A stretch of DNA of 64,000 nucleotides, taken from IMG/VR virus record IMGVR_UViG_3300022746_000001, one strand, 5' to 3'. Made by a program: the position numbers and the translations under genes. This document shows positions 1 to 64,000 of the stretch, one piece after another. How positions within the stretch are numbered: the first letter of the stretch is position 1; each line of letters opens with the position of its first letter. The stretch comes from a virus (Duplodnaviria; Heunggongvirae; Uroviricota; Caudoviricetes). Below the pieces are notes generated by a model. It had not been told where the DNA came from. It did no database searches and was given only the letters and a program-made list of their open reading frames with translations.

Positions 1-239
1 TTTTTGTCGGTGATGCGGCCCAGATTAACCACCGGAACTTCGTCGTACCCCAGTGCTTTTGCGGCATCCCAACGGTGTTCACCGCCGATGATTTCAAGGG
101 CGCCGTCCGACTTCTCACGCACGACGATGGGTTTGAACATGCCGAAGCGCTTGACGCTTTCTTCGAGCTTGGATTGGTTCTCTGGCGACACGATGTTGGT
201 GTTCCAGGGGTTTGGACGCAGAGAGGCTGGATTCAGCAT
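1..239 (-). CDS. ParB-like nuclease/NTPase N-terminal domain protein (partial, C-terminus off window)
   Basis: minus-strand translation from ATG at 239: MLNPASLRPNPWNTNIVSPENQSKLEESVKRFGMFKPIVVREKSDGALEIIGGEHRWDAAKALGY; GGEHRW is the ParB/sulfiredoxin motif; absent from ORF track because it runs off the window. Confidence 0.6.
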   Translation of the reverse strand, partial: MLNPASLRPNPWNTNIVSPENQSKLEESVKRFGMFKPIVVREKSDGALEIIGGEHRWDAAKALGYDEVPVVNLGRITDK

Positions 240-299
240 CTCCACTTTGATTTTGCTTGCTTTGTGGTCAGCCACGGGATATTGCCTTATGGGGTGTTA

Positions 300-326
300 A
301 GTCACGACTGACTGAACTATAATCCT
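300..326 (+). promoter_or_regulatory. palindromic motif AGTCAC-GAC-TGACT followed by TATAAT, between divergent ParB-like and helicase genes
   Basis: read directly; member of repeated motif family. Confidence 0.5.
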
Positions 327-365
327 TATACAAAGACTTTGCAAGCCTTACAGAAGAGAAATTGG

Positions 366-1901
366 ATGACACAATCAGTAACCATCGCCTACAACGCAAC
401 CATTGCCAAATTGCATGAACCGACAAGACAAGCAAAACTGGCTGTGCAGCGGCTTGTTTCCTATCGCGTCGAAGGCGCAGAACACACCGGCGCGTTCAAA
501 ACCGGCAACTGGGATGGTCGCTCATCCTTCTTTGACTTCCGAAGCGGCACCTTTCCTGCTGGCTTCGTGAACTTTGTCGCCGCGCACCTCACCCGCGCCG
601 GCTACACCGTTCATCGCGTTCGAAAGCCCCTGCCCTTGCCACAAGGCCCAGAGAACCCAAAGGTCGATGAGTTTCCCGAAGACCCTCGCTACGACTATCA
701 GATGGAGGTAGTCAATCGGCTCTGCAAGCACGGCTCCATGATTGCGCAAGTAGCGACAGGTGGCGGTAAGTCTCGTATCGCGCGCCTGGCGTTCATGCGA
801 ATCAATCGCCCCACTCTGTTTCTGACAACGCGCGGCATTCTGATGTACCAAATGAAGGACACGTTCGAGACAGACCTTGGCGTGGCTTGCTCGGTGCTTG
901 GCGACGGTCAGTTTGGGCATGTCGGCCCCGACGGACGCCAGTACATTAAGAAAATGTCGGTGGGCATGGTGCAGACGCTGGTGTCGCGCCTTCAAGAGCC
1001 AAACCCCGACGATCCTGTGGACGTGCAAAACCGTCAGACCGCCATTCGCAACCAAACCATCGAGCTGCTTGGCAAATTCGAGTTCGTTATCGGCGAAGAG
1101 GCTCACGAAGCGTCGGGCAACAGCTATTACGAGATTCTGCGCCACTGCAAGAACGCTCACTACCGCTTGGCGCTAACTGCCACACCGTTCATGAAGGACG
1201 ACGAAGAGTCCAACATGCGTCTGATGGCTGCGTTCGGCCCTATCGGTATCAAGGTCACGGAGAAGATGTTGATCGACCGTGGCATCTTGGCGCGACCCAT
1301 CTTCAAATACCTGCCTCTGACCGTCAAACCCAACCACCTCATGCGCGGCGCCGGATGGCAAGCGGCGTACCGCCTTGGTATCGTTCAGAACGAGCAGCGT
1401 AACGGCATGATTATTGAAGAAGCCGCCCGCGCCGCGCGTTATGGCTTATCGACAATGATTCTCATCCAGCAAAAGAAGCATGGAGCGATTCTTGAGCAGG
1501 CGCTGAACGCGCGTGGTGTCAAAGCTCGGTTCATTGACGGTGACAGCGACCAAACAGAACGCAAACACGCGCTCAAGCAGCTCGCCAATCGTGAAATTGA
1601 TGTGCTGATAGGTTCGACAATTCTTGACGTTGGTGTAGACGTTCCTGCGGTCGGTATGGTGATCTTGGCCGGCGGCGGCAAAGCAGAGGTTGCCCTGCGT
1701 CAGCGTATCGGTCGCGGTCTGCGCGCCAAGAAGAAAGGCCCGAACATCGCCTTGATTGTGGACTTTGCCGATGACTTCAACATGCACCTGAAGTCTCATG
1801 CGCAGCAGCGCCACCAGATCGTGAAGGACACCGAGGGTTTCGGCGAGAATATCTTGAAGGCTGGCGCAGACTTTGACTACAAGGCTTTGGGGTTGATTTA
1901 A
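366..1901 (+). CDS. superfamily 2 DEAD/DEAH-type helicase
   Basis: VATGGGKS (Walker A), GEEAHEA (motif II), LTATPF (III), QRIGRGLR (VI); start moved to ATG 366 (track ORF begins at a TTG at 339). Confidence 0.8.
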   Translation: MTQSVTIAYNATIAKLHEPTRQAKLAVQRLVSYRVEGAEHTGAFKTGNWDGRSSFFDFRSGTFPAGFVNFVAAHLTRAGYTVHRVRKPLPLPQGPENPKVDEFPEDPRYDYQMEVVNRLCKHGSMIAQVATGGGKSRIARLAFMRINRPTLFLTTRGILMYQMKDTFETDLGVACSVLGDGQFGHVGPDGRQYIKKMSVGMVQTLVSRLQEPNPDDPVDVQNRQTAIRNQTIELLGKFEFVIGEEAHEASGNSYYEILRHCKNAHYRLALTATPFMKDDEESNMRLMAAFGPIGIKVTEKMLIDRGILARPIFKYLPLTVKPNHLMRGAGWQAAYRLGIVQNEQRNGMIIEEAARAARYGLSTMILIQQKKHGAILEQALNARGVKARFIDGDSDQTERKHALKQLANREIDVLIGSTILDVGVDVPAVGMVILAGGGKAEVALRQRIGRGLRAKKKGPNIALIVDFADDFNMHLKSHAQQRHQIVKDTEGFGENILKAGADFDYKALGLI

Positions 1902-2152
1902 TGTTGCAAAAACTGTGGCATGCCTTAGAATGTAAGTCATCAAAGACTTACTCCAAAGGTTCACACATGGGATATGCAATCGCTCTCAACCTTCTCATCA
2001 TCGCCTTCTTGAGTGGAGCGCTCTACCTCACAAGCAATCCGCTGGTGCTGTTCGGTCTGCTGCTCCTGAAAGAACTCCCTTATGGCTTGCTCGTACCGGA
2101 AGATGACGAGGAAGAAGGTAAACCTATGGGTTTCGTACACCCAGAAAAGTAA
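1901..2152 (+). CDS. small membrane protein (possible true start 1967)
   Basis: TAATG overlap with helicase stop; hydrophobic core AIALNLLIIAFLSGALYLTSNPLVLFGLLLL; acidic C-terminus. Confidence 0.4.
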   Translation: MLQKLWHALECKSSKTYSKGSHMGYAIALNLLIIAFLSGALYLTSNPLVLFGLLLLKELPYGLLVPEDDEEEGKPMGFVHPEK

Positions 2153-2261
2153 TACCTTTGAGTTGCAATCAAAACAAGTGCAACAAAAATCGTGCCAATT
2201 CTCAGAAAATAAGCGCGACGACCGTATAATCAAGCTCAGGATCATTTCTGAATACCTCCAT

Positions 2262-2288
2262 GCCCCGACACTCGGGGCTTTTTTTTGA
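2262..2288 (+). terminator. rho-independent terminator
   Basis: GCCCCGA-CACT-CGGGGC followed by T8. Confidence 0.7.
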
Positions 2289-2367
2289 ACTTTTTTGTTT
2301 GTATAAGGTTTGCGACAGTACAATACAACCATTCGCAATCATTTTGAAATTTTCACTGGAGAAAACC

Positions 2368-2646
2368 ATGCAAGAAGCTGAAGAAAAAGGCAAGCGCTAC
2401 GCTATCGTCGTCGAACAATCGGTACAGAACAAGCTGGCCGAGCTTGCCAAGCAGCACAAAATCTCTCAAGGCGCTGTTGTCGAAGAGTTGATGGGCTTGG
2501 TCAACACCGACGCACTGGCAAAAGCACTCGTTGCGCGCCGCGAACACAAGGTCTCAAACCGCAGCGGCAAGAGCGCAATCTTGAAGAAGCTCTCCAAGCT
2601 CAGTCCTGAGCAATTGGAAGCGCTGGCAGCTCAAATGAAGGTCTGA
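2368..2646 (+). CDS. ribbon-helix-helix-like DNA-binding protein (putative regulator)
   Basis: GGAGAAAACC RBS before ATG 2368; N-terminal beta strand KRYAIVVEQSV then helices, RHH-like. Confidence 0.5.
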   Translation: MQEAEEKGKRYAIVVEQSVQNKLAELAKQHKISQGAVVEELMGLVNTDALAKALVARREHKVSNRSGKSAILKKLSKLSPEQLEALAAQMKV

Positions 2647-2647
2647 C

Positions 2648-2812
2648 GTGACCTTAGAGACGTATGCGGGTGGGCCAGACGATCTGCCTACCTGCCCCAT
2701 CGACGGATGGCGGACTCAGACCATCGAGACCGACAAAGATGACGTGAACATCACGATCGAACTCTGTCCTCACTGTGGCAAGAAGTTTCGCTACATAGCG
2801 GAGGAAGAATGA
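2648..2812 (+). CDS. small zinc-ribbon protein (54 aa)
   Basis: GTG start 2 nt after upstream stop, ATGA overlap with next gene; CP...CPHCGKKF; below track size cutoff. Confidence 0.35.
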   Translation: MTLETYAGGPDDLPTCPIDGWRTQTIETDKDDVNITIELCPHCGKKFRYIAEEE

Positions 2813-3108
2813 ACACCCAAGACCAACCTAGCGCCCCCTCTTTTGAGTTTACGGGCGTTGCCAAGCGCAAGCTCGACGGCTTGCTGTCTGAAGGCTATGA
2901 GCTGAACGGCTACTGCTTTCAACAAACCTTAGAAGACGGAACCGTCAAGCGCGGAGCAATCACCGAGGGCGGAATGGTTCTTTGGTGGCACTCTGACCAC
3001 CCGCCTGTCAAGATTCCGTCTCGCATGACAGAAGACCCCTGCCCTGGCTGTCGCCCAGGCGTTGTCTGTCGCACCCCTCGCTGCGGACGACTCAAAACCC
3101 GCACCTAA
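2809..3108 (+). CDS. hypothetical Cys-rich protein
   Basis: ORF track; CPGCRPGVVCRTPRCG motif. Confidence 0.45.
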   Translation: MNTQDQPSAPSFEFTGVAKRKLDGLLSEGYELNGYCFQQTLEDGTVKRGAITEGGMVLWWHSDHPPVKIPSRMTEDPCPGCRPGVVCRTPRCGRLKTRT

Positions 3109-3126
3109 CACCCTCATAGCAGTGCC

Positions 3127-3369
3127 ATGACTGAAGCAGAAGACTGGGGCGAACTGTCCGAAGACGACATTCTGGAGCTTGTCGCGCCTACGCCCATACT
3201 GGTCGAACCCACAATTAACTACATCTGGGTGGCGCTCTACATAACGGAAGGTTGCAGCCTGCCCATGACCATGACTGGCTGCGACCGCAAACAAGTCATA
3301 AGTTGGGTGCGCGGCAGCTCCGCACTCGACCGAACCAAGCCAATTAAGCTGTACCGATTGGAATACTGA
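3127..3369 (+). CDS. hypothetical protein
   Basis: ORF track; same-strand operon context. Confidence 0.4.
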   Translation: MTEAEDWGELSEDDILELVAPTPILVEPTINYIWVALYITEGCSLPMTMTGCDRKQVISWVRGSSALDRTKPIKLYRLEY

Positions 3370-3578
3370 TGCCTGAACAACCACGCTATTGCTGCCACAA
3401 GTGTTTTCACAAAACAGGTGGCTTTCTTGACCGTATGCTGCTGTGCCCCGAGTGTGGCAACAAGCGCTGCCCCAAAGCGACCGATCACGATCTAGCCTGC
3501 ACGGACTCAAACGAGCCAGACCAGCCAGGCTCAATCTATGGTGGACGCCCCGTCGAGGGAGCAACCTCAGATGACTAA
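3369..3578 (+). CDS. hypothetical zinc-finger protein
   Basis: TGATG overlap with upstream; CCHKC...CPECGNKRC. Confidence 0.45.
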   Translation: MPEQPRYCCHKCFHKTGGFLDRMLLCPECGNKRCPKATDHDLACTDSNEPDQPGSIYGGRPVEGATSDD

Positions 3579-4053
3579 GAAGATCATCCTCAACGCCGCA
3601 GGCAAGGTCGAGCTAACCGTATGGCACAGCGGTTCAAACGTGTTCATCCAGCAGCCAGGCGCGGGACAGTCCTCGATGGACGTGCTGCTGCTGCCAGAAC
3701 TCATCAAGCAGCTTCAGAAAATCCAAAAAGAGACCATGCCGCTCCCACCCAGGAAGAACGACTGGAAAGAACTCGAAAAGACCTTCATGGACACCCAAGC
3801 GAGACTTCTGCAATGGGGACTGCAAGAGATACGGCTGCGAAGACAAGACCTGTCAAACCGAACAGAAGGCGGTCTGAAGATCGCGAAGCTGGCTGCAAAA
3901 TCACGACGCGAAGCCGCCGGCCTGACCGAAGCGGAAGCTGTGCTGTGGATGAAAGCTGCCCGTAAAGAGCTGGCAGACAGTCTCGTCAAAGAAGATGAGG
4001 CCCAAGCCACGATCAGCAGAGACGTTCCAGCCACAGACGAGGTGACATGGTGA
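3571..4053 (+). CDS. hypothetical protein
   Basis: GAGGGAG RBS before ATG 3571; ends ...DEVTW. Confidence 0.5.
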   Translation: MTKKIILNAAGKVELTVWHSGSNVFIQQPGAGQSSMDVLLLPELIKQLQKIQKETMPLPPRKNDWKELEKTFMDTQARLLQWGLQEIRLRRQDLSNRTEGGLKIAKLAAKSRREAAGLTEAEAVLWMKAARKELADSLVKEDEAQATISRDVPATDEVTW

Positions 4054-4211
4054 GCGACGCATGGAAACTCGGCAACCAAGCCGCATGGAGCTGGTGGGGA
4101 ACGCCACAACCACAAAACCCATTCACGGAAGGAACGCAAGAAGCAATCGACTGGGAAAAGGGTTTCGATATTGGCTGTGAAGACTATACGAACTGGTGGG
4201 AAAGCGAATGA
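4047..4211 (+). CDS. small Trp-rich protein (54 aa)
   Basis: ATGGTGA overlap with upstream stop; MVSDAWKLGNQAAWSWWG...NWWESE; below track cutoff. Confidence 0.35.
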   Translation: MVSDAWKLGNQAAWSWWGTPQPQNPFTEGTQEAIDWEKGFDIGCEDYTNWWESE

Positions 4212-4579
4212 GGGTTCTTGTCTGTGGCGGTCGCGATTACAGAGATTCTGCTTTCGTTAGTTTCGTTCTGGGCGTAATTCACGCAAAAAAATCAATCAAG
4301 CTGGTCATCCACGGTTGCGCACAAGGGGCAGACACCTTCGCAGAGCAATGGGCGTCTCAAATGAGCGATACGACAGCTTACGGTGTACCCGCAGACTGGA
4401 AGAAGCACGGTACGAGAGCTGGTCCCATCAGAAACAGGCTCATGCTGGAATTGGGCAAGCCAGATTTGGTCATTGCGTTCGAAGGCGGAGCTGGCACAAG
4501 GGACATGACGACTGCGGCGACAGCCGCTGGAGTGAAAGTCCTGTTTGCCGAGAAATTGCGACCACATTTCGAATCTTGA
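4208..4579 (+). CDS. DUF2493/SLOG-family Rossmann-fold protein (DprA/LOG-like)
   Basis: VLVCGGRDYRD...VIHGCAQGADTFAEQWA...GPIRNRLMLE...DLVIAFEGGAGTRDM matches SLOG/DUF2493 pattern. Confidence 0.6.
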   Translation: MRVLVCGGRDYRDSAFVSFVLGVIHAKKSIKLVIHGCAQGADTFAEQWASQMSDTTAYGVPADWKKHGTRAGPIRNRLMLELGKPDLVIAFEGGAGTRDMTTAATAAGVKVLFAEKLRPHFES

Positions 4580-4996
4580 GCCACTCAGCTCGAAATTTTT
4601 TGCTTGTATAAGGATAGACAATGTCCCCATCGGGTCATTTTTCTGTCGATCATGGGGATTTTGGTCAAAAATGTCCTCATCGGGGCATTTTCCATTGGGT
4701 CTTACGGATTCGGAGCCGGCTGTATAAGGACGTGAACTTAGGGTCTGCCTGGCTGTATAAGGGGCGCTAGGGGAGGTGGAAAACGAGGAAGGGGTCGCCT
4801 CCAAACCGAAGCACTTTTTCTAGGACTTCGGTATTATTTCTCCAATGTTTACTTTACGGTAAGCGCGTCATGCACTAACCACAAACAATAAACAAAACCT
4901 ATTGCAACCGCTGCACAATCAATTAAATCAATCATTGTTTAAACCTTGTTTGTTTGGTAAGTGGTGCAAGCTGTAACGCTTGCACCGTGTCACTCA

Positions 4997-5665
4997 TTAA
5001 GCATAGAACGCGATAACCGCGCGCGCTGCGTCATTCTCTCGCATTGTGATTGCATCATTGTTTTTTTGCTTGATAACGTTCGCAAGGTTCAACGCTTTGA
5101 GCATCATACGTGTGCTGCTTGCTTGAGTGCTTGCAGTTGATTCGCTGCAATTGTGCAAGCGTTTGAGCGTTTGCACTTGCTCTGTCTCGCTGTATTCGAT
5201 TGATTTACAAATGCTCATGCGTGATTCTTTGTTATTGATTGTTTGCAGCTTAACCAGATTAAACAAAATCGAGTTAGTGTAACCATCAAAACCAGAACGC
5301 GCATTGTTTGCAATTGCGTAAAGCGCTTTGCGTACTTTTTGCAGTGCATACACTGCGAGAAAATCATTTTTTGATTCTGTCTTCAATACTGCTATTTGAC
5401 GCGCAAGCGCTTGCAAATCAATTTTGAGCGCTTCGCACTTGCTCAGAATTACCGCTGCGTTTGCATCGTCAAAAAAACGATATTCTGCTGTGAGCGTGTC
5501 ACGCTGGTTATCATTGTCTGCGTTTTCAATTCTGCGTTTGATAGCTGCTAAAATTGCGGTTTGTGCTGCTGCTGCTGTGTCTGCTGCTGCTGTAGTTGCA
5601 ACCTTGCTTTGCTTTGCTTTTTTAGCTGCTGTAGTTGCTGCTGTGTTTGCGTTTGCTTTGCTCAT
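4997..5665 (-). CDS. hypothetical protein with Ala/Lys/Thr-rich histone-H1-like N-terminus
   Basis: AAAGGTGAAAAC RBS before ATG 5665; low-GC codon usage unlike neighbours. Confidence 0.5.
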   Translation of the reverse strand: MSKANANTAATTAAKKAKQSKVATTAAADTAAAAQTAILAAIKRRIENADNDNQRDTLTAEYRFFDDANAAVILSKCEALKIDLQALARQIAVLKTESKNDFLAVYALQKVRKALYAIANNARSGFDGYTNSILFNLVKLQTINNKESRMSICKSIEYSETEQVQTLKRLHNCSESTASTQASSTRMMLKALNLANVIKQKNNDAITMRENDAARAVIAFYA

Positions 5666-5859
5666 GTTTTCACCTTTAAAAGTTTGGTTTTTGAAACTCA
5701 ATCAAAATCAATTGAGTGAACGTAGTATAAACCAAAAAACAATCAAAAACCACGCAAGCACAAAAAAAAGTTGATTGTTTTTTTAAATCGCCATCATAGC
5801 TAAAAACAATCACACAAAATGCTTGTTTTGTGGTATACGTGAAAAACAATCAAGTCTCC

Positions 5860-6200
5860 TATAAGACAGGAGACAACTCTCCTAGGAGACAGGACATGGG
5901 TCTCCTATAAGACATAAGACAGGAGACAGGATGCGGACGATTCTCATTTAGGCGCCGATGCGGATGATCCGCATTTGCGATGCCGACTCCAGCTCCGACC
6001 CACGCACTGCCCTCTAACCTCCTAGGCAGCCCCAACCAGAGTCCATGCCGTACTCCATGCTCCTAGGCAAGTCCAACCAAAGCCCCTGCCGTACCCAATG
6101 GCGATGAGTACCAGTGTCCTACCCGTACCCAACCAGTGTTCGACCCGTTCCTAGGCGTCATCACGCTGCATAAAAGGGTGTGAAATCCATTCACACCCCC
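5860..6200. repeat. repeat-dense non-coding block: TCTCCT...AGGAGA palindromes, ATGCGGA-TG-ATCCGCAT palindrome, 33-bp imperfect direct repeats starting CCTAGGCA, CTGCCGTACCCAATGG copies
   Basis: read directly. Confidence 0.7.
6165..6198 (-). terminator. rho-independent terminator
   Basis: GGGTGTGAA-ATCCA-TTCACACCC then TTTTAT on minus strand. Confidence 0.5.
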
Positions 6201-6211
6201 TGCTCTATCCG

Positions 6212-6388
6212 TTAACGCTCGTCGTACAGGCGAGGTGTTCGGCGTACCGAGTGACCCTGACGCAGCATCTCTAGCTCCACGTCTTCTTGCATTTGGTCGT
6301 AGAAGTCTTCCTGGTCGTCGAATCGCTCGACAAATTGGAAGGTGTTGTTCTCTGTTGGCACAGGGTTAGTTTGAGCAATGCGTGACAT
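6212..6388 (-). CDS. small acidic protein (58 aa)
   Basis: AGGAG RBS 7 nt before ATG; MSRIAQTNPVPTENNTFQFVERFDDQEDFYDQMQEDVELEMLRQGHSVRRTPRLYDER; followed by hairpin terminator; below track cutoff. Confidence 0.45.
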   Translation of the reverse strand: MSRIAQTNPVPTENNTFQFVERFDDQEDFYDQMQEDVELEMLRQGHSVRRTPRLYDER

Positions 6389-6406
6389 GAGGTACTCCTG
6401 AAGCGG

Positions 6407-6661
6407 TTATTGCTTTGCGCTTGGTGTGGGGTACTGCATGCCGAACTCATCGGTTCGCTCGTCGTCTAGATCGCTATGCCCAAGAACATGCAAGCAATTG
6501 AGAATGGACGACATAGTGAATCCACCAGCGACATACAGACCGAACAACCACAGAGCGCCACCTCCATGTTGTTCAATTGCTTTGATGCAGGCGTATGCGA
6601 TTGCGGAACAGACCGTGATGGTCATTAAGGTGAGAACATAAACAGTTTGGCGATTGTTCAT
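6407..6661 (-). CDS. small membrane protein (2 TM)
   Basis: ORF track; hydrophobic segments. Confidence 0.5.
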   Translation of the reverse strand: MNNRQTVYVLTLMTITVCSAIAYACIKAIEQHGGGALWLFGLYVAGGFTMSSILNCLHVLGHSDLDDERTDEFGMQYPTPSAKQ

Positions 6662-6868
6662 GATTGTCTTTCATTTGTTGCACTCAAAATCGAGTAAATG
6701 AATTACATCATATAAAACAATCAAAAACCGCATGCCTAGATGATTGCCTGAAAGATCGCCTGCACTGGCCTAGGCGTCTTTTGGCCTACAGGTCAATGCT
6801 TACGGCCTAGGGGAATGTGTGGCCTGTGGCCTGAGAACCGAGCCTATCACTCGCTCGGTTTCTGTGGC

Positions 6869-7087
6869 CTACTCGTCGTCGAGATTCACGTAGTCAGGGG
6901 CATCCTGACGCTCAACCACGCGAATCGTCACACCTTCACAGACCGTTTCCAAGACGCTCTTGGTCGTTCTAACCAGCGCATCGAACGCTTCCTGCTCTAT
7001 GCGCTCGTCACGATTGTTCAAGGTCGCAAGCACTTGGAAGTCACCATCATCGCGGTCAAAGCCTATTGAAACGACTTCATGTGTCAT
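6869..7087 (-). CDS. hypothetical protein
   Basis: GGAG RBS, ATGA overlap with upstream gene. Confidence 0.5.
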   Translation of the reverse strand: MTHEVVSIGFDRDDGDFQVLATLNNRDERIEQEAFDALVRTTKSVLETVCEGVTIRVVERQDAPDYVNLDDE

Positions 7088-7335
7088 TGCGCACTCCAGT
7101 TCTTTTGATGCTCTTCCAACTTGATGGTCAGCGCGTAGATTGCTTCAAGCATTAGGGGAACAATATCAGCGCTTGCTTTCTTCGCTTTTTCCAAGCACTC
7201 AATTGCGTAATTAGGTGTGAAGAAGTAGATGGAGGATTCGTCAGCGTGATGCGAATCTTCGCCAAAACAATTGATAACCACACACAGGAGGTCTGCTTCG
7301 TCGTCGGTAAGGTTGCACTTGTCCAAGATGTTCAT
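7084..7335 (-). CDS. hypothetical protein
   Basis: ORF track; preceded by ACTCgattttGAGT palindrome element. Confidence 0.5.
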   Translation of the reverse strand: MNILDKCNLTDDEADLLCVVINCFGEDSHHADESSIYFFTPNYAIECLEKAKKASADIVPLMLEAIYALTIKLEEHQKNWSAQ

Positions 7336-7389
7336 GATGGTTTTGCGTTGTCACTCAAAATCGAGTGATTGAACTATAAGCGCAAAAAT

Positions 7390-8640
7390 CACTGCCTAAT
7401 CATGCTCGGTTCAATTCCCCTATAAGGTGTCCAATTCATGCTTTTCTCCTAGGGAGTTTCTTTTTAGGGGCAAACCTTATAGGGCAATGCCTAGGCAAAC
7501 TTATAGGAGTAGGCAAGCGAGCCTAGGCGAGCTTATACATTGGCAGAGCTTCCTAGAGTCTCCAATTGGCATTACCAGTGCCGCAGCCGTACCCAGTGGA
7601 TGAAAAGCCATCAAGGACATACCAGTCAGACAGCCGTACCCAATGGGTCAGTCCCTAGGGGTTTTGGATGCTTCGGACGCCGCGACTGGTCACGCTTTCT
7701 AGGCTTGGTCTCCTGTCTGCGAGTAGGCATGACGCCGATCCTGGGCTTTTGCCTAGGGACTTTGATGATGATCGTTTCTTTGGACATGCTCGAATTGTAG
7801 GGCGAAATTTCTTGTATAAGATTCGCCGCCGACTGCGTTAAATGATGAAGGGAATACTTCCCCCCAAACCTTATACATCTTTCCTAATTTTTCTTTTCCT
7901 ACTCTCTATCTACATACCTATACCTGAAGTTCTTCTTCCTAGCTTTTTATCATTCATTCTTCTATTCATCCTATGATTCATCCGTATGGTAGTTGTGGTC
8001 GTAGTCCTAGTCTTTATGCGGGTTCTTCGTTTCCGTGTCCGTCGTTTTGCTATTCATCTATCTATTCATCCTCTTAGCTGTTCCGATGTAGTTTGTGGTT
8101 GATTTTGTGCCTGTTCTTTTCTTAGCTGTTGTCGGTTCGGTTTGCTTTGGATTGTTTGTTCTTAGTTGTTTTGGGTGCCGAGTGTGTAAAGTTTGGGAAA
8201 GTTCTTCTTTACGTTTCTTGGGTTCTTTTTGGGGATGTGGGCAATTTCGGTCTGGCGTATATTTATATTTATTGCTTTTAAGGCTTATAGATTAAATGTC
8301 GCGGGATGGAAGAAAGCCTGACTCTGGCCTACGGGAGTTTGCTTACACTTTTCGGCCTCTGATTGTTCTCGGCCTCGTGTTTGATGCTTACGTGTTTTGG
8401 ACGGTCTCTTTAAACGACTTTTGAGCGCTTTTCCTGTGCTTGCTTAGTCGGTGGTATCAATGCTTGTTTGGCAGCGTTTTTGAGGTCGTTTTGAGTGCTT
8501 GGCCTATGGTCGTTTTTGCTTGCGTTTGTTTACATCAAAAAAGCTCAATTCCTGACAACTCAGGTGTCAGTTAGTGGTTGATGGGTCTTCCTCAAAAGTG
8601 GCGTTTTCCTGTTTAAAATCAATGACTTACGCCAAGGGGA
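7390..8640. repeat. non-coding region with CTTATA(G/C) iterons (7400-7860), CCTAGG-rich repeats, then T/G-rich direct repeats (7860-8640)
   Basis: read directly; no convincing ORFs. Confidence 0.65.
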
Positions 8641-8646
8641 CGAATT

Positions 8647-8682
8647 GTATACAAATAACCCCTAACTCGTAGGGGTTATTGA
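8647..8682. terminator. bidirectional hairpin terminator
   Basis: AACCCCTA-ACTCG-TAGGGGTT then TTTTT on plus; ATTTGTAT on minus. Confidence 0.5.
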
Positions 8683-8701
8683 GTGTTTTTGTACTCGATT
8701 T

Positions 8702-9154
8702 TTAGGCGATTTTTAGGTCGTTTTGAGACGCTGCCAAAGTCGGTGTTTTTTGGCTTTTTTGGAGCTTTTCTAGCTGCTGTTCACAGTAGATTCGGACACC
8801 GTCACGAGCAGCCTGCGGGCTGTGATTTTGAAGTGTGTTGTCGTGGATTTCTTGGATCATCTTCAGCTCCGAGACTTTCATGCCTGTCACGGTTTCGACG
8901 TTACGCTTGCCTAAGAAGTCTTTGGCGACATAGTCGATAGCTGATTCGTTGTAGCCTGCTTCGTCGATTGATTTCAGTTGGGTTTTGCTGAACAGCGAGC
9001 CTACCGCGCAGTTGTTGCCTGAAGCGTATAGGTACTCGCAACCTCCATCTTCCCCTTCTCTCTTAGGGCCAATCTTCTTCAAATTTGCCTGTTGAATGAT
9101 GTGTCGCAGGCTTTCTTCGCGTGTTCGGCATTCGACTCCGTTGATGATTTGCAT
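8702..9154 (-). CDS. hypothetical protein
   Basis: AAGGAG RBS before ATG 9154 (internal M of track ORF). Confidence 0.5.
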   Translation of the reverse strand: MQIINGVECRTREESLRHIIQQANLKKIGPKREGEDGGCEYLYASGNNCAVGSLFSKTQLKSIDEAGYNESAIDYVAKDFLGKRNVETVTGMKVSELKMIQEIHDNTLQNHSPQAARDGVRIYCEQQLEKLQKSQKTPTLAASQNDLKIA

Positions 9155-9177
9155 GATGGGTACTCCTTTGGTGTTAC

Positions 9178-9510
9178 TTAGTTGCCGATTGATTCGTAGT
9201 GCTGGATGAGGTGGTTGAGCCAAGCGTGTCTTGTCGCCTGAATCTTCTTCGGGTCGCGGAAGTTGCCATTTATCATGTAAAGGTCTTCCATACGACAGTG
9301 CTTATTGGCGACTAGCCAATCTTCGAGCGTAGTGTGGCCGTTGAGCAGTTCGGAGATGACATGCTTGGCTGCATAGATTCTGTCGTCATGGAGCGGGTGC
9401 CGAGCGAACAGTCGATTGATGGCGTGACAAACAAACTTTGGCTGATATGGTTGTCCGAAACCATTCCAAAGTTCGTATTTGGCTTCGCGGAAGATTTGAC
9501 TGAGTTTCAT
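9178..9510 (-). CDS. hypothetical protein (paralog of 17391-17729)
   Basis: MKLSQIFR...HAWLNHL...IGN resembles MKLSTIFR...HAWLESL...IGD. Confidence 0.55.
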   Translation of the reverse strand: MKLSQIFREAKYELWNGFGQPYQPKFVCHAINRLFARHPLHDDRIYAAKHVISELLNGHTTLEDWLVANKHCRMEDLYMINGNFRDPKKIQATRHAWLNHLIQHYESIGN

Positions 9511-9968
9511 TCTGCCGCCTCCGTCTTTGCCTTTTGCAGCCAAAAGATCATGGGCTTTGGGTCATACGTTGGCAGCTTCATGCCGTAGGCTATTCGAGTG
9601 AAGCAATGCCAGGGCGACTCCCCTTCATCAGAGCGTTCGGCATCACAGGGGACATTGCCTCGAACCTTATAGAGTGGGCAGGCTTCGCAGAAGACCTCGT
9701 CTCCATCTTCGTTTTCAGTGGTGGCGTCATCCGTATGGTGAAGAAGGCATAGGGCGCAGCTTTCGCTGTAGATGTAGAGATTAGGCGGATCGTATCGGTC
9801 GCCGTCCAAGTCAATTACCATTTGGTCAAGCATCGTGCATCGGTGTTTGGCGAGGTTTTCAGGCAGCAGGCCCAACCACTTCTGTAGGCTGTGGTCGATT
9901 GCGTCCTTTTTGCTTACCTTGCTTGCCTCAATCGGATAGAACTCCGCTTTCCATGTTTCTAAGCTCAT
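9507..9968 (-). CDS. hypothetical Cys-rich protein
   Basis: AAGGAG RBS; CALC...CEAC motifs. Confidence 0.55.
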   Translation of the reverse strand: MSLETWKAEFYPIEASKVSKKDAIDHSLQKWLGLLPENLAKHRCTMLDQMVIDLDGDRYDPPNLYIYSESCALCLLHHTDDATTENEDGDEVFCEACPLYKVRGNVPCDAERSDEGESPWHCFTRIAYGMKLPTYDPKPMIFWLQKAKTEAAE

Positions 9969-9991
9969 GGGGTACTCCTTTGGTATTGCTT

Positions 9992-10210
9992 TTACTCGTC
10001 TGCCGGCGGATTGACGGGGCTACCCATCCAATTCAGCTCTAGCCTGATGTAGTTGTTGAAGTGGGCGCGAACCTCGTCACCCTCCACCCCTGAGAAGAAC
10101 ATGCCTGCAACACCGCCATCCGACACTTCGAGCTTTTGCTGAATTGCGAGACAGGCGGCGTTGAGCGCGTCTTCGGCCAAGTCTTCGATTTCTTTTGCGG
10201 ACAATGTCAT
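9992..10210 (-). CDS. hypothetical protein
   Basis: AGGAG RBS. Confidence 0.45.
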   Translation of the reverse strand: MTLSAKEIEDLAEDALNAACLAIQQKLEVSDGGVAGMFFSGVEGDEVRAHFNNYIRLELNWMGSPVNPPADE

Positions 10211-10213
10211 TCG

Positions 10214-10414
10214 TTACTCCTGTATGTCTTTCACTGATGACTTAGTTTCGCAAGCGAGTGATGGACTTGCAATCGTTCCTATCACTACGCCTGGATATAT
10301 CCCATGACTCTCTGCATGGTGGCGCTTCATGGCGTCCGTGATGAATCCAGGCTGATTGACTTGGTCTGCCCATGATTTGCCATTTCGAATGGCGTTTGGA
10401 TCACACATTCCCAT
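10214..10414 (-). CDS. hypothetical protein
   Basis: GGAGG RBS before internal ATG; overlaps upstream gene stop. Confidence 0.4.
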   Translation of the reverse strand: MGMCDPNAIRNGKSWADQVNQPGFITDAMKRHHAESHGIYPGVVIGTIASPSLACETKSSVKDIQE

Positions 10415-10598
10415 GTCTGCCTCCGCTTGGTGGTAAAGGCACATCGCCTGTCTTCTCACAGTACGTCATGCACGCCTGTTCGCTTTCATGGCGCATGACA
10501 CTCAAATGCCCCTGCGGGTTGTAGCTTGACCACTGAGTTGGATGCGTCAGTGTTGGCAGCGTTTTACCAGCTCGTTCTTGGTGCCAAGTCGTCATCAT
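10401..10598 (-). CDS. hypothetical protein
   Basis: GAGGAGG RBS directly upstream; coupled to flanking genes. Confidence 0.4.
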   Translation of the reverse strand: MMTTWHQERAGKTLPTLTHPTQWSSYNPQGHLSVMRHESEQACMTYCEKTGDVPLPPSGGRHGNV

Positions 10599-10954
10599 CC
10601 CCTCCTCATGCGCGCCATTTCGGTCGCTTCTTCAGTGCTGAACACAGGCACGGCATTGCTCTTGTGGAGTGTGCCAATGCCGATCATCTTGGTTCCTGTG
10701 TAGCGTCGGCCAATCACAGGTTTAGTACCGCCTGTAGCGCCGGTGTCCAATGACTTGAACTCATGTCCTGTACTGCGCCCAGGCGGTGTCGTGAGCTTTG
10801 GCAGTGCGCTTGTAACATTGGCCTTGCATGTAACATCGCCAATGTTAGAACGTGAAAACTTTGGGACACTCGCCCATTTGCGTTGTAAAGCATCGAACGC
10901 TTCCATCGCCTCGCGTTCAGCTTTGGTTGGGTTGCGGCGCTTTTTCATGCTCAA
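10595..10954 (-). CDS. hypothetical protein
   Basis: GGAG RBS. Confidence 0.5.
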   Translation of the reverse strand: MSMKKRRNPTKAEREAMEAFDALQRKWASVPKFSRSNIGDVTCKANVTSALPKLTTPPGRSTGHEFKSLDTGATGGTKPVIGRRYTGTKMIGIGTLHKSNAVPVFSTEEATEMARMRRG

Positions 10955-11295
10955 TACTCCGAAGGCAGAAGCAGCACGGCGTCAATGAGGTAGAAACTCC
11001 AAACGCCTTCTGGACAATCGGTAAAGTCGATTTTCTTTTCCCAAGACGTGTTGCCGTTTCCATCTTCGACCACAATGGTCGCCTTACCGTCTTTGGAGAC
11101 CAGCTTCACTGCTGCGAACTCATGACCTTGAGGCATGACCTCGGTGCCGACAATATCCAGAAACCAGTACGCTCCAGCGTTCTGTGCAAAATACCGCACG
11201 CCATCGGTGTATGTCATGGCGGTGATATTGTGCTTCCACCACTGTTCGGTGCCTGTGAAGTGTGCGAGTCCAGATTTAAGTTCTTGGGTGTTCAT
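10951..11295 (-). CDS. hypothetical protein
   Basis: RBS AAAGGATGAGCA; palindromic motif upstream. Confidence 0.55.
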   Translation of the reverse strand: MNTQELKSGLAHFTGTEQWWKHNITAMTYTDGVRYFAQNAGAYWFLDIVGTEVMPQGHEFAAVKLVSKDGKATIVVEDGNGNTSWEKKIDFTDCPEGVWSFYLIDAVLLLPSEY

Positions 11296-11379
11296 TGCTC
11301 ATCCTTTTGGTTTGTTTGCTGACAATTCAATTGTGACCATCGACTTATGGACAAACCAGCGAATTGGTTGGCGACTTAA

Positions 11380-11577
11380 TCAACTCTGACGAAGTGTCCA
11401 CTCTGGGTAGTCGAGTCGTTGGCGGGTGTGGCCTTGCTTCACCAACTTCCAATCATCGAAGGAGTCACACTCAGCTTCTGAGAGCGGAATGCCGGCCTGC
11501 GCTAAGAATCCACCATAGTCACGGAGTTGATCGGCGCGTTCTTTAAGCGCCTGATTGATTGCGTCTGCGTAACTCAT
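11380..11577 (-). CDS. hypothetical protein
   Basis: GGAG RBS. Confidence 0.45.
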   Translation of the reverse strand: MSYADAINQALKERADQLRDYGGFLAQAGIPLSEAECDSFDDWKLVKQGHTRQRLDYPEWTLRQS

Positions 11578-11580
11578 GGC

Positions 11581-11931
11581 TTACTCCACAATGATGAAGT
11601 GTCCATCTGGGTAGTTGGACATGAAGAAGTTCTCACCCTGAAGCAGCCAGTTGCCATTCTCTTTCTTGGACAGACACAGGTTCTTCTCGCGTCCGGTGTA
11701 CCACTCGCTTTTGAGGCGCTTGGTCACTTGCTCCCTGACGTTCTCAAACGTGACGCCATGCTTATTCATGTAGAAGGGAGCGATCGCCTTAGCGAACTTC
11801 TCAGCCAACTCGTTGAACCGATTGTCCGTAAGGTAGCCCTCGTAGGGCACGATGAAATACTTTTGGTCTTCAGGCTTAATGCCGGTTCGCAGCAGCGTGG
11901 TCAATGCCTTTGGAAAGATGCGCTCAGTCAT
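11581..11931 (-). CDS. hypothetical protein
   Basis: GAGGAGAACGACA RBS. Confidence 0.55.
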   Translation of the reverse strand: MTERIFPKALTTLLRTGIKPEDQKYFIVPYEGYLTDNRFNELAEKFAKAIAPFYMNKHGVTFENVREQVTKRLKSEWYTGREKNLCLSKKENGNWLLQGENFFMSNYPDGHFIIVE

Positions 11932-12103
11932 TGTCGTTCTCCTCGTCGTCCGTTTCGATGAATCCTTCTGTCTCTGCCATGTCTGTCACCTCGTCCTCAC
12001 TCATGTAGTCAAGGCAGCGTTCGGCGAGAGTTTTAGGGTCAAGAGTCCCCTGCTCCATCATGTCGAGCAGCTTGCAAGTGTTGGGTCTGGCTTTGCGTGT
12101 CAT
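11924..12103 (-). CDS. small acidic protein (about 59 aa)
   Basis: GGAGATAGAGGT RBS; ATGA/TGA overlaps with neighbours; below track cutoff. Confidence 0.35.
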   Translation of the reverse strand: MTRKARPNTCKLLDMMEQGTLDPKTLAERCLDYMSEDEVTDMAETEGFIETDDEENDND

Positions 12104-12285
12104 ACCTCTATCTCCTCTTCCACAATGGTGACTTGCGCCGAAGTACCTTGGTTGTCCAATGTGCGCTCAAGGTGGCGCTTGAAGTCTTCCATCCACCCGT
12201 CAGGCGTATCCATCGGATGCGCGCAAAGTGGCATGTCCAGCAAGTCGATTCGGATGTGTTTCACTGTTATCTTTGACATAGTCAC
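12100..12285 (-). CDS. hypothetical protein
   Basis: GAGAGGTG RBS. Confidence 0.45.
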   Translation of the reverse strand: MTMSKITVKHIRIDLLDMPLCAHPMDTPDGWMEDFKRHLERTLDNQGTSAQVTIVEEEIEV

Positions 12286-12288
12286 CTC

Positions 12289-12498
12289 TCAAATAGGGTT
12301 AGCGCTGTCGAGCTTGGCGTAGATTGCTTGGAGGTCAGCGCGGTACGCTTCATCAGCCCTGCGTACAGAACCAGCCATAATTCCGTGAAGCCCTGCGTAA
12401 TCGTTGCCGGCAATGAATTGATCCAGCTCCGTGATACGGTTGGATAGCAAGACTTGCAGGATGCGAATCTCAAATGTCTGTAGGGAGACTTCGTTCAT
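12289..12498 (-). CDS. hypothetical protein
   Basis: internal ATG with GAAAGG RBS; track N-terminal extension covers promoter-like motif. Confidence 0.4.
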   Translation of the reverse strand: MNEVSLQTFEIRILQVLLSNRITELDQFIAGNDYAGLHGIMAGSVRRADEAYRADLQAIYAKLDSANPI

Positions 12499-12574
12499 CT
12501 TTCGCCTTTCGGTGCGTTGTTTCGATATATGTATTGTCACAACTGACTTATGGACAAACAACGCAAAACACAGG

Positions 12575-13279
12575 CTAGTACGCTTCTTCCGGCCACATCT
12601 CCTCAAGCGTTCTGTGGTTGATAGTTGGGATGGCTCTGCCTCTGGAAACCTTCACTCGAATCTGTAGCTCCTCACCCTCTTGCGCGTACTTAGTGAGCTT
12701 CTCCACCTTGTCTCGAATCTGGGTGAAGCAATCAGCCAAGTCATAGACTGAGGCGTCACGATAGCGGCGCTTGGCTCTCCAGTAGCCTTGCCTAATCCAC
12801 TGCTTGATTCGATCCGAGAGATAGACGTTGGCGGCTTTAAATTCGGCATACGACTCCTCTGGGTCGTACTCAAACTCGCTTCCAATCAGCCTCTTGGTTT
12901 CTACGGCGATTTCATGCAGGTCATGCTCCAGCGTCTCGTCAAGATGCCTGGGTCGGCCTTTTACTGGTTTCAGCCCCTCACCATCATTGAGCCAACGCTC
13001 ATAGATGAAGCGCGCCAAATCGGACGCCATGTTCCGAGCAGGTGTACCGTAATTGCCATTCGAGTAAAACCAGCCTGACTCCACTCGAATGTAGAGCATC
13101 GAACCGAACGCGAGGAACTCCTCCTCAAGCGTCCCTGCTGCGATGTTGAAATGCTCCATAGAGTCGTGCGCAACTCCAAGACCACTCATTGCGTCAAACT
13201 CAGGCTGTATCTTAGGAATCCAGCCCTCACTGCCGTTGTTGTCTATGCCGTAGGCGAAATCAAGCTGTACTAGACTCAT
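12575..13279 (-). CDS. hypothetical protein
   Basis: GGAGAAAGCCA RBS before ATG 13279. Confidence 0.55.
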   Translation of the reverse strand: MSLVQLDFAYGIDNNGSEGWIPKIQPEFDAMSGLGVAHDSMEHFNIAAGTLEEEFLAFGSMLYIRVESGWFYSNGNYGTPARNMASDLARFIYERWLNDGEGLKPVKGRPRHLDETLEHDLHEIAVETKRLIGSEFEYDPEESYAEFKAANVYLSDRIKQWIRQGYWRAKRRYRDASVYDLADCFTQIRDKVEKLTKYAQEGEELQIRVKVSRGRAIPTINHRTLEEMWPEEAY

Positions 13280-13676
13280 TGGCTTTCTCCGCTTCCAAAC
13301 GCTTGCGTCTTGCGGTGCGCGTCTGTTCTGCTGTTGCGGCGTCGAGACCTGTGGCACCGAGATACATCGCCAACTCTTTCCGACCTTCATAGATGGCGAC
13401 GTAGTCACCCTGAATCAGAAGCAGGCGCTGCGGTTCACCCTTGATGGCGCGTGGCAGCTCTGGGTTTTTCCGAGCGAAGTTGAGCGCGTCATTCCAAACA
13501 CAGTACGCATCCATGATGGACGTGTACTCGCCCATAGATAGGTTGCCCTCCAACGTCGAGTGGTCTTCGTCGTAGTGCTTCAGGAAGTAGCGGACAGAGT
13601 CGTCGGTGGCGTCGGCAACTGAATTGCCATACGACTGAACGAACGCCTCATCCGATGCGGTGATTTCTCTAGTCAT
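13260..13676 (-). CDS. hypothetical protein
   Basis: AAGAAGGG RBS. Confidence 0.5.
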   Translation of the reverse strand: MTREITASDEAFVQSYGNSVADATDDSVRYFLKHYDEDHSTLEGNLSMGEYTSIMDAYCVWNDALNFARKNPELPRAIKGEPQRLLLIQGDYVAIYEGRKELAMYLGATGLDAATAEQTRTARRKRLEAEKANESSTA

Positions 13677-13933
13677 TGGAATAGCCCTTCTTGGTTCTTA
13701 CCAGCTTGGTCGCCGTTCCTGGCGGCTTTGACCCAATCCGATGCTTCAGGTAGTTCGTCCTCTTCAAAGCTGTCCACGTATGCCGCGAGGCACTTGGGAC
13801 AAACCTTGGCGCGGAACTCTGGGTTGTCTAGTGGCGCGTAAATCATGTGAACGCCTTCATCGTGAGGCTCTTTGACTGCGCCGCAGATGGGTGTGCCTGC
13901 ATAAACGCCTGTCATGGTGAGGTGCATGGTCAT
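13673..13933 (-). CDS. small zinc-finger protein
   Basis: AGGAGG RBS; C...CPKC. Confidence 0.5.
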   Translation of the reverse strand: MTMHLTMTGVYAGTPICGAVKEPHDEGVHMIYAPLDNPEFRAKVCPKCLAAYVDSFEEDELPEASDWVKAARNGDQAGKNQEGLFQ

Positions 13934-14163
13934 ACAAGTGCCTCCTGTTGAAGTTGAACGGTGTTCGTGAAAAGGACTTCGTAGCTCCAGTGGCGGGGCT
14001 GCTGTCGGTTCCAGCGCTCGACTACTCTTGCCACAGCTTTCAGCATCTCCTTGACACTCATGTCGTTGATGCCTGGCACTTGAGTTGAATTGAACTCCTC
14101 CTCATAGGTCTGCCCTGTGCGAAGGTTGCGGCGTCGATACCGAAGGTTCAGAGGATTTGCCAT
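13930..14163 (-). CDS. hypothetical protein
   Basis: AGGAGAG RBS. Confidence 0.45.
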   Translation of the reverse strand: MANPLNLRYRRRNLRTGQTYEEEFNSTQVPGINDMSVKEMLKAVARVVERWNRQQPRHWSYEVLFTNTVQLQQEALV

Positions 14164-14453
14164 TTGGTCTCTCCTGTTTTGCGATACTGAAACTCAGTTG
14201 CGCCCGCTTCGTCGGTTGCCCAATCAAGCGCTTCGAAGGCGGCAAGCTCGTCAGCGATAGCTAAGTCGCCACATTTACCGCCATACAAAAGGTTGTCGTC
14301 GTCGTCCAAAATCTTGAACTCGTAAGGCAATGCGGCCGCCAGCTCGTCAAGCTCTTTGATGCGGGGGAATTTCGTACAGTTGTGGAAACTGCCCTCGTAC
14401 CTGCCTGTGAATTGCTTTTGGTGGTCGGGGTCATTTGTGATGATCCAATCCAT
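14148..14453 (-). CDS. hypothetical protein
   Basis: AAGGAG RBS; palindromic motif upstream. Confidence 0.5.
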   Translation of the reverse strand: MDWIITNDPDHQKQFTGRYEGSFHNCTKFPRIKELDELAAALPYEFKILDDDDNLLYGGKCGDLAIADELAAFEALDWATDEAGATEFQYRKTGETKWQIL

Positions 14454-14547
14454 TGCTCACTCCTTGCCTTGTTGTTTCGATAGTTCTATTGTCACGACCG
14501 AACATTGGATAAACAACGTCAGTCGTGACTTACCCTGCAAGATCGCC

Positions 14548-15240
14548 TTAACGAGCGTCGAGTTCGGCAACAATCGACGCCAGGGCTTCTTGGAGCTTCG
14601 CGATGTTGGCCGCAATCTTGGTGGATTTGGTCTTCACAGCCTTGAGGTCTGCAATCTGCTCCTCAACACGCTTGATGGCGCTGATGAGGGCTTCTTCGGT
14701 CATATTCTTCACATCGTTGCCGAAGATGTAGGACTTGGTTTCGAAGGCAGGTGCCAGTGTCGCGGTTGCGCAGGGGGATTTTGCGTAGTTGTCGTTCATG
14801 GTGTCTTCTCCTAAAGGTTGCAAAGTGCAAGGTTGGGGGTCGCCGAGAACTATCTCGACACACGGATTTGTTTTGGCAGGCTGATATACATTTGCCTTCT
14901 GCACGCCTCGCGGGGTTAGCGCGTAGCCTGCTTCGTTGAGTCGATCCAACTGATAGCCAAACTCAGCCCGATCGTTGCTAGTGGTGAACTGGTAGGGTGT
15001 GCCGAGCAGTCGGTTCCACATTTCAAGGTAAAGGAACGACCATTCAATACCTGAGAGAGCGCCAGCACTTGACTCGCCAAGTAGTAAGCGAATTGGATGG
15101 ATGTGTCTTCCAACCAAGCGCCTGAATTGTGAGAAGTTGCCTCGCTCGACTTCGTGTTTGGCTTTGAGTACGAACGCTTGATCGTTCTCCAAGCCCCACA
15201 CGTACTGAACGGTCATGTGGTCTAGTCTTTCGGGTGTCAT
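14548..15240 (-). CDS. hypothetical protein; possible second product from internal start at 14799 (coiled-coil C-terminal 83 aa)
   Basis: AAGGAG RBS at 5' end; strong AGGAGAAGACACC RBS + in-frame ATG at 14799. Confidence 0.45.
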   Translation of the reverse strand: MTPERLDHMTVQYVWGLENDQAFVLKAKHEVERGNFSQFRRLVGRHIHPIRLLLGESSAGALSGIEWSFLYLEMWNRLLGTPYQFTTSNDRAEFGYQLDRLNEAGYALTPRGVQKANVYQPAKTNPCVEIVLGDPQPCTLQPLGEDTMNDNYAKSPCATATLAPAFETKSYIFGNDVKNMTEEALISAIKRVEEQIADLKAVKTKSTKIAANIAKLQEALASIVAELDAR

Positions 15241-15341
15241 TTCATGGGTACTCCTTTACCGCTTTGCTTGCTGAAGTCTTTATTGTGCAGAGCGAGTACA
15301 GGACAAACCAGCGTTCCAGCCAGTTGCCCTGTAATGTCGCC

Positions 15342-16061
15342 TTAGTCTTCGGAGTCCTCGTCTTCATCGTCGTGGATGAAGGTAATCACCGCCTCGATGA
15401 CTTCACCCAGGCTGTTGCGGCGGAAGTAGCAGTTGTAGCTGCCATCGCCGTAACCCGAACTAGACGCTACGCCAAACTCGACAACGCCAAAGCTCTTGTC
15501 ATCCAGCGTGAGGTCGCACACCCTGCCATAGAAGTCTTCAAACGAAGAGTCCTGCGAGTCTCGTCGTGATCGGCTGTCATCTTTGTCCGAGACTGCCGCT
15601 GCGTACTTGAACACGTCAAAGAAGCCTGCTTGACCTGAGTCCACACCAACATCAATGTCGGACAGTTCCCAGTTGAAGTTCAGAGTCTCGGCGTGGTCGA
15701 ACTCCTTTTCGAAGCCTTGAGCAACGATGTGAATGTAGGCAACGCGACCGATGTACTTGGCGGATTCTGCATCATATCGAGCAATGTCAGAGGCGTGCAT
15801 TGCCGCCCACACTTCATCACCCCTCGCTTTCGCCTGCTCCATCTTGTCAACGTGTTCCTGGCGCCACTTGGCGCTCATCTCCATGTCGAGCGAGTCCTTG
15901 TGATAGCCGACGTGAGCATCCCAAGTGCCATTGCGAACATTGTCTAAGGTGCCTGCGCACCACGTATCCATGCTGTAGCAGGGGTCGGTGACACGCAGAG
16001 CATTGGACGTGACGTTGAATGTCTCAACTGCGGAGACTGAATCAATATTGGCTACTTTCAT
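15342..16061 (-). CDS. hypothetical acidic protein
   Basis: starts 2 nt after upstream stop; C-terminal DDEDEDSED. Confidence 0.55.
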   Translation of the reverse strand: MKVANIDSVSAVETFNVTSNALRVTDPCYSMDTWCAGTLDNVRNGTWDAHVGYHKDSLDMEMSAKWRQEHVDKMEQAKARGDEVWAAMHASDIARYDAESAKYIGRVAYIHIVAQGFEKEFDHAETLNFNWELSDIDVGVDSGQAGFFDVFKYAAAVSDKDDSRSRRDSQDSSFEDFYGRVCDLTLDDKSFGVVEFGVASSSGYGDGSYNCYFRRNSLGEVIEAVITFIHDDEDEDSED

Positions 16062-16063
16062 AC

Positions 16064-16480
16064 TTACCACCATGAATCGTAGGCAACAGCGCCACCATCA
16101 GCGATGACTGCGCGAGACTTGGCGACAAAGTCCAAGATGCACTGTTGATCGTCGGCGTCCAAGATTTCTTCGCTACCGAAGAAGAAGCCGGAGGTGGGTT
16201 CGAGGTTATCTCCCGCTTTCGCGTCACGCTCCAAAGCATCGAGGTCGTCAAGCGTCAGGCGAACCGTGTTGCAGTTGAATTTTTCGTCCCTGCCACCCTT
16301 ATCGGTATACAGGCGAGCCATCCAACCATGCAGGTTGTTGAACTTGCGCCAGTAGGCAAAGTCGGTGTCCACACCCTCGTTAGCTTTGCCGTCAGTGAAT
16401 AGCTTTTCTTGAAAGTCCACCTGATCGTCGTCATTCAAGATGCCTGCTTTCATAGCGTAGGCGTACATATCGAGTCCCAT
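16064..16480 (-). CDS. hypothetical acidic protein
   Basis: GGAGAG RBS; ends DSWW. Confidence 0.55.
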   Translation of the reverse strand: MGLDMYAYAMKAGILNDDDQVDFQEKLFTDGKANEGVDTDFAYWRKFNNLHGWMARLYTDKGGRDEKFNCNTVRLTLDDLDALERDAKAGDNLEPTSGFFFGSEEILDADDQQCILDFVAKSRAVIADGGAVAYDSWW

Positions 16481-16744
16481 ATTTGCTCTCCGTTTGCTGT
16501 CAAAATCGACAATTGAAGTATTTCAAGCCAGTCTAGGACTAGCAAGTCACTTGTGACTTATCCCTACTATATCGCCTGTTTCCTTGTTTGAACGGGGACG
16601 AAGCGATTAGAGCGTGCCTCCGGTGCGGTTGATACCGAGGTAGCACCTTGTCATGGAAACACAAGGCCAACGTGTTTAAAGTGGTCGCAAACCAGCGCCT
16701 GCTGGCTCGTGTATGTGCGTTTGTATAGCGTCAGGAACCACAGA

Positions 16745-16774
16745 ACAAAAAAGGAGAGACGCACAGGTCTCTCC
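16745..16774 (-). terminator. strong rho-independent terminator
   Basis: GGAGAGAC-GCACAG-GTCTCTCC then TTTTTTGTT on minus strand. Confidence 0.7.
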
Positions 16775-16808
16775 AAAGGGGTCTTTCGACCCTGAGCAAA
16801 ATCTTCAA

Positions 16809-17195
16809 TTACCAGGCGTCGTCGCCATAAGCAGCTACAGGCTTGTCGTTCTCGGCCAGCTTCTTAGCATGAGCTTCCTGAGCAGCGCGATTCTTAGCCA
16901 TAGTCCTGAGTTCGTATTCTTTCTCGATGACGGGGTTCAGCGACCCTGGGGAAACCTTCCAACGTGTCGGTAGTTCCGAATAATTGTCGGGGTTCACCTC
17001 TTGTCCACTAATGGTCTTCGGGTTCACGCGCTTGATGCGGATGTATCGCTTGTCACCCTTAGCGTCCAAAAACCACGCAATGCGCCCTGTGAACAAAGCC
17101 CCTGCCGAACGCTTCTTGAGAACTGCCATACACTCATCACGCATCGCCTGAAGCGTCTCGGTACTAAGTGTTTCCAGCTTACTCAAATCCATCAC
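16809..17195 (-). CDS. hypothetical protein
   Basis: AGGAGAGTGAGTG RBS; ends DDAW; followed by strong terminator. Confidence 0.55.
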   Translation of the reverse strand: MMDLSKLETLSTETLQAMRDECMAVLKKRSAGALFTGRIAWFLDAKGDKRYIRIKRVNPKTISGQEVNPDNYSELPTRWKVSPGSLNPVIEKEYELRTMAKNRAAQEAHAKKLAENDKPVAAYGDDAW

Positions 17196-17203
17196 TCACT
17201 CTC

Positions 17204-17389
17204 CTATTCAATGACCCGCATAACGCGCAGCCAGGTTTTAAAATCGTTTTGCTTCCACTGCCCTGTCTTGATCCACTCATAGACCTTCTCTACCGGAATG
17301 CTGGCGATTTGGTCGTCCGTGATAAGCCCTTTGTGCTTGATGTGGCTTGCTTTGATATGAATGATGGCGCCCTGAACGTGTTCACTCAT
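17204..17389 (-). CDS. small hypothetical protein (61 aa)
   Basis: internal ATG after upstream stop (TGATATGA). Confidence 0.35.
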   Translation of the reverse strand: MSEHVQGAIIHIKASHIKHKGLITDDQIASIPVEKVYEWIKTGQWKQNDFKTWLRVMRVIE

Positions 17390-17390
17390 A

Positions 17391-17729
17391 TCAATCCCCA
17401 ATAGCCGCGAACTCAGTCTCCAAAGACTCAAGCCATGCGTGACGGTAGTCTTGGAGCTTCTTCTTGTGCTCCGGTGTGTAGTTGCGAAACTCAAACTCCG
17501 TGATGTGTCCATTGCGCAACAACCAACCCTCCACACTGAACGCGCCCTCAATGCGCGTCTCGATGATGTTCCTGGAACGCTCGGCGTCAGCCTCTTCAAT
17601 CACGTTGTCGAAATTCAACAGCGCCTTGATGTTGTCGCAGATGTAGGGTGAACCTTCCAAGTCAAACTTGGTGCTGCCACCTGCCTGCATACGCTCACGA
17701 GTGAGGCGAAAAATTGTGCTTAACTTCAT
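17391..17729 (-). CDS. hypothetical protein (paralog of 9178-9510)
   Basis: AGGAG RBS; shared N- and C-terminal motifs with 9178-9510. Confidence 0.55.
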   Translation of the reverse strand: MKLSTIFRLTRERMQAGGSTKFDLEGSPYICDNIKALLNFDNVIEEADAERSRNIIETRIEGAFSVEGWLLRNGHITEFEFRNYTPEHKKKLQDYRHAWLESLETEFAAIGD

Positions 17730-17829
17730 TTACTGCTCCTGTGTTGCTTACCACTCACCGGAAGGTTCCATTTAGTGAAACCTTTTGGTGAGTGAAGGGG
17801 CAAAAGCCCCTTCGCTTTCTCACCCATGA

Positions 17830-18594
17830 TTAAGCTGCCAACTTTGCCTTCACAACTTGAAGGATGATGCTGTCTTCGTTAGCTGCCATGCGCCCCTTCT
17901 CGCGCTTGGTGATGTTCAAGAGTGGGAACAGCATGAACATTTGGTTAGCCTGAGACGCTGCGGTGCCTGGGCTGTAGGGCTTACCGAGCAAGTTGGTTTG
18001 CAGGTTGCCATTCTTGCCAGAGGTCAGTTCACCGTCCTTGAGCAACACTTCGAAGGAGCGCTTCATGACTTCATTCATTTCGCCGGCAGACTTGCCGCTA
18101 TTGAGCCAAGTCATGAGCATGATTGCTTTGTCCTTGACCTTGTCAGCGATAACGTCACGAGCGTTCATGTTGGCGATGAACTCGTCGGCCAACTTCTCTT
18201 GTTCTTCAGCAGACAGTTCCTCAGCGCGTTCGAGCGAGAACTGGAGCAGCGACTTGTTGCCACCGATCAGAGCAAGCAAGCGATCGCCTGGCTTGTGAGT
18301 GATTGATGTAACGCGAGGCTCCTTCGGTGCTTTCGGCTCCTTAGCCTTCTTTTCTTTCTTAGCCTTCACAGGTGCGACTTCAGTGTCGGCAGGTTCCGCT
18401 GCACTGGTCTCTGCCACAGCAGCTTCGAGTTCAGTGTCGGGGACTTCCACAATCTCAGCGTCTTGAGCGTGAAGGTCAGCCAGCAAGTCATCTACAAGGC
18501 TTGCTTCCAATGCTGCTGCATCGGCTGCGGAGGGTTGAGTTCCGACCATATCGAATTGAATGTCGGCGGGTTTGGTGGCTTTACGTTTGGTCAT
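17830..18594 (-). CDS. hypothetical protein with acidic N-terminus and KAKKEKKAKEPKAPKEP linker
   Basis: GAAGGAG RBS before ATG 18594. Confidence 0.55.
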   Translation of the reverse strand: MTKRKATKPADIQFDMVGTQPSAADAAALEASLVDDLLADLHAQDAEIVEVPDTELEAAVAETSAAEPADTEVAPVKAKKEKKAKEPKAPKEPRVTSITHKPGDRLLALIGGNKSLLQFSLERAEELSAEEQEKLADEFIANMNARDVIADKVKDKAIMLMTWLNSGKSAGEMNEVMKRSFEVLLKDGELTSGKNGNLQTNLLGKPYSPGTAASQANQMFMLFPLLNITKREKGRMAANEDSIILQVVKAKLAA

Positions 18595-19057
18595 AAGTGA
18601 CTCCTTCAAAAGTTGAATTAAGTGGAACGGCATCGCATTTGCGATAAACAGAATGTAATCAGCGAACATTGGGGTCACAAGCGTTTTGCTTGGGGACTTT
18701 TTACATTGCCTTCGTGATTGCTTTCCGTCTAATCGTTTACTGCAATGATTGAATTTTGAAGTGCCGATATAGGACAAACAAGCGAAAACGCAGGCTATCC
18801 ATTAGGGAACATGAGCCAGTTGGAACTGACTAAAACGCACACGCACACGCGCGCGAAATACACACGAGATATTGGAGAGTCAATGCGTTTCCCAGGCGAT
18901 ATGGCTGGAAATATTTTTCGCCCGAGGAGTCAATGGCGCACAGGAAAACCGCCTACATTGGCGGTTTCCTACGGTGATGCTCGGGTCAATGGAGAAATAG
19001 ACCCCAAATAACCATACCAGCCTGTCTGCCGTACCAAATGGGCGGCAAACTTGCCAA

Positions 19058-19504
19058 CTACCAAGCTCCGAAGTCGTCGGTCAAGCCTTCAATCTTCACG
19101 TCAGCAGGTTTGTTTGGATCAGGTGGTGGCGGTGGTGTGTAAATGTTGTCCACCTCAAAGAACTTGCCATCATCATCGCGATCACAGTCTGTCCAAGTGA
19201 GTAAGAAATCCTCATAGCAGTCGATGGCGTTTTGTTCGTGCGCGAACGTCTGTCCGCTCATGTTGGGGTCTACGCGCAATTGACCGTCGCTGCCATAGTT
19301 CCACACGTTGATGGAGAACAGCGGCCAAGTGTCGCGAAAGGATGATTTCTCAATGCTCGACAACTTGCCTAACCAAACGAGCCGAGCCTTTACGACGCCA
19401 TTGTCGAAGTTGCGAATCAGGCGGTAGTCCTCGTCTTCGCTTTTCAACTTCCACTCAGCGAGTGACATTGGACGACCTGTGCGGTCATAGTAAAAAGATG
19501 CCAT
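19058..19504 (-). CDS. hypothetical protein
   Basis: AGGAAGG RBS; ends DDFGAW. Confidence 0.55.
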   Translation of the reverse strand: MASFYYDRTGRPMSLAEWKLKSEDEDYRLIRNFDNGVVKARLVWLGKLSSIEKSSFRDTWPLFSINVWNYGSDGQLRVDPNMSGQTFAHEQNAIDCYEDFLLTWTDCDRDDDGKFFEVDNIYTPPPPPDPNKPADVKIEGLTDDFGAW

Positions 19505-19515
19505 ACATTTCCTTC

Positions 19516-20004
19516 CTAAACTTCAAGCTCCGGCATCCGGTATTCAAACCACGCCGGCACATCACGGTTAGTCCATTTACAAATCTCTGCCTTAGAACCA
19601 ATGTAGTAGCGACGATAGGCCAACACTGGGTCAATGTCGCGGTACTGATCTGGCATCGCCTGGGCAAATGGTGTCTGTCCAACGACAGGTATTCCTCGTG
19701 GCAGAGCATGTAGCTCGCCGAAGACGTAATACTCCGTCTTGTGTTTGCGGCCGTAGCGCGCCGTGTATTCGCAGCACATGGCCTTCGCATGTGCCAGAAG
19801 CCATGCGTAATTGTGCGCAGAGTTTCCAGCCCAGAGAGTGCATGGATGATGCTCATGGGTGGAGCGATACGTAGCGAGGCTGCCATATCGGTGATGAACG
19901 GTTGCCATGATCTGCGCAGACTCCACGATCATCTTGACGACATGGCGGTCGCAAAGCATTTCAGCGGCTGTCGCTGGATTGGAGTCAAGAACGAAGATGT
20001 TCAC
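19516..20004 (-). CDS. hypothetical His/Cys/Trp-rich protein
   Basis: GTG start overlapping upstream stop; no family recognised. Confidence 0.5.
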   Translation of the reverse strand: MNIFVLDSNPATAAEMLCDRHVVKMIVESAQIMATVHHRYGSLATYRSTHEHHPCTLWAGNSAHNYAWLLAHAKAMCCEYTARYGRKHKTEYYVFGELHALPRGIPVVGQTPFAQAMPDQYRDIDPVLAYRRYYIGSKAEICKWTNRDVPAWFEYRMPELEV

Positions 20005-20162
20005 AGGGAGACCTCCGAAAGCACCTCGTCGCCAAGCGTGAGTTGTACCGTATGGCGATCAACGTAAAGTGGCCCATCCATGCCGCCTGTGTACTCGCTT
20101 GTGGTCTTCACATCGAGGCGCAAGTTCTCGCGCAGGAAAGCAATCAGTTCTTCTTGGCTCAT
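20001..20162 (-). CDS. small hypothetical protein (53 aa)
   Basis: GGAG RBS 5 nt before ATG; ATGA and GTGA overlaps with neighbours. Confidence 0.35.
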   Translation of the reverse strand: MSQEELIAFLRENLRLDVKTTSEYTGGMDGPLYVDRHTVQLTLGDEVLSEVSL

Positions 20163-20524
20163 AACGACTCCACAATGTCGAAGCAGGAGTGGTAGATCAA
20201 GAAGCAGTTAATCTCGGGGTTGTCCACCTCGACGACATAGGTCTTCTCTGGAGCCGTCATGGATTGGGTGTCCACGAATGTAATTTTCATTCGTAGGCTT
20301 TTCATGTGCGCCAGACCGAGCGTCTTGCCAAAGCAAATTTCTAAGCCTTCGTCATTGAGGACAACAGTGTCTCCAACTTTAGGCACTGGATGTGACTTCA
20401 TTACTTCTTCCTTCAAATCGTTTGCGGCTGGCTGAATATCGCAGACATGAATCCACTGAAAGCCAGGCATGAAGCCGCGCTCGTCTAATGACAGAAGGCG
20501 CTTGCCGCAGGTGTTGCAATTCAC
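20159..20524 (-). CDS. hypothetical zinc-finger protein
   Basis: N-terminal CNTCG. Confidence 0.5.
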   Translation of the reverse strand: MNCNTCGKRLLSLDERGFMPGFQWIHVCDIQPAANDLKEEVMKSHPVPKVGDTVVLNDEGLEICFGKTLGLAHMKSLRMKITFVDTQSMTAPEKTYVVEVDNPEINCFLIYHSCFDIVESL

Positions 20525-20715
20525 TGCACAATCTCCGCGCTGCCCACCACGTTGCCGTTGGTGTCGCGTAATTGTGGAAAGCTGACATAGCCTTGAGCCA
20601 GCATCTTCACGACAGGCGTCAAGATGCGAGAGACTTCGGCTGCGGCGTCGGACTTGTCGCCAACAGCACCGAAAAAGGCGTCGTTGTCGCAGTCAATCTC
20701 CAGAATGAATTTCAT
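20521..20715 (-). CDS. hypothetical protein
   Basis: internal ATG (MKFILEID) with GGAG RBS. Confidence 0.4.
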   Translation of the reverse strand: MKFILEIDCDNDAFFGAVGDKSDAAAEVSRILTPVVKMLAQGYVSFPQLRDTNGNVVGSAEIVQ

Positions 20716-20912
20716 AGAAAAGCTCCATGTGTTTAGTTGCTGATGACTTAGTGTAGAAACCAGCAACAGGGGTAGCAATACATGCCTACGAAGTCTCCAA
20801 GCACAAAGCAATGCGCCATTAAAGTGACACTATGGTGCTTAGTGCATCTTTAATGGCGCATTACAAGCGCGTTCTAAGCGCTTGCCTGATGTGTCATTAC
20901 TGACTTATGCGG

Positions 20913-21281
20913 TCAAACGCGAGTGTTGGGGTCTTCTTCGCTTTTCTCTACAGGGAAAGGTTCGCCTGCAAAGATAGCTTTCATGTATGCCTGAATCTCT
21001 TCTTCGGTAGGCTCTTCCGCTTGCACATCAATCAAGCGAACACCGCAGGCTTTGCCAGTGATGCCAGCAAAGAAAGAGACCGCGAAGAACAGGACGACCT
21101 TCACGATAGCGTCCCAAAGCGGTCTCACAAACGTGTAAAACAGGATGAAAGGCAGATGAAAGATTGGCGAGAATACGCCGACCACGAGCGACTGCAAGTA
21201 GTTGGGGTTACGCTGAACGCGCAGATTGGCTGGTTCTGGCAACCAAGTGGGGGCGAATGTGTACTTGAATCGTTTAATCAT
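20913..21281 (-). CDS. membrane protein
   Basis: AAGGAG RBS; hydrophobic helices. Confidence 0.5.
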   Translation of the reverse strand: MIKRFKYTFAPTWLPEPANLRVQRNPNYLQSLVVGVFSPIFHLPFILFYTFVRPLWDAIVKVVLFFAVSFFAGITGKACGVRLIDVQAEEPTEEEIQAYMKAIFAGEPFPVEKSEEDPNTRV

Positions 21282-21284
21282 GGG

Positions 21285-21851
21285 TTACTCCTTTGTAGTG
21301 TGGTGATCGACAGTCGTGTGTCCACGACCATCCATGTAAGCTCTAACATCGTCCAATGAGTACGGTGTCAGGTTGTTCGTGTCGCAGCCCACGTCCATGA
21401 GCCGCATACCTTCGTAGGGATGTTTTAACGTGCCATGCGAGTGACCGTGAAGCATCCAAGAGCCGTAGTGCGCTTTGTTCCAAGTCAGCATCGGGTAGTG
21501 GCACATCACGATGCGGTCGTAACCTCCATCGCTGCGCTGCACCTTCAACTCCTTCAGGTCTTGAATAGAAGCGAAGTGTTGCGTCACCAGTGCCGACTGC
21601 CTGGCTTTGTCGTGGTTGCCCTTGATCCAGTGTTTGACGCCATTCAGACGCTTGAGGATGTTGTGGGTGTACTCGGCGTTCTTGAAAGACAGATCGCCCA
21701 AGTGAAAGATGGTGTCTTTCTTGCCTACTACCTCATTCCAACGCTCGACAATGGCTTCGTCAACTTCAGCGGCAGTCTCAAAGCCACGATTGACGTGCTT
21801 GATGATGCCTTCATGACCGAAGTGAGTGTCGGACGTAAAAAAGTAATTCAT
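21285..21851 (-). CDS. calcineurin-like metallophosphoesterase
   Basis: SDTHFGH, GDL, GNHD, GHSHG motifs; GGGGGAG RBS. Confidence 0.7.
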   Translation of the reverse strand: MNYFFTSDTHFGHEGIIKHVNRGFETAAEVDEAIVERWNEVVGKKDTIFHLGDLSFKNAEYTHNILKRLNGVKHWIKGNHDKARQSALVTQHFASIQDLKELKVQRSDGGYDRIVMCHYPMLTWNKAHYGSWMLHGHSHGTLKHPYEGMRLMDVGCDTNNLTPYSLDDVRAYMDGRGHTTVDHHTTKE

Positions 21852-22213
21852 TAGAAACTCCCCCAATTGCCTTCGTACTTTTGTCTCATTACTGCGCGAG
21901 TGAGCGGATAGCTCTCCACAACAACAGGTTCTCCACCGTCGTCCACGTCAACCTTGGCAACCTTCTCAAGTCGAAATGGAACGCAGCGAATGCCTGTATC
22001 AGTTCCAAACTCTTCCGCATCGAGGTGGTAGCGAAAGCCTAAGAAGTCGAACGTGAGGTGGTGATAGAAGCCATTGGTGCTATGACTGACGTAATCAACC
22101 GTGTTCCGCATTACCGCATCGGCAATCGTTTCGATGGCGGCGATGTGCAGACTATTGGCGCATTCGATTACGGACAGATCGTCCGGCCACTCAAGCGACT
22201 GGAGGCGAATCAT
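21851..22213 (-). CDS. hypothetical protein
   Basis: TAATG overlaps at both ends; ends GNWGSF. Confidence 0.45.
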   Translation of the reverse strand: MIRLQSLEWPDDLSVIECANSLHIAAIETIADAVMRNTVDYVSHSTNGFYHHLTFDFLGFRYHLDAEEFGTDTGIRCVPFRLEKVAKVDVDDGGEPVVVESYPLTRAVMRQKYEGNWGSF

Positions 22214-22473
22214 TAGTCCACTCTCTCGTCGTCGATGTAGATGGCGCAACTGCCAGCGCCAGCAATGCAGACCTTGTAGTCGTTCAATCCGAAGATGCCT
22301 GACACCATGAAAATGACGTGCAGAGCGCCGACTACAGCAAGAGCCTTAATCACAGCACTTGCGTACTTTGTACGGCCAATTTTCCTATCACCAGCGTTGT
22401 GATGATTCCCAGAATGGCGATGACAATCAGTAGCTCGATGAGGGTGAAACCCCGTTGTTTGGCTTTCATACAT
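22213..22473 (-). pseudogene. type IV pilin/pseudopilin-like gene interrupted by a frameshift
   Basis: AGGAG RBS + ATG (22469) gives prepilin N-terminus MKAKQRGFTLIELLIVIAILGII that stops after 38 codons; the long frame carries a pilin-like C-terminus with Cys pair CIAGAGSC but a nonsense-looking N-terminus. Confidence 0.45.
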
Positions 22474-22478
22474 GCTCC

Positions 22479-22835
22479 TTAGTCCGCTAAAGTTTCTGGC
22501 ACTTCAACTTCGACACCGAACGCCAAGAACACACGTTGAATCATCCAGCTTGCAATTAGCTTGGAACCATTTGAGAGCGTGTAGCCTATCGGGTTGAAAG
22601 GCTCGATTTGCATAGACTTGCAAAGCTGAAGCCAATTAGCTTCAACAATCGGCCCTGCGACAGACCAATCGTTTGCGTAGTCGGGGATGGGAAACGGTTG
22701 GTCGCCCATGAAAGCGTCTACCGTCTCAAGATAGTGGAGACCGTCTTCAGTGAGCGTTAAGCCCTCTGCTTTAGCCACAGCGTAGTTCAACGCTGCACCA
22801 GTCAGGCGTGAGGTCAATACCTTCTTCATTGTCAT
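22479..22835 (-). CDS. hypothetical protein
   Basis: AAAGGA RBS. Confidence 0.5.
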   Translation of the reverse strand: MTMKKVLTSRLTGAALNYAVAKAEGLTLTEDGLHYLETVDAFMGDQPFPIPDYANDWSVAGPIVEANWLQLCKSMQIEPFNPIGYTLSNGSKLIASWMIQRVFLAFGVEVEVPETLAD

Positions 22836-23374
22836 ACCAGTCCTTTCGGTTTATAAAAGCCACGAGCAACGCCTTTGAAGAAGCAGTTCATCATGACGGA
22901 AGTGTCGTAATCAGCCGAGTGAGCAGCGCCTTCGTCGTAGCTGACGCCAAGCGAGAAGCAAAGCTCACCGAGTTTGGGGAACTTGCCGTTAGGTGTAGCC
23001 CAACGAGCGTTCTCCATCGTGCAAAATATGTTCAGCTCAGGCAGCGTGAGACCAGCGTCCAGCAGCTCTGAAGCGATGAATGGGGCATCGAACCCTGCGT
23101 TATGAATCACAACGAGGTCAGACGACGCCAAAATGCGGTGTACGTCAGATGCTATGTCTGCGAACTTGGCGCACCCTGCAACGTCGGTATAGACGATGCC
23201 GTGAGCGTCAGAAGCGCCTGGGTCGATAGAGCGTTCAGGGTCAACCCGTTTGACGAACTCCTCGATGGGCTTTTTGGTATCACTGTCAAAGCTCAGGAGC
23301 GCAATCTCAATGATGCGGTGGCCTTTAGACAAGTCCAAGCCTGTGGTTTCAAGGTCAAGACCCGTAATTCGCAT
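22832..23374 (-). CDS. DnaQ-like 3'-5' exonuclease (DEDDh)
   Basis: GLDLETTGLD (exo I), HNAGFD (exo II), HSADYD (exo III); AAGGAGG RBS. Confidence 0.7.
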   Translation of the reverse strand: MRITGLDLETTGLDLSKGHRIIEIALLSFDSDTKKPIEEFVKRVDPERSIDPGASDAHGIVYTDVAGCAKFADIASDVHRILASSDLVVIHNAGFDAPFIASELLDAGLTLPELNIFCTMENARWATPNGKFPKLGELCFSLGVSYDEGAAHSADYDTSVMMNCFFKGVARGFYKPKGLV

Positions 23375-23570
23375 TGACTGCCTCCTTTTTAAATTCACGC
23401 AAGCGGTAGCCATCTTTAGGTTCGACGTGCCAGTAGTGAGCGCAACCGCCCTCTTCCACTGGCGCGGTCACGAAAAACGACTGACGGAACTCATTTGGTA
23501 TGGCGCGGTGGCGATAGCAGGTCTCTGCTTGCTCGCACCCTTTACCGTCGCACATGGATATATCTGGCAT
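23355..23570 (-). CDS. hypothetical Cys-containing protein
   Basis: AAAGGAG RBS. Confidence 0.45.
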   Translation of the reverse strand: MPDISMCDGKGCEQAETCYRHRAIPNEFRQSFFVTAPVEEGGCAHYWHVEPKDGYRLREFKKEAVNANYGS

Positions 23571-23663
23571 ATCTGCTCCTTTGAAAACTTACTCTTGCAG
23601 TTAGCCTGTATGTCACTACTGACTAACTGCAATGGTAAGCACTCAGCTCAGGACAAACAAGCG

Positions 23664-24446
23664 TTATCGCTGGATATTGAGCATCTTCCCTGACGATGAC
23701 CCATCGAGAATCACCGTACCGCCTCGTTCCGCGAACTTCATGAGGACTTGGTTGTACTCGTGCTGGAGAAAGCCAGGTGTCAGCGTCAGTGCCGTTTGTT
23801 GCGTAGCTTTAGCGTTGGCTTCAGCGACCGCCACGTTCAGCTTTGCAGCCTCAAGCTCTTTCTCTTTCGCCACGACGTTGCGAATGGATTGCTCGATGGT
23901 TTCGTCCGTCTTAACTTGGCGAACGACGACTCGGGTGACTTTGAATGCGCCAGGGTCTGATGCGTCCAGCTTCTTCTGAATCGCCGCCTGAGATAGACCA
24001 GCCAGCTTCTCGCGTTGGGTGTGGATGACCAAGCTATCCATTGTGGAGACAGCGTCCGCGATTTCACTCTCGGAGATGCTTTTGACCAAGATATACATGG
24101 GCCACCAGATGCCTTTGCCATTATTCAAGGACTGACCCGTGCGCTTGACCGACAGATCACGAATGGCGTTGGGGTCAACCGTGTAGTAGACCGTCATGTC
24201 CAACTCTGCCAAAGACAGGTTGTCGTGCGCTTTGGGCTTCAGGTTGTCCAGCGTGACTGGAATCTCTTTAGCCGAATACTCATCGACATGGCCGAACATG
24301 GCGGTGTAGAAGCCAGGCGACTCGATCTTCTTGTTGACCTCGCCATTGAAGTCGGTGCGAACACCGATATTGCCTGTCTCAATGCGGCCGCAAGCGGTCA
24401 ACATTGTGGCAAAGCAGATTACGAAAAGGGTAAATAGTCGTTTCAT
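23664..24446 (-). CDS. SPFH/band-7 (stomatin/prohibitin-like) lipoprotein
   Basis: signal peptide + lipobox LTAC; SPFH-like core; Ala/Glu-rich coiled coil AKEKELEAAKLNVAVAEANAKA. Confidence 0.55.
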   Translation of the reverse strand: MKRLFTLFVICFATMLTACGRIETGNIGVRTDFNGEVNKKIESPGFYTAMFGHVDEYSAKEIPVTLDNLKPKAHDNLSLAELDMTVYYTVDPNAIRDLSVKRTGQSLNNGKGIWWPMYILVKSISESEIADAVSTMDSLVIHTQREKLAGLSQAAIQKKLDASDPGAFKVTRVVVRQVKTDETIEQSIRNVVAKEKELEAAKLNVAVAEANAKATQQTALTLTPGFLQHEYNQVLMKFAERGGTVILDGSSSGKMLNIQR

Positions 24447-24455
24447 GGACTCTCC

Positions 24456-24656
24456 TTAAATTGCGTGTTCGACCGTGAACAGGAACGAGAAAGCCACCAC
24501 GGTCACGACAATGGCTACCAAGATCAGGAACATCCAATTGCCTACCTTACGAGCGACGGCGATCGCTTGCTTGGGGTTCTTCTTGGAGTACCAAATGAGG
24601 AACAACGAACCGAAGAAAATCGGCAAGATGAAAAAGAAGATGACTCGGAAGATCAT
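24456..24656 (-). CDS. small 2-TM membrane protein (NfeD-like partner of SPFH?)
   Basis: hydrophobic; immediately downstream of SPFH gene. Confidence 0.4.
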   Translation of the reverse strand: MIFRVIFFFILPIFFGSLFLIWYSKKNPKQAIAVARKVGNWMFLILVAIVVTVVAFSFLFTVEHAI

Positions 24657-25843
24657 TGGAACTCCGTTGTCTCGCCTTTGCGCAGCAAGTAAGCGTCCGA
24701 AACGCTCTTTGCAATCTTGCGGCCGTACTGAGGGTGTTGAGCCTCAGATGCCGACTTCACTACAACGCCTTCGCGAATCTGGCTGATATAGTTGCGCGTG
24801 ATGGTTGGCTGCACGAGTGTGTTGCCATTGGTGTGTTCGAGGACGACCTCTTTACTGTAGGGGCCGACAAAAAGAACAGGTACGATTGGCACATCCATCT
24901 CTGTAGCGGCCGCGCAGAACTCGTCCCAATGGAACCACTGCTCATTGCCTCGTGTGCCGCAGACAGCGTCAAACATCCGAAAGCCAAGCTGTTCGCGGTC
25001 ATAGGTCAGGTCTTGGACGCCAGCGCCACTGAGCGTCAGTCCATAGACTTCGCCCACCATGAAGTGCGGCTTGTTGACTTCGTTGGCGGCGTCACCGAAG
25101 TATTTCAGCGCCTTCTCAAACAGGTCATGCTTCTTGGCGCACTGGATGTAGAGGTTGGTTTCGTCAGTAAAGTCCAGAACGAAGCCTTGACGACCCATGC
25201 CTTTGCTGGAGATGGTCACACGCCCTTTGTAGTAGCGCTCATTCGCCATTGATTCAGGCACGACACCGATCTGCATGAGCGTTCCATGAATCTTCTCGGT
25301 GATGACAACTGTCTCGCCATCTTCGAACAGTTCAGGGCGCTTCTTCAGGTTCTCGAAGTCGTAGCCGAGCGTTGCTGCCAAATCGACACCAGCGATCTTG
25401 CCAGCCATGTGCGATGGGATGTGCGGCTCCCACTTTGTAATACCTAAAGCCTCAGAAGCATCTTCACCTTCGGCCAAAAGCGCCATGCCCTGATTGCCTT
25501 CATGCTCTTGCGCGACTACCATGATGGAAGTGTCGTTGTAGGGCGTGCCAGGAACCATCAAGCCTTGCGAGACGATGCCACGCAGCTTGATAGCCTTCAC
25601 ACGGTTGCCCACGCTGCCGGCGAGACCACCCTTGCCACGAGTCGAGTCCCACAGTCCCATTTCTTCGAGCAGCCACTGAGGTACGAGCGCTTGCTCAGGG
25701 ATGTAGACGCCAAGATCGCCGTCTTTGAACTGGCCCTTCTTGACGATTGATTGATAGTCGCCAACCCGAGCTATCTCGATGGCGTCTGCGTTCGGATGCG
25801 GTTCGATTTTGACGCGAACCACTTCACAGGCAAATGTACTCAT
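24653..25843 (-). CDS. putative ATP-dependent RNA ligase with N-terminal tRNA-binding OB domain
   Basis: N-terminal EPHPNADAIEIARVGD resembles CsaA/EMAP tRNA-binding fold; candidate nucleotidyltransferase lysine in VITEKIHGT. Confidence 0.5.
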   Translation of the reverse strand: MSTFACEVVRVKIEPHPNADAIEIARVGDYQSIVKKGQFKDGDLGVYIPEQALVPQWLLEEMGLWDSTRGKGGLAGSVGNRVKAIKLRGIVSQGLMVPGTPYNDTSIMVVAQEHEGNQGMALLAEGEDASEALGITKWEPHIPSHMAGKIAGVDLAATLGYDFENLKKRPELFEDGETVVITEKIHGTLMQIGVVPESMANERYYKGRVTISSKGMGRQGFVLDFTDETNLYIQCAKKHDLFEKALKYFGDAANEVNKPHFMVGEVYGLTLSGAGVQDLTYDREQLGFRMFDAVCGTRGNEQWFHWDEFCAAATEMDVPIVPVLFVGPYSKEVVLEHTNGNTLVQPTITRNYISQIREGVVVKSASEAQHPQYGRKIAKSVSDAYLLRKGETTEFQ

Positions 25844-25989
25844 TGCTTTTTACCTTCCAACTGTTGTTTCTTTTGCTCTAGCTCTTTCATGTGAGCGTCC
25901 AGCTCCTTCCACTTCTTCTCAGTGTGGAGCTGGTGAGCGCGACTGCCAGGCATCAGGGCGATGCCCTGATAGATGATTGCGCCTCTCAT
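25840..25989 (-). CDS. small Lys-rich coiled-coil protein (49 aa)
   Basis: ATGA overlaps with both neighbours; weak RBS. Confidence 0.3.
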   Translation of the reverse strand: MRGAIIYQGIALMPGSRAHQLHTEKKWKELDAHMKELEQKKQQLEGKKQ

Positions 25990-26273
25990 GCTGCTGCGGC
26001 GACAAGCGGCACTACAGATGCTGCAAACATCACCGACTGAGGGCGACCGCTTTCACCCTTGCGAGTGCCAGAACGGTGCATGAGCTTCTTCTTCTCCAGC
26101 GTCGTGTAGCGCGCCGTTACGGATGAATAAGCGAGTGTTGGGAAGTGCGAACGCACCTCGTCGGAAATGCAGCCTCGAACGCCGTAGCTTGCGATGACCT
26201 TCAGGACTTCCGTCTCTAAATGGTTCGTATCTACGGATTTCAGGGCAGCCATTGATGTTGCAACTGAGGGCAT
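25986..26273 (-). CDS. putative winged-helix DNA-binding protein
   Basis: wHTH-like segment LKVIASYGVRGCISDEVRSHF...YTTLEKKKLM. Confidence 0.45.
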   Translation of the reverse strand: MPSVATSMAALKSVDTNHLETEVLKVIASYGVRGCISDEVRSHFPTLAYSSVTARYTTLEKKKLMHRSGTRKGESGRPQSVMFAASVVPLVAAAA

Positions 26274-26302
26274 GGTTTTACCTTTCTGTCAGTGGTGACT
26301 TA

Positions 26303-27223
26303 TTAAATATGGCAATCAACGACTGTCAGGAGCGTGTCGTCAGAGAGACTGGCGATCATTTCGCCAACTTTCGCTGCCCACTCAATGTCAGTCATGTTGT
26401 CTGTGGACATTCCCCACCAGCCCATTTCGCCCTTCTCAAACCATTCACCGCCTTTCAGGACGGCAAAAGTATTGACGGCGGTAGTGTGAGCATCGTTCAT
26501 GAACTGCTCTCGGCTGACGAGGAATTTCGAGGGCGCAGTGAATGGGCCGAAGTGACGGCTGAAATCAATCACCGGAGGCTGGCTGTTGTAGACCTCGCGA
26601 GCCTTATCCCAGTCAGTTTGACCTTCGGCGTTCTTGCAGCTTTCACGAACCTCTTCCCAAGTGCGGAAGGCGCGATCTGCAAACAGTTCGTGAGCTTTGT
26701 CCCAGGCTTCACCAGCGCGGTCAGCAGCTTCTTGACGCATCCCATCAAAGTCGATTGCGCCCTTACGAGCCGAATCACAGACGCCAGCTTGAGCAGGTTT
26801 GCCGCGATCCATCCAGGGACGATCACCGTTCGTGCCGACTGCGCCTTCTTTGAGCTTCAAGAAGCCAGACCAGCGACCGCCGACTACATACCAGTCCCAT
26901 TTGCGGTTGGGGTTTGTGCGGTCGACCGCTTTGATGAGGACACCATCTTTAACAATGGCGTAACCGTATTTGTGGGGACATTCGTCGCCCACCTTCTCGA
27001 CCTTCGATTCATCGTCCACGATCTTGTCTTCAAGGCCGTAGTGGCCAAGAGCTTCTTCGATGGATTCGGGGTCTTCTTTGTCGTCAATGCGAGCCTGAAT
27101 CTCCTCAGTTACATCCTCATCCACGACATACTGGTCGTTGCTGCCAGTACATTCAAACTCATGAAATGGGGCGAGTTGTCCATCAACGTCATCCCCGATA
27201 ACCAAAACGGTAAAGTGGCTCAT
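26303..27223 (-). CDS. hypothetical Trp-rich protein
   Basis: ORF track; palindromic motifs upstream. Confidence 0.55.
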   Translation of the reverse strand: MSHFTVLVIGDDVDGQLAPFHEFECTGSNDQYVVDEDVTEEIQARIDDKEDPESIEEALGHYGLEDKIVDDESKVEKVGDECPHKYGYAIVKDGVLIKAVDRTNPNRKWDWYVVGGRWSGFLKLKEGAVGTNGDRPWMDRGKPAQAGVCDSARKGAIDFDGMRQEAADRAGEAWDKAHELFADRAFRTWEEVRESCKNAEGQTDWDKAREVYNSQPPVIDFSRHFGPFTAPSKFLVSREQFMNDAHTTAVNTFAVLKGGEWFEKGEMGWWGMSTDNMTDIEWAAKVGEMIASLSDDTLLTVVDCHI

Positions 27224-27307
27224 ATCTACTCCTTGTGTCAGTCATTAGCGACTGATTGAATTATTCAAAACGAACAGTGGGCTATCAACCGATAGCGCAG
27301 GGAACCG

Positions 27308-27472
27308 TCACTTCCCGCAAAGGTCTCCTGCTAGACGCTGACACTCGGCGCGAAAGTAGTCCAGCCACAGCAGACCATGTGCAGAGCCTTCGTAATATGG
27401 ACACTCCTCAATAGCGCCGTTACGAGCAGCCACCTCGGTGGCGTGTTTTTGAATTTGGAGAATGTCTAACAT
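27308..27472 (-). CDS. small Cys-containing protein (54 aa)
   Basis: short ORF between two copies of the palindromic motif; weak RBS. Confidence 0.25.
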   Translation of the reverse strand: MLDILQIQKHATEVAARNGAIEECPYYEGSAHGLLWLDYFRAECQRLAGDLCGK

Positions 27473-27538
27473 ACGAAACAATGCCTATTTTGAGAATCAC
27501 TAAGTCAGTGGTGACTTTGATTATAGTGGTCGAAGGCG

Positions 27539-27766
27539 TTAGTTCGCGTTCAGGAACCACCAAATCAAGCCAGAGATGGCGAACAGAACGGCGGTAATCT
27601 CCACGACAAACAAGTCTTTGTCACGGATACCGAAGCCTACAGCCGCCCACATGGATGAACCTGCGGCGCTGAAGACGATGTTGATGGGGTAGATGTTGAA
27701 GGCTGTCAGAAACATGCCGATGATGCACAAAATGGTGCCAATTCGTTTGAGAAAGGCGTACATCAT
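27539..27766 (-). CDS. small membrane protein
   Basis: 2-3 hydrophobic helices. Confidence 0.5.
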   Translation of the reverse strand: MMYAFLKRIGTILCIIGMFLTAFNIYPINIVFSAAGSSMWAAVGFGIRDKDLFVVEITAVLFAISGLIWWFLNAN

Positions 27767-27978
27767 TCGGGTGGCATCCTCACTTGAACGTCCAACGTCA
27801 AGGTTTTAGCGAAGTCGTCATCCACATAGCCTTTAAGCAGTGCGCAACGAGTGCAGCGTGGATACCCTCCCCTGCCTGGAGTTGTGTACCAGTTGCCTGG
27901 GCGATCGTCAGAGCAGCTTGTTCGTCCATGTTCAGGCACCTGTTTCAGCAGCTCATGAAAGAAGGCTTTATTCACCAT
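27763..27978 (-). CDS. hypothetical protein
   Basis: GGAGG RBS. Confidence 0.45.
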   Translation of the reverse strand: MVNKAFFHELLKQVPEHGRTSCSDDRPGNWYTTPGRGGYPRCTRCALLKGYVDDDFAKTLTLDVQVRMPPE

Positions 27979-28355
27979 AAGTCCTCCGAGAACAGCTCTG
28001 GGCCTTGATAGCCGCCAGGATTGCGATTGAGCTGTCCGGTCTGCTCGGCGATCAGAAACGCCTGCTTGCGGTTCAAAAACGTGCCGTTCGCATCCAGAAA
28101 GCCTTGAACGTCTGGGCCGTAGACGCCACCGATCATGCGAATCACGTCATGGTGACGGTTCGGCGCCGGCAGCGAGAACACCTTGTTGGCGTACTTGATG
28201 GCGACGTGCGTGATCTTCTGAGGGTTCTCCAGCGCTTCTTGTACTGGGTCTGGCTTCACCTTCTTGCCCCAAATGCGCTCATGACCTTCCTTGAAGGCTT
28301 CTGTAGTCACTTTGGTGGCGATCAGGTCGCCGGTAATATCGTTCTCTGCAATCAT
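27972..28355 (-). CDS. hypothetical protein (possible small HD-domain phosphohydrolase)
   Basis: AAGGAG RBS; H...HHD pattern; ends EDLW. Confidence 0.45.
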   Translation of the reverse strand: MIAENDITGDLIATKVTTEAFKEGHERIWGKKVKPDPVQEALENPQKITHVAIKYANKVFSLPAPNRHHDVIRMIGGVYGPDVQGFLDANGTFLNRKQAFLIAEQTGQLNRNPGGYQGPELFSEDLW

Positions 28356-28564
28356 GCGTTCTCCTTTACGTTGTTCTCGGTCTCCACGTCATCGACGAAC
28401 ACATACTCCTCACCCACTTCTGCGCGGTGCTGTTCCAATTCGTTTAGGTAGGTATTGAGTTCGTCGTAAAGATACTCAGGCAAACTGTCGTACATGGCTT
28501 CAGTCTTGCCGTCGTCCCATGTGAAAGCGACTTTGACTTGGCAGATGCGTTTTATGTCTGTCAT
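28352..28564 (-). CDS. hypothetical protein
   Basis: AAGGAG RBS before internal ATG (MTDIK). Confidence 0.45.
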   Translation of the reverse strand: MTDIKRICQVKVAFTWDDGKTEAMYDSLPEYLYDELNTYLNELEQHRAEVGEEYVFVDDVETENNVKENA

Positions 28565-28725
28565 TTCCACTCCTTTGGATTCCACAGTGGCGCTACCACT
28601 TGAAAGAATTGCAGAACCGATCGGAACACCAGTTTGATGGCGTCGATCACGAAGTCACCCATCGCAGCGGCGAGAAGTATAAGGGTGGCGAAAATTGAGT
28701 AAAAAAGTTGGCGCGGGATTTTCAT
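28561..28725 (-). CDS. small membrane peptide (54 aa)
   Basis: ATGA overlap with downstream gene; hydrophobic; no clear RBS. Confidence 0.3.
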   Translation of the reverse strand: MKIPRQLFYSIFATLILLAAAMGDFVIDAIKLVFRSVLQFFQVVAPLWNPKEWK

Positions 28726-28734
28726 TTTCTGGGT

Positions 28735-28992
28735 TTACCAAGTTTGAAGGTCTTCCATCACCTCGACGGCTGCCGGCTTGGGTCGTGCTTCGCACAGAGC
28801 TTGAGCCTCACCGATAAGGTGAATGAAGTCCTTGTCGTGGACGAGACCCGAAACAGCCATAAACAAAACGTCAACGCCTGTTGAGAACTGCTGCGGTGTG
28901 ATCTTTTCTTGGGAAACTGCGAGAGTCAGCCAAGTCAATGTCTCAATTGCCTTGCGGTCGATTTCTTCTTGAAGGGTGGGCAACTGAGACAT
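28735..28992 (-). CDS. hypothetical protein
   Basis: GAGGAG RBS; ends LQTW. Confidence 0.45.
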   Translation of the reverse strand: MSQLPTLQEEIDRKAIETLTWLTLAVSQEKITPQQFSTGVDVLFMAVSGLVHDKDFIHLIGEAQALCEARPKPAAVEVMEDLQTW

Positions 28993-29071
28993 AAACTCCT
29001 CGCATATTTGCTGTCGATAATTGATTGTAGAAACAGAATCACGGGCAAGCTAGTCACCCGTGACTGATTCC

Positions 29072-29704
29072 CTAGTGGATAGTTAAAGTCCCCTGAGCTT
29101 TCAATGATTCGTAGTTAGCGAGAACATTGGACTTCGAGCGTGTGACCGCCGAGTGCAGAGCTGAGACACGATCATCCAAGTTGGTCATGTGGCGAGGCAT
29201 GTAAAAGTGAGAACACTTCACACTCTCGTCCACCGACAAGCCAAAGATCAACGAGTTCAGATGCTCGATGTACGCCTCATTCATTGCGGCTTTACCCTCT
29301 GCTTTCACGAGGGCGATGCCTGGCTGAACGAGTAAGATGACTCCAAAACGCTTGTTGGTCGTCTCAAAGCACTTGTTGACGTAGGCTTTGACACGATCTT
29401 GGCAGTTATCGGGGACTCGGTCTCCGATAGCGTCACCAAGAAGGTAGCCAGCCATATCAATCGGCGTTCTATCAGTCACAAACTCTGTGCCAGATATGGC
29501 GCCGTACTTTTGGTCGATGCGCTCAAGAATTTCTTCCTGAATGCCCAAGCGAGTCTCGAAGTCGTACAGTGCGGCGGGGTCGTACCCAAGTTCGCGCCAG
29601 ATGGCACTTACCGAGGTCTCGAAAAAGGGAATGCCATGCCTGTCAGCGTAAGCCTTTGCAAGCGTTGACTTCCCTGTTCGGTGGGCGCCACACAAACCGA
29701 TCAT
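29072..29704 (-). CDS. P-loop NTPase, putative nucleotide/nucleoside kinase
   Basis: Walker A GAHRTGKST at N-terminus. Confidence 0.55.
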   Translation of the reverse strand: MIGLCGAHRTGKSTLAKAYADRHGIPFFETSVSAIWRELGYDPAALYDFETRLGIQEEILERIDQKYGAISGTEFVTDRTPIDMAGYLLGDAIGDRVPDNCQDRVKAYVNKCFETTNKRFGVILLVQPGIALVKAEGKAAMNEAYIEHLNSLIFGLSVDESVKCSHFYMPRHMTNLDDRVSALHSAVTRSKSNVLANYESLKAQGTLTIH

Positions 29705-30318
29705 TCAGTCTTGCCTTCCAAGACAGCACGTTCGGCGTCGAGGTCACGGTTCAAGGTGCCTTCGGCATTAAAGGTTTGACCCTTGTTGCGCAGCTCCAGC
29801 TTCTTGATGTTCTTCTCGCGCTCAACATCCTCGTCGGTGCCGGCAGCATCGTGACCCAGAGCCTGATACCAGCTAATGTCGCCACCGATTTCTTCACCCC
29901 AACCTACCGTGTCGAATGGTTTGCCCTGAAGTTGGTCACGAACCAATTCCAACGCTTCACCTGCTTCTGTGAAGATGCCAATTGCTGAGTGCAGTAAACG
30001 CAGGTTGATGTTCTTAGGATCAACGGTACGTGCGTCTTCGGGGAGCGCGTTGTATTGCTCCTTGTCGTTCTTGTCAGCCAAGTGATCGCTCAACTCGTAG
30101 GTCAACTGGGCGAAGCCACCAATGTCGCTTGCCAGCTTACGAACCAGTTCACCGTCCAACGGCTTGCCGTAAAAGATGGTGCGCTTCACTTGGTTGAGGA
30201 GTTCAGCCATCTGAATCGCGCCTGAGAGAACGATATGCAGGCCGACCTCGCCGAAGTTCAGTTCAGAAGGCTTGCTTTCAGTCAGCAAGGCGCGTTGTTG
30301 GTACTCTTTGAAGTTCAT
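29701..30318 (-). CDS. MazG-like nucleotide pyrophosphohydrolase (tentative)
   Basis: all-alpha; N-terminal EYQQRALLT and GGDISWYQALG segments. Confidence 0.4.
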   Translation of the reverse strand: MNFKEYQQRALLTESKPSELNFGEVGLHIVLSGAIQMAELLNQVKRTIFYGKPLDGELVRKLASDIGGFAQLTYELSDHLADKNDKEQYNALPEDARTVDPKNINLRLLHSAIGIFTEAGEALELVRDQLQGKPFDTVGWGEEIGGDISWYQALGHDAAGTDEDVEREKNIKKLELRNKGQTFNAEGTLNRDLDAERAVLEGKTE

Positions 30319-30330
30319 GAATGTTCTTTC

Positions 30331-30555
30331 TTAGGGGTTGATGATTGCGCTCAACTTGGCGCGAACACTCACGGCGTTCGCAGCTTCGTCTTTGGCATTC
30401 TTTGCCGCAGACAGGGCATCATTCGCGATTGCGGTTTGACGCTCTGCTTCGGCGGTTTGCGCGGTTGCTACGGTCTCCAAGTCAGTGATGGCTTGGGCGA
30501 AAACGCTCATAACGTCAGAGACGGTGCGTTTGGGGTTCAAAATGTTGGACAACAT
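30331..30555 (-). CDS. hypothetical protein
   Basis: ORF track; Ala-rich. Confidence 0.4.
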   Translation of the reverse strand: MLSNILNPKRTVSDVMSVFAQAITDLETVATAQTAEAERQTAIANDALSAAKNAKDEAANAVSVRAKLSAIINP

Positions 30556-30583
30556 GGTGCTGCTTCTTTCTTTCAGTTATGAC

Positions 30584-31423
30584 TTATGACTTTACCGTCA
30601 AGGTCGTGGGGAAAAGCGTAGCCTCGACGATCTTCCGGTACTGTTGCCAGCCCCTGAAGTTGCCAGACCATTGATCGGCTCCGATTGGAGACGCTTGATG
30701 CTCGATAGGCGACGCATGAAGCGGAACGCTACCGACGAGGCGATCGTAGAGAGCAATGTCCTTTTCGATCGTTGGATTCTCACCGTCATGAGTGAGGTAG
30801 GAGACACGAGCGCATCGTGCGGCAGAAGCCTTGAGTAAGGTCTCAATGTCCAATTGCTCTCGCTCTTGATCTTGGACGTAAGGCAGATGCCAAACACCAT
30901 GCTTGAGCGCTTTGGGCGTTGATTGCTCCATTGCGGTCTTCATCACAATGGCAAGCGCTTGAATCTCTGGCTGCGCATCAGGATGTGCGCGCAAGGCAAA
31001 GAAGTTATCCCACTCTGTAGCCGTCACAATCACGCTAATGAATTGAAACGGTTCCAAGATGCGGTTCGCAACTTGCTTGTGCAGTCCGTGCTTCTCCATG
31101 AACTCAGCAGTCGCGGCAGCTTCACGCGCAGCTTGTTGCCAAGCTCGCATCATGGTCTCAAGCTCTTGCCCCTGCATTTCTGCACTCGCCTGCATTCCTG
31201 GCTGATTCTTGCCCCAGTGAACTGGCATCGCAGGGTTAGTGCGAACCTGCTCAATCATCTTGGCAACAGGAATGGCGCGTGACGAGCTGGCGTTACGGCT
31301 AAACACCCGATGCGTCATGAACTCAGCATGGATGAAGCGCGGATAGCGCAACTGAAGTGTGGTCAGACGAACGCCACCAGGGGAAATGGAGTCTTCAATG
31401 ACTCGTGCGGAGATTCCACTCAT
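30584..31423 (-). CDS. thyX: flavin-dependent thymidylate synthase ThyX
   Basis: ThyX signature RHRVFSRNASSSR (RHRX7S). Confidence 0.85.
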   Translation of the reverse strand: MSGISARVIEDSISPGGVRLTTLQLRYPRFIHAEFMTHRVFSRNASSSRAIPVAKMIEQVRTNPAMPVHWGKNQPGMQASAEMQGQELETMMRAWQQAAREAAATAEFMEKHGLHKQVANRILEPFQFISVIVTATEWDNFFALRAHPDAQPEIQALAIVMKTAMEQSTPKALKHGVWHLPYVQDQEREQLDIETLLKASAARCARVSYLTHDGENPTIEKDIALYDRLVGSVPLHASPIEHQASPIGADQWSGNFRGWQQYRKIVEATLFPTTLTVKS

Positions 31424-31905
31424 TAGTTGGCTCGCATAGCTCGGGTCATGGGGCCGCCAGGTGCCTTCACAGACGCCTTGATCGGTGTGACTTTCTTCGC
31501 CTTGACCAGCTTGAGACGGGTCGAGGAGATGAACATGCTCTCTGCCGGAGTTTTCTTCGTGGCGTTCTCAGGCTTAGTCACGTCAAAGTAAACGCAGCCG
31601 TTCATGAAGATGGACTTCATGCTTGCGACACCTTTAAAGCCACTCAAGATGCACTCCACCTCGTCACCGAGACTGATGGACACAGGTTGAGGCTCTTTAG
31701 CGAGTTCGCTGATGCCTTTGCCTTTGACCTTCAAGGTGGCAGCGTCAAAGTTCACTTGTTCGGGGAACTTCTCAGAGCCTTTAGTAACCTTTGGGGTCAC
31801 GGTGTACTGGACGTTGCCGCTAAACAGCTCGATGCGGGCAGTGGCAGTGCCTTCGTAACCTGATTGCAGGTCTGTGACGATTGAGCCTAATTTAATGTCT
31901 TCCAT
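31423..31905 (-). CDS. hypothetical protein
   Basis: ORF track; ATGG overlap with thyX. Confidence 0.5.
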   Translation of the reverse strand: MEDIKLGSIVTDLQSGYEGTATARIELFSGNVQYTVTPKVTKGSEKFPEQVNFDAATLKVKGKGISELAKEPQPVSISLGDEVECILSGFKGVASMKSIFMNGCVYFDVTKPENATKKTPAESMFISSTRLKLVKAKKVTPIKASVKAPGGPMTRAMRAN

Positions 31906-31914
31906 GAAAACTCC

Positions 31915-32163
31915 TTAGTTCGATTGAGGCGTGCGGTTGAACGCGCTCGGAAAAACAATCAGCTTGATGAAGCCAATCAGCACAAGCATCCCAGTCATGT
32001 CCCAGAAGCCCATGTTGAGATACACGGCTGGAACAAAACTGAAGTAGATTGGGCCGAGCCAACTCCAGAGAAAGCTAAGAGGCATGGCAATGAAAATCGC
32101 CATGAGTGCGGAAATGATCCAACCGACGATCGGCAGAATCGTGAGCTTTGCTAGTCCTTGCAT
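31915..32163 (-). CDS. membrane protein (3 TM)
   Basis: hydrophobic. Confidence 0.5.
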   Translation of the reverse strand: MQGLAKLTILPIVGWIISALMAIFIAMPLSFLWSWLGPIYFSFVPAVYLNMGFWDMTGMLVLIGFIKLIVFPSAFNRTPQSN

Positions 32164-32172
32164 GAGAACTCC

Positions 32173-32661
32173 TTATTTACGACCGTAGGACGAGTAGCTC
32201 GTACTGCGGCTTGGGGTGCTTGAATGGCTGTAACCTGTGGTTGCAGGCTTGTACGCAGGCACGGGAGCCGGTGCTGGCTTTGGTGTAGCGACAGGGGCTG
32301 GTGCAGGCGTGGGGACTGGCGCTGGCTTCGGTGCTTCATGGACAATCGTCTTGTTGATGACTGTCTTATTGACCACCGTCTCATGGCGAGTAGCGCTGCC
32401 GCCACCGCTGTTGCCAGAACTACCAATCATGTGACCGATCATTCCACCGATCAGCATGTTTTGCAGGGTGTTGTCGTGCTGCTGTGGCGCTTGCTGGACA
32501 ATCACCTGTTGAGGCTGCGGAGCTACCGCAGGTTGTTGTTGGGCCATCTGCTGCTGTTGCTGTTGCAACTGAACCGGAGATGGGCCAGCGTCGTTCTCAT
32601 GACCGCCACAAGCTGTCAAAGCCATCATGAGAGCTGCCAATGTGGTGTACTTAAATGGCAT
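32173..32661 (-). CDS. lipoprotein with Gln-rich, glycine-zipper and Pro/Ala-rich regions
   Basis: signal peptide + lipobox LTAC; GGMIGHMIGSSGNSGGG; PAPVPTPAPAPVATPKPAPAP. Confidence 0.55.
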   Translation of the reverse strand: MPFKYTTLAALMMALTACGGHENDAGPSPVQLQQQQQQMAQQQPAVAPQPQQVIVQQAPQQHDNTLQNMLIGGMIGHMIGSSGNSGGGSATRHETVVNKTVINKTIVHEAPKPAPVPTPAPAPVATPKPAPAPVPAYKPATTGYSHSSTPSRSTSYSSYGRK

Positions 32662-33056
32662 TACTCAAACGTCGCATAGGAGTTAATTACGAACATTGAT
32701 TCCAACATTCGACGAATCGGTTGCTTGTGATCGTGGCGACGAATCATCACAGTCGAGCCATCAAAGAAGTTGGCTGCTGCATAGGCGCGACCTGCCAGCT
32801 TTGTGGGCTTGTCATCTGGGTGGCTGATGGCTGTCGAGATTTCGATCACGTCTTTGCGCACGACGCGATAGGCGATCGTGGTGCCGTGACCGTGAATGTC
32901 AGCTTGGTAGCCATGACCAGGGGTCAAGCGTCGGATGGGAACGAACACGAAGCGAATGTCTTGCTCGATGGCGTTCGCGACGGTCTCCTTCATAGCCAGG
33001 CGTTCTTCAGCAACTTTCTGTTGCCGCTGAAGTGCCTTCTCTTGTTCAGGGTGCAT
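32661..33056 (-). CDS. hypothetical protein
   Basis: ORF track; first gene downstream of palindromic motif at 33080. Confidence 0.5.
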   Translation of the reverse strand: MHPEQEKALQRQQKVAEERLAMKETVANAIEQDIRFVFVPIRRLTPGHGYQADIHGHGTTIAYRVVRKDVIEISTAISHPDDKPTKLAGRAYAAANFFDGSTVMIRRHDHKQPIRRMLESMFVINSYATFE

Positions 33057-33140
33057 AGATTTCTCCGGTAGTTAAGTCACTAATGACTTTGAGATTATAG
33101 AGAGCGAAAACTTATAGAAGACGGCAATGCGTCAAGTCCC

Positions 33141-33169
33141 CAAATGAAAACACCTGCTAAATGCAGGTG
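33141..33169 (-). terminator. rho-independent terminator at 3' end of tRNA array
   Basis: stem CACCTGC/GCAGGTG with T-runs on both sides. Confidence 0.55.
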
Positions 33170-33175
33170 CTGTTT

Positions 33176-33263
33176 TGGCGGAAGCGGTGAGATTCGAACT
33201 CACGGAACCTTGCGGTTCGACTGGGTTCAAGCCAGTTGCCATAGACCACTCGACCACACTTCC
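33176..33263 (-). tRNA. tRNA-Ser (anticodon UGA), CCA encoded
   Basis: long variable arm; anticodon loop CTTGAAC; T-arm GGTTCGAATCTC. Confidence 0.8.
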
Positions 33264-33270
33264 TAAATCT

Positions 33271-33355
33271 TGGTGCCCAGAGTCGGACTCGAACCGACAC
33301 GCCTCGCGGCGACGGCTTCTGAGGCCGTTGCGTCTACCAATTTCACCACCTGGGC
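33271..33355 (-). tRNA. tRNA-Leu (anticodon CAG), CCA encoded
   Basis: anticodon loop CTCAGAA; long variable arm; T-loop GTTCGAGTC. Confidence 0.8.
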
Positions 33356-33356
33356 T

Positions 33357-33432
<76 letters not shown>

Positions 33433-33535
33433 ATCATGAATGAAGGCTTTCGTCCAGCTCGGGATAGGTCGGTAGTTAGCCGTTTCAGTTTCACCCGTCC
33501 CCTGGGAATCGAACCCAGAAGCCTTCATTCATGAT
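33433..33535 (-). other. about 100-nt element with 15-bp terminal inverted repeats containing a tRNA T-arm-like hairpin (tRNA-like fragment / structured RNA / miniature insertion)
   Basis: ATCATGAATGAAGGC ... GCCTTCATTCATGAT flank CTGGGTTCGATTCCCAG (minus strand) and tandem TGAAAC repeats; no complete cloverleaf found. Confidence 0.35.
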
Positions 33536-33610
33536 GGTGCCGCCTTGAGGAATTGAACCCCAGACCTTCTGCTTACAAGGCAGCTGCTCTACCAACTGAG
33601 CTAAGGCGGC
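33535..33610 (-). tRNA. tRNA-Thr (anticodon UGU), CCA encoded
   Basis: GCCGCCTTAGCTCAGTTGGTAGAGC; anticodon loop CTTGTAA; 7-bp acceptor stem. Confidence 0.75.
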
Positions 33611-33614
33611 TTAA

Positions 33615-33691
33615 TGGTCGGAGATGCAGGATTCGAACCTGCGACCCTCTGCTCCCAAAGCAGATGCGCTACCAGACTGCGCTAATCTCCG
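33615..33691 (-). tRNA. tRNA-Pro (anticodon UGG), CCA encoded
   Basis: CGGAGATTAGCGCAGTCTGGTAGCGC; anticodon loop TTTGGGA. Confidence 0.8.
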
Positions 33692-33695
33692 ATAC

Positions 33696-33770
33696 TGGTA
33701 CTCGGTGCGGGAATCGAACCCGCCTTACCGCCGTGAAAGGGCGGTGTCCTAACCGATAGACGAACCGAGC
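33696..33770 (-). tRNA. tRNA-Glu (anticodon UUC), CCA encoded
   Basis: anticodon stem-loop CCGCC-CTTTCAC-GGCGG; T-arm GCGGGTTCGATTCCCGC. Confidence 0.75.
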
Positions 33771-33861
33771 GTTCCATCAAGTCTGTTCTCTCGTGGGTCA
33801 AGCTACTCCTTTGCCGTCAAGAGGCTTGTTTCACCATTCCTCTTAGAGAGGACAGACTTCA

Positions 33862-33937
33862 TGGCTCCCCAGGGTGGGTTCGAACCACCGACACATGGAT
33901 TAACAGTCCATTGCTCTACCAACTGAGCTACTAGGGA
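33862..33937 (-). tRNA. tRNA-Asn (anticodon GUU), CCA encoded
   Basis: TCCCTAGTAGCTCAGTTGGTAGAGC; anticodon loop CTGTTAA. Confidence 0.8.
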
Positions 33938-34034
33938 ATGACGGTGCGTATGGAGTTGTACCCCAGACGTTTGTCGGCTTTTATAGTCCCCACACCTTTA
34001 GGACTACCGTGTCTCTGTTCTTCTTGCAAGAAAC

Positions 34035-34111
34035 TGGTTGCGGGGGCAGGACTCGAACCTGCGACCTCTGGATTATGAGTCCAGCGCTCTAACCTACTGA
34101 GCTACCCCGCT
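34035..34111 (-). tRNA. tRNA-Met (anticodon CAU; elongator or Ile2-type), CCA encoded
   Basis: anticodon loop CTCATAA; A1xA72 unpaired; no GGG/CCC initiator anticodon stem. Confidence 0.7.
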
Positions 34112-34170
34112 TCAATCTTTCAATGTATGAATCTTATATAAGTTTTCGCGGGTTTGCAAGTCACCACTGA

Positions 34171-34341
34171 CTTATTTTAAAGATCGCCTGATTATTTCTT
34201 CTTGAAAGCTGCCTCATGCTCAGAATAGCGTTCCAATGACTCGCGCAATGTTGTGAACATCGCGATAGCTTGGCGCTCTCTTTGAGCTTCTAAGACGGGG
34301 TCAATCACGTCCTCTTCAGTGTCGGTTTGGTTCTCAGTCAT
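34171..34341 (-). CDS. small acidic protein (56 aa)
   Basis: GGAG RBS 5 nt before ATG; MTENQTDTEEDVIDPVLEAQRERQAIAMFTTLRESLERYSEHEAAFKEEIIRRSLK; below track cutoff. Confidence 0.4.
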
Positions 34342-34351
34342 GGTTACTCCT

Positions 34352-34380
34352 AATGTGAAACTACCGCCCGAAGGCGGTAG
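34352..34380 (-). terminator. rho-independent terminator after RNR gene
   Basis: perfect hairpin CTACCGCC-CGAA-GGCGGTAG then TTTCACATT on minus strand. Confidence 0.55.
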
Positions 34381-34391
34381 CTGGTTGGTGG

Positions 34392-36860
34392 TTAGGCTTT
34401 GTCTTCAGTGAAGTCGATTGGACAGCCACCTGCCCCGCAATCAACGTGTTCAAAGCCAATGTCTTCCTTGACCTCTTCGCTGTCCTTAATGGCGGCGACG
34501 ATCATTTCAAACTCGTGCTTTGTCACGGGTTGCTCAGGCTGGTATTCGTAGGCTGTGGTGTCAGCTTGTGGCATCACCGAGCAGCAGCGAATAGTGGACT
34601 GACCTTCGAACAGAGTGCGCTTGAACTCCTCAAACGACACAGTCTTAGGGTCGTACTTCAGCGTGTAAGACACTTGGTTGCCACGCTCTTCGAGAGGCGT
34701 CACACCGTCTTCTTCCACACCAGTGATCCAATACTTTTCCATCAAGCGCAGGAACTGGTATTGCTCTTCCGGTGTAGCTTCTGCGGCCGTCACGAGTTTG
34801 TCACCCATGCCCAACTTGCAGATTTCAGGGATGGTTGGGAAGCCAACGATGGTCGTGCCGCTGTAGGTCTTGAGCTTCTTCACTGGGTAGCCAAGTTCAC
34901 GGTACTGGTCAATCAATGGATCGTCATTACGGAACTGCACCCAACGCAGGTACTCACGCATTGAAGGCAAGTGAGCGCCTTCTGTCAGACCGAACAGCTT
35001 GGACGTTGTGCCGGCAGGCTTCATGGTCGTGTTGGTGTGAGGTACAGCGACGCCCAAAGCCTCTGAGTAGCTCTTGGCTTCGCTCTGTACGGCGCGCTTG
35101 AAGCGGCTCAGAGTCAGCCAGAAGTCCAGCGACTTAGCTTCGTCAACAATGTCCTTCCAACCATAGCCAAAACGTGCCCAGGCGTACTCGTGCAAGCCGG
35201 TCATGCCAACGCCGATACGGTTTGTGCGGCGCACTTCTTTACCGTACAGACTGTCCATTAGGTTGGTACGAATCAGGGCGCGTGTCGCGGTGCGGAAGGA
35301 GTCTTCAGCATCGTCGTCCCACTCCTCGTTCGTCACTTGATCCAAGCCTGTCGCAGAGCGTTCGCCAGCATGGTACGGAACCACGTCAGCAATCACGCAA
35401 TAGCCACCCAAAGCACCCAGAACGATTTCGCCACAGGGGTTGGTGATAACCTTATAGGGCGAATTGAGCCATGCTTTAGCCAGTGTTGCGGTCAGTTCGA
35501 GGGTTTCGGTATCGAGCTTGTAACGCTCCGACTCCGCGAAGTTACCATCCAGAAGCACTTCCGTACCCTCGTCGCTCCATGTCAATTTATCAACGCTGAT
35601 GATGCCTGGCTCGCCAGTTTGATCGTGGTAAGCAGCGTCACACAGGGCATTGAACACGGCGAAGGCATGCTCTTGCTCCGCATCTTGCATTGGGTCATGG
35701 CTGTGTACGCCACGCATGGCATTATCGACGTGACGCCAGAACTCAGAGTCCACAGTCACGCTATTGTTAGACGACCACAGGAAGCCACCGCGCTTGACTT
35801 GAACAAAGTCCAGCACGTTCTTGTCACGCCAAGTCTTTGTCGCCATACGAGCTGCGCGACGAGCGCCACCCACCAGCACACATTCGGCGATGTAGTGGTC
35901 AGCGTACATGGCGGCGCGCCAGGGAGCCATACCAGCGTCACGCAGTTTGCCGACATTACTCAGAGCAGTCATCATTGGGCCAGGGCCGGACGCAGGACGA
36001 TTCTGCATACCGCCGATCGGTGCGCCGCGAGGACGAACCTTGCTGAAGTCCAAAATCAAAACGGTGTCGCGCTTGTCACCACGGAAGGCGGCATACTCCA
36101 TCTTCTCGATAGCTTTCGCCCAACCTTCGCGGCTGTCTGGCACCTCGAAGATTTCCATTTCACGACCGGCGTACAGATGCTTGGCAGTACGTAAGTCCAA
36201 AGCGTTAATTTCGCCAGACTGACAATCCTTGTGCATCATGTCGATGGTGCAGACAGTCACAGGCAAGTTGTTCAAATCAGCCTTAATCATGGCGTTGTCA
36301 TAGCTGCGGCCGACACCCGAACCATTGAGCAAGAGATAGAAGGTCAGGAAGGTCGTGGCTGCTGTCGAACAGTTGGTGAAGACTTCCATGTTGCGAACCG
36401 CTTGGGTCTCGTCACCATGTTGCAGGTGGCGACCCGACATGAGAATGGACGCTTGGCGCAGGTGGTGGTGCATCTTCTCGTACTCAGCAGTGCGTTGGCG
36501 AGCCAGCTCCGCAAGTTGCGTACCTTCGATCTGAGGATGCAGTGTGGCGTTGCCGTAAGCGACACGAGCTGCAACGTCTGCCCAAGTCTCAACTTCAATG
36601 TGGCCTGTAACGGTCAACTCAATCTTGACAATCAGTTCATCGCCATAAGCAACGTGATAGCCCTGAATGACGATGTTGTTGGACTTGCACCACTCGTCTA
36701 CTTCATGGTCTAGCGCCATGTCATCGCGGCGCGGCAGCTCAATCACCTTCGTGTAGCTCTCCACCTGGCGTACTACTTTACGGTTAATTGTGCGATCCGC
36801 TACGGCGTCACCAATACCTTTGGCGTATTCCCGTGCGGGCGTGTTGATACTTTCGTGCAT
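34392..36860 (-). CDS. ribonucleotide reductase, large monomeric type (class II-like)
   Basis: active-site NPCGEI; 822 aa; C-terminal Cys pair CGAGGCPI. Confidence 0.8.
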   Translation of the reverse strand: MHESINTPAREYAKGIGDAVADRTINRKVVRQVESYTKVIELPRRDDMALDHEVDEWCKSNNIVIQGYHVAYGDELIVKIELTVTGHIEVETWADVAARVAYGNATLHPQIEGTQLAELARQRTAEYEKMHHHLRQASILMSGRHLQHGDETQAVRNMEVFTNCSTAATTFLTFYLLLNGSGVGRSYDNAMIKADLNNLPVTVCTIDMMHKDCQSGEINALDLRTAKHLYAGREMEIFEVPDSREGWAKAIEKMEYAAFRGDKRDTVLILDFSKVRPRGAPIGGMQNRPASGPGPMMTALSNVGKLRDAGMAPWRAAMYADHYIAECVLVGGARRAARMATKTWRDKNVLDFVQVKRGGFLWSSNNSVTVDSEFWRHVDNAMRGVHSHDPMQDAEQEHAFAVFNALCDAAYHDQTGEPGIISVDKLTWSDEGTEVLLDGNFAESERYKLDTETLELTATLAKAWLNSPYKVITNPCGEIVLGALGGYCVIADVVPYHAGERSATGLDQVTNEEWDDDAEDSFRTATRALIRTNLMDSLYGKEVRRTNRIGVGMTGLHEYAWARFGYGWKDIVDEAKSLDFWLTLSRFKRAVQSEAKSYSEALGVAVPHTNTTMKPAGTTSKLFGLTEGAHLPSMREYLRWVQFRNDDPLIDQYRELGYPVKKLKTYSGTTIVGFPTIPEICKLGMGDKLVTAAEATPEEQYQFLRLMEKYWITGVEEDGVTPLEERGNQVSYTLKYDPKTVSFEEFKRTLFEGQSTIRCCSVMPQADTTAYEYQPEQPVTKHEFEMIVAAIKDSEEVKEDIGFEHVDCGAGGCPIDFTEDKA

Positions 36861-36937
36861 AAAACTCCTTGTTGTGTTGTTAATTTGGGGGACGGTGATT
36901 CTATTGCAGTCACGAGTGACTTACCATATAAGGACGA

Positions 36938-37417
36938 CTACCAAGTGTCCGATTCGGTAGTTGGGGTATCTGGACTGCGCGGCACTTCTGACTCCAGTGG
37001 CGCGCTGTCAGTTGGAATGAGGCTCATGAGTTGCATGTCGTCGGTCTTGATGCGGGTGTAGCTGAATACGCCACCTCGTCTGTATAAGGTTTCGTTCTTA
37101 CAGCGAATTTGGACTTGATCTGTCTGTCCGCAAGAGACGCAATACTGCTTGGTCATGCGCTCCAAGTTCTCTTGCTCGTCAACCTTGATGCTCGAACAGC
37201 CCTCACATTCCGGTACGTCTTTTCGGAGCGTATGAGTGATCTTGAGGCGCGCAGATTCCGGAAACTTGGACTGCATCGCTTCAAGGCTGCTTACTTCGAA
37301 GAAGAACTTCTTGTTGCAAAGGCGATTGGGCGTCACCTCTTCCGTCTCGTACTTAATTGTTTCGTAGTCCACAAGCGCGTTGTAGCGCTGCGACATGCCT
37401 ACAGAATGAAACGCCAT
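36938..37417 (-). CDS. hypothetical zinc-finger protein
   Basis: CEGC...CVSCGQ; ends ESDTW. Confidence 0.5.
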   Translation of the reverse strand: MAFHSVGMSQRYNALVDYETIKYETEEVTPNRLCNKKFFFEVSSLEAMQSKFPESARLKITHTLRKDVPECEGCSSIKVDEQENLERMTKQYCVSCGQTDQVQIRCKNETLYRRGGVFSYTRIKTDDMQLMSLIPTDSAPLESEVPRSPDTPTTESDTW

Positions 37418-37418
37418 A

Positions 37419-37979
37419 TCAGGCAGCCGCCTTGAACAGCGCCATCACAGAACGGAACTCGGTGGACTTCAGGCCAGCTTTGATTGCAAAGCAGGCATCT
37501 GCCAAGTGTTCGTTGTCATTGAGGAGTTTGGTTTCACCTTTGACTTTGCGTGTAAGCCATTTGGCTTCAGGAAACTCTTTGACTGCCGCTTCGATCATCT
37601 CCGACTTCTCTGCGGTCTTGTAGCCAGTGGCGGCCAGCTTCACCTCAGAAGGCGTCACTTGAATGATTGGAATTGGGCAAGCAGCCAAGACACCGACGCA
37701 GATGCCATACGACGCCATTGCTCGTGCGCTTTGTGAGCCTACAGGAACTTCAACGAACGCGAAGGCTGCGCTCTTGCACTCTTCCATCATGCCGTCGTAA
37801 AGCAACTTGGCGCGGCGTAGGTCGTCGGAGTTTTTGCGCACCGTCTTTTGCTTCGCCGCATTGTCCTCGGACTCTACAAGTCTCATGCTGTCCACCTTGA
37901 AGGTGAGCGAGTTCGCGTCCAGGGTTGCACTGACGATGCCAAAGTTACGCAGTGATGGGTCGATGCCTATGATTTTCAT
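37419..37979 (-). CDS. RuvC-like Holliday junction resolvase
   Basis: IIGIDPSLRNFGIV (first catalytic Asp), FVEVP, C-terminal acidic residues; RNase H-like fold. Confidence 0.65.
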   Translation of the reverse strand: MKIIGIDPSLRNFGIVSATLDANSLTFKVDSMRLVESEDNAAKQKTVRKNSDDLRRAKLLYDGMMEECKSAAFAFVEVPVGSQSARAMASYGICVGVLAACPIPIIQVTPSEVKLAATGYKTAEKSEMIEAAVKEFPEAKWLTRKVKGETKLLNDNEHLADACFAIKAGLKSTEFRSVMALFKAAA

Positions 37980-38236
37980 TACCAGCTTTCTGTTTCTGTT
38001 GAGGGTTTATCTGTCGTTGGGACAGATACGATTTCAGGGGTCTCTGCGCTTGTTGGCGGTTCGATGTGTATTTGCATCAAGTCTCCTTTGCGGTTGATAA
38101 GCGCGTTCTGGAGCTTGGTGACTTCTGGCACTTCCATGTACGCCTCCACCATTACTCGCACCAAGCCAGGGTTCGTTGAATTGCCTGATGCGAGGTACTC
38201 GTAACTGGCGAGACTGAAGTGACCCTTGATTACCAC
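37979..38236 (-). CDS. hypothetical protein
   Basis: GTG start overlapping upstream TGGTAA; ends TESW. Confidence 0.45.
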   Translation of the reverse strand: MVIKGHFSLASYEYLASGNSTNPGLVRVMVEAYMEVPEVTKLQNALINRKGDLMQIHIEPPTSAETPEIVSVPTTDKPSTETESW

Positions 38237-38676
38237 GAGCCAAACCCCAAGTCTTCGTACTTGTCGTAGCGGTCTTCCAGGGCGGCGCGCTCTGCTTTGT
38301 CTGCAATCTGGCGACGCGCTTCTGCGATGGTGGAGTCAAGACCGGCGGTCGTCTCTTTCAGGAACTCTCTGAATCCCATCAAGCTGCGCTCTGCTTCGTC
38401 TTGCGCCATCTCCATCTCTTTGTAGTCGGCGGTCATGATTGGCTTGAAGACGCAAATCATCTTGCCTCGCTTGCCCATGTAGACGCGCACAGGGCGAAAG
38501 TCTTCAGAGCCAACGTGAGGCGCCTTCGAGTAGCCCTTCTCCTTGAGAACGGTCAGCGTCAAAGGCTCCATCAGCATGAAGGTCTCGTGGGTCGCCTGCA
38601 TTGCTTTGGTGATTGCTTCAACCAGCGGCGCCATCACGTCTTCCGTGATTTGTTCCTTCTGGGTCTTCTCTTCCAT
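38230..38676 (-). CDS. hypothetical protein
   Basis: AGGAG RBS before internal ATG; track N-terminal extension overlaps palindromic motif; ends DLGFGSW. Confidence 0.5.
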   Translation of the reverse strand: MEEKTQKEQITEDVMAPLVEAITKAMQATHETFMLMEPLTLTVLKEKGYSKAPHVGSEDFRPVRVYMGKRGKMICVFKPIMTADYKEMEMAQDEAERSLMGFREFLKETTAGLDSTIAEARRQIADKAERAALEDRYDKYEDLGFGSW

Positions 38677-38713
38677 TACTGCTCCTGCTTGTGTTTCGGT
38701 TTGGTCATTGATT

Positions 38714-38740
38714 GTAGTCACGGGTGACTTATTCTCTCAG
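38714..38740 (-). promoter_or_regulatory. palindromic motif ATAAGTCAC-CCG-TGACTACAAT upstream of 38230-38676
   Basis: read directly; about 30 nt upstream of RBS. Confidence 0.5.
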
Positions 38741-38766
38741 GCGAGACGTAATCACCCTATGAACTA

Positions 38767-40713
38767 TCAAGCGCGTGTGGCGCCAGACAGCGTACCGAAG
38801 CCGCTTTCCTTCTTGACCGTGATGACGTTGTCGATCCAGTCAGCGAGACTGTTGTGGCTGATAACCATGACAGTGCCGCGCTCCTTCGCTTTGTCGTTCA
38901 AGACCGTCATGAGGCGTTCAAGACCCGATTCGTCCAGAGCGTGATCGACCTCGTCTGCCACAAAGATGTTGATAGGCTTGGTAGCGCGAGACGCCACCAT
39001 GTCTTGCAGTGCCATCGCAGTCGCCAGACGAACCTTGCGCTTCTCACCGCCAGACAAGCCGCTGAATGACTCGGCGCCTTTGTCGTTGACCACTTCGATA
39101 TTGAACTTCTCCTTCAGCTCACCCTTCGCGCTCTTTGCCAGAGTGTTCCAGACTGCGTGAATGTTGCCGTCCGCAAGTGCAGACAGGTAATGAGAAGTCC
39201 TATCATTTAGATATGGCGTCACGGTGTCGAGAATGTGTGCGCGAACCCCTGCCGGCCCGAAGACCTTCACTGCCGAGTCCAGCAGCTCATATTCCTCTTC
39301 GAGAGCAACCTTCTCAGCGGTAGCCTTTGTCAGAATGGCATCATTCTGTTCGATCTTGGCTTTTTGCAGCTCGATGATCTTCGTAAAGGGGTTGGGCGCC
39401 TCAAGGTACGACTTCGCTTTCGATTTAATGTCCTCAATGTCGCGCGTCTTTGCGGTGACTTGCTTCTTATACGCTTCAACGGTTGACAGGACAGCGTTCA
39501 ATTCGCTGCGTCGTCGAGCCATTTCGGTCGTGTCAGTCATTGACGCTTTGAACTCAGTGGCGCGCTTCTGCGCTTCTTCAGCGTCGGTCTTGGCTTTCTT
39601 GTAGACAGTGGCAGCGCTGCGCAGCTCTGCTTCCGCCTTCGCTACATCTTCGGTACGCAGCTTCTTCGCTGCCTCAATGTCGTGTTCGCAGTAGTCTTTG
39701 CCGCACTCACCGCATGGCTTGCCCACCTTGTCGTCAACCGTTCGCAGCGCCTCGACTGCGTCGGCATGTTTGCGCTTGGCGGTAGCGGCGGCAGACTGCG
39801 CCAGTGTGAAGGTTCGATCAAATGCGGCAGCGGCGTTCTTGAACTCTTCCAGCGCGTTAGACTCCGCTCGAAGCGAGGAGAACTTGGTGTCGATGACTGC
39901 CAGCTCCGCAAGCACATCAGTCTCCTTCAGCGAGGCGATTTCGTCATTGAGCGTGTCAATCTCTGCCTTGATGGGCACAACCTTAGACAACTCTGCTTTC
40001 GCCAATGGCTTGCGGTTGTCTTCGTGGTGTTTGAATCCAACTTCTGAGCCTTCAAGGTCGTCCTGAAGAACCTTTTTGTTGTTGGCGGCCATGTCGATGC
40101 GCGACTGAGCCACGGTCATTTCACCAGCCTTCAGATTGAACTTCTCACGCGCCTTGAGGTGAGCTTTGGCAAGCACTTCAACGCCGGCAGCTTCCTCGAT
40201 CATCAGCTTGAGCTGCTTGTCGGTCATTGCTGGCAGATCGGGCATCTTCTCCTGACCTGCGTAGACGGCTGCGGTGAAGACTTCGAGGCTACATCCGACC
40301 ACCTTGTCGATCACCTCTTGAGTCTCACGCTCGGTGCCTTTATGAAGTTCGATCGGCGCTTCGCCTGGGTTCTTACTCTTTTGCAGAACGATGGCTTGAT
40401 TCTTATACGTGGCGTGTTTGCGGTAGCGAGTGATTCGATACTCGTCTGCGCCATCGGAGAGCGTCACCTCGACAAAACAGTCCTTCTTCGCCGTCTTGTT
40501 GACGACAGCATCGCTGGCAACGCCTCGCGCTGTGACGCCGTAGAGCGCCCAACAGATCGCGTCAGCTACTGATGACTTACCGGCACCATTGGACTCAGCC
40601 GAGCTATCGTCTTTGTTCTCGCCCTGCACCAGCAGCAAGCCGCGCTCCGACAATTCAATCTCGAACTTCGAGAGGGTCAGAAAGTTTTCCCCTGATACGC
40701 TTACGATATTCAT
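38767..40713 (-). CDS. sbcC: SbcC/Rad50-like recombination ATPase (T4 gp46-like)
   Basis: Walker A GENGAGKSS, coiled coil with CGECGKDYC zinc hook, signature LSGGEKRKV, Walker B IFVADEVD; AGGAGAAGA RBS; TAATG overlap with sbcD. Confidence 0.85.
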   Translation of the reverse strand: MNIVSVSGENFLTLSKFEIELSERGLLLVQGENKDDSSAESNGAGKSSVADAICWALYGVTARGVASDAVVNKTAKKDCFVEVTLSDGADEYRITRYRKHATYKNQAIVLQKSKNPGEAPIELHKGTERETQEVIDKVVGCSLEVFTAAVYAGQEKMPDLPAMTDKQLKLMIEEAAGVEVLAKAHLKAREKFNLKAGEMTVAQSRIDMAANNKKVLQDDLEGSEVGFKHHEDNRKPLAKAELSKVVPIKAEIDTLNDEIASLKETDVLAELAVIDTKFSSLRAESNALEEFKNAAAAFDRTFTLAQSAAATAKRKHADAVEALRTVDDKVGKPCGECGKDYCEHDIEAAKKLRTEDVAKAEAELRSAATVYKKAKTDAEEAQKRATEFKASMTDTTEMARRRSELNAVLSTVEAYKKQVTAKTRDIEDIKSKAKSYLEAPNPFTKIIELQKAKIEQNDAILTKATAEKVALEEEYELLDSAVKVFGPAGVRAHILDTVTPYLNDRTSHYLSALADGNIHAVWNTLAKSAKGELKEKFNIEVVNDKGAESFSGLSGGEKRKVRLATAMALQDMVASRATKPINIFVADEVDHALDESGLERLMTVLNDKAKERGTVMVISHNSLADWIDNVITVKKESGFGTLSGATRA

Positions 40714-41768
40714 TATTCTTCTCCTCGAACTTCGGTCAATATGGAATGGCACAGCGCGTTCAACTTGGCTGTGTTGTCAAAGTCTGCGCCGTTGATGTAA
40801 TCCGAAACACTTACTTCAATGGATGCACCAGCTTTGACTGTGGATGCGGTACGTGTGACGCCAGTGGCGGGTTGCGCAACGATGGTTACGCCACGAGCGC
40901 CGCTGTCGGTGAGAAACTTGCGCAGCGCTTCCAAGTCAGCAGACTTGCCGCTGTAGGTCTTTGCTCTTACGTAGTTGCCATCAACGATCAGTGGAATGTC
41001 TTCAGGTGCAGTCGCGGCGTCAATCTCAACAAAGCTCGGCGCATGTGAGGCATGCCACTTCACTTCGCTGTCTGAGACGACCAAGAAGCCAGCTTTGCTG
41101 CCAACGTCAGACCATGTTTGATGCGTCAGAGCGCCGATGCTGTAGACGCCATCGCCCAAGTCGCGGTGATGGTGGTAGTGACCAGCGAAGACACGGCGAA
41201 AGCCCAGACCAGCCAAGAACTCTTTGCTCAGACCGTGATTGGGCAGACCTTTGATGACGCCGTCGATACCTGCGTGGATGATTAGGTCAACGTCCTTGCT
41301 GTCAGTAACGCTAGAGACGCGCGTCAAGGCATCTTTCAGGTCAGCGACTTGAGGTATCCAGGGAACCATCACCACATCATCACTGGCAGTTGCGCCATCG
41401 TCGATTGAGTTGATGACTTTGCAGCCGACTTCTTGCAGCGCGGTAATGGCGCTACCGATGCTTGTCGCTTCTTTGCCCTCAAGGTCGTGGTTGCCTGAGA
41501 GGATCACAATCTTGAAGCCCATGTCGATCAGCTTCTTGTAGACCTCCAGTGTGGGGTTCAGCACGGACGGAGCAACACTGCCGCGCACATGGAACAAGTC
41601 ACCAGCGTGGTAAATGGTGTCGCCCCCTGCTCTTCCCACTTCGCTTGCGCAGCGAATCGTCTCGTCCAAGATTTGACGCAGCCGACTGTTGACGCCAGAC
41701 GGCAGCGTGGTCGAGAAGGAAGACCAGTTGTGGTTGTGTGTATCTGAGATTAAGCCAAATGGTTTCAT
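40713..41768 (-). CDS. sbcD: SbcD/Mre11-like nuclease (T4 gp47-like)
   Basis: calcineurin-like motifs ISDTHNHNW, HAGDLFH, GNHD, GHYHH. Confidence 0.85.
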   Translation of the reverse strand: MKPFGLISDTHNHNWSSFSTTLPSGVNSRLRQILDETIRCASEVGRAGGDTIYHAGDLFHVRGSVAPSVLNPTLEVYKKLIDMGFKIVILSGNHDLEGKEATSIGSAITALQEVGCKVINSIDDGATASDDVVMVPWIPQVADLKDALTRVSSVTDSKDVDLIIHAGIDGVIKGLPNHGLSKEFLAGLGFRRVFAGHYHHHRDLGDGVYSIGALTHQTWSDVGSKAGFLVVSDSEVKWHASHAPSFVEIDAATAPEDIPLIVDGNYVRAKTYSGKSADLEALRKFLTDSGARGVTIVAQPATGVTRTASTVKAGASIEVSVSDYINGADFDNTAKLNALCHSILTEVRGEE

Positions 41769-41789
41769 ATTTCTCCAGTCAGTTGTGAC

Positions 41790-42203
41790 TTATGCCTTAC
41801 GGTAAAAAATGTGCTTGCCAAGCACAGCGGTCTTAACCAAGTCATGACGCCACACTGGACGCGCATCTTTGGTGTGATAAAAAGTTGCTCCACCATGAGT
41901 GAAGTCGCCGATCTTGCCAGCTAGAACGACCTCTGAAATTCGCACTGCTTTTTTCCATGCGTAGTCATCTTGAGGCAGACCGTTATCTTTCAGATAGAAG
42001 CGGCCATCTTTCTGCTTAACCATCTTCGTTGTCCAAGAGAATTGACGCTTGGCTGTCACAGTCTTGCAGACTTCACTTGGCTTGCCGGCGCGGTTCATTG
42101 TGACTTGCGCGACAGCGTACTGCCCTGGAATCATTTCAGAGCGCGCCTCATGGTAGACGTTCAGTGCGAGGCATAACAGTGCGGATTCGAGAATCATTTT
42201 CAC
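41790..42203 (-). CDS. SleB/CwlJ-family cell wall hydrolase (Hydrolase_2)
   Basis: ALNVYHEARSE...QFSW matches SleB catalytic-domain signature. Confidence 0.65.
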   Translation of the reverse strand: MKMILESALLCLALNVYHEARSEMIPGQYAVAQVTMNRAGKPSEVCKTVTAKRQFSWTTKMVKQKDGRFYLKDNGLPQDDYAWKKAVRISEVVLAGKIGDFTHGGATFYHTKDARPVWRHDLVKTAVLGKHIFYRKA

Positions 42204-42256
42204 CTTTCAGTTATTAGCTTGATGGTATCGAGCGAGGTTTGGAGTAGCTACGCTTT

Positions 42257-42619
42257 TCATCGGAGACGCATAGCGGAATCAACAACTTCCCTGCGCATCG
42301 AGGGAGTGACCCTGAACTTGTTCAGCGGCAAACAGCGCTGCAAAATGTTCTGGGGATTCGTGAATGAATCGGGGCCAAAAAAGTCCTCGACGTTGGTTAG
42401 GTAGAACAGCTTCTTCTTCCCGTCCTTCACGACGACACCAGCGGCTATGTAGCCTTTGGTGATCGTCTCCTCAAGGGCAAGGCGTTCTATGCACCAAGCG
42501 TTGCGCTTGCGATAGATGTGGCTCATCCGACGATGAGCCAAGTACAACCCCCTGCCGTCCTCTAACTCGTACCAGCCGCCGCAGTGTTTGAAATTTACTT
42601 TGTGCGGCTGGATTTTCAT
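42257..42619 (-). CDS. hypothetical protein
   Basis: ORF track. Confidence 0.5.
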   Translation of the reverse strand: MKIQPHKVNFKHCGGWYELEDGRGLYLAHRRMSHIYRKRNAWCIERLALEETITKGYIAAGVVVKDGKKKLFYLTNVEDFFGPDSFTNPQNILQRCLPLNKFRVTPSMRREVVDSAMRLR

Positions 42620-42966
42620 TACTCAACTCTCCTTAGACCGACCACCGTGAAAATCTTTGACGGATTGACAATGTGCGGCCCATAAATTTTCAAAATCGTC
42701 TTGTAGAGGCTCTCTGACGGATTCTCGGACTTAGTCGCAAGCTCCGTGTGATTCTGAGAGGCGTACAAGACACACATTTCACTCAAGGTTCCTGAATCGA
42801 CGTAGGTGACTTTCGCCATGCCGATCACAGCCTTCTTTTTCTCATCCATGAGAAGAACATCTTCACCTTCAGGCAGCTTGCTTAACTTGCGCCCCATGCG
42901 AAAGGTGTTGAACTCTCCATCAATGCCGACAACCGGCGGGATGAAACCAATAACTTGGATTTCCAT
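42619..42966 (-). CDS. hypothetical protein
   Basis: AGGGAG RBS before internal ATG. Confidence 0.5.
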   Translation of the reverse strand: MEIQVIGFIPPVVGIDGEFNTFRMGRKLSKLPEGEDVLLMDEKKKAVIGMAKVTYVDSGTLSEMCVLYASQNHTELATKSENPSESLYKTILKIYGPHIVNPSKIFTVVGLRRVE

Positions 42967-43023
42967 ATAGCTCCCTATAAGTTTTGTTTGCGAGAACAAA
43001 AGTATAGGGAGCCAGTTCTTACC

Positions 43024-44031
43024 TTACGTTGGCAAAAGTTTCAGCAGTTCCGAGTGCGTACCTTCTTTGGTGATCTTCTCTGCCAGGGCTTTCACGAAGT
43101 ATTGCTTACCGTCGATCCAAGTCACGCGCGGTTTGCTGTACGTAATCATCTTGTGGGCGATCAGGTACTCAAGCAGGCTGAACGTGGTATCAAACTGTGC
43201 AGCGCCAAGCTCGTCAAAGCTCATGCGAACCGAACACTCTTGGAATGGTTTGGTCATCTTGGACTTCACGCATTGGATAGAAATGTTCTGTCCCACGAAG
43301 GTCTTTTCGCCGTCTTGTTGCTCCATGATCTTTTGACGACCCAAAGCCAGACGTGCGGTTGCGTAGAACTCCATCGCTTTACCGCCTGGGGTGGTGCGAG
43401 GGTCGCCGTAGACAACGCCAGGCTTCAAACGCATTTGGTTCAGGTACAGGAACGTCGCGTTGTATTCTTCGCAGTGCTGCGCCATCGCTTTGAGTGTTGT
43501 CGAAGTCACGCGAGCCAAAGCCGTTGTGTCGTTCATGGTGTACTCGTCAATCTCCTTCTCAGCTTGCGACTTTGGCAACGCTGCGGCGATGGAGTCAAAC
43601 ACGAACAAGATGGGCGCTTCGTCTGGAATGGCTTTGGACTCACGAATGAGTTTGCAAGCCTTCGCAGCTTTGACGTTACCTTCTTCCCATGTCTTTGGTT
43701 TGAAGTACAGCCAGTGTGGGCGCTCAGACTTCAGTCCGAAACCTTCAGCGAGGCTCACGTCGAACGAGCGCTCCCAGTCGATGAAGCCGGCAACGCCACC
43801 CATTTGTTGAGCGCGAACCATCCACATCGTTGCCAGTGCGGTCTTACCTGTTGAGGATTCACCGAACATTTCAACCATGCGGCCGAACGGCAAGCCACCG
43901 TCATAGCGACCCGACATGATGTGGTTCAGCGGAGGGTAGCCAGTGTCGATGAAGTTTGTAACTTGTTGGCCGTCTGCATTGGCGCCCAACTCTTTGTCCA
44001 TTGCGGAAAGGAGGTCTGTTAAGGCTGACAT
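43024..44031 (-). CDS. RecA/UvsX-family recombinase
   Basis: N-terminal FIDTGYPPLN...GGLPFGRMVEMFGESSTGKTALA (RecA-like Walker A); 335 aa. Confidence 0.75.
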   Translation of the reverse strand: MSALTDLLSAMDKELGANADGQQVTNFIDTGYPPLNHIMSGRYDGGLPFGRMVEMFGESSTGKTALATMWMVRAQQMGGVAGFIDWERSFDVSLAEGFGLKSERPHWLYFKPKTWEEGNVKAAKACKLIRESKAIPDEAPILFVFDSIAAALPKSQAEKEIDEYTMNDTTALARVTSTTLKAMAQHCEEYNATFLYLNQMRLKPGVVYGDPRTTPGGKAMEFYATARLALGRQKIMEQQDGEKTFVGQNISIQCVKSKMTKPFQECSVRMSFDELGAAQFDTTFSLLEYLIAHKMITYSKPRVTWIDGKQYFVKALAEKITKEGTHSELLKLLPT

Positions 44032-44040
44032 TTGTTTCTT

Positions 44041-44940
44041 TCAGTTTGCGAACGGTCTTACGAACACGTCCATGTTTTTTAAGATGCTGTTGAAGGCAAG
44101 CTCTTCGCAGATGGCGGTGAACTTCTCTTGATTGAAGCTATCCGTGCGAATCTCCATGTCTTCTTTGTTCGGCTTGGCAACCTTCATGAGTTGCATCATT
44201 CGCAGATTGCGGCCAAAGATTTGACGCCCTTCTGCGCTTGCAAGTCGAATGTGCGCCTTCTTCTTTGGTACGAATGCGCCACTGTCGCACTGCACCCAGA
44301 AGTTGCGAACGCTACCGAACTCTGCCAAGAACTCAGGTGCGCCCTTCTCACCGATACCGCCGACGCCTGGAACATCGTCAGAGCCATCGCCCTGAAGACA
44401 CTTACCTTCGAGGAAGGCTAGTGGTGTCTTGTATCCAGTCTTATCGTAGAAGTTGCCAGCGTTGATGATCTTGGCGTCATTGCGGTGGTCACGCCAACCT
44501 ACGTTTGGTCGAACCAATTGCAACCAGTCTTCGTCGCCTGTAATGAGCTGAATCTCGTTCTCAGGGTTCTTAGACAGAGTAGCCACCATGTAGCCAGCCA
44601 TGTCGTCAGCTTCTTGGTTTACCGCGCGCATTTGGCGAACACCTAACGCCGCAAGTGCGTCTTTGATGTACGGAGTTTGCTCGGTATAAGCCTTCTTGAT
44701 CGCTGCTTTCTTGGGGTCGTTGTCTCGCGTACTCTTGTACGTTGGAAGCAAGTCAAAACGCCACTGAGCGCGGCCGTCCCAAAGCACAAGAATGGAGTGG
44801 TCACGGTAGGTCTGTCGGAGGTCACGCATTGTCTTCAGAAAGCCAAAGACTGCCTGAGTCTGCATGTCGCCTGACGTGAGCTTGGTTGCGTAGTGAGCAG
44901 CCCAACCGATGCTGTTGCCGTCGATGATTAGGGTCTTCAT
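44041..44940 (-). CDS. 5'-3' exonuclease / flap endonuclease (FEN, RNase H-like)
   Basis: N-terminal LIIDGNSIGWAAHYA and acidic clusters typical of Pol I 5'-3' exo family. Confidence 0.8.
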   Translation of the reverse strand: MKTLIIDGNSIGWAAHYATKLTSGDMQTQAVFGFLKTMRDLRQTYRDHSILVLWDGRAQWRFDLLPTYKSTRDNDPKKAAIKKAYTEQTPYIKDALAALGVRQMRAVNQEADDMAGYMVATLSKNPENEIQLITGDEDWLQLVRPNVGWRDHRNDAKIINAGNFYDKTGYKTPLAFLEGKCLQGDGSDDVPGVGGIGEKGAPEFLAEFGSVRNFWVQCDSGAFVPKKKAHIRLASAEGRQIFGRNLRMMQLMKVAKPNKEDMEIRTDSFNQEKFTAICEELAFNSILKNMDVFVRPFAN

Positions 44941-44998
44941 AATGAAGAAGGCCAGCCAACCAAACCCGAAGGCTTGGTTGAGCTGACCCTCACTCCCT

Positions 44999-45808
44999 TT
45001 AGCTCAAGTCGCTCAACAGGTCGTCGAGTTCCTCATCCAGCTTTGGAGAGGGAGCTGCTGCTGGCGCTGGAGCGCGCGCGGCAGTCTCAATCACTTCTTC
45101 AGCTTCTTGAGCGATAGTGCGAGGCACATCGGGGTTACGACCAGCGGGAGCTGGCAAGAGACCAGCCACCGAAGCGATTGCGCCGAGAGCTTTACGCTTT
45201 TGCTCGTCGCTTTCCTGATGCACGTACTCATCCAGGTTTGCCAGCTTGCCGTAAACAGCGGCGGGGACTGGGTGCTTCTTGGGGCTGACTTGAACCGAAT
45301 ACTTCGTGTTCAAACCCTTGCCTTCGCGAGTGATCGTGAGAACTTGTGCGCCCTCTGGATCAAAGATGGAGGCAGCCCATTCTTCAACTGCTTCAACCAA
45401 CTGTCCGAAAACAGTAGTACGCACTTCGAGAATTTGGGGAGTGGTCGGGTCTTCCGAGTCGAGAGCCAGCACGTTGAGCAAGAAGCTACGGCCTGCTTTG
45501 GCCTTCTTGAGCAATTCGGTCGTTTCGTCGTCCGAAGAGGCGTGCATTGCACGGTTCAAACTGTCGCAGATCGGGCAAGGTTTGCCGTAGATCGCTTCAT
45601 TACATGGGTACACAGCTTGAATTTCATCCGCTGCGTTCTTGATGTAATGCTGGCCGAAGTCGTGATACCAAACGTGTTCTTCACCCTTGCGCCAGCCTGG
45701 GAGCAGAACATAACGATTAGCGCCAGGAGCGGGCTTGATCGTCTTGTCTTTGGTTTTCAGAGCAGCTTTTTTAGCTTTCATGAGTTCGAGGAGTTTCGAG
45801 GTATCCAT
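44999..45808 (-). CDS. gp32-like single-stranded DNA-binding protein
   Basis: His-X15-Cys-X9-Cys-X2-Cys zinc motif (YPCNEAIYGKPCPICD) like T4 gp32; acidic C-terminal tail DEELDDLLSDLS. Confidence 0.55.
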   Translation of the reverse strand: MDTSKLLELMKAKKAALKTKDKTIKPAPGANRYVLLPGWRKGEEHVWYHDFGQHYIKNAADEIQAVYPCNEAIYGKPCPICDSLNRAMHASSDDETTELLKKAKAGRSFLLNVLALDSEDPTTPQILEVRTTVFGQLVEAVEEWAASIFDPEGAQVLTITREGKGLNTKYSVQVSPKKHPVPAAVYGKLANLDEYVHQESDEQKRKALGAIASVAGLLPAPAGRNPDVPRTIAQEAEEVIETAARAPAPAAAPSPKLDEELDDLLSDLS

Positions 45809-45861
45809 TTGTAGTTTCCTTTGAGGTTGAGGTTAATGCGTCCCGAGAGTTACTTCGCGTC

Positions 45862-45892
45862 TGCATTTTCATTATATGTCAGGAGTGACTTA
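45862..45892 (-). promoter_or_regulatory. palindromic motif AATAAGTCAC-TC-CTGACATATAAT upstream of SSB gene
   Basis: read directly; includes a perfect TATAAT. Confidence 0.5.
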
Positions 45893-45914
45893 TTCAATCG
45901 CCCCGTACACACAA

Positions 45915-46721
45915 TCACTGAATGTTCCCTACGGCCGCTCGTGAAGCGCGGTCTTTTAGAGAACTAATGTTGTCCTTTTCGGCGAGAACACGGGCTGCAC
46001 CCTTGTATTCTTCGCGTCGGTCGGCACCGAGTTGGATCATCATGTCGCGGCGATCAGCCAGGGACGCCACCAACGACTTGTTGATGTTGGCAATGGTGTC
46101 AGCTTCGATGACGGCGTTCTTGGCTTGCAACCACTTGGGGTTCATCTTCACGGCGTTCTCAACCATCTTCTCAGTGGTCTTCTCGCCTGCTGCCGCCAGG
46201 GACTTACGAGCGTCGTCGTACAGCTTGGCCTCCAATACCTCGAACCGAGCCTTCAAACGAGCATGTTGGGCTTCTGCGTTCGCTGCCTGGGCACCGTAGA
46301 AGGCGCGCAGACCGGACTGTTCGATCATGCAGTTGTCCAGCGTGGCTTCGGTCAGCTTGGTTTCTTTGTTGAACTCCACCACGTCAATTGAATACTTTAG
46401 CTTTGCCGCAGCCGACGATTGTGGAACGTCTGCACTAATAGCTTCATCTTCAGCGGGTGCAGCCATGTCAATCTCTGGCTCTGGCTTTGGTTTCGCAATC
46501 GCTTTAGGCTTTTCGACCTTCACAGGTGCTGGCTCTGGCAGAGGCTCAGGTGCTGGCTCGGGTTCGGGTTCAGCGACAGGCTGTGGTTCGGGTTCGGGTG
46601 TAGGTTCCGCAGCTTTGGCTGGTACAGCAGCTTGCACGGGGAAGCTGGCGTTCTCACGCTCTAGCTCATCCATCAATGCGGCAAGCTCTGCGTCTTCTAC
46701 GGAAATCTCTGGGTTTGACAT
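45915..46721 (-). CDS. hypothetical protein with Pro/Glu-rich linker
   Basis: PEPEPQPVAEPEPEPAPEPLPEP repeat region. Confidence 0.5.
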   Translation of the reverse strand: MSNPEISVEDAELAALMDELERENASFPVQAAVPAKAAEPTPEPEPQPVAEPEPEPAPEPLPEPAPVKVEKPKAIAKPKPEPEIDMAAPAEDEAISADVPQSSAAAKLKYSIDVVEFNKETKLTEATLDNCMIEQSGLRAFYGAQAANAEAQHARLKARFEVLEAKLYDDARKSLAAAGEKTTEKMVENAVKMNPKWLQAKNAVIEADTIANINKSLVASLADRRDMMIQLGADRREEYKGAARVLAEKDNISSLKDRASRAAVGNIQ

Positions 46722-46805
46722 GGTTACTCCTTGTGTGTCATAAAACTCTGACGCTTGATATTAGCGTCTGAATCGCGGGGTTGTAAGTCACCTTTGACTT
46801 ATCTT

Positions 46806-49800
46806 TTAAGACAAAATCTCGGCGACTTTTCGGAATGCTTCATCCAAAATCAGTTGCTTGTCTGGGTCAAAGCCAATCTGCTGTGCGTTGAGGCCACAAA
46901 CAATGGTCGCGTCCAGCTTGGGGTCGTAGAACGCCTTACCAGCCACTTCTGCTGCCCCACCCTTCAGTCCTGGAACGAACTTCTTGATGGTTGACGAGCC
47001 AAGCGCCACGATGATCGGTGGCTTAATCAGCTCAATCTCACGGTCGATGTAAGCGGAACAGCCATTGATCTGCTCGTTGGTCAGGAACTTGTCTTGCTTC
47101 TTAGCTTTGACCAGTGTGGTGTAATAGCCTTCAGCTACGTTCAATCCTGCATTCTTGATTGCCAGCTTGACGTACTGAGCGGCGTCACCTTCCAGCAGCT
47201 TGTCTTTCTTCTCTTCTTGCCATGTTGGGCAGTCCGAGACAACCATGAAGCGGACGTTCGTCTTGCAGCGTACTGTTGGGTGAGGTTCGCCAGCTAAAGT
47301 GCAGCCTTCGCATTTCTTGTAATCCTGAACCACCTCGATGATCTTGGTGCGCAAAAAGCCAGCACTGAGGTCAGCCGATCGGTCAGCCTTCACCGTGTCG
47401 ATAATCAGTCCTGGCAGCAGTTCCATCTGCGCTTTGCGGCGACTGAAATGCAGGGGCGACAGCTCAGTCTTGTCGATGCTGGCGTAAGCGCCAATCAGCT
47501 TCAAGTTCTCCACCACCCGAGCGTTGACCTTTGAGCCAGGCTGCGAGGCGGCAAGCTCGAACTCTTGAGGCGTATCGAAACGACCCTTGACTGGGGCTGC
47601 CTCATCCATCTCCCACACGTCCTCGACCGTCCCATCGCGCTTCTTCTTGGTCTTGACGACGCCCCAGCTCCGGTTGCGTTCACGCAGCTCCACAATGCGT
47701 AGCGCGGTATTCTCGGAGACGCCCTTCACGGCAGAGAACGGTGCCAAGATCGTGCTGTTGTTGGGGATGGTATACCGATGTGTGGACAGGTTAATGTCTG
47801 GCGGCATGACTTCAATCTTGTACTCACGCGCGTCCGTCACCAGCCCAGGCAGCTTGTCTTCGGCCACGATCGACATACAGGCAGCGAAGTATTCAGCGGG
47901 GTAGCGGCAGCGAACCCACATCGTCCAGTAGCTGATGATGGAGTATTCAACGGCGTGCGAACGGTTGAAACCGTAGCCAGCGAACGCTTCGATCTTGTCA
48001 AAAATGCCACCAGCGGTGCGCTCGTCCATACCGACGTTCTTCAGACAACCGGCATTCCACTGCTCACGCATTTCAGCCATCTTGTCTTTGTCTTTCTTGC
48101 CCATCGCTTTACGCAAGTGGTCAGCTTCAGCTCGTGTGAAGCCTGCAAGATCAACGGCAACCTGCATGACCTGTTCCTGATAGACGATAACGCCATAGGT
48201 CTGACGCAGCGCTGGCTCCATACTTGGATGGTCGTAGTATGGGGAGCGAATACCTTGCTTAATGGCAACGTAGTCATCCATCAGACCGGAGTCCATTGGG
48301 CCTGGACGGTACAGCGCGGTTGCGGCAGTAATGTCTTCGAAGGTCAATGTGCCACCGACAGCCAAGTCGCGCAGCAGCTTCTTCATGCCTGGCGATTCGA
48401 ACTGAAACACGCCGGTAGTGTCGCCACGACCGAATGATTCCATAATGTCAGCTTCTTCAAGAGGCAGATCGAGGTAGTCAATCTCAACGCCATGACGGTC
48501 ATGGATGTATTGACGCGCAATCTCCAGTACGTCGAGCGTGGACAGACCCAAAATATCCATCTTGACCAAGCCCCAGTCTTCAACCACACGCTTGTCCCAA
48601 GACACTGTGGGCGTCGTATCGTCACCGCGCGTCTCCACAACGGCACGATTGACTAACGGCTCACCAGCGACCACTACGCCGGCAGCGTGTCGTCCAAAGG
48701 CTCGCATAGCACCCTCTAAGTGCAGCGCATGCTTCCAAATCCCTGGGCGCTCGTCTTTGAACTTGTCGATTTCAGGAACAGCTTTCGCTGCTTCTGACAG
48801 CGTGAACGATTGACCATGCTCTTTTGGAACGAGCTTAGTAGCGGTTAGCTCAATGCCATTGAGACCATATACGCGACCAGTGTCACGCAGCGCGGAGGCG
48901 CTCGCTAACGTCGAATAGTTTGAGATTCCTGCGACACGATCTGTACCGTATTTGGCTGACAGGTATTCGATAACCATGTGACGCTTGGAAGACATGAAGT
49001 CCAAGTCAGCGTCTGGCAAGTCAAGACGTTCAGGGTTAATGAAACGCTCGAACAGGAGGTTAAATCGAATCGGGTCAACGTCAGTGATGCCAATTAGGTA
49101 AGCGACCAATGAGCCGCCAACCGAACCGCGACCTGGCCCCACGATGATGCCGTTGTTCTTAGCCCAGACCACCAAGTCTTCCACGAGTAAGAAGTAGCCA
49201 GCGAAGCCCATCTTTTTCAGCACACCCAACTCGTATTGCAGGCGCTCTTGGTAGACCTTTATCTCCGTGCTGTCTGGCTTGTGACCGAGAACTTCGCGAC
49301 CAAAGCGGCGCTTCCATCCTTCGAGACACTTCTTACCGAGCGCCATGAACTCGTTGTCTGCCATCTTGGGCAGAGAGACGGGCAACTTTGAGAAGGTGTA
49401 GGCACATTCATTGACCAGTTCTTCGGCATTCTTTAAGCCCTCAACCCACAGGTTTGGAGCCGACACACCATCGAACGTGGCAATGCGCTTTGATGCGCCC
49501 TTGACGCGATCAACGATGTGCTTGGGTTCGTGAATGGAGAAGTCCTGCACGTATTGAATGGGACGGTACGACACATCCATCTTGCTGCTTGATGTGATAG
49601 CCGCCAGTACCTCAAGACTTTCGGCACAGTTATCGTCACGGTAGAAGATGGGGTATGTGACAAGTGGCAGACCGATGCCAGGCTGGTCATCGAGCAACAG
49701 CATGGCTTTTGCGTTCAGGGTATCGAACAGCGGCGTATTGATTGGCGTTAGCTCGATGTAGGTCTTGAACTTGTCAGCCAGCTTGCGAACGATCTCTGCG

Positions 49801-50261
49801 TGGTTTGCCATGTGAAAGACGTTATACATATCGCCAGTGCTGATCGACACGCCCTCAAGCTCAAGCACGTCCTCTAAGCCGACACGGGCGTGATAGTAGA
49901 AGTAGTCTTTGGAGTAACCCTTTGACAGCAGCTTAATGAGCGAGTGAATGCCAGCGTCATTCTGGACGTAGACCTTCAGCGCGTAACTGGGATTAGGCTT
50001 CTCTACTTCGCCCGAAGCCTTTGATGGTTTGCGGTAGGTTGGGTCTTGATAGACGCGAAGACGGCAGCCGATGATAGGCTTGATGCCTGCTTTCTTGCAG
50101 CGGTTGGTAAAGTCAACCATGCCATGCAGGGACATAGTGTCTACCAAAGCCACAGATTCGTAACCTTTCTCTTTAGCCTCAGAGACAAGGTGTTCAATCT
50201 GTAGCATGGACTCGCCAATACTAAAGTCGCTTCTGGCAGACAATGCGTGATTCAAATACAT
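46806..50261 (-). CDS. dnaE: DNA polymerase III alpha subunit (DnaE-type) with C-terminal degenerate family-4 UDG-like domain
   Basis: PHP domain N-terminus; GIIVGPGRGSVGGSLVAYLIGITDVDPIRFNLLFERFINPER; C-terminal about 190 aa aligns to family-4 UDG (CEGC, FMVVSDCPT, IVALGSS) with catalytic motifs altered. Confidence 0.85.
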   Translation of the reverse strand: MYLNHALSARSDFSIGESMLQIEHLVSEAKEKGYESVALVDTMSLHGMVDFTNRCKKAGIKPIIGCRLRVYQDPTYRKPSKASGEVEKPNPSYALKVYVQNDAGIHSLIKLLSKGYSKDYFYYHARVGLEDVLELEGVSISTGDMYNVFHMANHAEIVRKLADKFKTYIELTPINTPLFDTLNAKAMLLLDDQPGIGLPLVTYPIFYRDDNCAESLEVLAAITSSSKMDVSYRPIQYVQDFSIHEPKHIVDRVKGASKRIATFDGVSAPNLWVEGLKNAEELVNECAYTFSKLPVSLPKMADNEFMALGKKCLEGWKRRFGREVLGHKPDSTEIKVYQERLQYELGVLKKMGFAGYFLLVEDLVVWAKNNGIIVGPGRGSVGGSLVAYLIGITDVDPIRFNLLFERFINPERLDLPDADLDFMSSKRHMVIEYLSAKYGTDRVAGISNYSTLASASALRDTGRVYGLNGIELTATKLVPKEHGQSFTLSEAAKAVPEIDKFKDERPGIWKHALHLEGAMRAFGRHAAGVVVAGEPLVNRAVVETRGDDTTPTVSWDKRVVEDWGLVKMDILGLSTLDVLEIARQYIHDRHGVEIDYLDLPLEEADIMESFGRGDTTGVFQFESPGMKKLLRDLAVGGTLTFEDITAATALYRPGPMDSGLMDDYVAIKQGIRSPYYDHPSMEPALRQTYGVIVYQEQVMQVAVDLAGFTRAEADHLRKAMGKKDKDKMAEMREQWNAGCLKNVGMDERTAGGIFDKIEAFAGYGFNRSHAVEYSIISYWTMWVRCRYPAEYFAACMSIVAEDKLPGLVTDAREYKIEVMPPDINLSTHRYTIPNNSTILAPFSAVKGVSENTALRIVELRERNRSWGVVKTKKKRDGTVEDVWEMDEAAPVKGRFDTPQEFELAASQPGSKVNARVVENLKLIGAYASIDKTELSPLHFSRRKAQMELLPGLIIDTVKADRSADLSAGFLRTKIIEVVQDYKKCEGCTLAGEPHPTVRCKTNVRFMVVSDCPTWQEEKKDKLLEGDAAQYVKLAIKNAGLNVAEGYYTTLVKAKKQDKFLTNEQINGCSAYIDREIELIKPPIIVALGSSTIKKFVPGLKGGAAEVAGKAFYDPKLDATIVCGLNAQQIGFDPDKQLILDEAFRKVAEILS

Positions 50262-50284
50262 TCAATACCCTTCTTTTTTGTTGC

Positions 50285-50977
50285 TTATTCATTGTCTGCG
50301 GTGAGTGTTGGGTTCACAACATACATACCGTCTTTCTCCACGATGATTCCCAACGCGACAAACGCTGGCGTGACAATGATGTAATGCGAGGACGCAGTCC
50401 CCTTCTTCCATGACAGCGCGGTCATGAGCGCCATTTCGAGAGACTTCTTTGTGTAGCCGCCACTGAGCAGCTTCTCGCAGGTGACTGACAAGAAGCAGCG
50501 GCGCGCTTGTGATGCGTAGGGGTTGCGACCGTGTGACAGCTCTGTCTTGATGACTTCAAGCATTCCGTTCTTCGCAAGGCGATGCACTAAGGCGGCTGGC
50601 TTTTGGTTCAGATTGTCGATGATCGCCTGAACGTCAGTGCCGATGGTGAAGACTTGTTTCTCCACAATGGTTGCGCGGCGCTTCACTGGTACAGTGGGCT
50701 TCTTCAGTGAAGGCATGAATTTGATATTAGATGCCTTAGTGTTTTCTTCTGGCTGCGCGGCTTCGATCGTTACCTTGCGGGCGTTCTGATGGCGCTTGAG
50801 CAGATGGGAAATGTCAATGCTTTCACGGAGCGCTTGGAGTGTGTTCAAAGATGCGGCAGAACACGAATCGAAGGCGGGGCACGACTGGCAGATTTGCGAA
50901 TCGTGAGCGAATACGCTTGGTGCGGCGAAACATGCTGGTGCTAATGCGGGTGCGGTCAAACCTTGATACAACTCCAT
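50285..50977 (-). CDS. hypothetical protein
   Basis: ORF track; N-terminal CQSCPAFDSC. Confidence 0.5.
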   Translation of the reverse strand: MELYQGLTAPALAPACFAAPSVFAHDSQICQSCPAFDSCSAASLNTLQALRESIDISHLLKRHQNARKVTIEAAQPEENTKASNIKFMPSLKKPTVPVKRRATIVEKQVFTIGTDVQAIIDNLNQKPAALVHRLAKNGMLEVIKTELSHGRNPYASQARRCFLSVTCEKLLSGGYTKKSLEMALMTALSWKKGTASSHYIIVTPAFVALGIIVEKDGMYVVNPTLTADNE

Positions 50978-50989
50978 TTTTCTTTTTCC

Positions 50990-51643
50990 TTAGAAATGAT
51001 TTTCCATTGTGGTGTTCTCCAACTTACGCAGCTCGGCTAATGCACTGCGAACTTGCGCCTCTGTGACACCGCCCAACATCACGATGAATTGCCCTACATA
51101 GCGTGGCGATACATGGTTCATGAAGCGGCGCTCATAACCGAGACTTTTGGCGTACTGAATGTGCGCTTCGGCTTTTGCTAACTCTTCCAAGAACTCCTTC
51201 GGTGGCTCAATGACCCACTCCATAATCAAGAACGCCAGAGGTGAAAGTTGTTCACGAATCTGAGCCACGAACTCGCTACAGGCGTAGATTGCTTCAGGTG
51301 TCGCGTTGTCCTTCATCAGCACTTCTTCGAGATTGAAGTCTTCGCCGTTGGACTTGTTGTTCATCTCCTCGATGCTGACAACGCCATAGCGAAGACGCTC
51401 GTCAATCATCTTTTGCGCCCAAGAGTTAATCTTGTTGAAGGCAGCCATGTAGTAGTAAGTCGTGAATCGGTTGCCCAAACTCGCGTCGAACCCCTCGTAT
51501 GCCTTCAGGAAGACGAGAGACATTTCTTGGAACACATCGTCATAGTCCAAACCAATGCCTGCCGCCTGAAGTCGAGCGTAGCCCTTCTTCGAGACGGCGT
51601 GGACAAGACCTTTGTTCTCCTTGTAGAACTGGTCTACGTTCAT
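50990..51643 (-). CDS. sigma-70 family (ECF-like) RNA polymerase sigma factor
   Basis: region 2 DDVFQEMSLVFLKAYEGFDASLGNRFTTYYYMAAFNKI; C-terminal HTH VMLGGVTEAQVRSAL. Confidence 0.65.
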   Translation of the reverse strand: MNVDQFYKENKGLVHAVSKKGYARLQAAGIGLDYDDVFQEMSLVFLKAYEGFDASLGNRFTTYYYMAAFNKINSWAQKMIDERLRYGVVSIEEMNNKSNGEDFNLEEVLMKDNATPEAIYACSEFVAQIREQLSPLAFLIMEWVIEPPKEFLEELAKAEAHIQYAKSLGYERRFMNHVSPRYVGQFIVMLGGVTEAQVRSALAELRKLENTTMENHF

Positions 51644-51645
51644 GA

Positions 51646-52836
51646 TTAGCTTCCGAAGATGCGTTGAGCCAAGCCGTCTACAACTTCGCGGTCGATCTTG
51701 GACAACTTGTTGATGAACGACAGAGTCAAGCCCTGACGGAACGAACCGCGCTTGACGCCAATCTTGGCTGCGTAGATCAAAGTACGAGGCGAAATCACAT
51801 CGCTGATCTTTGCGCCGTCATACGCATCACGGACGAGACCTGCGAAGTCCACCAGCTTGTCGGCATCTTCTTTGGTCAAGCCAACTTGATTCTGGAGAAT
51901 CTGCGACTCGGAAGCCTTCTTCATGTACTGCTTGTGGATCACCATGCCGAAGCGGTCATAGTTCGCAGAGTTCTGAAGGTTTGTGCCTTGATACAGACCC
52001 GTCTCGTCGCCCGAACCGTTGGTGTTGCCAGTAGCGCAGAAGCGGAAGTTCGGGTGAGGCTTGATAAGACGATTCTCAGCATCGGCTTCTTTAATCATCA
52101 GTGACTTACCTTCGAGGACAGCCTGATAGACCGATAAGACAGAAGGCAACGCGAAGTCGTATTCGTCAGCGACATACATCCAACCATTTTGCATAGCGAG
52201 TGGAAGTGGGCCAAGTTCGAAGACGGTTTGACCGCCCTTCACCGTCCACTGCCCAACGATGTGTGATTCTTCCGTGTTGACTGTGTGCTGGACGCGAATC
52301 GTGGGTCGGTTAGTACGCGCGCCGATTTGTTCATACAGCTCAGTCTTGCCAGAACCTTTGTGACCCCACACGTAAGACGGAATGTTCAACTCAAGTGCCA
52401 GGATGACGTTTTTCAATTCGTCAATGTCGTACACGTAGTTGTCCGAAGGTGTCGGAACCATGTCGCTGAACTCGCCAGCGGCAAGTACGGAAATTGGAAT
52501 GGCTTCGCCCTTAGAACTCAATGCAGACTTGAGTTTGCCGAGATTGAAGGTTTCGTGAAATGCTTTTTTCATCACACCATTTCGGGGAGCAAGAGCGGCC
52601 ACATTCGTGCCAGCCATCTCCACTTTGGTGGTTGCTGCCGCTGCGGGTGCTGCGGTAGGATTTGTCGCGGCATGTTCCGCGATCTTCTTCTGCGCCAGTT
52701 GAGACAGCAGAGGTGCGTCTGGATAATCCATCGCATACTGCTCAACAGTCATTTCTGGGTGTGCATCCTTCAAGTGCAACTTGATGGCGTGAACATGCGC
52801 TCCACAGATGGCACATGCGATCTTTTCGTCTGACAT
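51646..52836 (-). CDS. cobS: CobS-like AAA+ ATPase (MoxR family)
   Basis: Walker A VWGHKGSGKTE; paired with downstream vWA protein as in phage CobS/CobT pairs. Confidence 0.7.
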   Translation of the reverse strand: MSDEKIACAICGAHVHAIKLHLKDAHPEMTVEQYAMDYPDAPLLSQLAQKKIAEHAATNPTAAPAAAATTKVEMAGTNVAALAPRNGVMKKAFHETFNLGKLKSALSSKGEAIPISVLAAGEFSDMVPTPSDNYVYDIDELKNVILALELNIPSYVWGHKGSGKTELYEQIGARTNRPTIRVQHTVNTEESHIVGQWTVKGGQTVFELGPLPLAMQNGWMYVADEYDFALPSVLSVYQAVLEGKSLMIKEADAENRLIKPHPNFRFCATGNTNGSGDETGLYQGTNLQNSANYDRFGMVIHKQYMKKASESQILQNQVGLTKEDADKLVDFAGLVRDAYDGAKISDVISPRTLIYAAKIGVKRGSFRQGLTLSFINKLSKIDREVVDGLAQRIFGS

Positions 52837-52911
52837 AGGTCTCTCCTTAAAACGTCAAAATTGACAAAACTAAATTTCTCGAACAGTTCAAATGTTAATA
52901 CCTAAATTGCG

Positions 52912-52945
52912 GGGATGCAAGTCACTTGTGACTTACCCTGCAACA
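52912..52945 (-). promoter_or_regulatory. palindromic motif GTAAGTCAC-AA-GTGACTTGCAT upstream of CobS-like gene
   Basis: read directly. Confidence 0.5.
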
Positions 52946-52953
52946 TTGCCAAG

Positions 52954-55089
52954 TTACGCTGCAAGCAAAAGCTGGCGCAACTCTTTAATCACAACGCTTG
53001 GCAACTGCTCCACGTTGTTCAACACAAGACTCTTTGGATAGAACTCGCGAACGGCCTCCGATTGAATGCCGATGCCGATGATCTTTACGCCTGAGTTGGC
53101 AATGTCACGCACCTTCTCGCGCAAGTGGCGACGCAGGTCGGCAGAGTTGCCGGCAGCCGCTGGATAACCGTCCGACAGCACCAGCATGATCTTGCCCTCT
53201 TCGCGACGCGCCATTAGACGACGAGCGGCCACCTCGATAGATTCGCCATCGACGTTACTGCGAAGGATGTTTGTGTTGGGAAGCCAACCGAAGCGCTCCT
53301 TCACGTCTGTAGTCATGCGTTCCTCGTAACCCTTGAGAATCGGCATGTAGATGCCTTCCATACGAGAGAAGCCACGACCCATCTTGCTCTGCTGCTCACG
53401 CATATCCTTCTGAGCGCCGCCAATGTCCTTCGTGGTGAAACAGATTACTTCATTCTTAATGCTCAAACGCTCCAACACGGCTGCCAGCGCATACGCAGCC
53501 TGACAAGCGGTGTGAACCTTCTCACCAGCCATCGAGCCAGAGGCGTCAACGACGAGTTCGACTGCCACATCCTTGCTGGTTGATTCCTGCTTGCGGCTAA
53601 AGACACGGTTATCGTTCACTGCCAGGCGAGACAGGTTTGGTGCGTGGAGACGACCGGAGCGGTGTCCGTGTGATCGGGTGGCGAGAGAACGTGCAGCGAT
53701 GGCGCGCTCAAGGTCTTTCTGCAATGGCGCGACCATGTGTTCCGTCTTCTCTATCAGCTTCTTGGTCATGGCTGCGTTGTAGCCGGAGCCGATTGGTAGC
53801 TTCTCCACAACGTCATAATCTTTCGTGAAGATCAGGTAATCGGCATTCTCCGCAACCGCGCTGGTGGCGTCGCTGATGACTTTGCTCATAGCTTCGTCGT
53901 AGCCGTTAGCACTCTCCTTGTCGAGCGCTTCCCATACTGGCGCAGAGTCGCCAAGCTCAACATCTTCTTCGTCTGAGGCGGTCGCACTTGGGGACGATTC
54001 GTCATCTACAGGGTCGGGTTCAGAAGGCTCCTCTTCCTCTTGCTCTGCGATCTCAGGCTCTGGCTCCGATTCGTCTTCTGATTCTTCAGGTGCTGGCTCT
54101 GGCTCTGATTCGTCTTCAGATTCTTTTTCTTCTGGCTCTTTCTCAGGTTCAGACTTCTCAGGCTTGGACTCTTTTTCTTTCTCGTCTTCTTTCTCGCCAG
54201 GCGCCTCTTCTTCTTTTTCTTCTTTCTCTTTTTCGCCCTTGCCCTTGCCTTTACCCTTTGAAGGAGTCTTTTCTTCTTCGCTTTTTTCTTCTGGCTCTTT
54301 CTCAGGTTTGGTCTTGCCGCTGCCAGAAGACTTGTCTTTTTTGCCAGAGGTTGTCTTGGTGCCGATACCGCCCGACTTGCTAGAACCACCCTTCTCGCTC
54401 TTCTCCTCACCCTTGTCGCCACCTGACGAGCCTTCGCTCATGCGCTTACCAATCTCGGCAGCCAGCTCAAAACATTCTTCGGTAGAGGCGGCAGCTTCGA
54501 TCTTCGGGGCCAAGTCTTTAATGCGTTCATACACAGGGGCGACCGTTGTCCAGTGGTCTTTCATGAACTCTTGGAAGACCATCTGACCCGACATAGCGCG
54601 AATCATTGGAACCATTAGCGATTCGATAACGCCGTTCACGTCACCGGCAGCAGCTTTCTCTTGCAAGCGTGGCTTGACGAACTTGTCCAGGTAGAACTGT
54701 CCAGTAACAGACAGGTTGTGCGCAGAGCCTTGAAAGCGCTTTGCCATGCACTTCTCGATGCGAGGGTCTTCAAGTGCATTAAGCAAGTAACCGATGCGCT
54801 TACCTTGCGCCATCGCCTTGCTCATGACGGTGAACTCGGTAAAGAGGATGTGAGCAACCTCGTGATCCAAGAAGCCTTGAATGGCGTTGCACAGGTCTTC
54901 ACCAGCGTTGTCTGGCAGATATGGCAAGTTGACAACCAGCGGCACACCGCGATGGTCGGCACGAACGTATGCGCTAACACCCTGTTGGGTGACTTTGATG
55001 CCCTTACCGGAGAGCATCTGTGTGATCTTCACGACGGACTCGCGAAGGATAAAAACTCGATCATTCTTCATTGTCGCTCCTTTAGTCAT
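52954..55089 (-). CDS. cobT: CobT-like von Willebrand factor A domain protein with long acidic/Lys-rich low-complexity region
   Basis: vWA MIDAS DASGSMAG; long low-complexity stretch KGKGKGEKEKEEKEEEAPGEKEDEKEKESKPEKSEPEKEPEEKESEDESEPEPAPEE. Confidence 0.7.
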   Translation of the reverse strand: MTKGATMKNDRVFILRESVVKITQMLSGKGIKVTQQGVSAYVRADHRGVPLVVNLPYLPDNAGEDLCNAIQGFLDHEVAHILFTEFTVMSKAMAQGKRIGYLLNALEDPRIEKCMAKRFQGSAHNLSVTGQFYLDKFVKPRLQEKAAAGDVNGVIESLMVPMIRAMSGQMVFQEFMKDHWTTVAPVYERIKDLAPKIEAAASTEECFELAAEIGKRMSEGSSGGDKGEEKSEKGGSSKSGGIGTKTTSGKKDKSSGSGKTKPEKEPEEKSEEEKTPSKGKGKGKGEKEKEEKEEEAPGEKEDEKEKESKPEKSEPEKEPEEKESEDESEPEPAPEESEDESEPEPEIAEQEEEEPSEPDPVDDESSPSATASDEEDVELGDSAPVWEALDKESANGYDEAMSKVISDATSAVAENADYLIFTKDYDVVEKLPIGSGYNAAMTKKLIEKTEHMVAPLQKDLERAIAARSLATRSHGHRSGRLHAPNLSRLAVNDNRVFSRKQESTSKDVAVELVVDASGSMAGEKVHTACQAAYALAAVLERLSIKNEVICFTTKDIGGAQKDMREQQSKMGRGFSRMEGIYMPILKGYEERMTTDVKERFGWLPNTNILRSNVDGESIEVAARRLMARREEGKIMLVLSDGYPAAAGNSADLRRHLREKVRDIANSGVKIIGIGIQSEAVREFYPKSLVLNNVEQLPSVVIKELRQLLLAA

Positions 55090-55171
55090 TAGTGACTGAC
55101 AGACGTAATGTAAGCAATGACTTCAGGAGGTGCAATGCTATTGACGAAATCCCCTGAGACGTTCCCAAGGT

Positions 55172-55195
55172 AAGAAAAAGGGGCCGAAGCCCCTT
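55172..55195 (-). terminator. rho-independent terminator
   Basis: AAGGGGC-CGAA-GCCCCTT then TTTCTTACC on minus strand. Confidence 0.5.
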
Positions 55196-55200
55196 GATAG

Positions 55201-55389
55201 TCAGGCAAAGATGATGGCTGACCGGCCTATGATTGTCGAAACGATATGTAGAGCGCCCAATGAGGGGTGGTCGCCAAACTGGATAACAGAGACGCCCAGG
55301 TCTATCGTGGACTGGATGGTCATGGATTCAAGAATTTCGGCACATTGCTCTAAAGACAACTCCTGAGATTTGGTTTCTTGCACTAGCAT
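55201..55389 (-). CDS. hypothetical protein
   Basis: strong AAGGAGAGG RBS. Confidence 0.45.
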   Translation of the reverse strand: MLVQETKSQELSLEQCAEILESMTIQSTIDLGVSVIQFGDHPSLGALHIVSTIIGRSAIIFA

Positions 55390-55569
55390 TACCTCTCCTT
55401 TTTGATGAGAACGCCCGTAATTATAGTCACTGACCGCTTAGTTATTGCTAACTGCAAAAAATAGAAATGTGTGATAAATTGCCAGTAAAACAAACTCACT
55501 ACTTATTTAACCCGCGTTTATAATTTAGAAGTCAGCTCGACGTTTGAGCTAAATTTTTGGGAGAAAGCT

Positions 55570-56016
55570 ATGGCTATCACTAAAGCTGTGCGAGTCACTC
55601 CACCGACCGCAAGTAAGCCGAAGAATGTTGCCGAATACATATCGTGGCAGATCAACCTGTGTGGCAAGAAGCAAATCGAAATCGCTGAAGAAGTCGGCTT
55701 TGATAAGCCGAACGTCATCACAATGATTAAGCAGGGAAAGACCAAGGTTCCGATCAACAAGATTGGAAAAATGGCGAAAGCACTCAATGTTGACCCCATC
55801 TTCTTCTTGAGGATGTGCATCAATGAGTACATGCCAGACATGATGGAAGCCATTACCGCCATCATAAACCAACCCGTTTTTACGGCCAATGAAATTGATT
55901 TCATTGAGGAAATGAGAGCTTCGAAGATAGTTAACCCGAAGCTGGAGACCAAAGATGATCGCGCCAGATTCAGGGAGTTCTTGAAGACACTGAAAAGCGA
56001 CAATGGCGGAAACTGA
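55570..56016 (+). CDS. XRE-family helix-turn-helix transcriptional regulator (repressor-like)
   Basis: HTH QIEIAEEVGFDKPNVITMIKQGKT; GGGAGAAAG RBS; AT-rich divergent promoter region upstream. Confidence 0.7.
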   Translation: MAITKAVRVTPPTASKPKNVAEYISWQINLCGKKQIEIAEEVGFDKPNVITMIKQGKTKVPINKIGKMAKALNVDPIFFLRMCINEYMPDMMEAITAIINQPVFTANEIDFIEEMRASKIVNPKLETKDDRARFREFLKTLKSDNGGN

Positions 56017-56050
56017 GCAAAGTTTCGTCACTACTGAATAAGGCACCTTC

Positions 56051-56076
56051 GGGTGCCTTTTTTTTCAACTAAGGAT
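56051..56076 (+). terminator. rho-independent terminator
   Basis: AGGCACC-TTCG-GGTGCCT followed by T8. Confidence 0.7.
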
Positions 56077-56122
56077 TTAGTGACTATCATATAAATTCAC
56101 TCGTGACTTATCAACAAGCCAA

Positions 56123-56380
56123 ATGATGATGCGTTTTATAAAGATTGCCGAAGTCGAACAGATTTCAGGATTCAAGAAATCCAAGATTTATTCCATGATC
56201 CAACAGGGCGAGTTTCCTCAACCCGTCAAGATCGGTCGCTCGTCTAATTGGCTACTCTCGGAGCTTGAGGGATGGATAGCCTTGCGCGCCATGCAGCGAA
56301 CCACTCCCACGGTTGAATGGAGTAGTTACAGTTCCCAGAGCGCAGGTCATCCAGATAGTCAGCCCACCCCTGCACCATGA
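56123..56380 (+). CDS. alpA: AlpA-family excisionase-like DNA-binding protein
   Basis: MRFIKIAEVEQISGFKKSKIYSMIQQGEFPQPVKIGRSSNWLLSELEGWI matches AlpA pattern; 3' end overlaps integrase by about 137 nt. Confidence 0.65.
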   Translation: MMMRFIKIAEVEQISGFKKSKIYSMIQQGEFPQPVKIGRSSNWLLSELEGWIALRAMQRTTPTVEWSSYSSQSAGHPDSQPTPAP

Positions 56381-57518
56381 TGCAGCGCTCTTGCCAATAC
56401 TCAGCGCGGTTGTAGGCGCGTTCAACCTTACTCTCCAGCTCGTGCGCTAATTGCTTTTCGACAACTTTGGAATCGAAGCCGCCCTCTTCCAACAAGGTCT
56501 TGGCAGTAGTTCTAAAGCCGTGTGTGGAGTGAATTTCTTTGTAGCCCAGGCGATGCAAGTTCTTCATGAAGGTGGTGTCGCCATAGACGCCACCTCGCGG
56601 ACTTGGGAATACAAGACCTTCCGAGCCTGTGACTGTTTTCAGGTTTTCAAGCATTTCAACTGCTTGCTTGGACAGAGGGCACAGAAAGTCTTTTCTTGCT
56701 TTCATCTGATGCGCCGGTAATGTCCAAGTCGCATTCGGAAGATCAAACTGTTCCCATGATGCGTATCGTAAGTTTTGCGGACGAACGAAGACCAACGCAT
56801 TCAGGCGCAACGCAATCACAGGCAATGTCTGCTCGTCGTTGTCCAGCTTTCGCAATAACTCCCCAAGTTGTTCAGGGACAATGAGTGCAGGAAAGTGACG
56901 CTCTTTATGCTGCGCAAATCCATCGCGCTTTACTCTTGCAATTGGATTGCCTGGAAGTTCGCCGCGATCATAAGCGGCTTCAAATGCTCGATTTAGGAGT
57001 GATCGTACTCGGGTTAGCTTGTAATTCGCACCGCGCTTTTCTACTCTTTCAAGCAAGCTCCGAATGTCATCAGGTGTGATACCGATCGCCTCGCGTTTAC
57101 CGATGAACGGTAGAACGTCTCGCTTCATGGCAATCTCATAGTCGTCGTAGTGAGTGTCGCTCCAATCTTTCTTGTTGCGCTCCATCCACCCGTACAAAAG
57201 TTCCGAGACCGTTTGGTGCTTGGTCACGATCCTCTCGACACGACGAGCCTCGACAGGGTCTTTCCCCAACTGTACTTTTTCCCTAGCTTGCTGTGCCAGG
57301 GTACGAGCCGTACTTAGCGAGACTGCGGGATAGGTTCCGATGGAATAGGTCTTACGTTTTCCATACAGGGAGTAGTTCAAAGTCCAGCTTGCAGAGCCGT
57401 TGGGTCGAACGACTAGGTACAGGTTTTCGCCGTCCGCTATCTTCGTTACTCCACCCTTGTCTCTTGCTTGCTTGAGCCTTGATTCTAAAGACTTTTGGGA
57501 CAACTCATGTAACGCCAT
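56244..57518 (-). CDS. int: tyrosine integrase (P4-type, N-terminal arm-binding domain)
   Basis: GGAGG RBS before ATG 57518; catalytic-region HGFRTT...HEL...RAYNRAEY. Confidence 0.8.
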   Translation of the reverse strand: MALHELSQKSLESRLKQARDKGGVTKIADGENLYLVVRPNGSASWTLNYSLYGKRKTYSIGTYPAVSLSTARTLAQQAREKVQLGKDPVEARRVERIVTKHQTVSELLYGWMERNKKDWSDTHYDDYEIAMKRDVLPFIGKREAIGITPDDIRSLLERVEKRGANYKLTRVRSLLNRAFEAAYDRGELPGNPIARVKRDGFAQHKERHFPALIVPEQLGELLRKLDNDEQTLPVIALRLNALVFVRPQNLRYASWEQFDLPNATWTLPAHQMKARKDFLCPLSKQAVEMLENLKTVTGSEGLVFPSPRGGVYGDTTFMKNLHRLGYKEIHSTHGFRTTAKTLLEEGGFDSKVVEKQLAHELESKVERAYNRAEYWQERCIMVQGWADYLDDLRSGNCNYSIQPWEWFAAWRARLSIPQAPRVAN

Positions 57519-57519
57519 G

Positions 57520-57830
57520 TGGTAACGCCTCCAAACAAATGTGGTAACGGTCTTGAGTGTAGTGACCGATTTCTTAGTTACCACCGGCGTTACCACTTTA
57601 TTTTCTGGAAGTCAGGGGATTGGCATGGAGAGTGGTGGAAAAGAAAAACCCCCAGAACCTAGTGGTGGTGGGGGTTTCGCTTTTGCTGAACACTCTGGCG
57701 GAGGTCAGCGGACTACCAGTTTCAAGCAGGTGCCAAATATTTGGCGGAGACGGAGGGATTCGTACTTCTAGTCTCTATGAGGCTTTCGGGAGGATTCCAA
57801 ATTCGTTACCACCGCCGTTACCACTTGAGT
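57520..57830. repeat. candidate att region with direct GTTACCAC arm-type repeats
   Basis: GTTACCACCGGCGTTACCACTT and GTTACCACCGCCGTTACCACTTGAGTG plus further GTTACCAC/GTGGTAAC copies beside integrase start. Confidence 0.5.
57640..57676 (-). terminator. rho-independent terminator
   Basis: CCCCCA...TGGGGG stem then TTTTTCTTTTCC on minus strand. Confidence 0.55.
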
Positions 57831-58452
57831 GAGCCGGCGAATAAACCGTCCGAATCAACTCATCTACCACCGTGTCAATGTTGTCCTCATTGAACCACAA
57901 CAGGTTTACATCTGCCAGAGAGCGGCATTGCTCAAACCAGTGCGTCTCTTCGCCCATCATAACACTGAGGCGCTTCGAGTAGGTATCCAAGACTTTCTCA
58001 GCCCCTTCTGGATTTCCGATGCCGCCCACGATGAAGTCCTGGATCATGCGCTCCAAGAATCGTTTGGCAATTACGCTGTACGGATTGTTCACAAAAACGG
58101 AGACGATTCGAATCCCCTTTTGCAATCCATATTCGCGAACTTGGCGAAGACCTTCAGGCTCAACAACGACGACAACAGGCTTGCTTTTCGCAAACACTCG
58201 TTCCACTTCGCAAGCACTGACGCCGTACAGGTTTCCATTAAATTCAACCTGCTCAATGTATGCACCTTCGGCTGCATTCTTTTTAAATGCTTCAGGCGAC
58301 ACGAAGTAATATGATTGCCCATCTACTTCGCCTTTTCGCATGGGTCGAGTGGTCGTGGAAATTACGTTCTCAAAGCCTGCTTGTTTTAGCCTTGCTTCAA
58401 GTGTTGATTTGCCAGAGCATGATGGGCCGGTGAGGGTTAGGATTGTTTTCAT
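57775..58452 (-). CDS. guanylate kinase-like nucleoside monophosphate kinase
   Basis: LTGPSCSGKSTL, TTRPMRKGEVDGQSYYFVS. Confidence 0.7.
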   Translation of the reverse strand: MKTILTLTGPSCSGKSTLEARLKQAGFENVISTTTRPMRKGEVDGQSYYFVSPEAFKKNAAEGAYIEQVEFNGNLYGVSACEVERVFAKSKPVVVVVEPEGLRQVREYGLQKGIRIVSVFVNNPYSVIAKRFLERMIQDFIVGGIGNPEGAEKVLDTYSKRLSVMMGEETHWFEQCRSLADVNLLWFNEDNIDTVVDELIRTVYSPAHSSGNGGGNEFGILPKAS

Positions 58453-58910
58453 TCTGCAATCTCCTTGAATGTTGTGTAGTACGTGTTGATCTTCAAGGCG
58501 TTATTGCCGTTGTATATGATTGAACCTTGAGAGCCGAGATATGTATCCAAACTCCAACCTTCGCGTTGAAACATTTTGTCTGGGTCTTCTTTCAACAATT
58601 GGCGAATTTTTTCCTTGTTGTATGTCTCTATGCCTTTTGACTCCAGGTACTCCTTAGACAGCTCAAAAGTCACCGACTCCACAATTCGACGTTTACCTAT
58701 CTTGTCAAGACTGCGGACAACCATGTTTGCCTCTACATTTGAAAGGCCAGTTAGTGCTTCTGCAAAACTAGCCAGAGGCACTTCAAGTTCGACAAATTCA
58801 ATTCGACTTGCCTCATCTTGAATGGCTATTCTGATAAACGGGTTGTCGTCAGATCGAAAGCCGTATGGCCTGCTGATCGTTAGCTTTCCTTTAAGGGTTT
58901 GCTTGCTCAT
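58449..58910 (-). CDS. hypothetical protein
   Basis: AAAGGAGAAAG RBS. Confidence 0.5.
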   Translation of the reverse strand: MSKQTLKGKLTISRPYGFRSDDNPFIRIAIQDEASRIEFVELEVPLASFAEALTGLSNVEANMVVRSLDKIGKRRIVESVTFELSKEYLESKGIETYNKEKIRQLLKEDPDKMFQREGWSLDTYLGSQGSIIYNGNNALKINTYYTTFKEIAE

Positions 58911-59091
58911 TTACTTTCTCCTTTGGCGTTAGCTTTTTGGTAATGAGCATCAGGAAAGCCGTCATTACAAAAATGGGGACTTCCTCCCCGTTCTTGTCGA
59001 TGACTTGAACCAACCCACCTAACCCTGTTGGAGTTACTTTCTCTGTCCAGGGAAAGGTGTTTTGTAACGCCTTGAACTGCTCATCATTCAC
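58891..59091 (-). CDS. hypothetical protein
   Basis: ORF track. Confidence 0.4.
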   Translation of the reverse strand: MNDEQFKALQNTFPWTEKVTPTGLGGLVQVIDKNGEEVPIFVMTAFLMLITKKLTPKEKVNEQANP

Positions 59092-60453
59092 TTATGCTGC
59101 CTCCATCGCCGCTTCTTGCTGAGTGATGATTCGCGCTAAGTCATCGGCGACTGACTTGTCTTTGCGCTCCTCAACAAAGCGAGGCAGAAATAGTGAGTGA
59201 AGTGAATTACTTTCGGATGGGCGCATGATGCTGTTGGCGCGAACCGTGATGATCTTTCCACCGCCACTCCACTCGTCTCGCGCTTCGTGAATCTCCTTGC
59301 GCTTGCCGTCTGTGAATCCAGAGACCGACACTTGAAGTTCGCCGCATGAGGATTTGCAGATCATGGAACCGAAGGTGTCTGCGTTCTTGCCGTTACCAGC
59401 TTCAAAGCCGATAACCTCAAGCTCAACCTCAAACTCCAGCTTCAGCTTGACCTGCTCTTTACTTGTCCCATCACGCCAGATAGCGTGAGGGTTCTTGATG
59501 ATCGTGCCTTCCTTACCTTGCTTGAGAAGGTCGCGGTAGTGACCATAGGCATCGCTCAGTGAGTGATAAATGCGTGTCTCGATCAAAGCCACAACTTCAC
59601 CTTGCGTTGTCTTTAATTGACGGTTTAGCGAGGCCAAGCGTCTGATGTACGGCACTTCATACTTGCCCTTTGTAACTACCGCAGACAAGGGAATTTGGTC
59701 CCAAATGAGGAAGATGGGGCGCTCATTGGCTGCGAATGAACCGCCGCTCAAGATGCTGTTCAGAATGCCGTTACCAATCTCACGCGCACAAACCACGCCG
59801 TCACGCATCACTAACAGTTCGCCATGACTTTGAGTGTTGGGAGTTAAGCGGTCTGCAATCTCGATAGCCAGCTCTTCGAACGCCTCGATAGGGAATGGTG
59901 AACCTTGACGACTTGTAATTCGAACAATGCCGCCCTCTTCCAAATCGACGTTAGCAAACATACCATCCGCTTTCTCTTGCGAGAACACGCCGAGAGTCCA
60001 GTCAAACTCGTTGAGCTTGGCATCTTTGGGCAGTGTGCAGCGCATGTAAGGAAAGTCGGGGATGAGACCCTTCCAGACCTTGTTGCAGGTGGATTCGCTG
60101 AAGCCGGCGCGCATGTCTTTTGAAACGATGCGCCAAAGCAGCTCGGCCGATTCTTTGTTCAGCGCTGTCAACTCGCCACGAAGGTATTCGATAGCGTTGT
60201 TGCCAGTTACTTTGCGGCTGATTAAGTCGTCCAGGAGTTCGAACGTGCCTTCGTCAAACTCATTGTCGCAATGCTCACCAATCGTATCTGGACGCTTTGC
60301 AATGCCGTAGGTCTTGAACGGGTTGTAGGCGTACTCAAGCACCTTCTTGAGCATGTCGTCGTCCTTATGGGCCGACAGGTGTGCGATCTTGTCGTTCTTG
60401 CCAGACGTTTTGGCGACGTAATCAATTACGTCAAAGGCTTGGCTGGAGTTCAT
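59092..60453 (-). CDS. ATP-dependent DNA ligase
   Basis: motif I SQEKADGMF (KxDG), motif IV EGTIIKNP, motif VI LFLPRFVEERKDK. Confidence 0.8.
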   Translation of the reverse strand: MNSSQAFDVIDYVAKTSGKNDKIAHLSAHKDDDMLKKVLEYAYNPFKTYGIAKRPDTIGEHCDNEFDEGTFELLDDLISRKVTGNNAIEYLRGELTALNKESAELLWRIVSKDMRAGFSESTCNKVWKGLIPDFPYMRCTLPKDAKLNEFDWTLGVFSQEKADGMFANVDLEEGGIVRITSRQGSPFPIEAFEELAIEIADRLTPNTQSHGELLVMRDGVVCAREIGNGILNSILSGGSFAANERPIFLIWDQIPLSAVVTKGKYEVPYIRRLASLNRQLKTTQGEVVALIETRIYHSLSDAYGHYRDLLKQGKEGTIIKNPHAIWRDGTSKEQVKLKLEFEVELEVIGFEAGNGKNADTFGSMICKSSCGELQVSVSGFTDGKRKEIHEARDEWSGGGKIITVRANSIMRPSESNSLHSLFLPRFVEERKDKSVADDLARIITQQEAAMEAA

Positions 60454-60767
60454 GCAGCGCTCTTTTCTTTCTCGTCAGCCAGCGTCTTGTCGATAGACTG
60501 ATACAGGCCGTCGATATGAGGAACCAACTCCTCCGCTGCGGTCATGAACATGGCTTTAGCGTCTTCGGCTGTCTTGCCGCTTTCGTATGCGCCGGCAGCC
60601 ACTAGTTGAATCAAGCAAGTCATACAGCCAGAAACAACGGCGGGAAACTCGATGCCGTCGTCTTGCAGCTTGTCGGCGGTAATACCGAATTGCTTGATGG
60701 CGTCCATGATCTGACCCTGCATGTACGCAGTGATGATTACAGGCTGTTCGTTTTGTTGGTCACTCAT
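60450..60767 (-). CDS. hypothetical protein
   Basis: ORF track. Confidence 0.45.
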   Translation of the reverse strand: MSDQQNEQPVIITAYMQGQIMDAIKQFGITADKLQDDGIEFPAVVSGCMTCLIQLVAAGAYESGKTAEDAKAMFMTAAEELVPHIDGLYQSIDKTLADEKEKSAA

Positions 60768-60770
60768 GAC

Positions 60771-61382
60771 TTACTCCTTTGGGTGTGAATTTTTCATGTG
60801 CAGCTTGGCGATTTCCAAGAGGCTCATGCCAGGTTTTTGAACTACGGGTTCGGGTGTCTCGACAGGTTCGGGTGTCGCAGCTTGCGCTTGCGTTTCCTTG
60901 ATTGCCGCATTGATTGCTGCGGCGTAACCATCTTCTTCATTAGAAGTTGATTGTATTGATTTCGCTGCTATTTTCGGTTGGGGAGTTGAAGCTGCCGTAG
61001 GCGATGTTGTCCCGTGCGCTGGCTTCTTCACAGGTGGGCGTTGTGCTGCGTAGGCTTCGCGTTGTGCTTGCGCTTGTTTGTCCAGTTCTTCAAGCATGAG
61101 CCTGCGATCAACGTAGTACATGGCTTTGCCAGCAAGCTGCTCTTGCTCACGCATCGGCATTGCGGGGCATGACTTACCCTTGATAGCGGTTTCACATACC
61201 GTATAGGCAGACAAGCTGCGGTCACGCTCGAATGCCGCGATCTTATTCAGACACACTGCGTAGCCTGCGCGAAAGCCAGCTTCTTTGCAGCCCACCGTGT
61301 AGGTGTTGGTTCCACTCATTGATTGCGCTGCGGGATAGATGGGTTGTCTCGCCAGTACCGCTTCGTTGATTGCATCACTCAT
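60771..61382 (-). CDS. hypothetical protein
   Basis: AGGAGAAAGT RBS before internal ATG. Confidence 0.5.
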   Translation of the reverse strand: MSDAINEAVLARQPIYPAAQSMSGTNTYTVGCKEAGFRAGYAVCLNKIAAFERDRSLSAYTVCETAIKGKSCPAMPMREQEQLAGKAMYYVDRRLMLEELDKQAQAQREAYAAQRPPVKKPAHGTTSPTAASTPQPKIAAKSIQSTSNEEDGYAAAINAAIKETQAQAATPEPVETPEPVVQKPGMSLLEIAKLHMKNSHPKE

Positions 61383-61390
61383 ACTTTCTC

Positions 61391-61666
61391 CTACCATGTG
61401 CCCCACTCAGGGCGTTCGATTAAAAACTGTTTTTGGGCCGCGACATTACTCAGCACTGACGTAAGTCTACTGCGCGCATTAAGGAGTTTGGTTGCTTCCT
61501 GCGAAGTCTCCAGCATCTTGAGTGCAGCTTTCCCAATTGCTTGGCTCTCTTCAGTGTTTTTCACTAGAGCCTCCGCGACTTCATCAATCCAGACGCTAGT
61601 TAGTTCTGTGCCCACGATCTTGTGAAACGTGGCTAATTGATCGGCGGTAAAGCTAATGGAAGGCAT
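61391..61666 (-). CDS. hypothetical protein
   Basis: TAATG overlap with upstream gene; ends PEWGTW. Confidence 0.45.
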   Translation of the reverse strand: MPSISFTADQLATFHKIVGTELTSVWIDEVAEALVKNTEESQAIGKAALKMLETSQEATKLLNARSRLTSVLSNVAAQKQFLIERPEWGTW

Positions 61667-62121
61667 TACCAGCTACCCCACTCTTCGCCGCGCTCCGGTT
61701 CAGGTTCTGGCTCCTCGCTGATAATGTCCGCTTCTGTTACGTCATCTGCCGGTAGCAGAATTTCAAACAGACCTAGCGCCTCCCAAATTTCGTCAGTTGA
61801 GCCGTAGTGGTTCTGAATTGCGCGTCCTAGATCGCCGTTCTCTACCGACAGCTCAGATACGCCAAGACCATGCAGCCCATACGACGATGATGTAATGTTG
61901 TAGCCACGATTGACTTTGCTTGAGACTGTCCGATCTGCCACCTGCTGCGCTTTTCTCAGAACGGGAAAACCCTCAACGGACTTTTGTCCGACTGAACCAT
62001 TTGCGCCCCACCGTTTAACCACAACATACTTGCCTTGTTCAGAGTTCCAAAACTCCACTAACTCGTAGAATTTTGTACCTCCCTCGTGAGCCAAGAATTT
62101 TGACTCGATATGAATTTTCAT
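61666..62121 (-). CDS. WGR-domain-like protein (tentative)
   Basis: GAGAGGAGAG RBS; KFYELVEFWNSEQGKYVVVKRWGANGSVGQ; acidic tail ending EEWGSW. Confidence 0.45.
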   Translation of the reverse strand: MKIHIESKFLAHEGGTKFYELVEFWNSEQGKYVVVKRWGANGSVGQKSVEGFPVLRKAQQVADRTVSSKVNRGYNITSSSYGLHGLGVSELSVENGDLGRAIQNHYGSTDEIWEALGLFEILLPADDVTEADIISEEPEPEPERGEEWGSW

Positions 62122-62193
62122 AGCTCTCCTCTCAAACTGATATTTCAATTCAAACTATAGAGTTCAAATCGCGGGGTAAACAGACTGGCTCAC

Positions 62194-63282
62194 TTATTCC
62201 CCGCTGTATTGAATCTTTAGCCTGGCCGCAACGCTTGGGGAAATCGCTTGGGCCTTCCAGTAGGCTTGACGCACGACGCTTGCCGGCACTTCGTTCGGGT
62301 CTTTACCCTTCGGCAAAATGGCAACCTTGGCGATTAGTCCGATCTTCTTAATCTCCAGAGCTGCATCTACGGCGTCGCAGATTGCTCGGGACTCACCGTC
62401 CCACATCAGCGTAACCACCTTCAGCCCCTTTTCCTTGAGCTGTAAAAGTTTTGCCATCTGACTGACTTCGTCACCGGAAGACAGATGCTTGCCAAATGTG
62501 CCAACAGGAATGACATTGCGCAACGCCATCTCCTGATCGAACGCGATCTTGACTGCCGCCACGTCGAACACGCCCTCATTCAGCACGATGCTTTCTGCGC
62601 CAACTGCGTTGTGTCCGTTGTAGAGGTATGCGCCTGTCGAGGCGTAGCCAGGCGGGAAGAGGTACTTCTGTTTGGCTGTGCCGCTAATGTCGCGACCTTG
62701 GAAACTGACTAGCTTTCCTTCGAGGTCAAAGATGGGGATGATGACCCGACCCGAGTAGTCTTGGACGATCTTGTCGCCATCAACACCCAAGTAGGAAAAC
62801 CCGCCGTTCTTGCAGAAGCGCAGGTGGAAGTAATCTGCGATCGCGCCAGTGATGCCACGATTGTCGAGATACTTGAGGTTGCGCCCTTGATGTGGCAGCG
62901 CGATGGATTCGGGTATTACCAACTCTGAAGCCATTTGTACTGGCGCAGATTTCTTGCGAGGTGGTTGCCAGCCAAATTCAGCCGCGACTGCCTTCACATG
63001 CTCAACCGCTTCTCTATCTGAGATTCGTCCGAGCGATGCCTTGATAAACTTCCAGCGATTGAATTTGGTTTCGCAATCGCCTGAGAAGCAGTTGCCCAAG
63101 CCGTTGTCGGCGTTGAGGTAGACCTTCCACTTTGAGTTGCCACAGCAGGGGCACTCTTTCACATTTAACTGAACGCCTCTCGAACCACGGGTAACTCGGT
63201 AGTCAATCCCCTGGCGGTCGAGCCAGCCTTCCATGTCAATCTGTTCTAGAGCCTCCTGAAGTTCGTCACTGCGGGTACTCAT
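62194..63282 (-). CDS. DnaG-like DNA primase (zinc ribbon + TOPRIM)
   Basis: CPCCGNSKWKVYLNADNGLGNCFSGDC zinc finger; TOPRIM SIVLNEGVFD...DGE; ATGA overlap with upstream small ORF. Confidence 0.8.
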   Translation of the reverse strand: MSTRSDELQEALEQIDMEGWLDRQGIDYRVTRGSRGVQLNVKECPCCGNSKWKVYLNADNGLGNCFSGDCETKFNRWKFIKASLGRISDREAVEHVKAVAAEFGWQPPRKKSAPVQMASELVIPESIALPHQGRNLKYLDNRGITGAIADYFHLRFCKNGGFSYLGVDGDKIVQDYSGRVIIPIFDLEGKLVSFQGRDISGTAKQKYLFPPGYASTGAYLYNGHNAVGAESIVLNEGVFDVAAVKIAFDQEMALRNVIPVGTFGKHLSSGDEVSQMAKLLQLKEKGLKVVTLMWDGESRAICDAVDAALEIKKIGLIAKVAILPKGKDPNEVPASVVRQAYWKAQAISPSVAARLKIQYSGE

Positions 63283-63416
63283 TTGGCAAGCTCTTGCTGG
63301 ATGAGCGCCCATGCCGCTGATGCTTCTCGAACAGCCTGTGCGTAATTGAATTGCGCATCCACTATCGCTCTTGCGCGAGCCAGCACAAATGCCTTAATAA
63401 ATTCAGCCTTGTGCAT
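63279..63416 (-). CDS. small hypothetical protein (45 aa) coupled between helicase and primase
   Basis: TAATG overlap with helicase stop and ATGA overlap with primase start. Confidence 0.3.
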   Translation of the reverse strand: MHKAEFIKAFVLARARAIVDAQFNYAQAVREASAAWALIQQELAK

Positions 63417-64000
63417 TACTCGACCCTCAACACCGATTCCATAAACTTCATCTTGGCAAGGTTCTGCTTAATAAAGAGCGTGAAGCCTGATTCTTGGTTT
63501 CGTGATGCGGCAAAATACAAACGTGCTTCACCTTTGCTGCGCTCCTCATCCGTGATGTTGATGGAAATCATCAAGTCAACGGTACGCACCTTGTTAAAGT
63601 CTTCAGCAACGTGTTCCGCTTTCGCGACTGTCGCCTTGTAACCCTCACGGTTTGTTTGTGTCGCGGTGAGCATCGCAACATCCTCTTCGGATGCAATGGC
63701 GCGAAGGTCAACGTAGACGCTCTTGGAGTTTTCAATCGGGTCGTTGTAGCGAAAGTTGGGCGCCATAATGTCAGCGTAGTCCACAACCACTAAGTCGAAC
63801 TTCATGCCTTGCGCGGCGTAGCGATGAATCAGTCCGCGCAGCATGTTTGGAGAGAACGTACCGCTTGGGAACTCATGAATCTTCAGGGCGCCGGCCTTCG
63901 CTGCGAGAGCCTCAATCTTGGCTTTTACGTCATGAATATGGCTGCCGAGCTGTTTGACTTCCGTGTCCGACAATGAGGCGTCAAGACGCTCTGCAATAAT
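63416..64000 (-). CDS. DnaB-like replicative helicase, C-terminal RecA-like domain (partial, N-terminus off window)
   Basis: FDLVVVDYADIM, MLTATQTNREG, RTVDLMISIN...ARLYFAASRNQESG; reading frame stays open to window edge. Confidence 0.75.
   Translation of the reverse strand: MIAERLDASLSDTEVKQLGSHIHDVKAKIEALAAKAGALKIHEFPSGTFSPNMLRGLIHRYAAQGMKFDLVVVDYADIMAPNFRYNDPIENSKSVYVDLRAIASEEDVAMLTATQTNREGYKATVAKAEHVAEDFNKVRTVDLMISINITDEERSKGEARLYFAASRNQESGFTLFIKQNLAKMKFMESVLRVE

Follow-up and report, generated by a model that had tools for sequence, protein, structure and literature searches.

What does a large phage keep in three kilobases that hold almost no genes? The question is raised by positions 5700-8700 of a 64,000-nucleotide stretch of DNA (the window) from an uncultured phage of about 105-112 kb, where a mostly non-coding 3 kb is crowded with repeats. 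An earlier note had seen in it a candidate replication origin, packaging site or regulatory hub. Its repeat observation was largely real, with counts that need correction, and of its proposals the regulatory one fits: the repeats lie between terminators and three near-identical promoter-like/hairpin leaders and, in related phages, are conserved beside a gene for a winged-helix protein, gD. We give a probability of about one half to the reading that operator-like binding-site arrays, for which gD is the foremost candidate binder, stand here together with promoter/hairpin cassettes that can be reused, all within a hyperplastic region of accessory genes.

The gene set of the window (DnaE/CobT/RNR-II) is unrelated to that of T4, and an integrase is also encoded there. 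The nearest cultured relatives are Rhizobium, Stenotrophomonas, Xanthomonas and Pseudomonas phages of about 106-122 kb. One relative is embedded in a 450-kb Paraburkholderia contig, and this genome bin hints at Betaproteobacteria as hosts of the group.

As had been claimed, positions 5700-8700 contain only four short ORFs, all on the minus strand; in the JGI annotation of the identical contig, 1.37 kb is without a gene call. Read in the sense of the genes, the order is a terminator, a T-depleted tract of about 0.8 kb, three cassettes and, at the end, gD. A cassette opens with a terminator or hairpin, followed by its motif array and a -10-like hexamer; then come a 5' hairpin, whose loop is GATTTT, and one or more small genes. 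Arrays are placed after terminators or hairpins and ahead of leaders. Genes, leaders and terminators are as follows.

16497-16512, minus strand: fourth leader hairpin copy, TTGTC-gatttt-GACAG, outside the region, ahead of a gene starting at 16479 and without a motif array
8654-8680: bidirectional terminator hairpin AATAACCCCTAACTCGTAGGGGTTATT, 11-bp stem, T-run on the plus strand and TTTGT after it on the minus strand
7626-7787, minus strand: possible ORF of 53 aa, very basic (MSKETIIIKVPRQKPRIGV...), overlapping two CCTAGG sites and one GTACGGC unit
7351-7384, minus strand: leader of gene 7084-7335, -10-like TATAGT (7373-7378), hairpin TCACTC-gatttt-GAGTGA (7351-7368), then CAAC
6869-7335, minus strand: genes 7084-7335 (83 aa) and 6869-7087 (72 aa), both small and acidic, no family match
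6681-6712, minus strand: leader of gene 6407-6661, -10-like TGTAAT, then hairpin TACTC-gatttt-GAGTG
6212-6661, minus strand: gene 6407-6661 (84 aa, hydrophobic) and gene 6212-6388 (58 aa, acidic)
6176-6198, minus strand: intrinsic terminator GGGTGTGAA-n5-TTCACACCC, then TTTTAT (minus), ending gene 6212-6388
5696-5733, minus strand: leader of gD, -10-like TATACT (5724-5729), then hairpin ACTCAATT-gatttt-GATTGAGT
4997-5665, minus strand: gD, 222 aa, ATG at 5665, long N-terminal helix and MarR/ArsR-like winged helix

The hairpin at 8654-8680, the bidirectional terminator described earlier, is flanked by T-runs on both sides and closes a long minus-strand gene block ending with gene 8702-9223. The hairpin at 6176-6198 recurs in two relatives, L001 and L002; the 83-aa protein is kept in the same two phages and the 72-aa protein is not.

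The leader hairpin occurs four times in the window (0.4 expected), always on the sense strand and in a common context, and terminators or hairpins precede three of the four copies. Its stem covaries, with double-sided changes at 7/7 pairs. At none of the three leaders did a sigma-70 scan detect a canonical -35/-10 pair; only their conserved TAnnnT hexamers suggest that they are promoters. Autonomous mini-operons would reuse a single leader: -10-like hexamer, 4-6 nt, GATTTT-loop stem-loop, CAAC and ribosome-binding site.

Are these cassettes peculiar to one genome? Across relatives, cassettes are syntenic, number up to five or more (three in the window) and have one leader family and the motif arrays in common. 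The genes between arrays differ among the 12 related loci (toxin-antitoxin, DUF4145 and HxlR genes in relatives), and anti-defence genes adjoin the block. The non-coding blocks are 76-85% identical, versus 40-75% for the flanking proteins. Since conservation is higher in the modules than in the accessory genes that they would control, toxin-antitoxin pairs among them, the modules may be handles for gene exchange and co-regulation. Arrays are present in all intergenic gaps of a hypervariable stretch of accessory genes, 2-5 kb long, and form no compact single locus.

A close parallel in layout is offered by the promoter-early stem-loop cassettes (PeSLs) described in T4-like phages (Arbiol et al. 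2010, PMC2839356; Comeau et al. 2014, PMC4122927). In both cases small terminator/promoter/stem-loop modules are repeated in one genome and flank small unknown ORFs in a hyperplastic region, and from one relative to another the intervening genes change whereas the non-coding modules are kept; the four sense copies and the 12 loci document this here. PeSLs, however, belong to T4-like myoviruses and carry a sigma-70 early promoter consensus, neither of which we found. The stem-loop here follows the -10-like hexamer and has a constant GATTTT loop, and PeSLs have not been reported with CCTAGG-type arrays of 150-350 bp or with a 0.8-kb T-depleted tract.

The arrays and their neighbouring repeats are as follows.

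19015-19045, minus strand: isolated unit GGTACGGCAG-N5-CTGGTATG (GTACGGC-type), between the stop of gene 19058-19504 and a terminator hairpin
7411-7760: motif array 1, five CCTAGG, CCTATAAG(G)-type sites, two 47-bp units and the conserved element AAAGAAACTCCCTAGGAGAAAAGCATG
6736-6870: motif array 2, six co-oriented AGGCC (YAGGCCR), two CCTAGG, one CGTAAGCAT unit and a hairpin at 6836-6860
6012-6160: motif array 3a, units of about 41 bp, CCTAGG(AG)-N-GTACGGC-N-CTGGTTGG
5930-5976: palindrome ATGCGGATGATCCGCAT, two copies, the second degenerate
5851-5921: three 23-bp phased units, GTCTCCT / AGGAGAC half-sites with a spacer of 0 (GTCTCCTAGGAGA) or 7
5661-5853: most AT-rich segment of the window, TTGATTGTTTT boxes in both orientations

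The 47-bp units of array 1 carry GGTACGGC-N-CTGGTA, and its AAAGAAACTCCCTAGGAGAAAAGCATG element is also present in L002, L003 and L005. Array 2 has a homologue at 8730-8925 of L001, and units homologous to those of array 3a occur in L001, L002, L003 and L015. All the palindromes listed in the earlier note are there: TCTCCTAGGAGA at 5878, ATGCGGATGATCCGCAT at 5958 (kept as GGATGAGGATCATCCTCATCC in L001/L002) and GGGTGTGAA/TTCACACCC at 6176/6190. So are both copies of the AAAACAATCAAAAACC direct repeat, at 5736 and 6714. The imperfect 33-bp repeats are real as repeats, with other units: 23 bp three times (5851-5921), a 41-bp pair (6012-6093), a 47-bp pair (7573-7646) and a 32-bp pair (7489/7521). 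The 16-mer CTGCCGTACCCAATGG, said to occur three times and once at a distance, is exact only at 6086, with one or two mismatches at 7584, 7631 and 19026; with these copies included it still has 4 matches (0.28 expected).

The main motif is CCTAGG. We counted 11 copies in the window rather than the 13 or more claimed; every copy lies within 1.9 kb (5881-7757) and the other 62 kb, where a search had been suggested, contain none. The relatives show that this is more than chance: across the 12 loci, and down to 45% gD identity, 124 sites lie beside gD versus 4 elsewhere (1.52/kb versus 0.03/kb), and in L018 each intergenic gap upstream of gD has 1-3. Two relatives, L006 and L016, possess gD with just 1-2 sites, which counts against an explanation by arrays plus gD. 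Hexamer palindromes are otherwise purged from the genome, 25 of them standing at zero copies versus 5-28 expected each; hence those still present are probably selected. One palindrome kept while 25 others were eliminated is a clean example of site selection versus restriction-avoidance pressure.

The flanks of CCTAGG are mirror-symmetric (consensus Y-B-CCTAGG-V-R, n=74 sites), and an extended form of the site is GTCTCCTAGGAGAC. Neighbouring sites are 9-11 bp apart in 13/79 cases; pairs 10 bp apart are frequent and spacing is otherwise irregular. The asymmetric motifs run with transcription (co-oriented to opposed: GTACGG 35:2, AGGCC 71:16, CCTATAAG 32:7), in counts inflated by copies related by descent; the 10-bp doublets and this orientation bias are partly inherited and do not represent independent observations. 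A crude gene call delimited the window's remaining intergenic gaps, and in these we counted no array motifs; the one isolated unit, at 19015-19045, lies in an intergenic stretch that the call had missed.

Symmetry and helical spacing point to DNA-type behaviour. What might bind such DNA? Fold hits of gD are regulators of the MarR/ArsR type; it has no Pfam, NCBIfam or PDB-sequence match, Rep_3/RepA included. Its recognition helix is invariant across the gD family. That this winged-helix protein closes the block, travels with the arrays and keeps its recognition helix invariant makes it the prime candidate binder. Against gD, a palindrome of 6-10 bp is short for a MarR-type dimer, and such arrays are more typically read by ribbon-helix-helix proteins, of which we identified none.

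Under the operator-array reading, the region would control a hypervariable block of accessory or early genes in a large DnaE-encoding phage. The arrays that separate each cassette's terminator from the following leader would be putative sites for one or more phage-encoded DNA-binding proteins. The symmetric consensus, in doublets one helical turn apart or as the extended form, would suit a dimeric protein that binds cooperatively, and a nucleoprotein complex would form upstream of each promoter. gD would regulate itself and switch all cassettes jointly, on or off. A second factor may have its sites in the co-oriented asymmetric motifs (GTACGGC-N-CTGGT, YAGGCCR, CYCCTATAAGGTT), or these may be roadblocks that depend on direction.

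Small dimeric repressors that act cooperatively on such arrays are familiar from the met-boxes of MetJ and from omega of pSM19035, whose heptad arrays lie upstream of three promoters. The likeness is in contiguous or helically spaced units of 6-10 bp upstream of more than one promoter; the difference is in the winged-helix candidate and in spacing that is irregular apart from the doublets.

The sequence next to gD invites another explanation, an iteron-type origin. In a lambda-type origin, palindromic iterons are bound by the winged-helix O protein and followed by an AT-rich segment. By analogy, gD would be the initiator, the 23-bp GTCTCCT/AGGAGAC units the iterons and the TTGATTGTTTT segment the unwinding element, and the purine/A-rich tract might add R-loop priming driven by transcription. 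The phased palindromes (TRF period 23, 3.1 copies) adjoin the most AT-rich DNA of the window (GC 0.29 at 5661-5810, the minimum among all 150-nt windows), directly beside a winged-helix gene. Half-sites GTCTCC/GGAGAC number 5 within 450 nt upstream of gD (0.25 expected, a 20-fold enrichment), with 7 in L001, 6 in L002, 3 in L003 and 4 in L015, and Stenotrophomonas phage ANB28 has an analogous array, GTTCAGC in 39 bp three times, at the same genomic position. However, L005, L014, L011 and L018 have no GTCTCC arrays, and gD is duplicated in L003 and L005, the AT-rich segment, which doubles as the promoter-like region of gD, not being kept ahead of the second copy in L003. Unlike in lambda, the array lies upstream of the gene and not inside it, and there is no partner helicase-loader gene. 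gD is a single winged helix that matches no initiator family; no solved Rep or initiator structure is among its top fold hits, and its "replisome organizer" matches in BFVD have E of about 2. The DnaA box TTWTNCACA occurs once in 64 kb (11183) and not in the region, though the host consensus may differ. CCTAGG arrays in all gaps of the hypervariable region, far from the primase and DnaE genes, do not resemble an origin either, and cumulative GC skew, the check that the earlier note had proposed, has no global turn here beyond the local tract, although skew says little in a partial genome. We regard an origin as doubtful, with some chance left to it.

The same dispersal of arrays over 2-5 kb bears on a packaging site (pac/cos) or physical genome end. 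Repeated hexamers recall the P1 pac site, and some partial contigs do stop within the region or close to it (L004 in the tract, L018 about 4 kb upstream of gD). But contig breaks are to be expected in repeat-rich hypervariable DNA, and four long contigs (104-108 kb) hold the region at differing internal positions. No terminase lies near it within the window; in L018 the large-terminase gene (TerL) starts about 10.3 kb downstream of gD and is separated from it by more than 15 genes. We consider a packaging site highly unlikely.

Short-palindrome arrays upstream of several promoters also recall KorB O_B sites and sopC. Might they act like a centromere or organise the genome, in the manner of parS or KorB operators, with the two ParB_N-domain proteins encoded about 9 kb away as their readers? 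Every relative has two such genes in the same neighbourhood. Yet these proteins match the N-terminal domain only, with no recognised HTH; a ParA-type ATPase is absent, the neighbouring ATPase being ABC-like; and the integrase, with the relative in the Paraburkholderia contig, points to integration and not plasmid maintenance. We consider such a role very unlikely.

The non-coding DNA ahead of the cassettes has a different character.

7860-8640, minus strand: T-depleted, A/C-rich (in sense) untranslated tract, unstructured as RNA, no conserved reading frame
8408-8560, minus strand: best-conserved DNA block of the tract, CTCAAAACG repeats and AAGCACAGGAAAA, 76-78% identical to L001 and L002 by blastn

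In 300-nt windows of the sense strand, T is 0.13-0.15 and A is 0.41-0.47; on the plus strand, 8001-9000 has an AT skew of -0.41 and a GC skew of +0.17. The plus-strand T/G skew reported earlier is therefore correct, while its long tandem-like repeats proved to be short families. The same tract (T 0.05-0.09) occurs in L001-L004 and L015, and only in a sub-clade of the relatives. Period-3 signal is absent from the tract, and translated matches fall in several frames on both strands. The sense RNA is less structured than 20/20 shuffles (z=+2.2; antisense z=-0.4). Untranslated, unstructured and richer in C than G in its 5' half, such an RNA would suit Rho. Under the operator-array reading, the tract would probably insulate the block from read-through out of the upstream operon of about 55 kb, a role that is our guess. 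It is an unexplained sequence feature worth an experiment.

Could the tract act as RNA? It would then be a long unstructured ncRNA or leader (for example a sponge for single-strand RNA binders of the Hfq, CsrA or S1 type, or an RNase-E-resistant leader), and the co-oriented motifs would act in RNA. Strong strand asymmetry kept in 5-6 phages, the lack of structure and motif orientation that tracks transcription fit this idea, and the hairpin without a U-run in array 2 and the GTACGGC unit between stop codon and terminator leave room for RNA-level roles. Nevertheless, the search for ncRNAs that the earlier note had called for gave no Rfam match at gathering score or E<=1. The tract begins just past a strong terminator with no clear conserved promoter, its conservation is slight outside two blocks, GGA and stop-codon counts are near compositional expectation, and CCTAGG behaves as a DNA-type site. 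We judge an RNA-level element decidedly unlikely.

Arrays and tract might instead form a so-far undescribed phage cis-element, a nucleoprotein "control centre". Here gD, perhaps with the ParB_N proteins, would coat the CCTAGG-type arrays, and a U-poor unstructured transcript of about 1 kb, or its R-loop, would link transcription either with the start of replication or with the silencing of an anti-defence/accessory gene island. This proposal we think rather unlikely.

Returning to operator-like arrays, we compared them with the stoperators of Cluster A mycobacteriophages (L5 gp71-type repressors), single 13-mers scattered genome-wide (PMC9283540). Both systems have many short phage-specific intergenic sites, the asymmetric ones co-oriented with transcription. 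Here, in contrast, the arrays are clustered in 2-5 kb beside gD, the main motif is palindromic and the binder is a candidate only. The cassettes also resemble the morons of temperate phages, autonomous promoter-gene-terminator units, in that each has its own promoter-like leader and terminator; they differ in being syntenic, with one leader family and arrays in common, and are not independent insertions. For a group of uncultured phages, CCTAGG arrays, leader hairpin and a candidate winged-helix regulator without a named homologue make up a conserved, testable cis-regulatory grammar.

The possible 53-aa ORF at 7626-7787 is not among the JGI calls and is absent from L001/L002; it has 43% identity, with synonymous changes, to an ORF at 6540-6683 of L005.

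Between 4997 and 64000 the minus strand carries nearly all genes, so the region at 5700-8700 must be read on that strand. Read in this direction, it runs from behind the gene at 8702-9223 to gD, the gene for a 222-aa winged-helix protein, and is laid out as follows.

Features of the region in sense order (read on the minus strand)
8702-9223: gene, with its terminator, ahead of the T-depleted tract
7860-8640: T-depleted tract of about 0.8 kb
7760-7411: array 1 (clustered CCTAGG and GTACGGC motifs), after the tract
Next: first leader (TATAGT, a few bases, the hairpin TCACTC-gatttt-GAGTGA, CAAC), preceding two small acidic genes
After the acidic genes: a hairpin, followed by array 2 (CCTAGG sites with co-oriented AGGCC)
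After array 2: second leader of the same kind, with two further small genes behind it
6198-6176: canonical terminator, ahead of array 3
Next: array 3, with 41-bp CCTAGG/GTACGGC units, a pair of ATGCGGATCATCCGCAT palindromes and 23-bp GTCTCCT/AGGAGAC units in three copies
After array 3: AT-rich stretch with TTGATTG boxes
4997-5665: gD, preceded by the third leader

The four short genes, the palindromes, the two copies of AAAACAATCAAAAACC, the T/G-rich plus strand at 7860-8640 and the two-way terminator (8654-8680) that an earlier note had described were all present. Its count of at least 13 CCTAGG sites was wrong, the actual number being 11; the over-representation is stronger than it had claimed, for the 64-kb window has all 11 of its sites between 5881 and 7757. 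A 16-mer said to occur three times, with a distant copy at 19026, has only one exact occurrence and three near copies. The distant copy is real and stands alone (cccatttGGTACGGCAGacaggCTGGTATG): it is a single GGTACGGCAG-N5-CTGGTATG unit at 19015-19045 (minus strand), almost identical to units at 7615-7650, and apart from this one GTACGGC-N5-CTGGTATG unit the array motifs are absent from the window's other intergenic gaps. Because it sits between the stop codon of the gene at 19058-19504 and a terminator hairpin, the unit would be part of a 3' UTR.

We compared the arrays across 12 distinct phage loci collected via gD. CCTAGG sites cluster next to gD in 10 of the 12, down to 45% gD identity: 124 sites fall in 81 kb near gD and 4 in 135 kb elsewhere. 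One locus (L018) carries one to three sites in every intergenic gap upstream of gD. The flanks are mirror-symmetric over 74 sites (Y-B-CCTAGG-V-R), and neighbouring sites are spaced 9-11 bp apart in 13 of 79 cases. Three further motifs run in the direction of transcription: sense:antisense counts, inflated by shared descent, were 35:2 for GTACGG, 71:16 for AGGCC and 32:7 for CCTATAAG. Synteny is kept for the small genes, the large gap, the cassettes (array, leader and small genes), gD, a convergent helicase block, two ParB_N genes, an ABC-like ATPase and thioredoxin. Between the conserved non-coding blocks gene content varies, with HxlR, DUF4145, a MazE/PemK toxin-antitoxin pair, pentapeptide-repeat proteins and a second gD copy. 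This makes it a hyperplastic accessory region, in which the non-coding modules change less than the genes do.

We read it as putative operator-like arrays combined with reusable leader cassettes, at a probability of about 0.5, a reading favoured because of the evidence against an origin, a packaging site and a centromere. In function the leader cassettes would resemble PeSL modules from T4-like phages (PMC2839356, PMC4122927), although the phage here is unrelated and has motif arrays in addition. Mycobacteriophage stoperators (PMC9283540) are likewise co-oriented, but dispersed, whereas the motifs here are clustered. Promoter readings of the motifs were rejected: for a T7-like promoter (CTTATAGGAGAC) the window holds no single-subunit RNA polymerase and motif orientation flips between phages, and for a sigma-54 or other alternative-sigma site (GTACGGC-N-CTGGT) the spacing, judged by eye, is wrong.

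The candidate binder of the arrays, gD, belongs to phrog_4202 (119 homologues, all unnamed) and had no match in a Pfam search. Across 28 diverse homologues T177, S179, T180, Q181, S183, S184, T185 and R186 are invariant, and their position within the predicted recognition helix fits a conserved DNA target. In five phages the 450 nt upstream of gD show a 20-fold enrichment of GTCTCC/GGAGAC half-sites. We infer that gD is a candidate binder of these half-sites or of CCTAGG sites; GTCTCCTAGGAGAC and the CCTAGGcatcCCTAGG doublet are putative targets of a gD dimer. MetJ and omega have repeated operators that resemble the CCTAGG arrays; a ribbon-helix-helix protein of that type was not found here. 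Two related loci carry gD twice (L003, 9947-10585 and 11910-12479; L005, 6987-7589 and 10021-10614), every copy with motif arrays of its own ahead of it, and the recognition-helix sequence is the same in both copies.

Scanning the window for stems of at least 5 bp with a GAT[TA]TT loop returned four leader hairpins, where shuffles gave 0.4. Each of them lies on the sense strand, with a TAnnnT hexamer 4-6 nt before and a start codon 14-30 nt after. The fourth, at 16512-16497 (minus strand), lies ahead of a gene starting at 16479; two terminator hairpins precede it (upstream to 16800), and it has no CCTAGG array. Among 10 such hairpins from four phages the stems differ, with double-sided changes at 7 of 7 stem pairs and 93% of cells paired, in a set for which the inner five stem pairs were part of the selection criterion. 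Since the stems differ by double-sided changes at all pairs, the comparison suggests selection for a stem-loop at the mRNA 5' end rather than for a sequence-specific operator. A sigma-70 scan gave no canonical -35/-10 pair at the leaders, so their assignment as promoters is putative; transcripts would be predicted to begin near 7369, 6697, 5718 and 16513 on the minus strand.

Could the region instead be a replication origin or a packaging site, as the earlier note had proposed? Phased palindromes, the window's lowest-GC 150 bp, the adjoining winged-helix gene and, in the same place in Stenotrophomonas phage ANB28, an analogous GTTCAGC array speak for an origin. However, neither a Rep-type initiator nor a DnaA box was found, gD is duplicated, every gap of the hypervariable region has arrays, and the replication genes are far away; we consider an origin unlikely. 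The ANB28 array (21210-21440) has three 39-bp units with two GTTCAGC copies each, plus inverted copies. This phage is without gD, and hhalign found no homology between gD and the protein encoded at the corresponding place in the ANB28 genome. The array is syntenic, 230-420 bp upstream of the gene for a 199-aa protein with a similar low-complexity basic N-terminus, and the linear GenBank record stops about 3.4 kb beyond it.

A pac site is scarcely credible, with the terminase about 10 kb distant and the internal position of the region varying among long contigs. An attP site was rejected, the integrase being 50 kb distant; in a prophage-like Paraburkholderia locus synteny is confined to the part downstream of gD, which is uninformative on this point. 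The integrase itself, a P4-type tyrosine enzyme with an Arm-DNA-binding domain (56244-57596, minus strand), lies amid the replication gene block between AT-rich, low-GC gaps (55390-55548 and 56047-56243), and could be the phage's own or belong to an inserted element.

A centromere is very improbable: ParA was not found, and the ParB_N proteins match the N-terminal domain only. These two paralogous proteins of about 220 aa are encoded just left of window position 1 (15391-17929 in the numbering of L007) and in L013-L018. Their block, which has the helicase block on one side and the structural genes on the other, also includes the ABC-like ATPase (about 220 aa), a SprT-like protein and the thioredoxin; some relatives have homing endonucleases (HNH, GIY-YIG) inserted.

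In the T-depleted tract the sense strand has 13-15% T and 41-47% A. The tract is common to L001-L004 and L015, where T falls as low as 5-9%, and has two conserved blocks (76-78%). Its sense RNA folds worse than all shuffles (z +2.2), and the antisense is unremarkable. An Rfam search, suggested earlier for the region, gave nothing there at gathering score or E<=1, the tract included; the sole match was a cluster of eight tRNA genes at 33179-34111 (minus strand). Our best guess is an insulator against read-through, Rho-loading in character. The tract may act in an R-loop or as an RNA sponge, and an RNA role for the region as a whole is improbable.

Of the other explanations of the tract, protein coding was rejected, and a CsrA sponge and intrinsic curvature gave no clear signal. 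As to coding, the tract lacks a period-3 signal in the window, its matches are scattered over several frames and both strands, and the long open frames of relatives (125-134 codons) are without a start codon. For a CsrA sponge, GGA is only about 1.5-fold above composition (hand count) and stop codons are at the expected count. For intrinsic curvature, A-tract periodicity is inconsistent (p 0.015-0.9 across loci, top periods 11.5-12). Strong 3-base periodicity in L003 (8600-8990, z 14) and L002 (6090-6760, z 6.5) may stem from hexamer repeats or from a coding region that is decayed or unconventional. At the downstream edge of the tract lies a possible ORF for a very basic 53-aa product (7787-7626, minus strand; MSKETIIIKVPRQKPRIGVMPTRR...), which overlaps CCTAGG and GTACGGC motifs. 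It matches only an ORF at L005 6540-6683 (43% identity), is absent from L001 and L002, and has no JGI gene call.

The phage genome is large. The window encodes a DnaE-type polymerase, CobT and CbbQ-like ATPases, a class II ribonucleotide reductase, SbcC, ligases, a DnaG-like primase and the P4-type integrase. The polymerase (46806-50261, minus strand; 1151 aa) has a C-terminal uracil-DNA-glycosylase-superfamily domain at residues 999-1100. It is only 44% identical to DnaE of the nearest GenBank phages (Rhizobium RHEph10-like, Stenotrophomonas, Xanthomonas and Pseudomonas nickie-like). GenBank phages gave no DNA match, near or distant, to the 3-kb region and no tblastn match to gD or the gene at 8702-9223. 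A 105,728-bp JGI metagenome contig contains an identical copy, and a 450-kb Paraburkholderia genome bin holds one relative.

In relatives the HxlR, DUF4145, MazE/PemK and pentapeptide-repeat genes lie upstream of gD, and Tad2-like and Acb2/Tad1-like anti-defence genes downstream.

Accessory and anti-defence genes in related loci
L016: 4456-7275, 17766-18026
L017: 6125-7577, 11114-11872, 16050-16556
L018: 11660-11884

Two partial contigs end in or just upstream of the region, L004 inside the T-depleted tract and L018 about 4 kb upstream of gD; four more loci end 5.7-8.3 kb upstream of gD. The region being variable and rich in repeats, these ends are probably due to breaks in assembly.

Outside the region (1-5700 and 8701-64000) 6-bp palindromes are avoided to an extreme degree. 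Twenty-five palindromic hexamers, among them AAGCTT, CCATGG, CTGCAG, TGATCA and CTCGAG, have zero copies where 5-28 are expected of each; only 3 of 2604 non-palindromic hexamers (expectation at least 10) have none. Observed/expected ratios for GGCC, CTAG and CCGG are 0.40-0.59. Eleven palindromes, such as AGCGCT, TCATGA and TTGCAA, are not avoided. The same palindrome set is depleted in L001, L002, L015 and L018, and hardly in L003 and L017.

Follow-up and report, generated by a model that had tools for sequence, protein, structure and literature searches.

A recurrent aromatic C-terminal tail on unrelated small proteins in a phage replication module

Why should otherwise dissimilar small proteins of a single phage end in nearly the same four residues? 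The window, that is, the whole 64,000-nucleotide stretch of viral DNA analysed here (IMG/VR record IMGVR_UViG_3300022746_000001), is the replication/early module of an SSU5/Nickievirus-like phage of ~110 kb. An initial annotation had pointed to five proteins closing on an aromatic-Gly-small-aromatic tetrapeptide and to a further set ending in Trp, and translation bears this out: DDFGAW, DLGFGSW, PEWGTW, EEWGSW and GNWGSF are confirmed, and the endings DSWW, DDAW, TESW, SDTW, LQTW, EDLW and DEVTW were all found as cited. A literature search returned no published description of these shared C-terminal tails.

Terminal Trp closes 11 of the 101-102 proteins called by our own codon-usage-based greedy caller, in whose set a few small ORFs are uncertain, against a Trp frequency of 1.33% of residues (binomial P=1.3e-7). 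Which start codon is chosen has no bearing on the C-termini. Not one of 20,000 per-protein shuffles attained 11 terminal Trp residues (mean 1.6, maximum 8), and the excess persists (P=1e-5) against a nucleotide-level null in which, over all six frames, TGG precedes 2.1% of 4,297 non-gene stop codons. The tetrapeptide [FWY]G[STAG][WF] has five terminal copies where ~0.008 are expected (P=2e-13) and two internal copies in 18,225 positions; five terminal copies, too, were reached in 0/20,000 shuffles, so the comparison with shuffled expectation that had been proposed as a check confirms the excess. The W-ending tails are acidic and have few aliphatic residues: in the 11 residues preceding the terminal Trp, D/E make up 26% vs 15% in other proteins and K/R 6% vs 12%, with P, G, S and T over-represented. 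One small ORF call, 33270-33443, falls inside a tRNA array.

The tail-bearing proteins, together with the ATPase whose gene adjoins one of them, are as follows, class II denoting tails of the form D-x-P-x-T...[DE]-x-W.

38230..38676, (-) strand: Rad50-adjacent accessory protein, 148 aa, tail YEDLGFGSW (last six codons 38233-38250; alternative GTG start 38721)
38767..40752, (-) strand: Rad50/SbcC-like ATPase, its gene lying immediately upstream of that for the FGSW protein (phrog_77, E=1e-128)
61666..62121, (-) strand: WGR-domain protein, 151 aa, tail EEPEPEPERGEEWGSW (alternative TTG start 62148)
19058..19504, (-) strand: 148-aa protein, a folded core followed by a PPPPPDP linker and EGLTDDFGAW; no gene downstream for ~280 nt
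61391..61666, (-) strand: 91-aa protein, tail LIERPEWGTW
21851..22213, (-) strand: 120-aa protein, tail YEGNWGSF, the terminal-Phe variant
16064..16480, (-) strand: 138-aa protein, tail AYDSWW
16809..17195, (-) strand: 128-aa protein, tail NDKPVAAYGDDAW; no gene downstream for ~330 nt
36938..37417, (-) strand: 159-aa Cys-rich (zinc-ribbon-like) protein, class II tail SPDTPTTESDTW
37979..38236, (-) strand: 85-aa protein, class II tail TTDKPSTETESW
28735..28992, (-) strand: 85-aa protein, tail MEDLQTW
27972..28355, (-) strand: 127-aa protein, a candidate member, tail LFSEDLW with W behind acidic residues
3538..4053, (+) strand, opposite to the others: 171-aa protein, class II tail SRDVPATDEVTW

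If these endings have a function, their orthologs should keep them, and a check of conservation, as had been suggested, found the terminal aromatic residue retained in orthologs of 10/12 tail-bearing proteins (22/23, 15/15, 14/14, 3/3, 3/3, 2/2, 2/2, 1/1 and 3/5 orthologs for nine of them and 5/5 positional analogs for the Cys-rich protein). Comparison of ortholog tails with their codons shows that selection acts at the protein level: the tails are kept while synonymous and stop codons, and the junctions downstream of them, vary.

In two families the tail is better conserved than the body, the linker preceding it being the least conserved part. The gene of the Rad50-adjacent protein always lies directly after the Rad50-like gene, a synteny kept in all relatives; GFG[STE]W closes 22/23 homologs (48-93% identity), and an Ar-[GA]-x-Ar end is present in 148/150 diverse representatives with pairwise identity of no more than 50%, nine of these carrying an extra residue. 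The WGR-domain protein (Pfam WGR, E=1.3e-8, 35.3 bits vs a cutoff of 22) is encoded directly after the primase gene, and its homologs (38-100% identity) end in EEPxPEPERG[ED][ES]W[GA]SW in 14/14 cases, with ADWGSW closing a further ortholog at 32% identity (L024); over the last 12 columns the majority fraction reaches 0.95, as against 0.58 for the body and 0.49 for the linker. These two proteins are probably the motif's ancestral carriers. In the DDFGAW family (15/15), too, the tail is at least as well conserved as the body.

In the orthologs of 61391..61666 the end is RPEWGTW (L013) or RPLWGSW (L014), with changes both to synonymous codons and to the stop codon, and PEWGTW recurs at the end of a 52-aa ORF of hairong; orthologs of 21851..22213 end in TWGSF (L012) and DWGSF (L009). 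The YDSWW end of 16064..16480 is kept in 3/3 orthologs (~60% identity) with TCA/TCC/TCG and TAA/TGA variation, whereas 16809..17195 keeps its W in 3/3 orthologs (GSGAW, YDSAW, YGGSW) while the residues before it drift. The Cys-rich protein, encoded between the RuvC-like and ribonucleotide reductase genes, belongs to a fast-evolving family of which the tail is the best-conserved segment, its positional analogs ending in PDAPTTAQGDAW, SPDTPMTAADEAW, RDVPQTTEEAW, ADIPESASGDAW and KDVPATACDSW; the ortholog of 37979..38236 (L006/L007, 40% identity) ends in NDTPTTSTESW. For the LQTW, EDLW and DEVTW endings ortholog support is weaker or none: 28735..28992 has a W end in 3/5 homologs (AGDW, SGAW, PAVW), with the rest of the tail diverged and two longer, more distant homologs lacking the terminal W; for 27972..28355, which matches phrog_839 (an unknown-function PHROG), the ortholog search recovered no full-length ortholog; and the tail of 3538..4053 shares 53% identity across 17 aa with that of an unrelated L001 protein (SRDVPQTTEEAW).

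Comparison of the carrier cores with each other gave nothing below E=0.6, so the cores are mutually unrelated, and the differing synonymous codons show that the tail copies within a genome are not recent DNA copies. AlphaFold2 models place two tails in disordered segments (pLDDT<50) behind folded cores; in the Rad50-adjacent protein the core exceeds pLDDT 90 and residues 143-148 fall below 50.

Cultured relatives carry versions of their own. In hairong an [FY]-G-x-W-[AS] version occurs on several unrelated proteins, Trp being penultimate in 13/157 proteins (P=3e-7) and an extra terminal A/S present on ~11; SSU5 has a W-A-T-W end twice, and RHEph10 an F-G-[RM]-F end five times, the WGR protein included. 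These endings suggest that the tail version changes roughly in step across unrelated proteins. The coordination is imperfect: L022 combines an FGTF end on the Rad50-adjacent protein with a DSW end on the neighbouring class II tail, and the window itself has both W and F endings.

Taken together, we consider it likely that the tails are functional and have a shared partner of some kind, and we lean, by a little, towards a docking motif recognised by one common receptor that the phage itself encodes. The motif would be a short linear element, [FWY]-G-[STA]-[WF]-COOH, at the extreme C-terminus, with a looser form [acidic/small]-x-W-COOH and often a D-x-P-x-T element 8-10 residues upstream; borne at the tip of a disordered linker, acidic or Pro-rich, by some twelve small early/DNA-metabolism proteins that are otherwise unrelated to one another, it would insert its terminal aromatic side chain, and probably the carboxylate too, in a pocket of one receptor, thereby tethering the factors to the same place. 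That receptor would most likely be a conserved part of the phage's own replication-recombination machinery, the candidates being the gp32-like SSB on ssDNA, the DnaE-type polymerase, the DnaB helicase and a conserved protein beside the polymerase; a single receptor, its identity and the binding mode are all things we infer, and any one named candidate is improbable. The two tail sub-classes may correspond to two receptors or two sub-sites. If there is a single receptor, many unrelated phage replication-region proteins would share one docking partner. Two of the candidates are:

44999..45808, (-) strand: T4 gp32-like SSB (Pfam gp32, E=7e-19), in all four lineages
45915..46721, (-) strand: conserved 268-aa protein, between the polymerase and SSB genes

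The SSB itself ends in ELDDLLSDLS, with no aromatic tail. The 268-aa protein, which has an acidic N-terminus, a linker rich in PEPEP and a conserved C-terminal region, recurs as homologs in hairong, SSU5 and RHEph10; its PHROG matches are of unknown function only, and its PDB sequence matches, confined to the low-complexity PEPEP-rich part, carry no information. Neither a clamp nor a clamp loader was seen among the window proteins scanned or the precomputed Pfam hits of the relatives' loci. Of the original suggestion that the tails dock onto a common partner as the SSB tail does, the conservation, predicted disorder, acidic/Pro-rich linkers, unrelated cores and lineage-wise change all speak indirectly in favour, while the partners it named are guesses.

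Several known systems offer partial precedents. The bacterial SSB tip, DDDIPF at the extreme C-terminus, is bound by the SSB interactome, and the present tails resemble it in their acidic run and hydrophobic-small-aromatic-COOH end beyond a Pro/Gly-rich disordered linker. The topology is inverted, however, in that SSB is one tail-bearing hub with many pocketed clients, whereas here there are many tails and one inferred receptor; the consensus is Ar-G-x-[WF] rather than D-I-P-F, and the phage's SSB ends in DDLLSDLS. T7 gp2.5 and gp4 have acidic C-terminal tails with a terminal Phe that bind T7 DNA polymerase, which likewise places an acidic tail with a terminal aromatic on unrelated proteins of one phage with a common partner (putative in our case), although T7 has two carriers rather than ~twelve and the tails here have a conserved Gly and Trp, not Phe. 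The C-terminal tails of T4/RB69 gp43, gp33 and gp55, like PIP and other clamp-binding motifs, are unrelated proteins' means of docking one clamp pocket, again with short hydrophobic/aromatic peptides at the extreme C-terminus, but the consensus here matches neither QL[SD]LF nor the PIP box. T4 replication has been reviewed (PMC3012046). In McdB proteins an invariant Trp lies near the C-terminal end (every α-McdB closes with V(I)WPD), and this Trp is speculated to help recruit McdB to the carboxysome (PMC8359340). The likeness lies in an invariant terminal or near-terminal Trp on very divergent proteins with a proposed docking role; McdB differs in being disordered throughout, with a ParA-type McdA partner and the V(I)WPD end, in contrast to folded cores in a phage DNA-metabolism context. 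The RPA70N basic cleft is an SSB-associated hub that binds acidic-aromatic peptides of many DNA-damage proteins. A viral FGDF motif is described as binding the NTF2-like domain of G3BP (PMC4450067). The former parallels the present tails as acidic-aromatic peptides on one hub and the latter as a viral F-G-x-F short linear motif on a hub, but both are eukaryotic, with motifs internal rather than extreme C-terminal, and homologous receptors are not in evidence here.

The partner could instead belong to the host, with early phage proteins hijacking or competing at a host hub, either by mimicking the SSB tip (DDDIPF) in the SSB-tip pockets of repair and replication enzymes or by docking on the host clamp, helicase or RNA polymerase. 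This is possible but unlikely: the tails have the SSB-tip style of acidic run and hydrophobic-small-aromatic-COOH end, their versions differ with the host (Pseudomonas, Salmonella, Rhizobium, possibly Betaproteobacteria), and the carriers are mostly small orphan early proteins, as is typical of host-takeover factors, yet the clamp and SSB-tip pockets are conserved across Proteobacteria, so marked lineage variation is unexpected, and the tight linkage of the two oldest carriers to the phage Rad50 and primase genes points to the phage's own machinery.

A tail could also act in cis, as an acidic-aromatic mimic of ssDNA that folds back on the nucleic-acid-binding surface of its own protein and autoinhibits or tunes it, a role described for the T7 gp2.5 tail; such a mechanism would dispense with a common receptor. 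WGR is a domain type known to bind DNA, and one carrier has it, another being Cys-rich and zinc-ribbon-like; the tails are acidic with an aromatic terminal residue, and in T7 gp2.5 the acidic tail influences DNA binding as well as interacting with replication proteins (PMC10359462). The same tetrapeptide on unrelated folds would not be expected of such a mechanism, however, nor would a joint shift to a lineage version (A/S in ~11 hairong proteins, FG[RM]F in five of RHEph10), and the AlphaFold2 models show no docking of a tail on its own core, a weak argument; we regard cis action as distinctly unlikely. The carriers that can be characterised look like nucleic-acid binders, which a cis-acting role also fits.

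Less probable still is a signal for degradation or timing, recognised by a protease or unfoldase such as a host enzyme of the Clp/Lon type or the phage MoxR-type AAA+/VWA pair annotated CobS/CobT, with the effect that early proteins would be shorter-lived or remodelled; this is still a common-partner model. The tail is exposed, disordered and extreme C-terminal on many early proteins, and the AAA+/VWA pair is conserved in all four lineages, but CobS/CobT are present in SSU5 and RHEph10, where few proteins bear tails, and core recombination accessories are odd targets for degradation. The ssrA tag ends in LAA, and the known bacterial C-degrons of which it is one are unlike Ar-G-x-W.

That the tail docks proteins inside the HK97-type capsid for co-injection is very improbable: [LI]-G-F-G-S-W superficially resembles the G-S-L-type C-terminal cargo-loading peptides of encapsulins, and the McdB Trp near the C-terminus offers an analogy, but the carriers lie in the replication/recombination module beside primase, Rad50 and RuvC-like genes rather than among structural genes, and no W-tails were seen in the structural and lysis genes of relatives.

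Hardly any weight is left for functionless peptides arising as a nucleotide by-product, TGG-stop being favoured by gene overlaps (ATGGTGA, GTGGTAA, TGGTAATG) or translational coupling. The caveat about TGGTAATG/ATGGTGA junctions had some substance, for a candidate downstream ATG or GTG overlaps the TGG in four genes (3538, 16064, 27972 and 38230, that is, 4/11 W-enders; an ATG at 3538 and 27972), two further W-enders use TAATG, and GCA TGA, which contains an ATGA overlap, closes several hairong tails. Once the overlapped genes are dropped, however, 7/97 proteins still end in W (P=3e-4), so junction bias does not account for the whole excess, and the tails are, as set out above, conserved in orthologs. 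For some, the next 77-330 nt are intergenic DNA, residues before W are kept while codons vary, and stops and junctions differ between orthologs. The by-product reading is effectively refuted. The compact layout is shared by SSU5 and RHEph10, where terminal W is in no general excess (3/122 and 1/146), and RHEph10 has Phe (TTC/TTT) instead of Trp.

Proteins that end in tryptophan are markedly over-represented in this window. With genes called by our own codon-usage-based procedure (101-102 genes), the five C-termini of the form [FW]G[STA][WF] and the seven looser terminal-Trp endings listed in the initial annotation were all found as described. Trp makes up 1.33% of residues but ends 11 proteins (P = 1.3e-7), none of 20,000 shuffles reached that count, and the excess persists against a nucleotide-level null in which TGG precedes 2.1% of 4,297 non-gene stop codons, all frames considered (P = 1e-5). 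The pattern [FWY]G[STAG][WF] is found in five C-terminal copies versus two internal copies in 18,225 positions (P = 2e-13), and just ahead of the terminal Trp, Asp/Glu, Pro, Gly, Ser and Thr are over-represented and Lys/Arg and aliphatic residues depleted.

It could be envisioned that these tails are a by-product of stop-start junctions between tightly packed genes, and the suggestion that part of the pattern has this origin holds to the extent that the TGG codons of four genes overlap a candidate downstream ATG or GTG. However, 7 of 97 proteins still end in Trp when those four are set aside (P = 3e-4); two further genes of this kind use TAATG, and four others precede 9-330 nt of non-coding DNA. 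In aligned ortholog DNA, synonymous change is free beneath an unchanged peptide (CCT/CCG/CCA, GGC/GGT/GGG, TCG/TCA/TCC/AGC), and one and the same tail peptide can be followed by any of the three stop codons and by dissimilar downstream DNA, such that the tails outlast changes of both junction and stop codon. Terminal Trp is present on only 3 of 122 proteins of the Salmonella phage-plasmid SSU5 and 1 of 146 of Rhizobium phage RHEph10 despite an equally compact, overlapping gene layout, and the Phe variant in RHEph10 is coded TTC or TTT, not TGG. A junction artefact is thus hardly credible as the source of the tails.

The window represents the early/DNA-metabolism module of a tailed phage of ~110 kb, with the following landmarks.

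Principal genes of the module (window coordinates)
38767-40752, Rad50/SbcC
40713-41768, Mre11/SbcD
44999-45808, T4 gp32-like SSB
46806-50261, DnaE-type polymerase
50990-51643, 51646-52836 and 52954-55089, CobS/CobT-like AAA+/VWA (MoxR) pair and sigma-like protein

The module also encodes RecA, a 5'-3' exonuclease, an ATP-dependent DNA ligase, primase, part of DnaB, a class II ribonucleotide reductase, an RNA ligase and an integrase. The sigma-70 region-2-like protein lies immediately downstream of the CobS/CobT-like pair, and the order in RHEph10 is likewise CobT, CobS, sigma factor. The closest cultured relatives are the Pseudomonas Nickievirus phages hairong and nickie, RHEph10 and SSU5, at ~37-44% protein identity; RHph_Y2_11, a near-identical relative of RHEph10, was rejected as independent evidence. 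Megablast of 12 kb against cultured phages gave no match, and a 112,395-bp metagenomic contig encodes proteins 100% identical to window proteins. For host assignment, a first scan of isolate and MAG genomes gave no match, and a second returned one contig binned to a Betaproteobacteria MAG, which is weak as host evidence.

In ten of the twelve carriers, those other than the proteins starting at 27972 and 3538, the terminal aromatic residue of the endings pointed out in the initial annotation is kept in orthologs. The protein encoded next to Rad50 (38230-38676, minus strand) terminates in GFG[STE]W in 22 of 23 homologs that share 48-93% identity, and when 1.84 billion representatives were searched with a profile, its family came to 395 clusters. 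Among the best 150 of these 395, 139 end in Ar-[GA]-x-Ar (Ar, aromatic), nine in Ar-[GA]-x-Ar-x and two in neither, so that the motif, carried by 148 of these 150 diverse members, can serve as a practical annotation marker. The only close homolog without a terminal Trp, P0013, reads ...GFGSC followed by 13 more residues (EKENHHENQNHRA), which looks like either a TGG-to-TGY change with stop loss or a sequencing error. A tblastn search with a family member against phages gave no match; at the sensitivity of BLAST, members of the family are essentially all metagenomic. In hairong (hairong_066) and SSU5 (SSU5_076) its counterparts correspond by position alone, and for RHEph10 gp068 the profile match is marginal. 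A further arrangement is seen in one IMG/VR relative (L001, 4028-6461), in which the Rad50-like protein itself ends ...SPSSTW and the adjacent accessory protein carries FGSF extended by six residues (...FGSFYVMEFA); either the tail has relocated from one subunit to the other, or chance or an assembly error may be responsible.

Two other families are similarly constant at their ends. All 15 homologs of the DDFGAW protein (19058-19504) finish in AW after an invariant PPPPPDP linker, and all 14 homologs of the protein encoded directly after primase (61666-62121) finish in EEPxPEPERG[ED][ES]W[GA]SW. The latter is a WGR-domain protein (PF05406, 35.3 bits versus a cutoff of 22, E = 1.3e-8), its homologs also match PF05406, RHEph10 gp034 is annotated WGR, and an ortholog at 32% identity on the Betaproteobacteria-binned contig ends ADWGSW. 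Expressed as majority fraction, the last four columns reach 0.98 in the WGR family and 0.92 in the Rad50-adjacent family, versus 0.58 and 0.64 in the body and 0.49 and 0.55 in the linker, respectively; in both, therefore, protein-level conservation of the tail exceeds that of the flanking linker. The DDFGAW family is weaker in this respect, at 0.75 in the last four columns versus 0.79 in its conserved poly-Pro linker. For six further carriers, tails were compared in metagenomic relatives of ~105 kb.

Ortholog tails of six further carriers (named by start coordinate)
16064, YDSWW, 3/3
16809, GSGAW, YDSAW and YGGSW, 3/3
61391, PEWGTW and PLWGSW
21851, TWGSF and DWGSF
37979, TESW
28735, AGDW, SGAW and PAVW, 3/5

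Pooled over the relatives, terminal Trp occurs on 24 of 297 called genes (P = 4.5e-11). In the Cys-rich, fast-evolving protein starting at 36938, the best-conserved part of the positional analogs is the tail, [RP]-D-x-P-x-T-...-[DE]-x-W; tails of this type also end the proteins at 3538 and 37979, in which no similarity to 36938 was found outside the tail.

The proteins that bear these tails appear otherwise unrelated. All-against-all BLASTP of the twelve cores, with the tails removed, gave no match below E = 0.6; together with differing codon usage, this establishes recurrence on unrelated proteins, and a known domain, WGR, is present in only one of the twelve. Two of the twelve were modelled with AF2 from family alignments, yielding cores with pLDDT of ~90 and tails below 50 (residues 143-148 of the Rad50-adjacent FGSW protein and 120-148 of the DDFGAW protein), which in these two proteins is consistent with the disordered, exposed segment expected of a short linear motif. 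Neither core had a significant structural neighbour.

The most informative result is that the form of the tail changes between lineages and is largely shared within them. In the window, representative tail peptides are EEPEPEPERGEEWGSW, YEDLGFGSW and LTDDFGAW; the cultured counterparts are ...EFGGWA and ...YGKWA in hairong, ...TWATW in SSU5 and ...NPNFGRF in RHEph10. In hairong, Trp is enriched at the penultimate rather than the last position (13 of 157 proteins, P = 3e-7), the tails including EFGGWA (after Rad50), IGSWS, YGEWA, YGKWA (twice), FGRWS, FGKWA, CGLWS and YGAWE, and the ortholog of the DDFGAW protein ends DLGGWS. SSU5 has WATW on both the post-primase and post-Rad50 proteins and AWDW on a third, while RHEph10 has F-G-[RM]-F on five unrelated proteins, among them the WGR protein (NPRFGMF) and the marginal Rad50-adjacent homolog (NPNFGRF). 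The two WATW tails of SSU5 are coded TGG GCG ACC TGG and TGG GCT ACG TGG, and the tail Arg codons of RHEph10 vary among AGA, CGC and CGG. Since tails within one genome use different synonymous codons, their likeness has been kept by selection and not by recent copying, and gene conversion or a mobile mini-cassette was rejected as its source on the same codon usage. Strict coordination of Trp versus Phe within a genome was also rejected: the related locus L022 pairs FGTF with DSW, and the co-variation argument therefore draws only on hairong, SSU5 and RHEph10. The window itself has one Phe-ending member among its tails.

The small subunits of ribonucleotide reductase bear acidic-aromatic C-terminal tails that form a known, separate docking system. 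For this reason the class I beta subunits of hairong (71793-72839, ...YEDKALEW) and RHEph10 (L016, 24656-25618, ...DTADDEF) and the RHEph10 glutaredoxin (27318-27566, ...SSGDDDF) are best kept out of any count of the motif.

The earlier proposal that the tails dock onto a common partner is supported in part, docking tails being very likely and the common partner putative. A single shared receptor would read the tail as a short linear motif, a reading suggested by the C-terminal position, disorder, acidic linker and unrelated folds, and by uniformity within genomes combined with change between lineages. We favour a receptor that would be part of the phage replication-recombination apparatus, because the two oldest carriers are tightly linked to the Rad50 and primase genes and those carriers open to characterisation resemble nucleic-acid-binding proteins. 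Across all four lineages (the window phage, hairong, SSU5 and RHEph10), 16 window proteins are conserved: the gp32-like SSB, DnaE, a DnaQ-like exonuclease, DnaB, primase, ligase, RecA, Mre11, Rad50, a FEN-like exonuclease, a RuvC-like protein, CobS, CobT, an AAA_28 protein, a DEAD-box helicase and a 268-aa protein with no known role. Their conservation makes them natural candidate receptors. In a more specific version, which is possible but not likely, a dedicated phage receptor would read Ar-G-x-Ar-COOH as an address label on ~10% of the proteome, thereby assembling or regulating a replication-recombination factory, and receptor and tails would co-evolve between lineages; candidates for this role are the conserved protein beside the polymerase or the phage CobS/CobT MoxR-VWA pair. 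That the tails are instead read by a host protein is possible but doubtful, and that they act in cis as DNA mimics for autoinhibition is unlikely. A degron or remodelling tag is more improbable still, and an encapsidation signal scarcely deserves consideration.

In the 268-aa protein (45915-46721, minus strand), the N-terminus is acidic, a long linker is rich in PEPEP and a C-terminal region of ~140 aa is conserved; in each of the four lineages its gene lies between those for polymerase and SSB (hairong_057, SSU5_056 and RHEph10 gp049). Its assignment as a clamp or other hub is unsupported: it has no significant Pfam family, its PHROGs are of unknown function only, and it matches PDB sequences on the low-complexity linker only. 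The C-terminus of the gp32-like SSB is acidic and Leu-rich in all lineages (...DDLDDLL-x-[DE]-L-[DS]...), differs from the aromatic tail and is probably a docking peptide in its own right.

Loci of the gp32-like SSB (window and related genomes)
44999-45808, window
12903-13844, L016 (RHEph10)
7761-8786, L017
14881-15720, L003
1064-1894, L022

The tail system is functionally analogous to the SSB tip with its interactome, to the tails of T7 gp2.5/gp4 (PMC10359462) and to the T4 clamp-binding tails (PMC3012046), but it is a member of none of these, since its consensus is different, the tail is missing from the phage SSB and no clamp was found. The SSB tip is carried by SSB itself and has the consensus D-D-D-I-P-F, whereas here the gp32-like SSB ends ELDDLLSDLS and the tails read Ar-G-[STA]-[WF] or [DE]-x-W, the only common trait being acidic residues followed by an aromatic one; the tail-bearing proteins had no match to SSB families in Pfam or PHROGs. 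Clamp-binding and PIP-type tails follow QL[SD]LF or Qxx[LIM]xx[FY][FY], and no tail in this phage has a Gln-Leu core. Neither clamp nor clamp loader was found among the scanned window proteins or the precomputed Pfam matches in the relatives' loci, the window being 64 kb of a ~112-kb genome in which several conserved proteins are unannotated. An invariant Trp close to the C-terminus that is proposed to dock is already known from McdB adaptors (PMC8359340). However, McdB is wholly disordered and paired with the ParA-type McdA, whereas the two cores modelled here are confidently folded and the neighbours of tail carriers are Rad50, primase, RuvC-like and endonuclease V-like genes rather than ParA. 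Full-text literature searches turned up analogies but no description of the motif, or of tails ending in Trp, in phages.

If correct, a single docking tail on about a dozen orphan early proteins would imply a common partner and give the first functional handle on many of them at once. It would also extend tail-and-pocket replisome organisation to a large and little-studied group of phages and phage-plasmids with DnaE polymerases, and provide a clear natural example in which a single receptor co-evolves with numerous peptide ligands. Because lineage forms occur in cultured hairong (Pseudomonas), SSU5 (Salmonella) and RHEph10 (Rhizobium), the docking hypothesis is directly testable.

Several other features of the window deserve mention. 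Within the replication module (55570-57596), a tyrosine integrase (56244-57596, minus strand) faces an opposite-strand ORF of 148 aa (55570-56016, plus strand); the arrangement recurs in relatives, one of which (L010) adds an HTH_17 gene there, and would fit a phage that is temperate or lives as a phage-plasmid. The tRNA array at 33176-34111 (minus strand) holds eight genes, Ser-UGA, Leu-CAG, Trp-CCA, Thr-UGU, Pro-UGG, Glu-UUC, Asn-GUU and Met-CAU. Five of them (Ser, Trp, Thr, Pro and Glu) decode residues dominant in the tails and linkers, perhaps by coincidence; a called ORF inside the array (33270-33443) is spurious. A stretch of ~1.3 kb at 7336-8701 has no convincing ORF, and AT skew is strongly negative (-0.26) at 8001-12000 relative to the rest of the window.

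Follow-up and report, generated by a model that had tools for sequence, protein, structure and literature searches.

We read the locus at 22213-22473, in an uncultured phage, as two small genes that are both intact and adjoin each other, coupled stop to start; they encode a mini-prepilin and a 46-aa membrane protein. We put the probability of this reading at about two in three. The locus lies on the minus strand of the window, by which we mean the whole 64,000-nucleotide stretch of DNA analysed here. A preliminary description had seen a prepilin N-terminus and an overlapping frame with a CIAGAGSC motif, and explained them as one pilin gene split by a 1-nt frameshift. Direct reading bears out the observation, on the minus strand. 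The explanation finds little support, as the layout is free of indels in seven sequences and the C-terminal part is a stand-alone gene elsewhere.

The first gene (frame A, 39 codons, 22469-22350, minus strand) follows a Shine-Dalgarno sequence, TAAGGAG, at 22481-22475 and ends with a TGA at 22352-22350. Its translation is MKAKQRG followed by FTLIELLIVIAILGIITTLVIGKLAVQSTQVL. The frame thus ends early, as had been noted, with 39 codons rather than the 38 first counted. The TAA within TAAGGAG doubles as the stop codon of a NinX-like gene that lies upstream in the window (118 aa, 22479..22835, minus strand; PF10765, E 6e-7). The second gene (frame B, 46 codons, 22353-22213, minus strand) starts at a GTG (22353-22351) that shares letters with the stop codon TGA of the first gene (GTGA), and its product is (M)IKALAVVGALHVIFMVSGIFGLNDYKVCIAGAGSCAIYIDDERVD. 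Its TAA (22215-22213) and the ATG of the gene that follows overlap in turn (TAATG); that gene is start-stop coupled, encodes 120 aa, lies at 21851..22213 of the same strand and has homologues P0004-P0006. Ribosomes would start at the well-spaced ATG 22469 behind TAAGGAG and make the 39-aa peptide. Those ending at the TGA of this gene would restart on the overlapping GTG and make a 46-aa single-pass membrane protein. There is no recognisable Shine-Dalgarno sequence upstream of the GTG at 22353, so the restart would depend on coupling alone.

The step from frame A to frame B is a −1 shift. On the minus strand frame B is open over 86 codons, from the ATG at 22473 to the TAA at 22215-22213, and the interval 22213-22473 given in the preliminary description is exactly this ORF. 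Over its first 40 codons it runs through the mini-prepilin gene in the −1 frame. Started at ATG 22473, it has a His/Arg-rich N-terminus, MYESQ... (peptide MYESQTTGFHPHR), and its C-terminal part reads ...NDYKVCIAGAGSCAIYIDDERVD. The 86-aa ORF is what automated gene callers report (P0001, P0002), and it is probably a chimeric call and not a gene.

The phage context is confirmed in the window by genes for a DnaE-type polymerase, RNR, ligase, primase and RNA ligase and by eight tRNAs. The two small genes belong to a chain of genes coupled start to stop, in which the junctions GTGA, ATGA and TAATG are the rule, and neither a promoter nor a terminator turned up within 2 kb of the locus. The source is most likely an uncultured phage of ~105-112 kb, with the gene chain expressed early or in the middle of infection.

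A prepilin-type peptide in three lineages

We compared seven sequences from three diverged lineages. Two of them (L010 and L011), assembled from other samples, are identical to the window, and the two further lineages (~80-89% DNA identity) have the same frames with no indel and no homopolymer. The two-frame layout is kept without an indel in 7/7 sequences, as is the Shine-Dalgarno sequence. The length and stop position of frame A are conserved, with the stop at residue 39 in all three lineages, and the segment MKAKQRG-FTLIE... is kept in 3/3. The dN/dS of frame A is 0.14-0.22 over nt 1-90. Frame B has a dN/dS of 2-3 over codons 2-31 of the 86-codon ORF, and by this measure its N-terminus, which had been taken to look like nonsense, is junk. 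Further downstream the overlapping frame is indeed the selected coding frame, with a dN/dS of 0.07-0.22 for the 46-codon gene. The preliminary description had named independent conservation of both parts as the observation that would speak against a split gene. This is essentially what we found, although a minor fused or extended product may remain.

The prepilin-type N-terminus is genuine. Both the Pfam N_methyl model (PF07963; E 3.6e-11, 42.6 bits, cutoff 21.2) and NCBIfam TIGR02532 (38.9 bits, cutoff 16.3) match frame A well over their curated cut-offs. Frame A has the basic leader MKAKQR, Gly-1, Phe+1, Glu+5 and a hydrophobic helix of ~20 residues, and its best 19-residue Kyte-Doolittle window averages 2.92. 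Prepilin peptidases recognise their substrates by the G-1/F+1/E+5 motif together with the hydrophobic helix. The predicted prepilin-peptidase site lies between Gly7 and Phe8 (22451-22446), with Glu at +5, and the predicted mature peptide of 32 aa comprises the alpha1-N helix only. The ORF lacks the alpha1-C half, the beta-sheet head domain and the D-region. All full-length pilin and pseudopilin models of NCBIfam scored far under cutoff, the best being GspH with 31 bits against a cutoff of 80.

A separate family of small membrane proteins

The 46-aa protein combines a single TM helix with an acidic C-tail and a C-x6-C motif. An exhaustive HMM search, together with a profile search, found stand-alone relatives for the C-terminal part only, namely P0007 (42 aa), P0010 and P0011 (both 47 aa) and P0008 (41 aa as called, 47 aa from an overlapping ATG). 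HMM E-values for small-protein relatives were 3e-7 and 4.5e-6 against 1.84 billion proteins. All homologues align from column 1, which is the window's GTG, and begin with MIK, MIR, MKR or MRR. In the alignment (A5), M1, L5, A6, G9, A10, G19, G22, L23, D25, C29, G34 and C36 are invariant. The 46-aa protein has the traits of this small family, which are a length of 40-47 aa, a basic N-terminus, a TM helix immediately after it and then the motif G-L-x-D-[YF]-[KH]-[VL]-C ... G-x-C. A weak match to phrog_36417 pairs residues 1-36 of the protein with positions 1-36 of the profile. Comparison of the 46-aa protein with solved chains gave no detectable relation, and in tblastn the 46- and 47-aa proteins had no significant match.

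The loci of the relatives also mark the beginning of the gene. In L012, an in-frame stop lies four codons upstream of the homologous ATG. The start codon overlaps the preceding stop as ATGA in L012, L013 and L015-L022 and as GTGA in the window and its three lineages. Loci L013-L022 share the gene order RNA ligase, Band_7, RNase_T, 47-aa gene and Metallophos, and the small gene there overlaps the RNase_T stop (ATGA). A scan of all fetched loci for the motif GF[ST]L.E found no pilin ORF in the syntenic loci L013-L022. The name 'pilin-like C-terminal region' therefore has to be dropped, because the region matches no pilin model and its stand-alone homologues of 42-47 aa occur in phages without a pilin ORF. 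Judged from its sequence relatives, the Cys pair is part of a separate gene family with stand-alone members.

In the lineage of L005, L006 and L009 the NinX-like gene is absent, and the mini-prepilin gene stands directly after the RNase_T exonuclease gene. Going by these gene orders, the prepilin-like ORF most likely represents a lineage-specific insertion of ~135 nt between the RNase_T exonuclease gene (with or without NinX) and an older small gene. Only three pilin-bearing lineages are known. Scans of IMG/VR and JGI with the C-part profile, both flanking proteins and a degenerate GRTKYASAVI DNA pattern found no relatives, so only these three were available for comparison. An intact version of the gene, which might have been expected in homologous phages, did not appear: 1.84 billion representatives and word-indexed searches contained no fused relative. 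Searched against GenBank phages by megablast and blastn, the region had only weak matches, to the flanking exonuclease and phosphoesterase genes of Pseudomonas phages, and tblastn of the fused protein gave generic pilin N-termini only.

Alternative readings of the two frames

A conserved island of 26 nt (22354..22379, minus strand) lies directly upstream of the GTG. By substitution counts across the three lineages it has only three substitutions, all at frame-A second and frame-B third positions. They are synonymous in frame B (GRTKYASA: dN 0, dS 0.19-0.82) and non-synonymous in frame A. Likelihoods calculated by hand from the substitution counts were 7.9e-5 if the island codes in frame B, 1.2e-4 under a uniform nucleotide constraint and 6.7e-8 if it codes in frame A only. 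The last value rejects A-only coding of the island without extra constraint, and the values together indicate that a translation-initiation-region constraint fits as well as B-coding. Similarly dense islands precede the start codons of neighbouring genes and of coupled genes in pilin-less relatives. We therefore do not take the island as proof of frame-B translation. Since its pattern also fits −1-frame coding, it leaves some room for a low-level fusion or for an 86-aa product initiated at the first ATG. The island contains the hairpin CGTAC-AAA-GTACG at 22374-22362. The string AAGTACG was considered as a regulatory motif shared by two gene starts and rejected, because it is just Lys-Tyr codons, which are common on the coding strand.

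One alternative is a conserved programmed −1 frameshift near codons 29-31 (GGA AAA TTG), working alongside termination of the 39-aa product. The resulting fusion of 85 aa would join the prepilin leader and helix, GRTKYASA and the small membrane protein. We consider this unlikely. In every lineage, without any indel, frame A does give way to a frame-B-like pattern of selection between nt 90 and 95. The only slippery-looking spot near the switch is the A_AAA of GGA AAA (22380..22385, minus strand), and tRNA-Lys can slip there in the window. The Gly29 codons GGA and GGG are rare (6% each in this phage), a small hairpin begins 5 nt downstream of the AAA codon, and the pilin-like protein P0003 reads ...GIGRTK... 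after its helix. However, the likeness to P0003 can be chance, because this protein was picked via a 5-residue word. The slip site is also variable at the very positions that ought to be fixed (nt 84, 87 and 90), reading A_GGA_AAA, T_GGG_AAC (GGG AAC in L004) or T_GGA_AAC (GGA AAC in L005, L006 and L009), and none of these has the form X_XXY_YYZ. The candidate for a downstream structure is a hairpin of 5-6 bp at 22374-22362. Folding z-scores (−0.65, +1.05 and +0.03; single sequences against shuffles) are not significant, and there are no compensatory changes.

The proteins themselves also speak against a fusion. No homologue has both parts in one frame, and elsewhere the C-terminal part stands complete as a gene of its own. 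Adding it contributes nothing to the pilin scores: when both frames were compared with pilin profiles, the fusion scored lower or equal on every NCBIfam pilin model returned. From the 39-aa peptide to the fused protein the score went from 26.3 to 19.8 for ComGC, from 24.5 to 18.3 for XpsI and from 26.9 to 25.5 for GspG, and that of phrog_13280 went from 34.8 to 32.7. A fusion would also place the K/R-rich GKIGRTK loop in the periplasm, inverting the charge-predicted topology of the stand-alone relatives; the positive-inside rule underlies this argument. With no slippery heptamer conserved, the programmed frameshifting suggested earlier finds little footing. A non-canonical but conserved −1 recoding event that would join the prepilin signal and the small membrane protein is likewise improbable.

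We also doubt that the locus is an overprinted pair with starts 4 nt apart (ATGTATG), in which the 86-aa protein begins at ATG 22473 and the 39-aa peptide at ATG 22469. The N-terminal ~31 residues of the 86-aa protein would then be an unconstrained cytoplasmic extension. ATG 22473 and the open frame B are present in 3/3 lineages, and GRTKYASA shows the frame-B-like substitution pattern. A basic N-terminal extension in an N-in protein would agree with the topology of the stand-alone homologues. In the window, the stop of the upstream gene lies 5 nt before ATG 22473, so terminating ribosomes could restart there. On the other hand, ATG 22473 is only 1 nt from the Shine-Dalgarno sequence, whereas ATG 22469 is at 5 nt, and 1 nt is too close for Shine-Dalgarno-directed initiation. 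The openness of frame B was set aside as evidence for the 86-aa protein, because frame B would be open by chance with P ~0.31-0.35 per lineage; this expectation of ~0.3 arises because hydrophobic NTN codons cannot make −1-frame stops. The extension, with the dN/dS given above, is not conserved as protein. Moreover, overprinting does not explain why the frame-A stop falls precisely on the small gene's ancestral start codon.

An artefact or gene decay, as raised in the preliminary description, is very improbable, whether as a homopolymer indel from sequencing or assembly or as a pilin gene inactivated recently: a run of four A's does lie near the frame switch (22380-22383), but the same sequence was obtained in two assemblies from different samples (L010 and L011), the indel-free homologues read GGGAAC or GGAAAC in place of the A4 run, and purifying selection acts on both parts (dN/dS 0.07-0.22).

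Possible function and comparison with known systems

Read as two coupled genes, the locus would yield a 39-aa peptide that inserts N-in into the inner membrane. A host prepilin peptidase (PilD/GspO class) would cut it after Gly7 and N-methylate the Phe. Such a peptide without a globular domain could interfere with the host machinery of the type IV pilus or of type II secretion as a decoy or a poison subunit. It might compete for the peptidase or the platform, or become part of the filament base. Piliation would then probably be blocked during infection, leading to superinfection exclusion or sparing the progeny from trapping. We tentatively suggest a 'helix-only' pilin mimic, a 32-residue N-methyl-Phe peptide with a dominant-negative or competitive effect that shuts down the pilus and/or type II secretion; we regard this role as possible rather than likely. 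The mimic may work together with the coupled 46-aa membrane protein. If true, pilin mimicry would be a superinfection-exclusion route distinct from that of the PilB- and PilC-binding phage proteins. With 32 mature residues, the peptide would be close to the minimal size for a natural substrate, or decoy, of prepilin peptidases and pilus platforms, and the mini-prepilin offers a convenient test case for phage pilin mimicry that switches off pili or secretion.

Neither the 39-aa nor the 46-aa product is present in a collection of 15 billion proteins. At this locus the automated callers give the chimeric 86-aa 'hypothetical protein'. A prepilin-type gene and a small membrane-protein family have thus been hidden by a frame artefact. 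The same annotation trap probably affects other overlapping phage micro-genes.

The mini-prepilin has the leader, the G-1/F+1/E+5 motif and the helix in common with the prepilins of PF07963/TIGR02532, but only 32 residues follow its cleavage site. Among lytic phages that infect piliated hosts, short prepilin-like ORFs are a recurrent feature. Intact examples are orf026 of Pseudomonas phage vB_PaeM_G1/gp132 of KPP10 (59 aa) and KVP40.0030 of the Vibrio phage (66 aa). They have a prepilin N-terminus with a short tail, little or nothing behind it, and belong with PHROGs 13280, 10597 and 11263 and the 'pilin' phrog_3433. ORFs of this kind have been placed among the small early or 'host takeover' genes of lytic phages, and we found no assigned role for them. 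A literature search for phage mini-pilins or pilin mimics in bacteria found nothing relevant. At 39 aa the mini-prepilin falls short of these phage examples (59 and 66 aa) and of the PHROG profiles (59-72 positions), and its likeness to those phrogs is confined to the generic N-terminal motif. Unlike the phage examples, it is start-stop coupled to a small membrane-protein gene.

The best matches among solved structures were to Geobacter PilA-N ('Geopilin domain 1', PDB 2M7G/6VK9, 9EGP and 7TGG; E 1e-5 to 3e-3). The alignment stays in frame A to residue 33, past the helix-breaking position 22 and on into the tail (IGKLAV vs IPQFAA). The PilA-N/PilA-C system sets a precedent, since a naturally truncated pilin reduced to its helix is encoded there beside a separate partner gene. 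Mature Geobacter PilA-N, however, has 61 aa and the full alpha1, whereas the mature mini-prepilin would have 32 aa. Unlike a PilA-C partner, the 46-aa neighbour also exists without a pilin in sister phages.

Some phage proteins are known to switch off type IV pili; PMC12426801 cites Tip, which acts on PilB, and PfsE, which acts on PilC. PfsE of Pf4 is an inner-membrane peptide of roughly 30 aa that binds PilC (PMC12426801, PMC11436027), and like the mini-prepilin it is a very small membrane peptide. None of the phage pilus inhibitors Tip/gp05 of D3112 (PilB), Aqs1 of DMS3 and PfsE of Pf4 is pilin-like, and the likeness lies only in the proposed logic, by which a tiny phage protein would disable the pilus machine of its host. 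Viral pilins captured from the host are known in the archaeal pleolipovirus SNJ2, whose PilA1 and PilA2 are handled by the host pilus machinery (PMC12426801). These two are complete and assemble into filaments, whereas the mini-prepilin consists of the signal and the membrane helix only.

Two overlapping reading frames

Direct sequence reading places the locus on the minus strand, where TAAGGAG-C-ATG-T-ATG directly follows the stop of a NinX-like gene. Frame A, the first ORF, has an optimal Shine-Dalgarno (SD) sequence. It starts at the ATG at 22469, 5 nt from the SD, and encodes a 39-codon mini-pilin, MKAKQRGFTLIELLIVIAILGIITTLVIGKLAVQSTQVL, ending with a TGA at 22352-22350. Frame B starts at the ATG at 22473, 1 nt from the SD, and runs for 86 codons to a TAA at 22215-22213, with a His/Arg-rich N-terminus and the C-terminal end ...GRTKYASAVIKALAVVGALHVIFMVSGIFGLNDYKVCIAGAGSCAIYIDDERVD. 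Frame B is reached from frame A by a -1 shift. In GTGA (22353-22350), the stop of frame A shares nucleotides with a frame-B GTG, and in TAATG the frame-B stop shares them with the ATG of the next gene. Neither a promoter nor a terminator was found within 2 kb of the locus. This layout bears out the two overlapping frames with a prepilin-type start noted in the preliminary description; the early stop is real, with 39 codons rather than 38.

Frame A has a significant prepilin N-terminus (Pfam N_methyl, E 3.6e-11; TIGR02532, 38.9 bits with a cut-off of 16.3). The peptide consists of a basic leader, G-1, F+1, E+5, and a hydrophobic helix, and nothing beyond these. Judged by its sequence, it probably has all the recognition features of prepilin peptidase substrates. 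Its best solved-structure matches are the truncated Geobacter pilin PilA-N, and beyond position 22 the alignment is still in frame A (IGKLAV vs IPQFAA). When the two frames were fused, every NCBIfam pilin model score returned was lower than or unchanged from that of the 39-aa peptide (ComGC, 26.3 to 19.8 bits; XpsI, 24.5 to 18.3; GspG, 26.9 to 25.5; GspH, 31.0 to 30.9), and phrog_13280 fell from 34.8 to 32.7 bits. The pilin homology thus ends at the frame-A stop and does not extend across the frame switch. The 46-aa sequence from the GTG onward matched no Pfam or NCBIfam family, and the profile of its family matched no solved chain. A "pilin-like C-terminal region" is therefore not retained. 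All lineages encode Gly29 of the mini-pilin (22383-22385, minus strand) by GGA or GGG, and either codon makes up only ~6% of the Gly codons in the long genes of the phage; these rare codons are compatible with a foreign origin of the ORF, at no established statistical significance.

With the hypothetical fusion as query, a protein search gave P0001 and P0002, both of 86 aa. Their contigs and those found via the downstream gene gave seq­uences from three lineages, seven in all: the window with L010 and L011, which derive from different samples and show no differences from it across the region; the diverged L004; and L005, L006, and L009. The DNA alignment contains no indel. Every lineage keeps the two ATGs, the frame-A ORF of 39 codons ending in TGA, and the overlapping GTGA, and the AAAA run of the window is replaced by GGGAAC or GGAAAC in the others. 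Nei-Gojobori dN/dS estimates for nt 1-90 were 0.14-0.22 in frame A and 2-3 in frame B, and from the GTG onward 0.07-0.22 in frame B. These estimates indicate that the 5' end is translated in frame A and the 3' end in frame B, and that both are functional.

The small gene downstream of the overlap

When 1.84 billion representatives were searched exhaustively with a profile, the hits were the 86-aa cluster and two short proteins, P0007 (42 aa, MIKFLAVIGALHLLLIFTGALGLNDYHLCVKYAGGCSVVKSK) and P0008 (41 aa); P0010 and P0011, each 47 aa, came from another profile search. All homologues start at the column of the window's GTG (MIKFLAV in P0007, MIRALAW in P0011, MKRALAM in P0010, MRRVLAM in L013, and (V/M)IKALAV in the window), so the stop of the pilin-like ORF sits exactly on the ancestral start codon of the small gene. 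This placement matches the overlapping stop-start junctions throughout the gene chain. The 46-aa product in the window spans the membrane once; its C-tail is acidic, and it carries a C-x6-C motif.

Phages with synteny to the window carry, in this order, RNA ligase, small ORFs, Band_7, a 68-aa ORF, RNase_T, the small gene, and Metallophos. The RNase_T exonuclease gene lies directly 5' of the small gene with an ATGA stop/start overlap, and a motif scan found no pilin-like ORF in these loci. In L012, an unrelated 56-aa ORF lies upstream, with an in-frame stop 4 codons before the ATG. On these homologues, the C part is evidently a gene in its own right. Both parts are essentially conserved independently, which argues against the single split gene proposed earlier. 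The locus holds two ORFs under selection, and the homologous start of the second lies in the GTGA overlap. In the relatives that lack the pilin ORF, the gene following the one for the 47-aa protein itself has a GTGA start (L013 4123-4126, and the equivalents in L015 and L019), and a conserved AAAGGAGAAAGGG stands before it; starts at a GTG that overlaps a stop are thus routine in this phage group.

In each of the assemblies L004, L005, L006, L009, L010, and L011, gene callers predicted the chimeric ORF of 86 aa in frame B, and the locus is mis-annotated in public data in this form. By exact look-up, the 39-aa peptides and the 46-aa protein are absent from a collection of 15 billion proteins.

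The island before the GTG and alternative readings of the locus

A translated 86-aa protein initiated at the first ATG is improbable. Frame B would be open by chance with P ~0.3 per lineage.

The 26 nt before the GTG (22379-22354) contain only 3 substitutions among lineages, all at frame-B third positions; they leave GRTKYASA unchanged and alter the residues encoded in frame A. We calculated likelihoods by hand from the substitution counts and the site-class rates of the unambiguous parts, obtaining ~8e-5 for frame-B coding, ~1e-4 for uniform nucleotide-level constraint, and ~7e-8 for frame-A coding alone. Some constraint besides frame A is thus indicated, and frame-B coding is not required. 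Equally dense islands precede neighbouring start codons: 4/27 sites vary before the Metallophos (phosphoesterase) gene vs 17/18 further upstream, and 2/27 before the 122-aa gene. Compared with L004 and L009, the ~27-nt pre-start stretches at 21852-21878 and 21282-21308 (minus strand) are conserved far better than the upstream coding sequence. The coupled starts in pilin-less relatives are also preceded by similar islands. Such conservation suggests that initiation regions in the phage group are under strong constraint at the nucleotide level, and we interpret the 26-nt island as the region where translation of the GTG gene is initiated; no obvious SD was seen within it.

A conserved programmed -1 frameshift, also raised in the preliminary description, is similarly unlikely. 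A 5-6 bp hairpin (22374-22362) lies just 3' of the sole slippery-looking element, A_AAA in GGA AAA, but this element is GGG AAC or GGA AAC in the other lineages, and an X_XXY_YYZ heptamer is absent in every lineage. Nucleotides 82, 84, 87, and 90 around the putative slip site are among the most variable positions. The hairpin region folds no better than shuffled controls and shows no covariation. The fusion would also put the basic GKIGRTK loop in the periplasm, inverting the topology predicted for the stand-alone relatives by the positive-inside rule. The other two earlier explanations are excluded, sequencing error by the indel-free alignment, the identical copies from other samples, and the lack of the AAAA run elsewhere, and a pseudogene by the low dN/dS of both ORFs.

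Origin, context and possible function

The window is phage DNA, encoding a DnaE-type polymerase, RNR, ligases, primase, an SbcC-like protein, and eight tRNAs (33176-34111, minus strand; Ser-tga, Leu-cag, Trp-cca, Thr-tgt, Pro-tgg, Glu-ttc, Asn-gtt, Met-cat). The best cultured relatives, Rhizobium, Stenotrophomonas, and Pseudomonas phages of 108-122 kb, share only ~41-44% polymerase identity. Just upstream in the same gene chain are an RNA ligase gene (24653-25843, minus strand; PF09414 and a PHA02142 OB domain) and an SPFH/Band_7 lipoprotein-like gene (23664-24446, minus strand), both kept in all related loci. A 450-aa ORF (56244-57596, minus strand) matching tyrosine integrase families (phrog_1, E 1e-51) lies within the replication module of this otherwise lytic-looking, DnaE-encoding phage. 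GC is 0.46-0.49 at 4001-10000 vs ~0.52 in the rest of the window, and AT skew goes down to -0.33 at 8001-10000.

Three gene orders were found: RNase_T and small gene (L013-L022); RNase_T, mini-pilin, and small gene (L009); and RNase_T, NinX, mini-pilin, and small gene (the window and L004). The ~135-nt unit made up of the SD and the mini-pilin ORF has thus been inserted at a variable junction in certain lineages only. The 5' end of a pilin or pseudopilin gene of a host is the presumed source of this unit. Translation of the mini-pilin may be coupled to that of the small gene by termination-reinitiation. As the most economical function, the 39-aa peptide could be a decoy or poison of the host type IV pilus or type II secretion system.

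Intact short prepilin-like ORFs are found in other lytic phages, such as G1 orf026 (59 aa) and KVP40.0030 (66 aa), and in three PHROGs of 59-72 positions, making the helix-only pilin a recurring phage gene type. The locus belongs to this known class of phage-encoded short prepilin-like ORFs. The phage proteins Tip, Aqs1, and PfsE act against type IV pili (PMC11436027, PMC12426801). The purpose of the proposed decoy would be analogous to theirs, and its route would be subunit mimicry.
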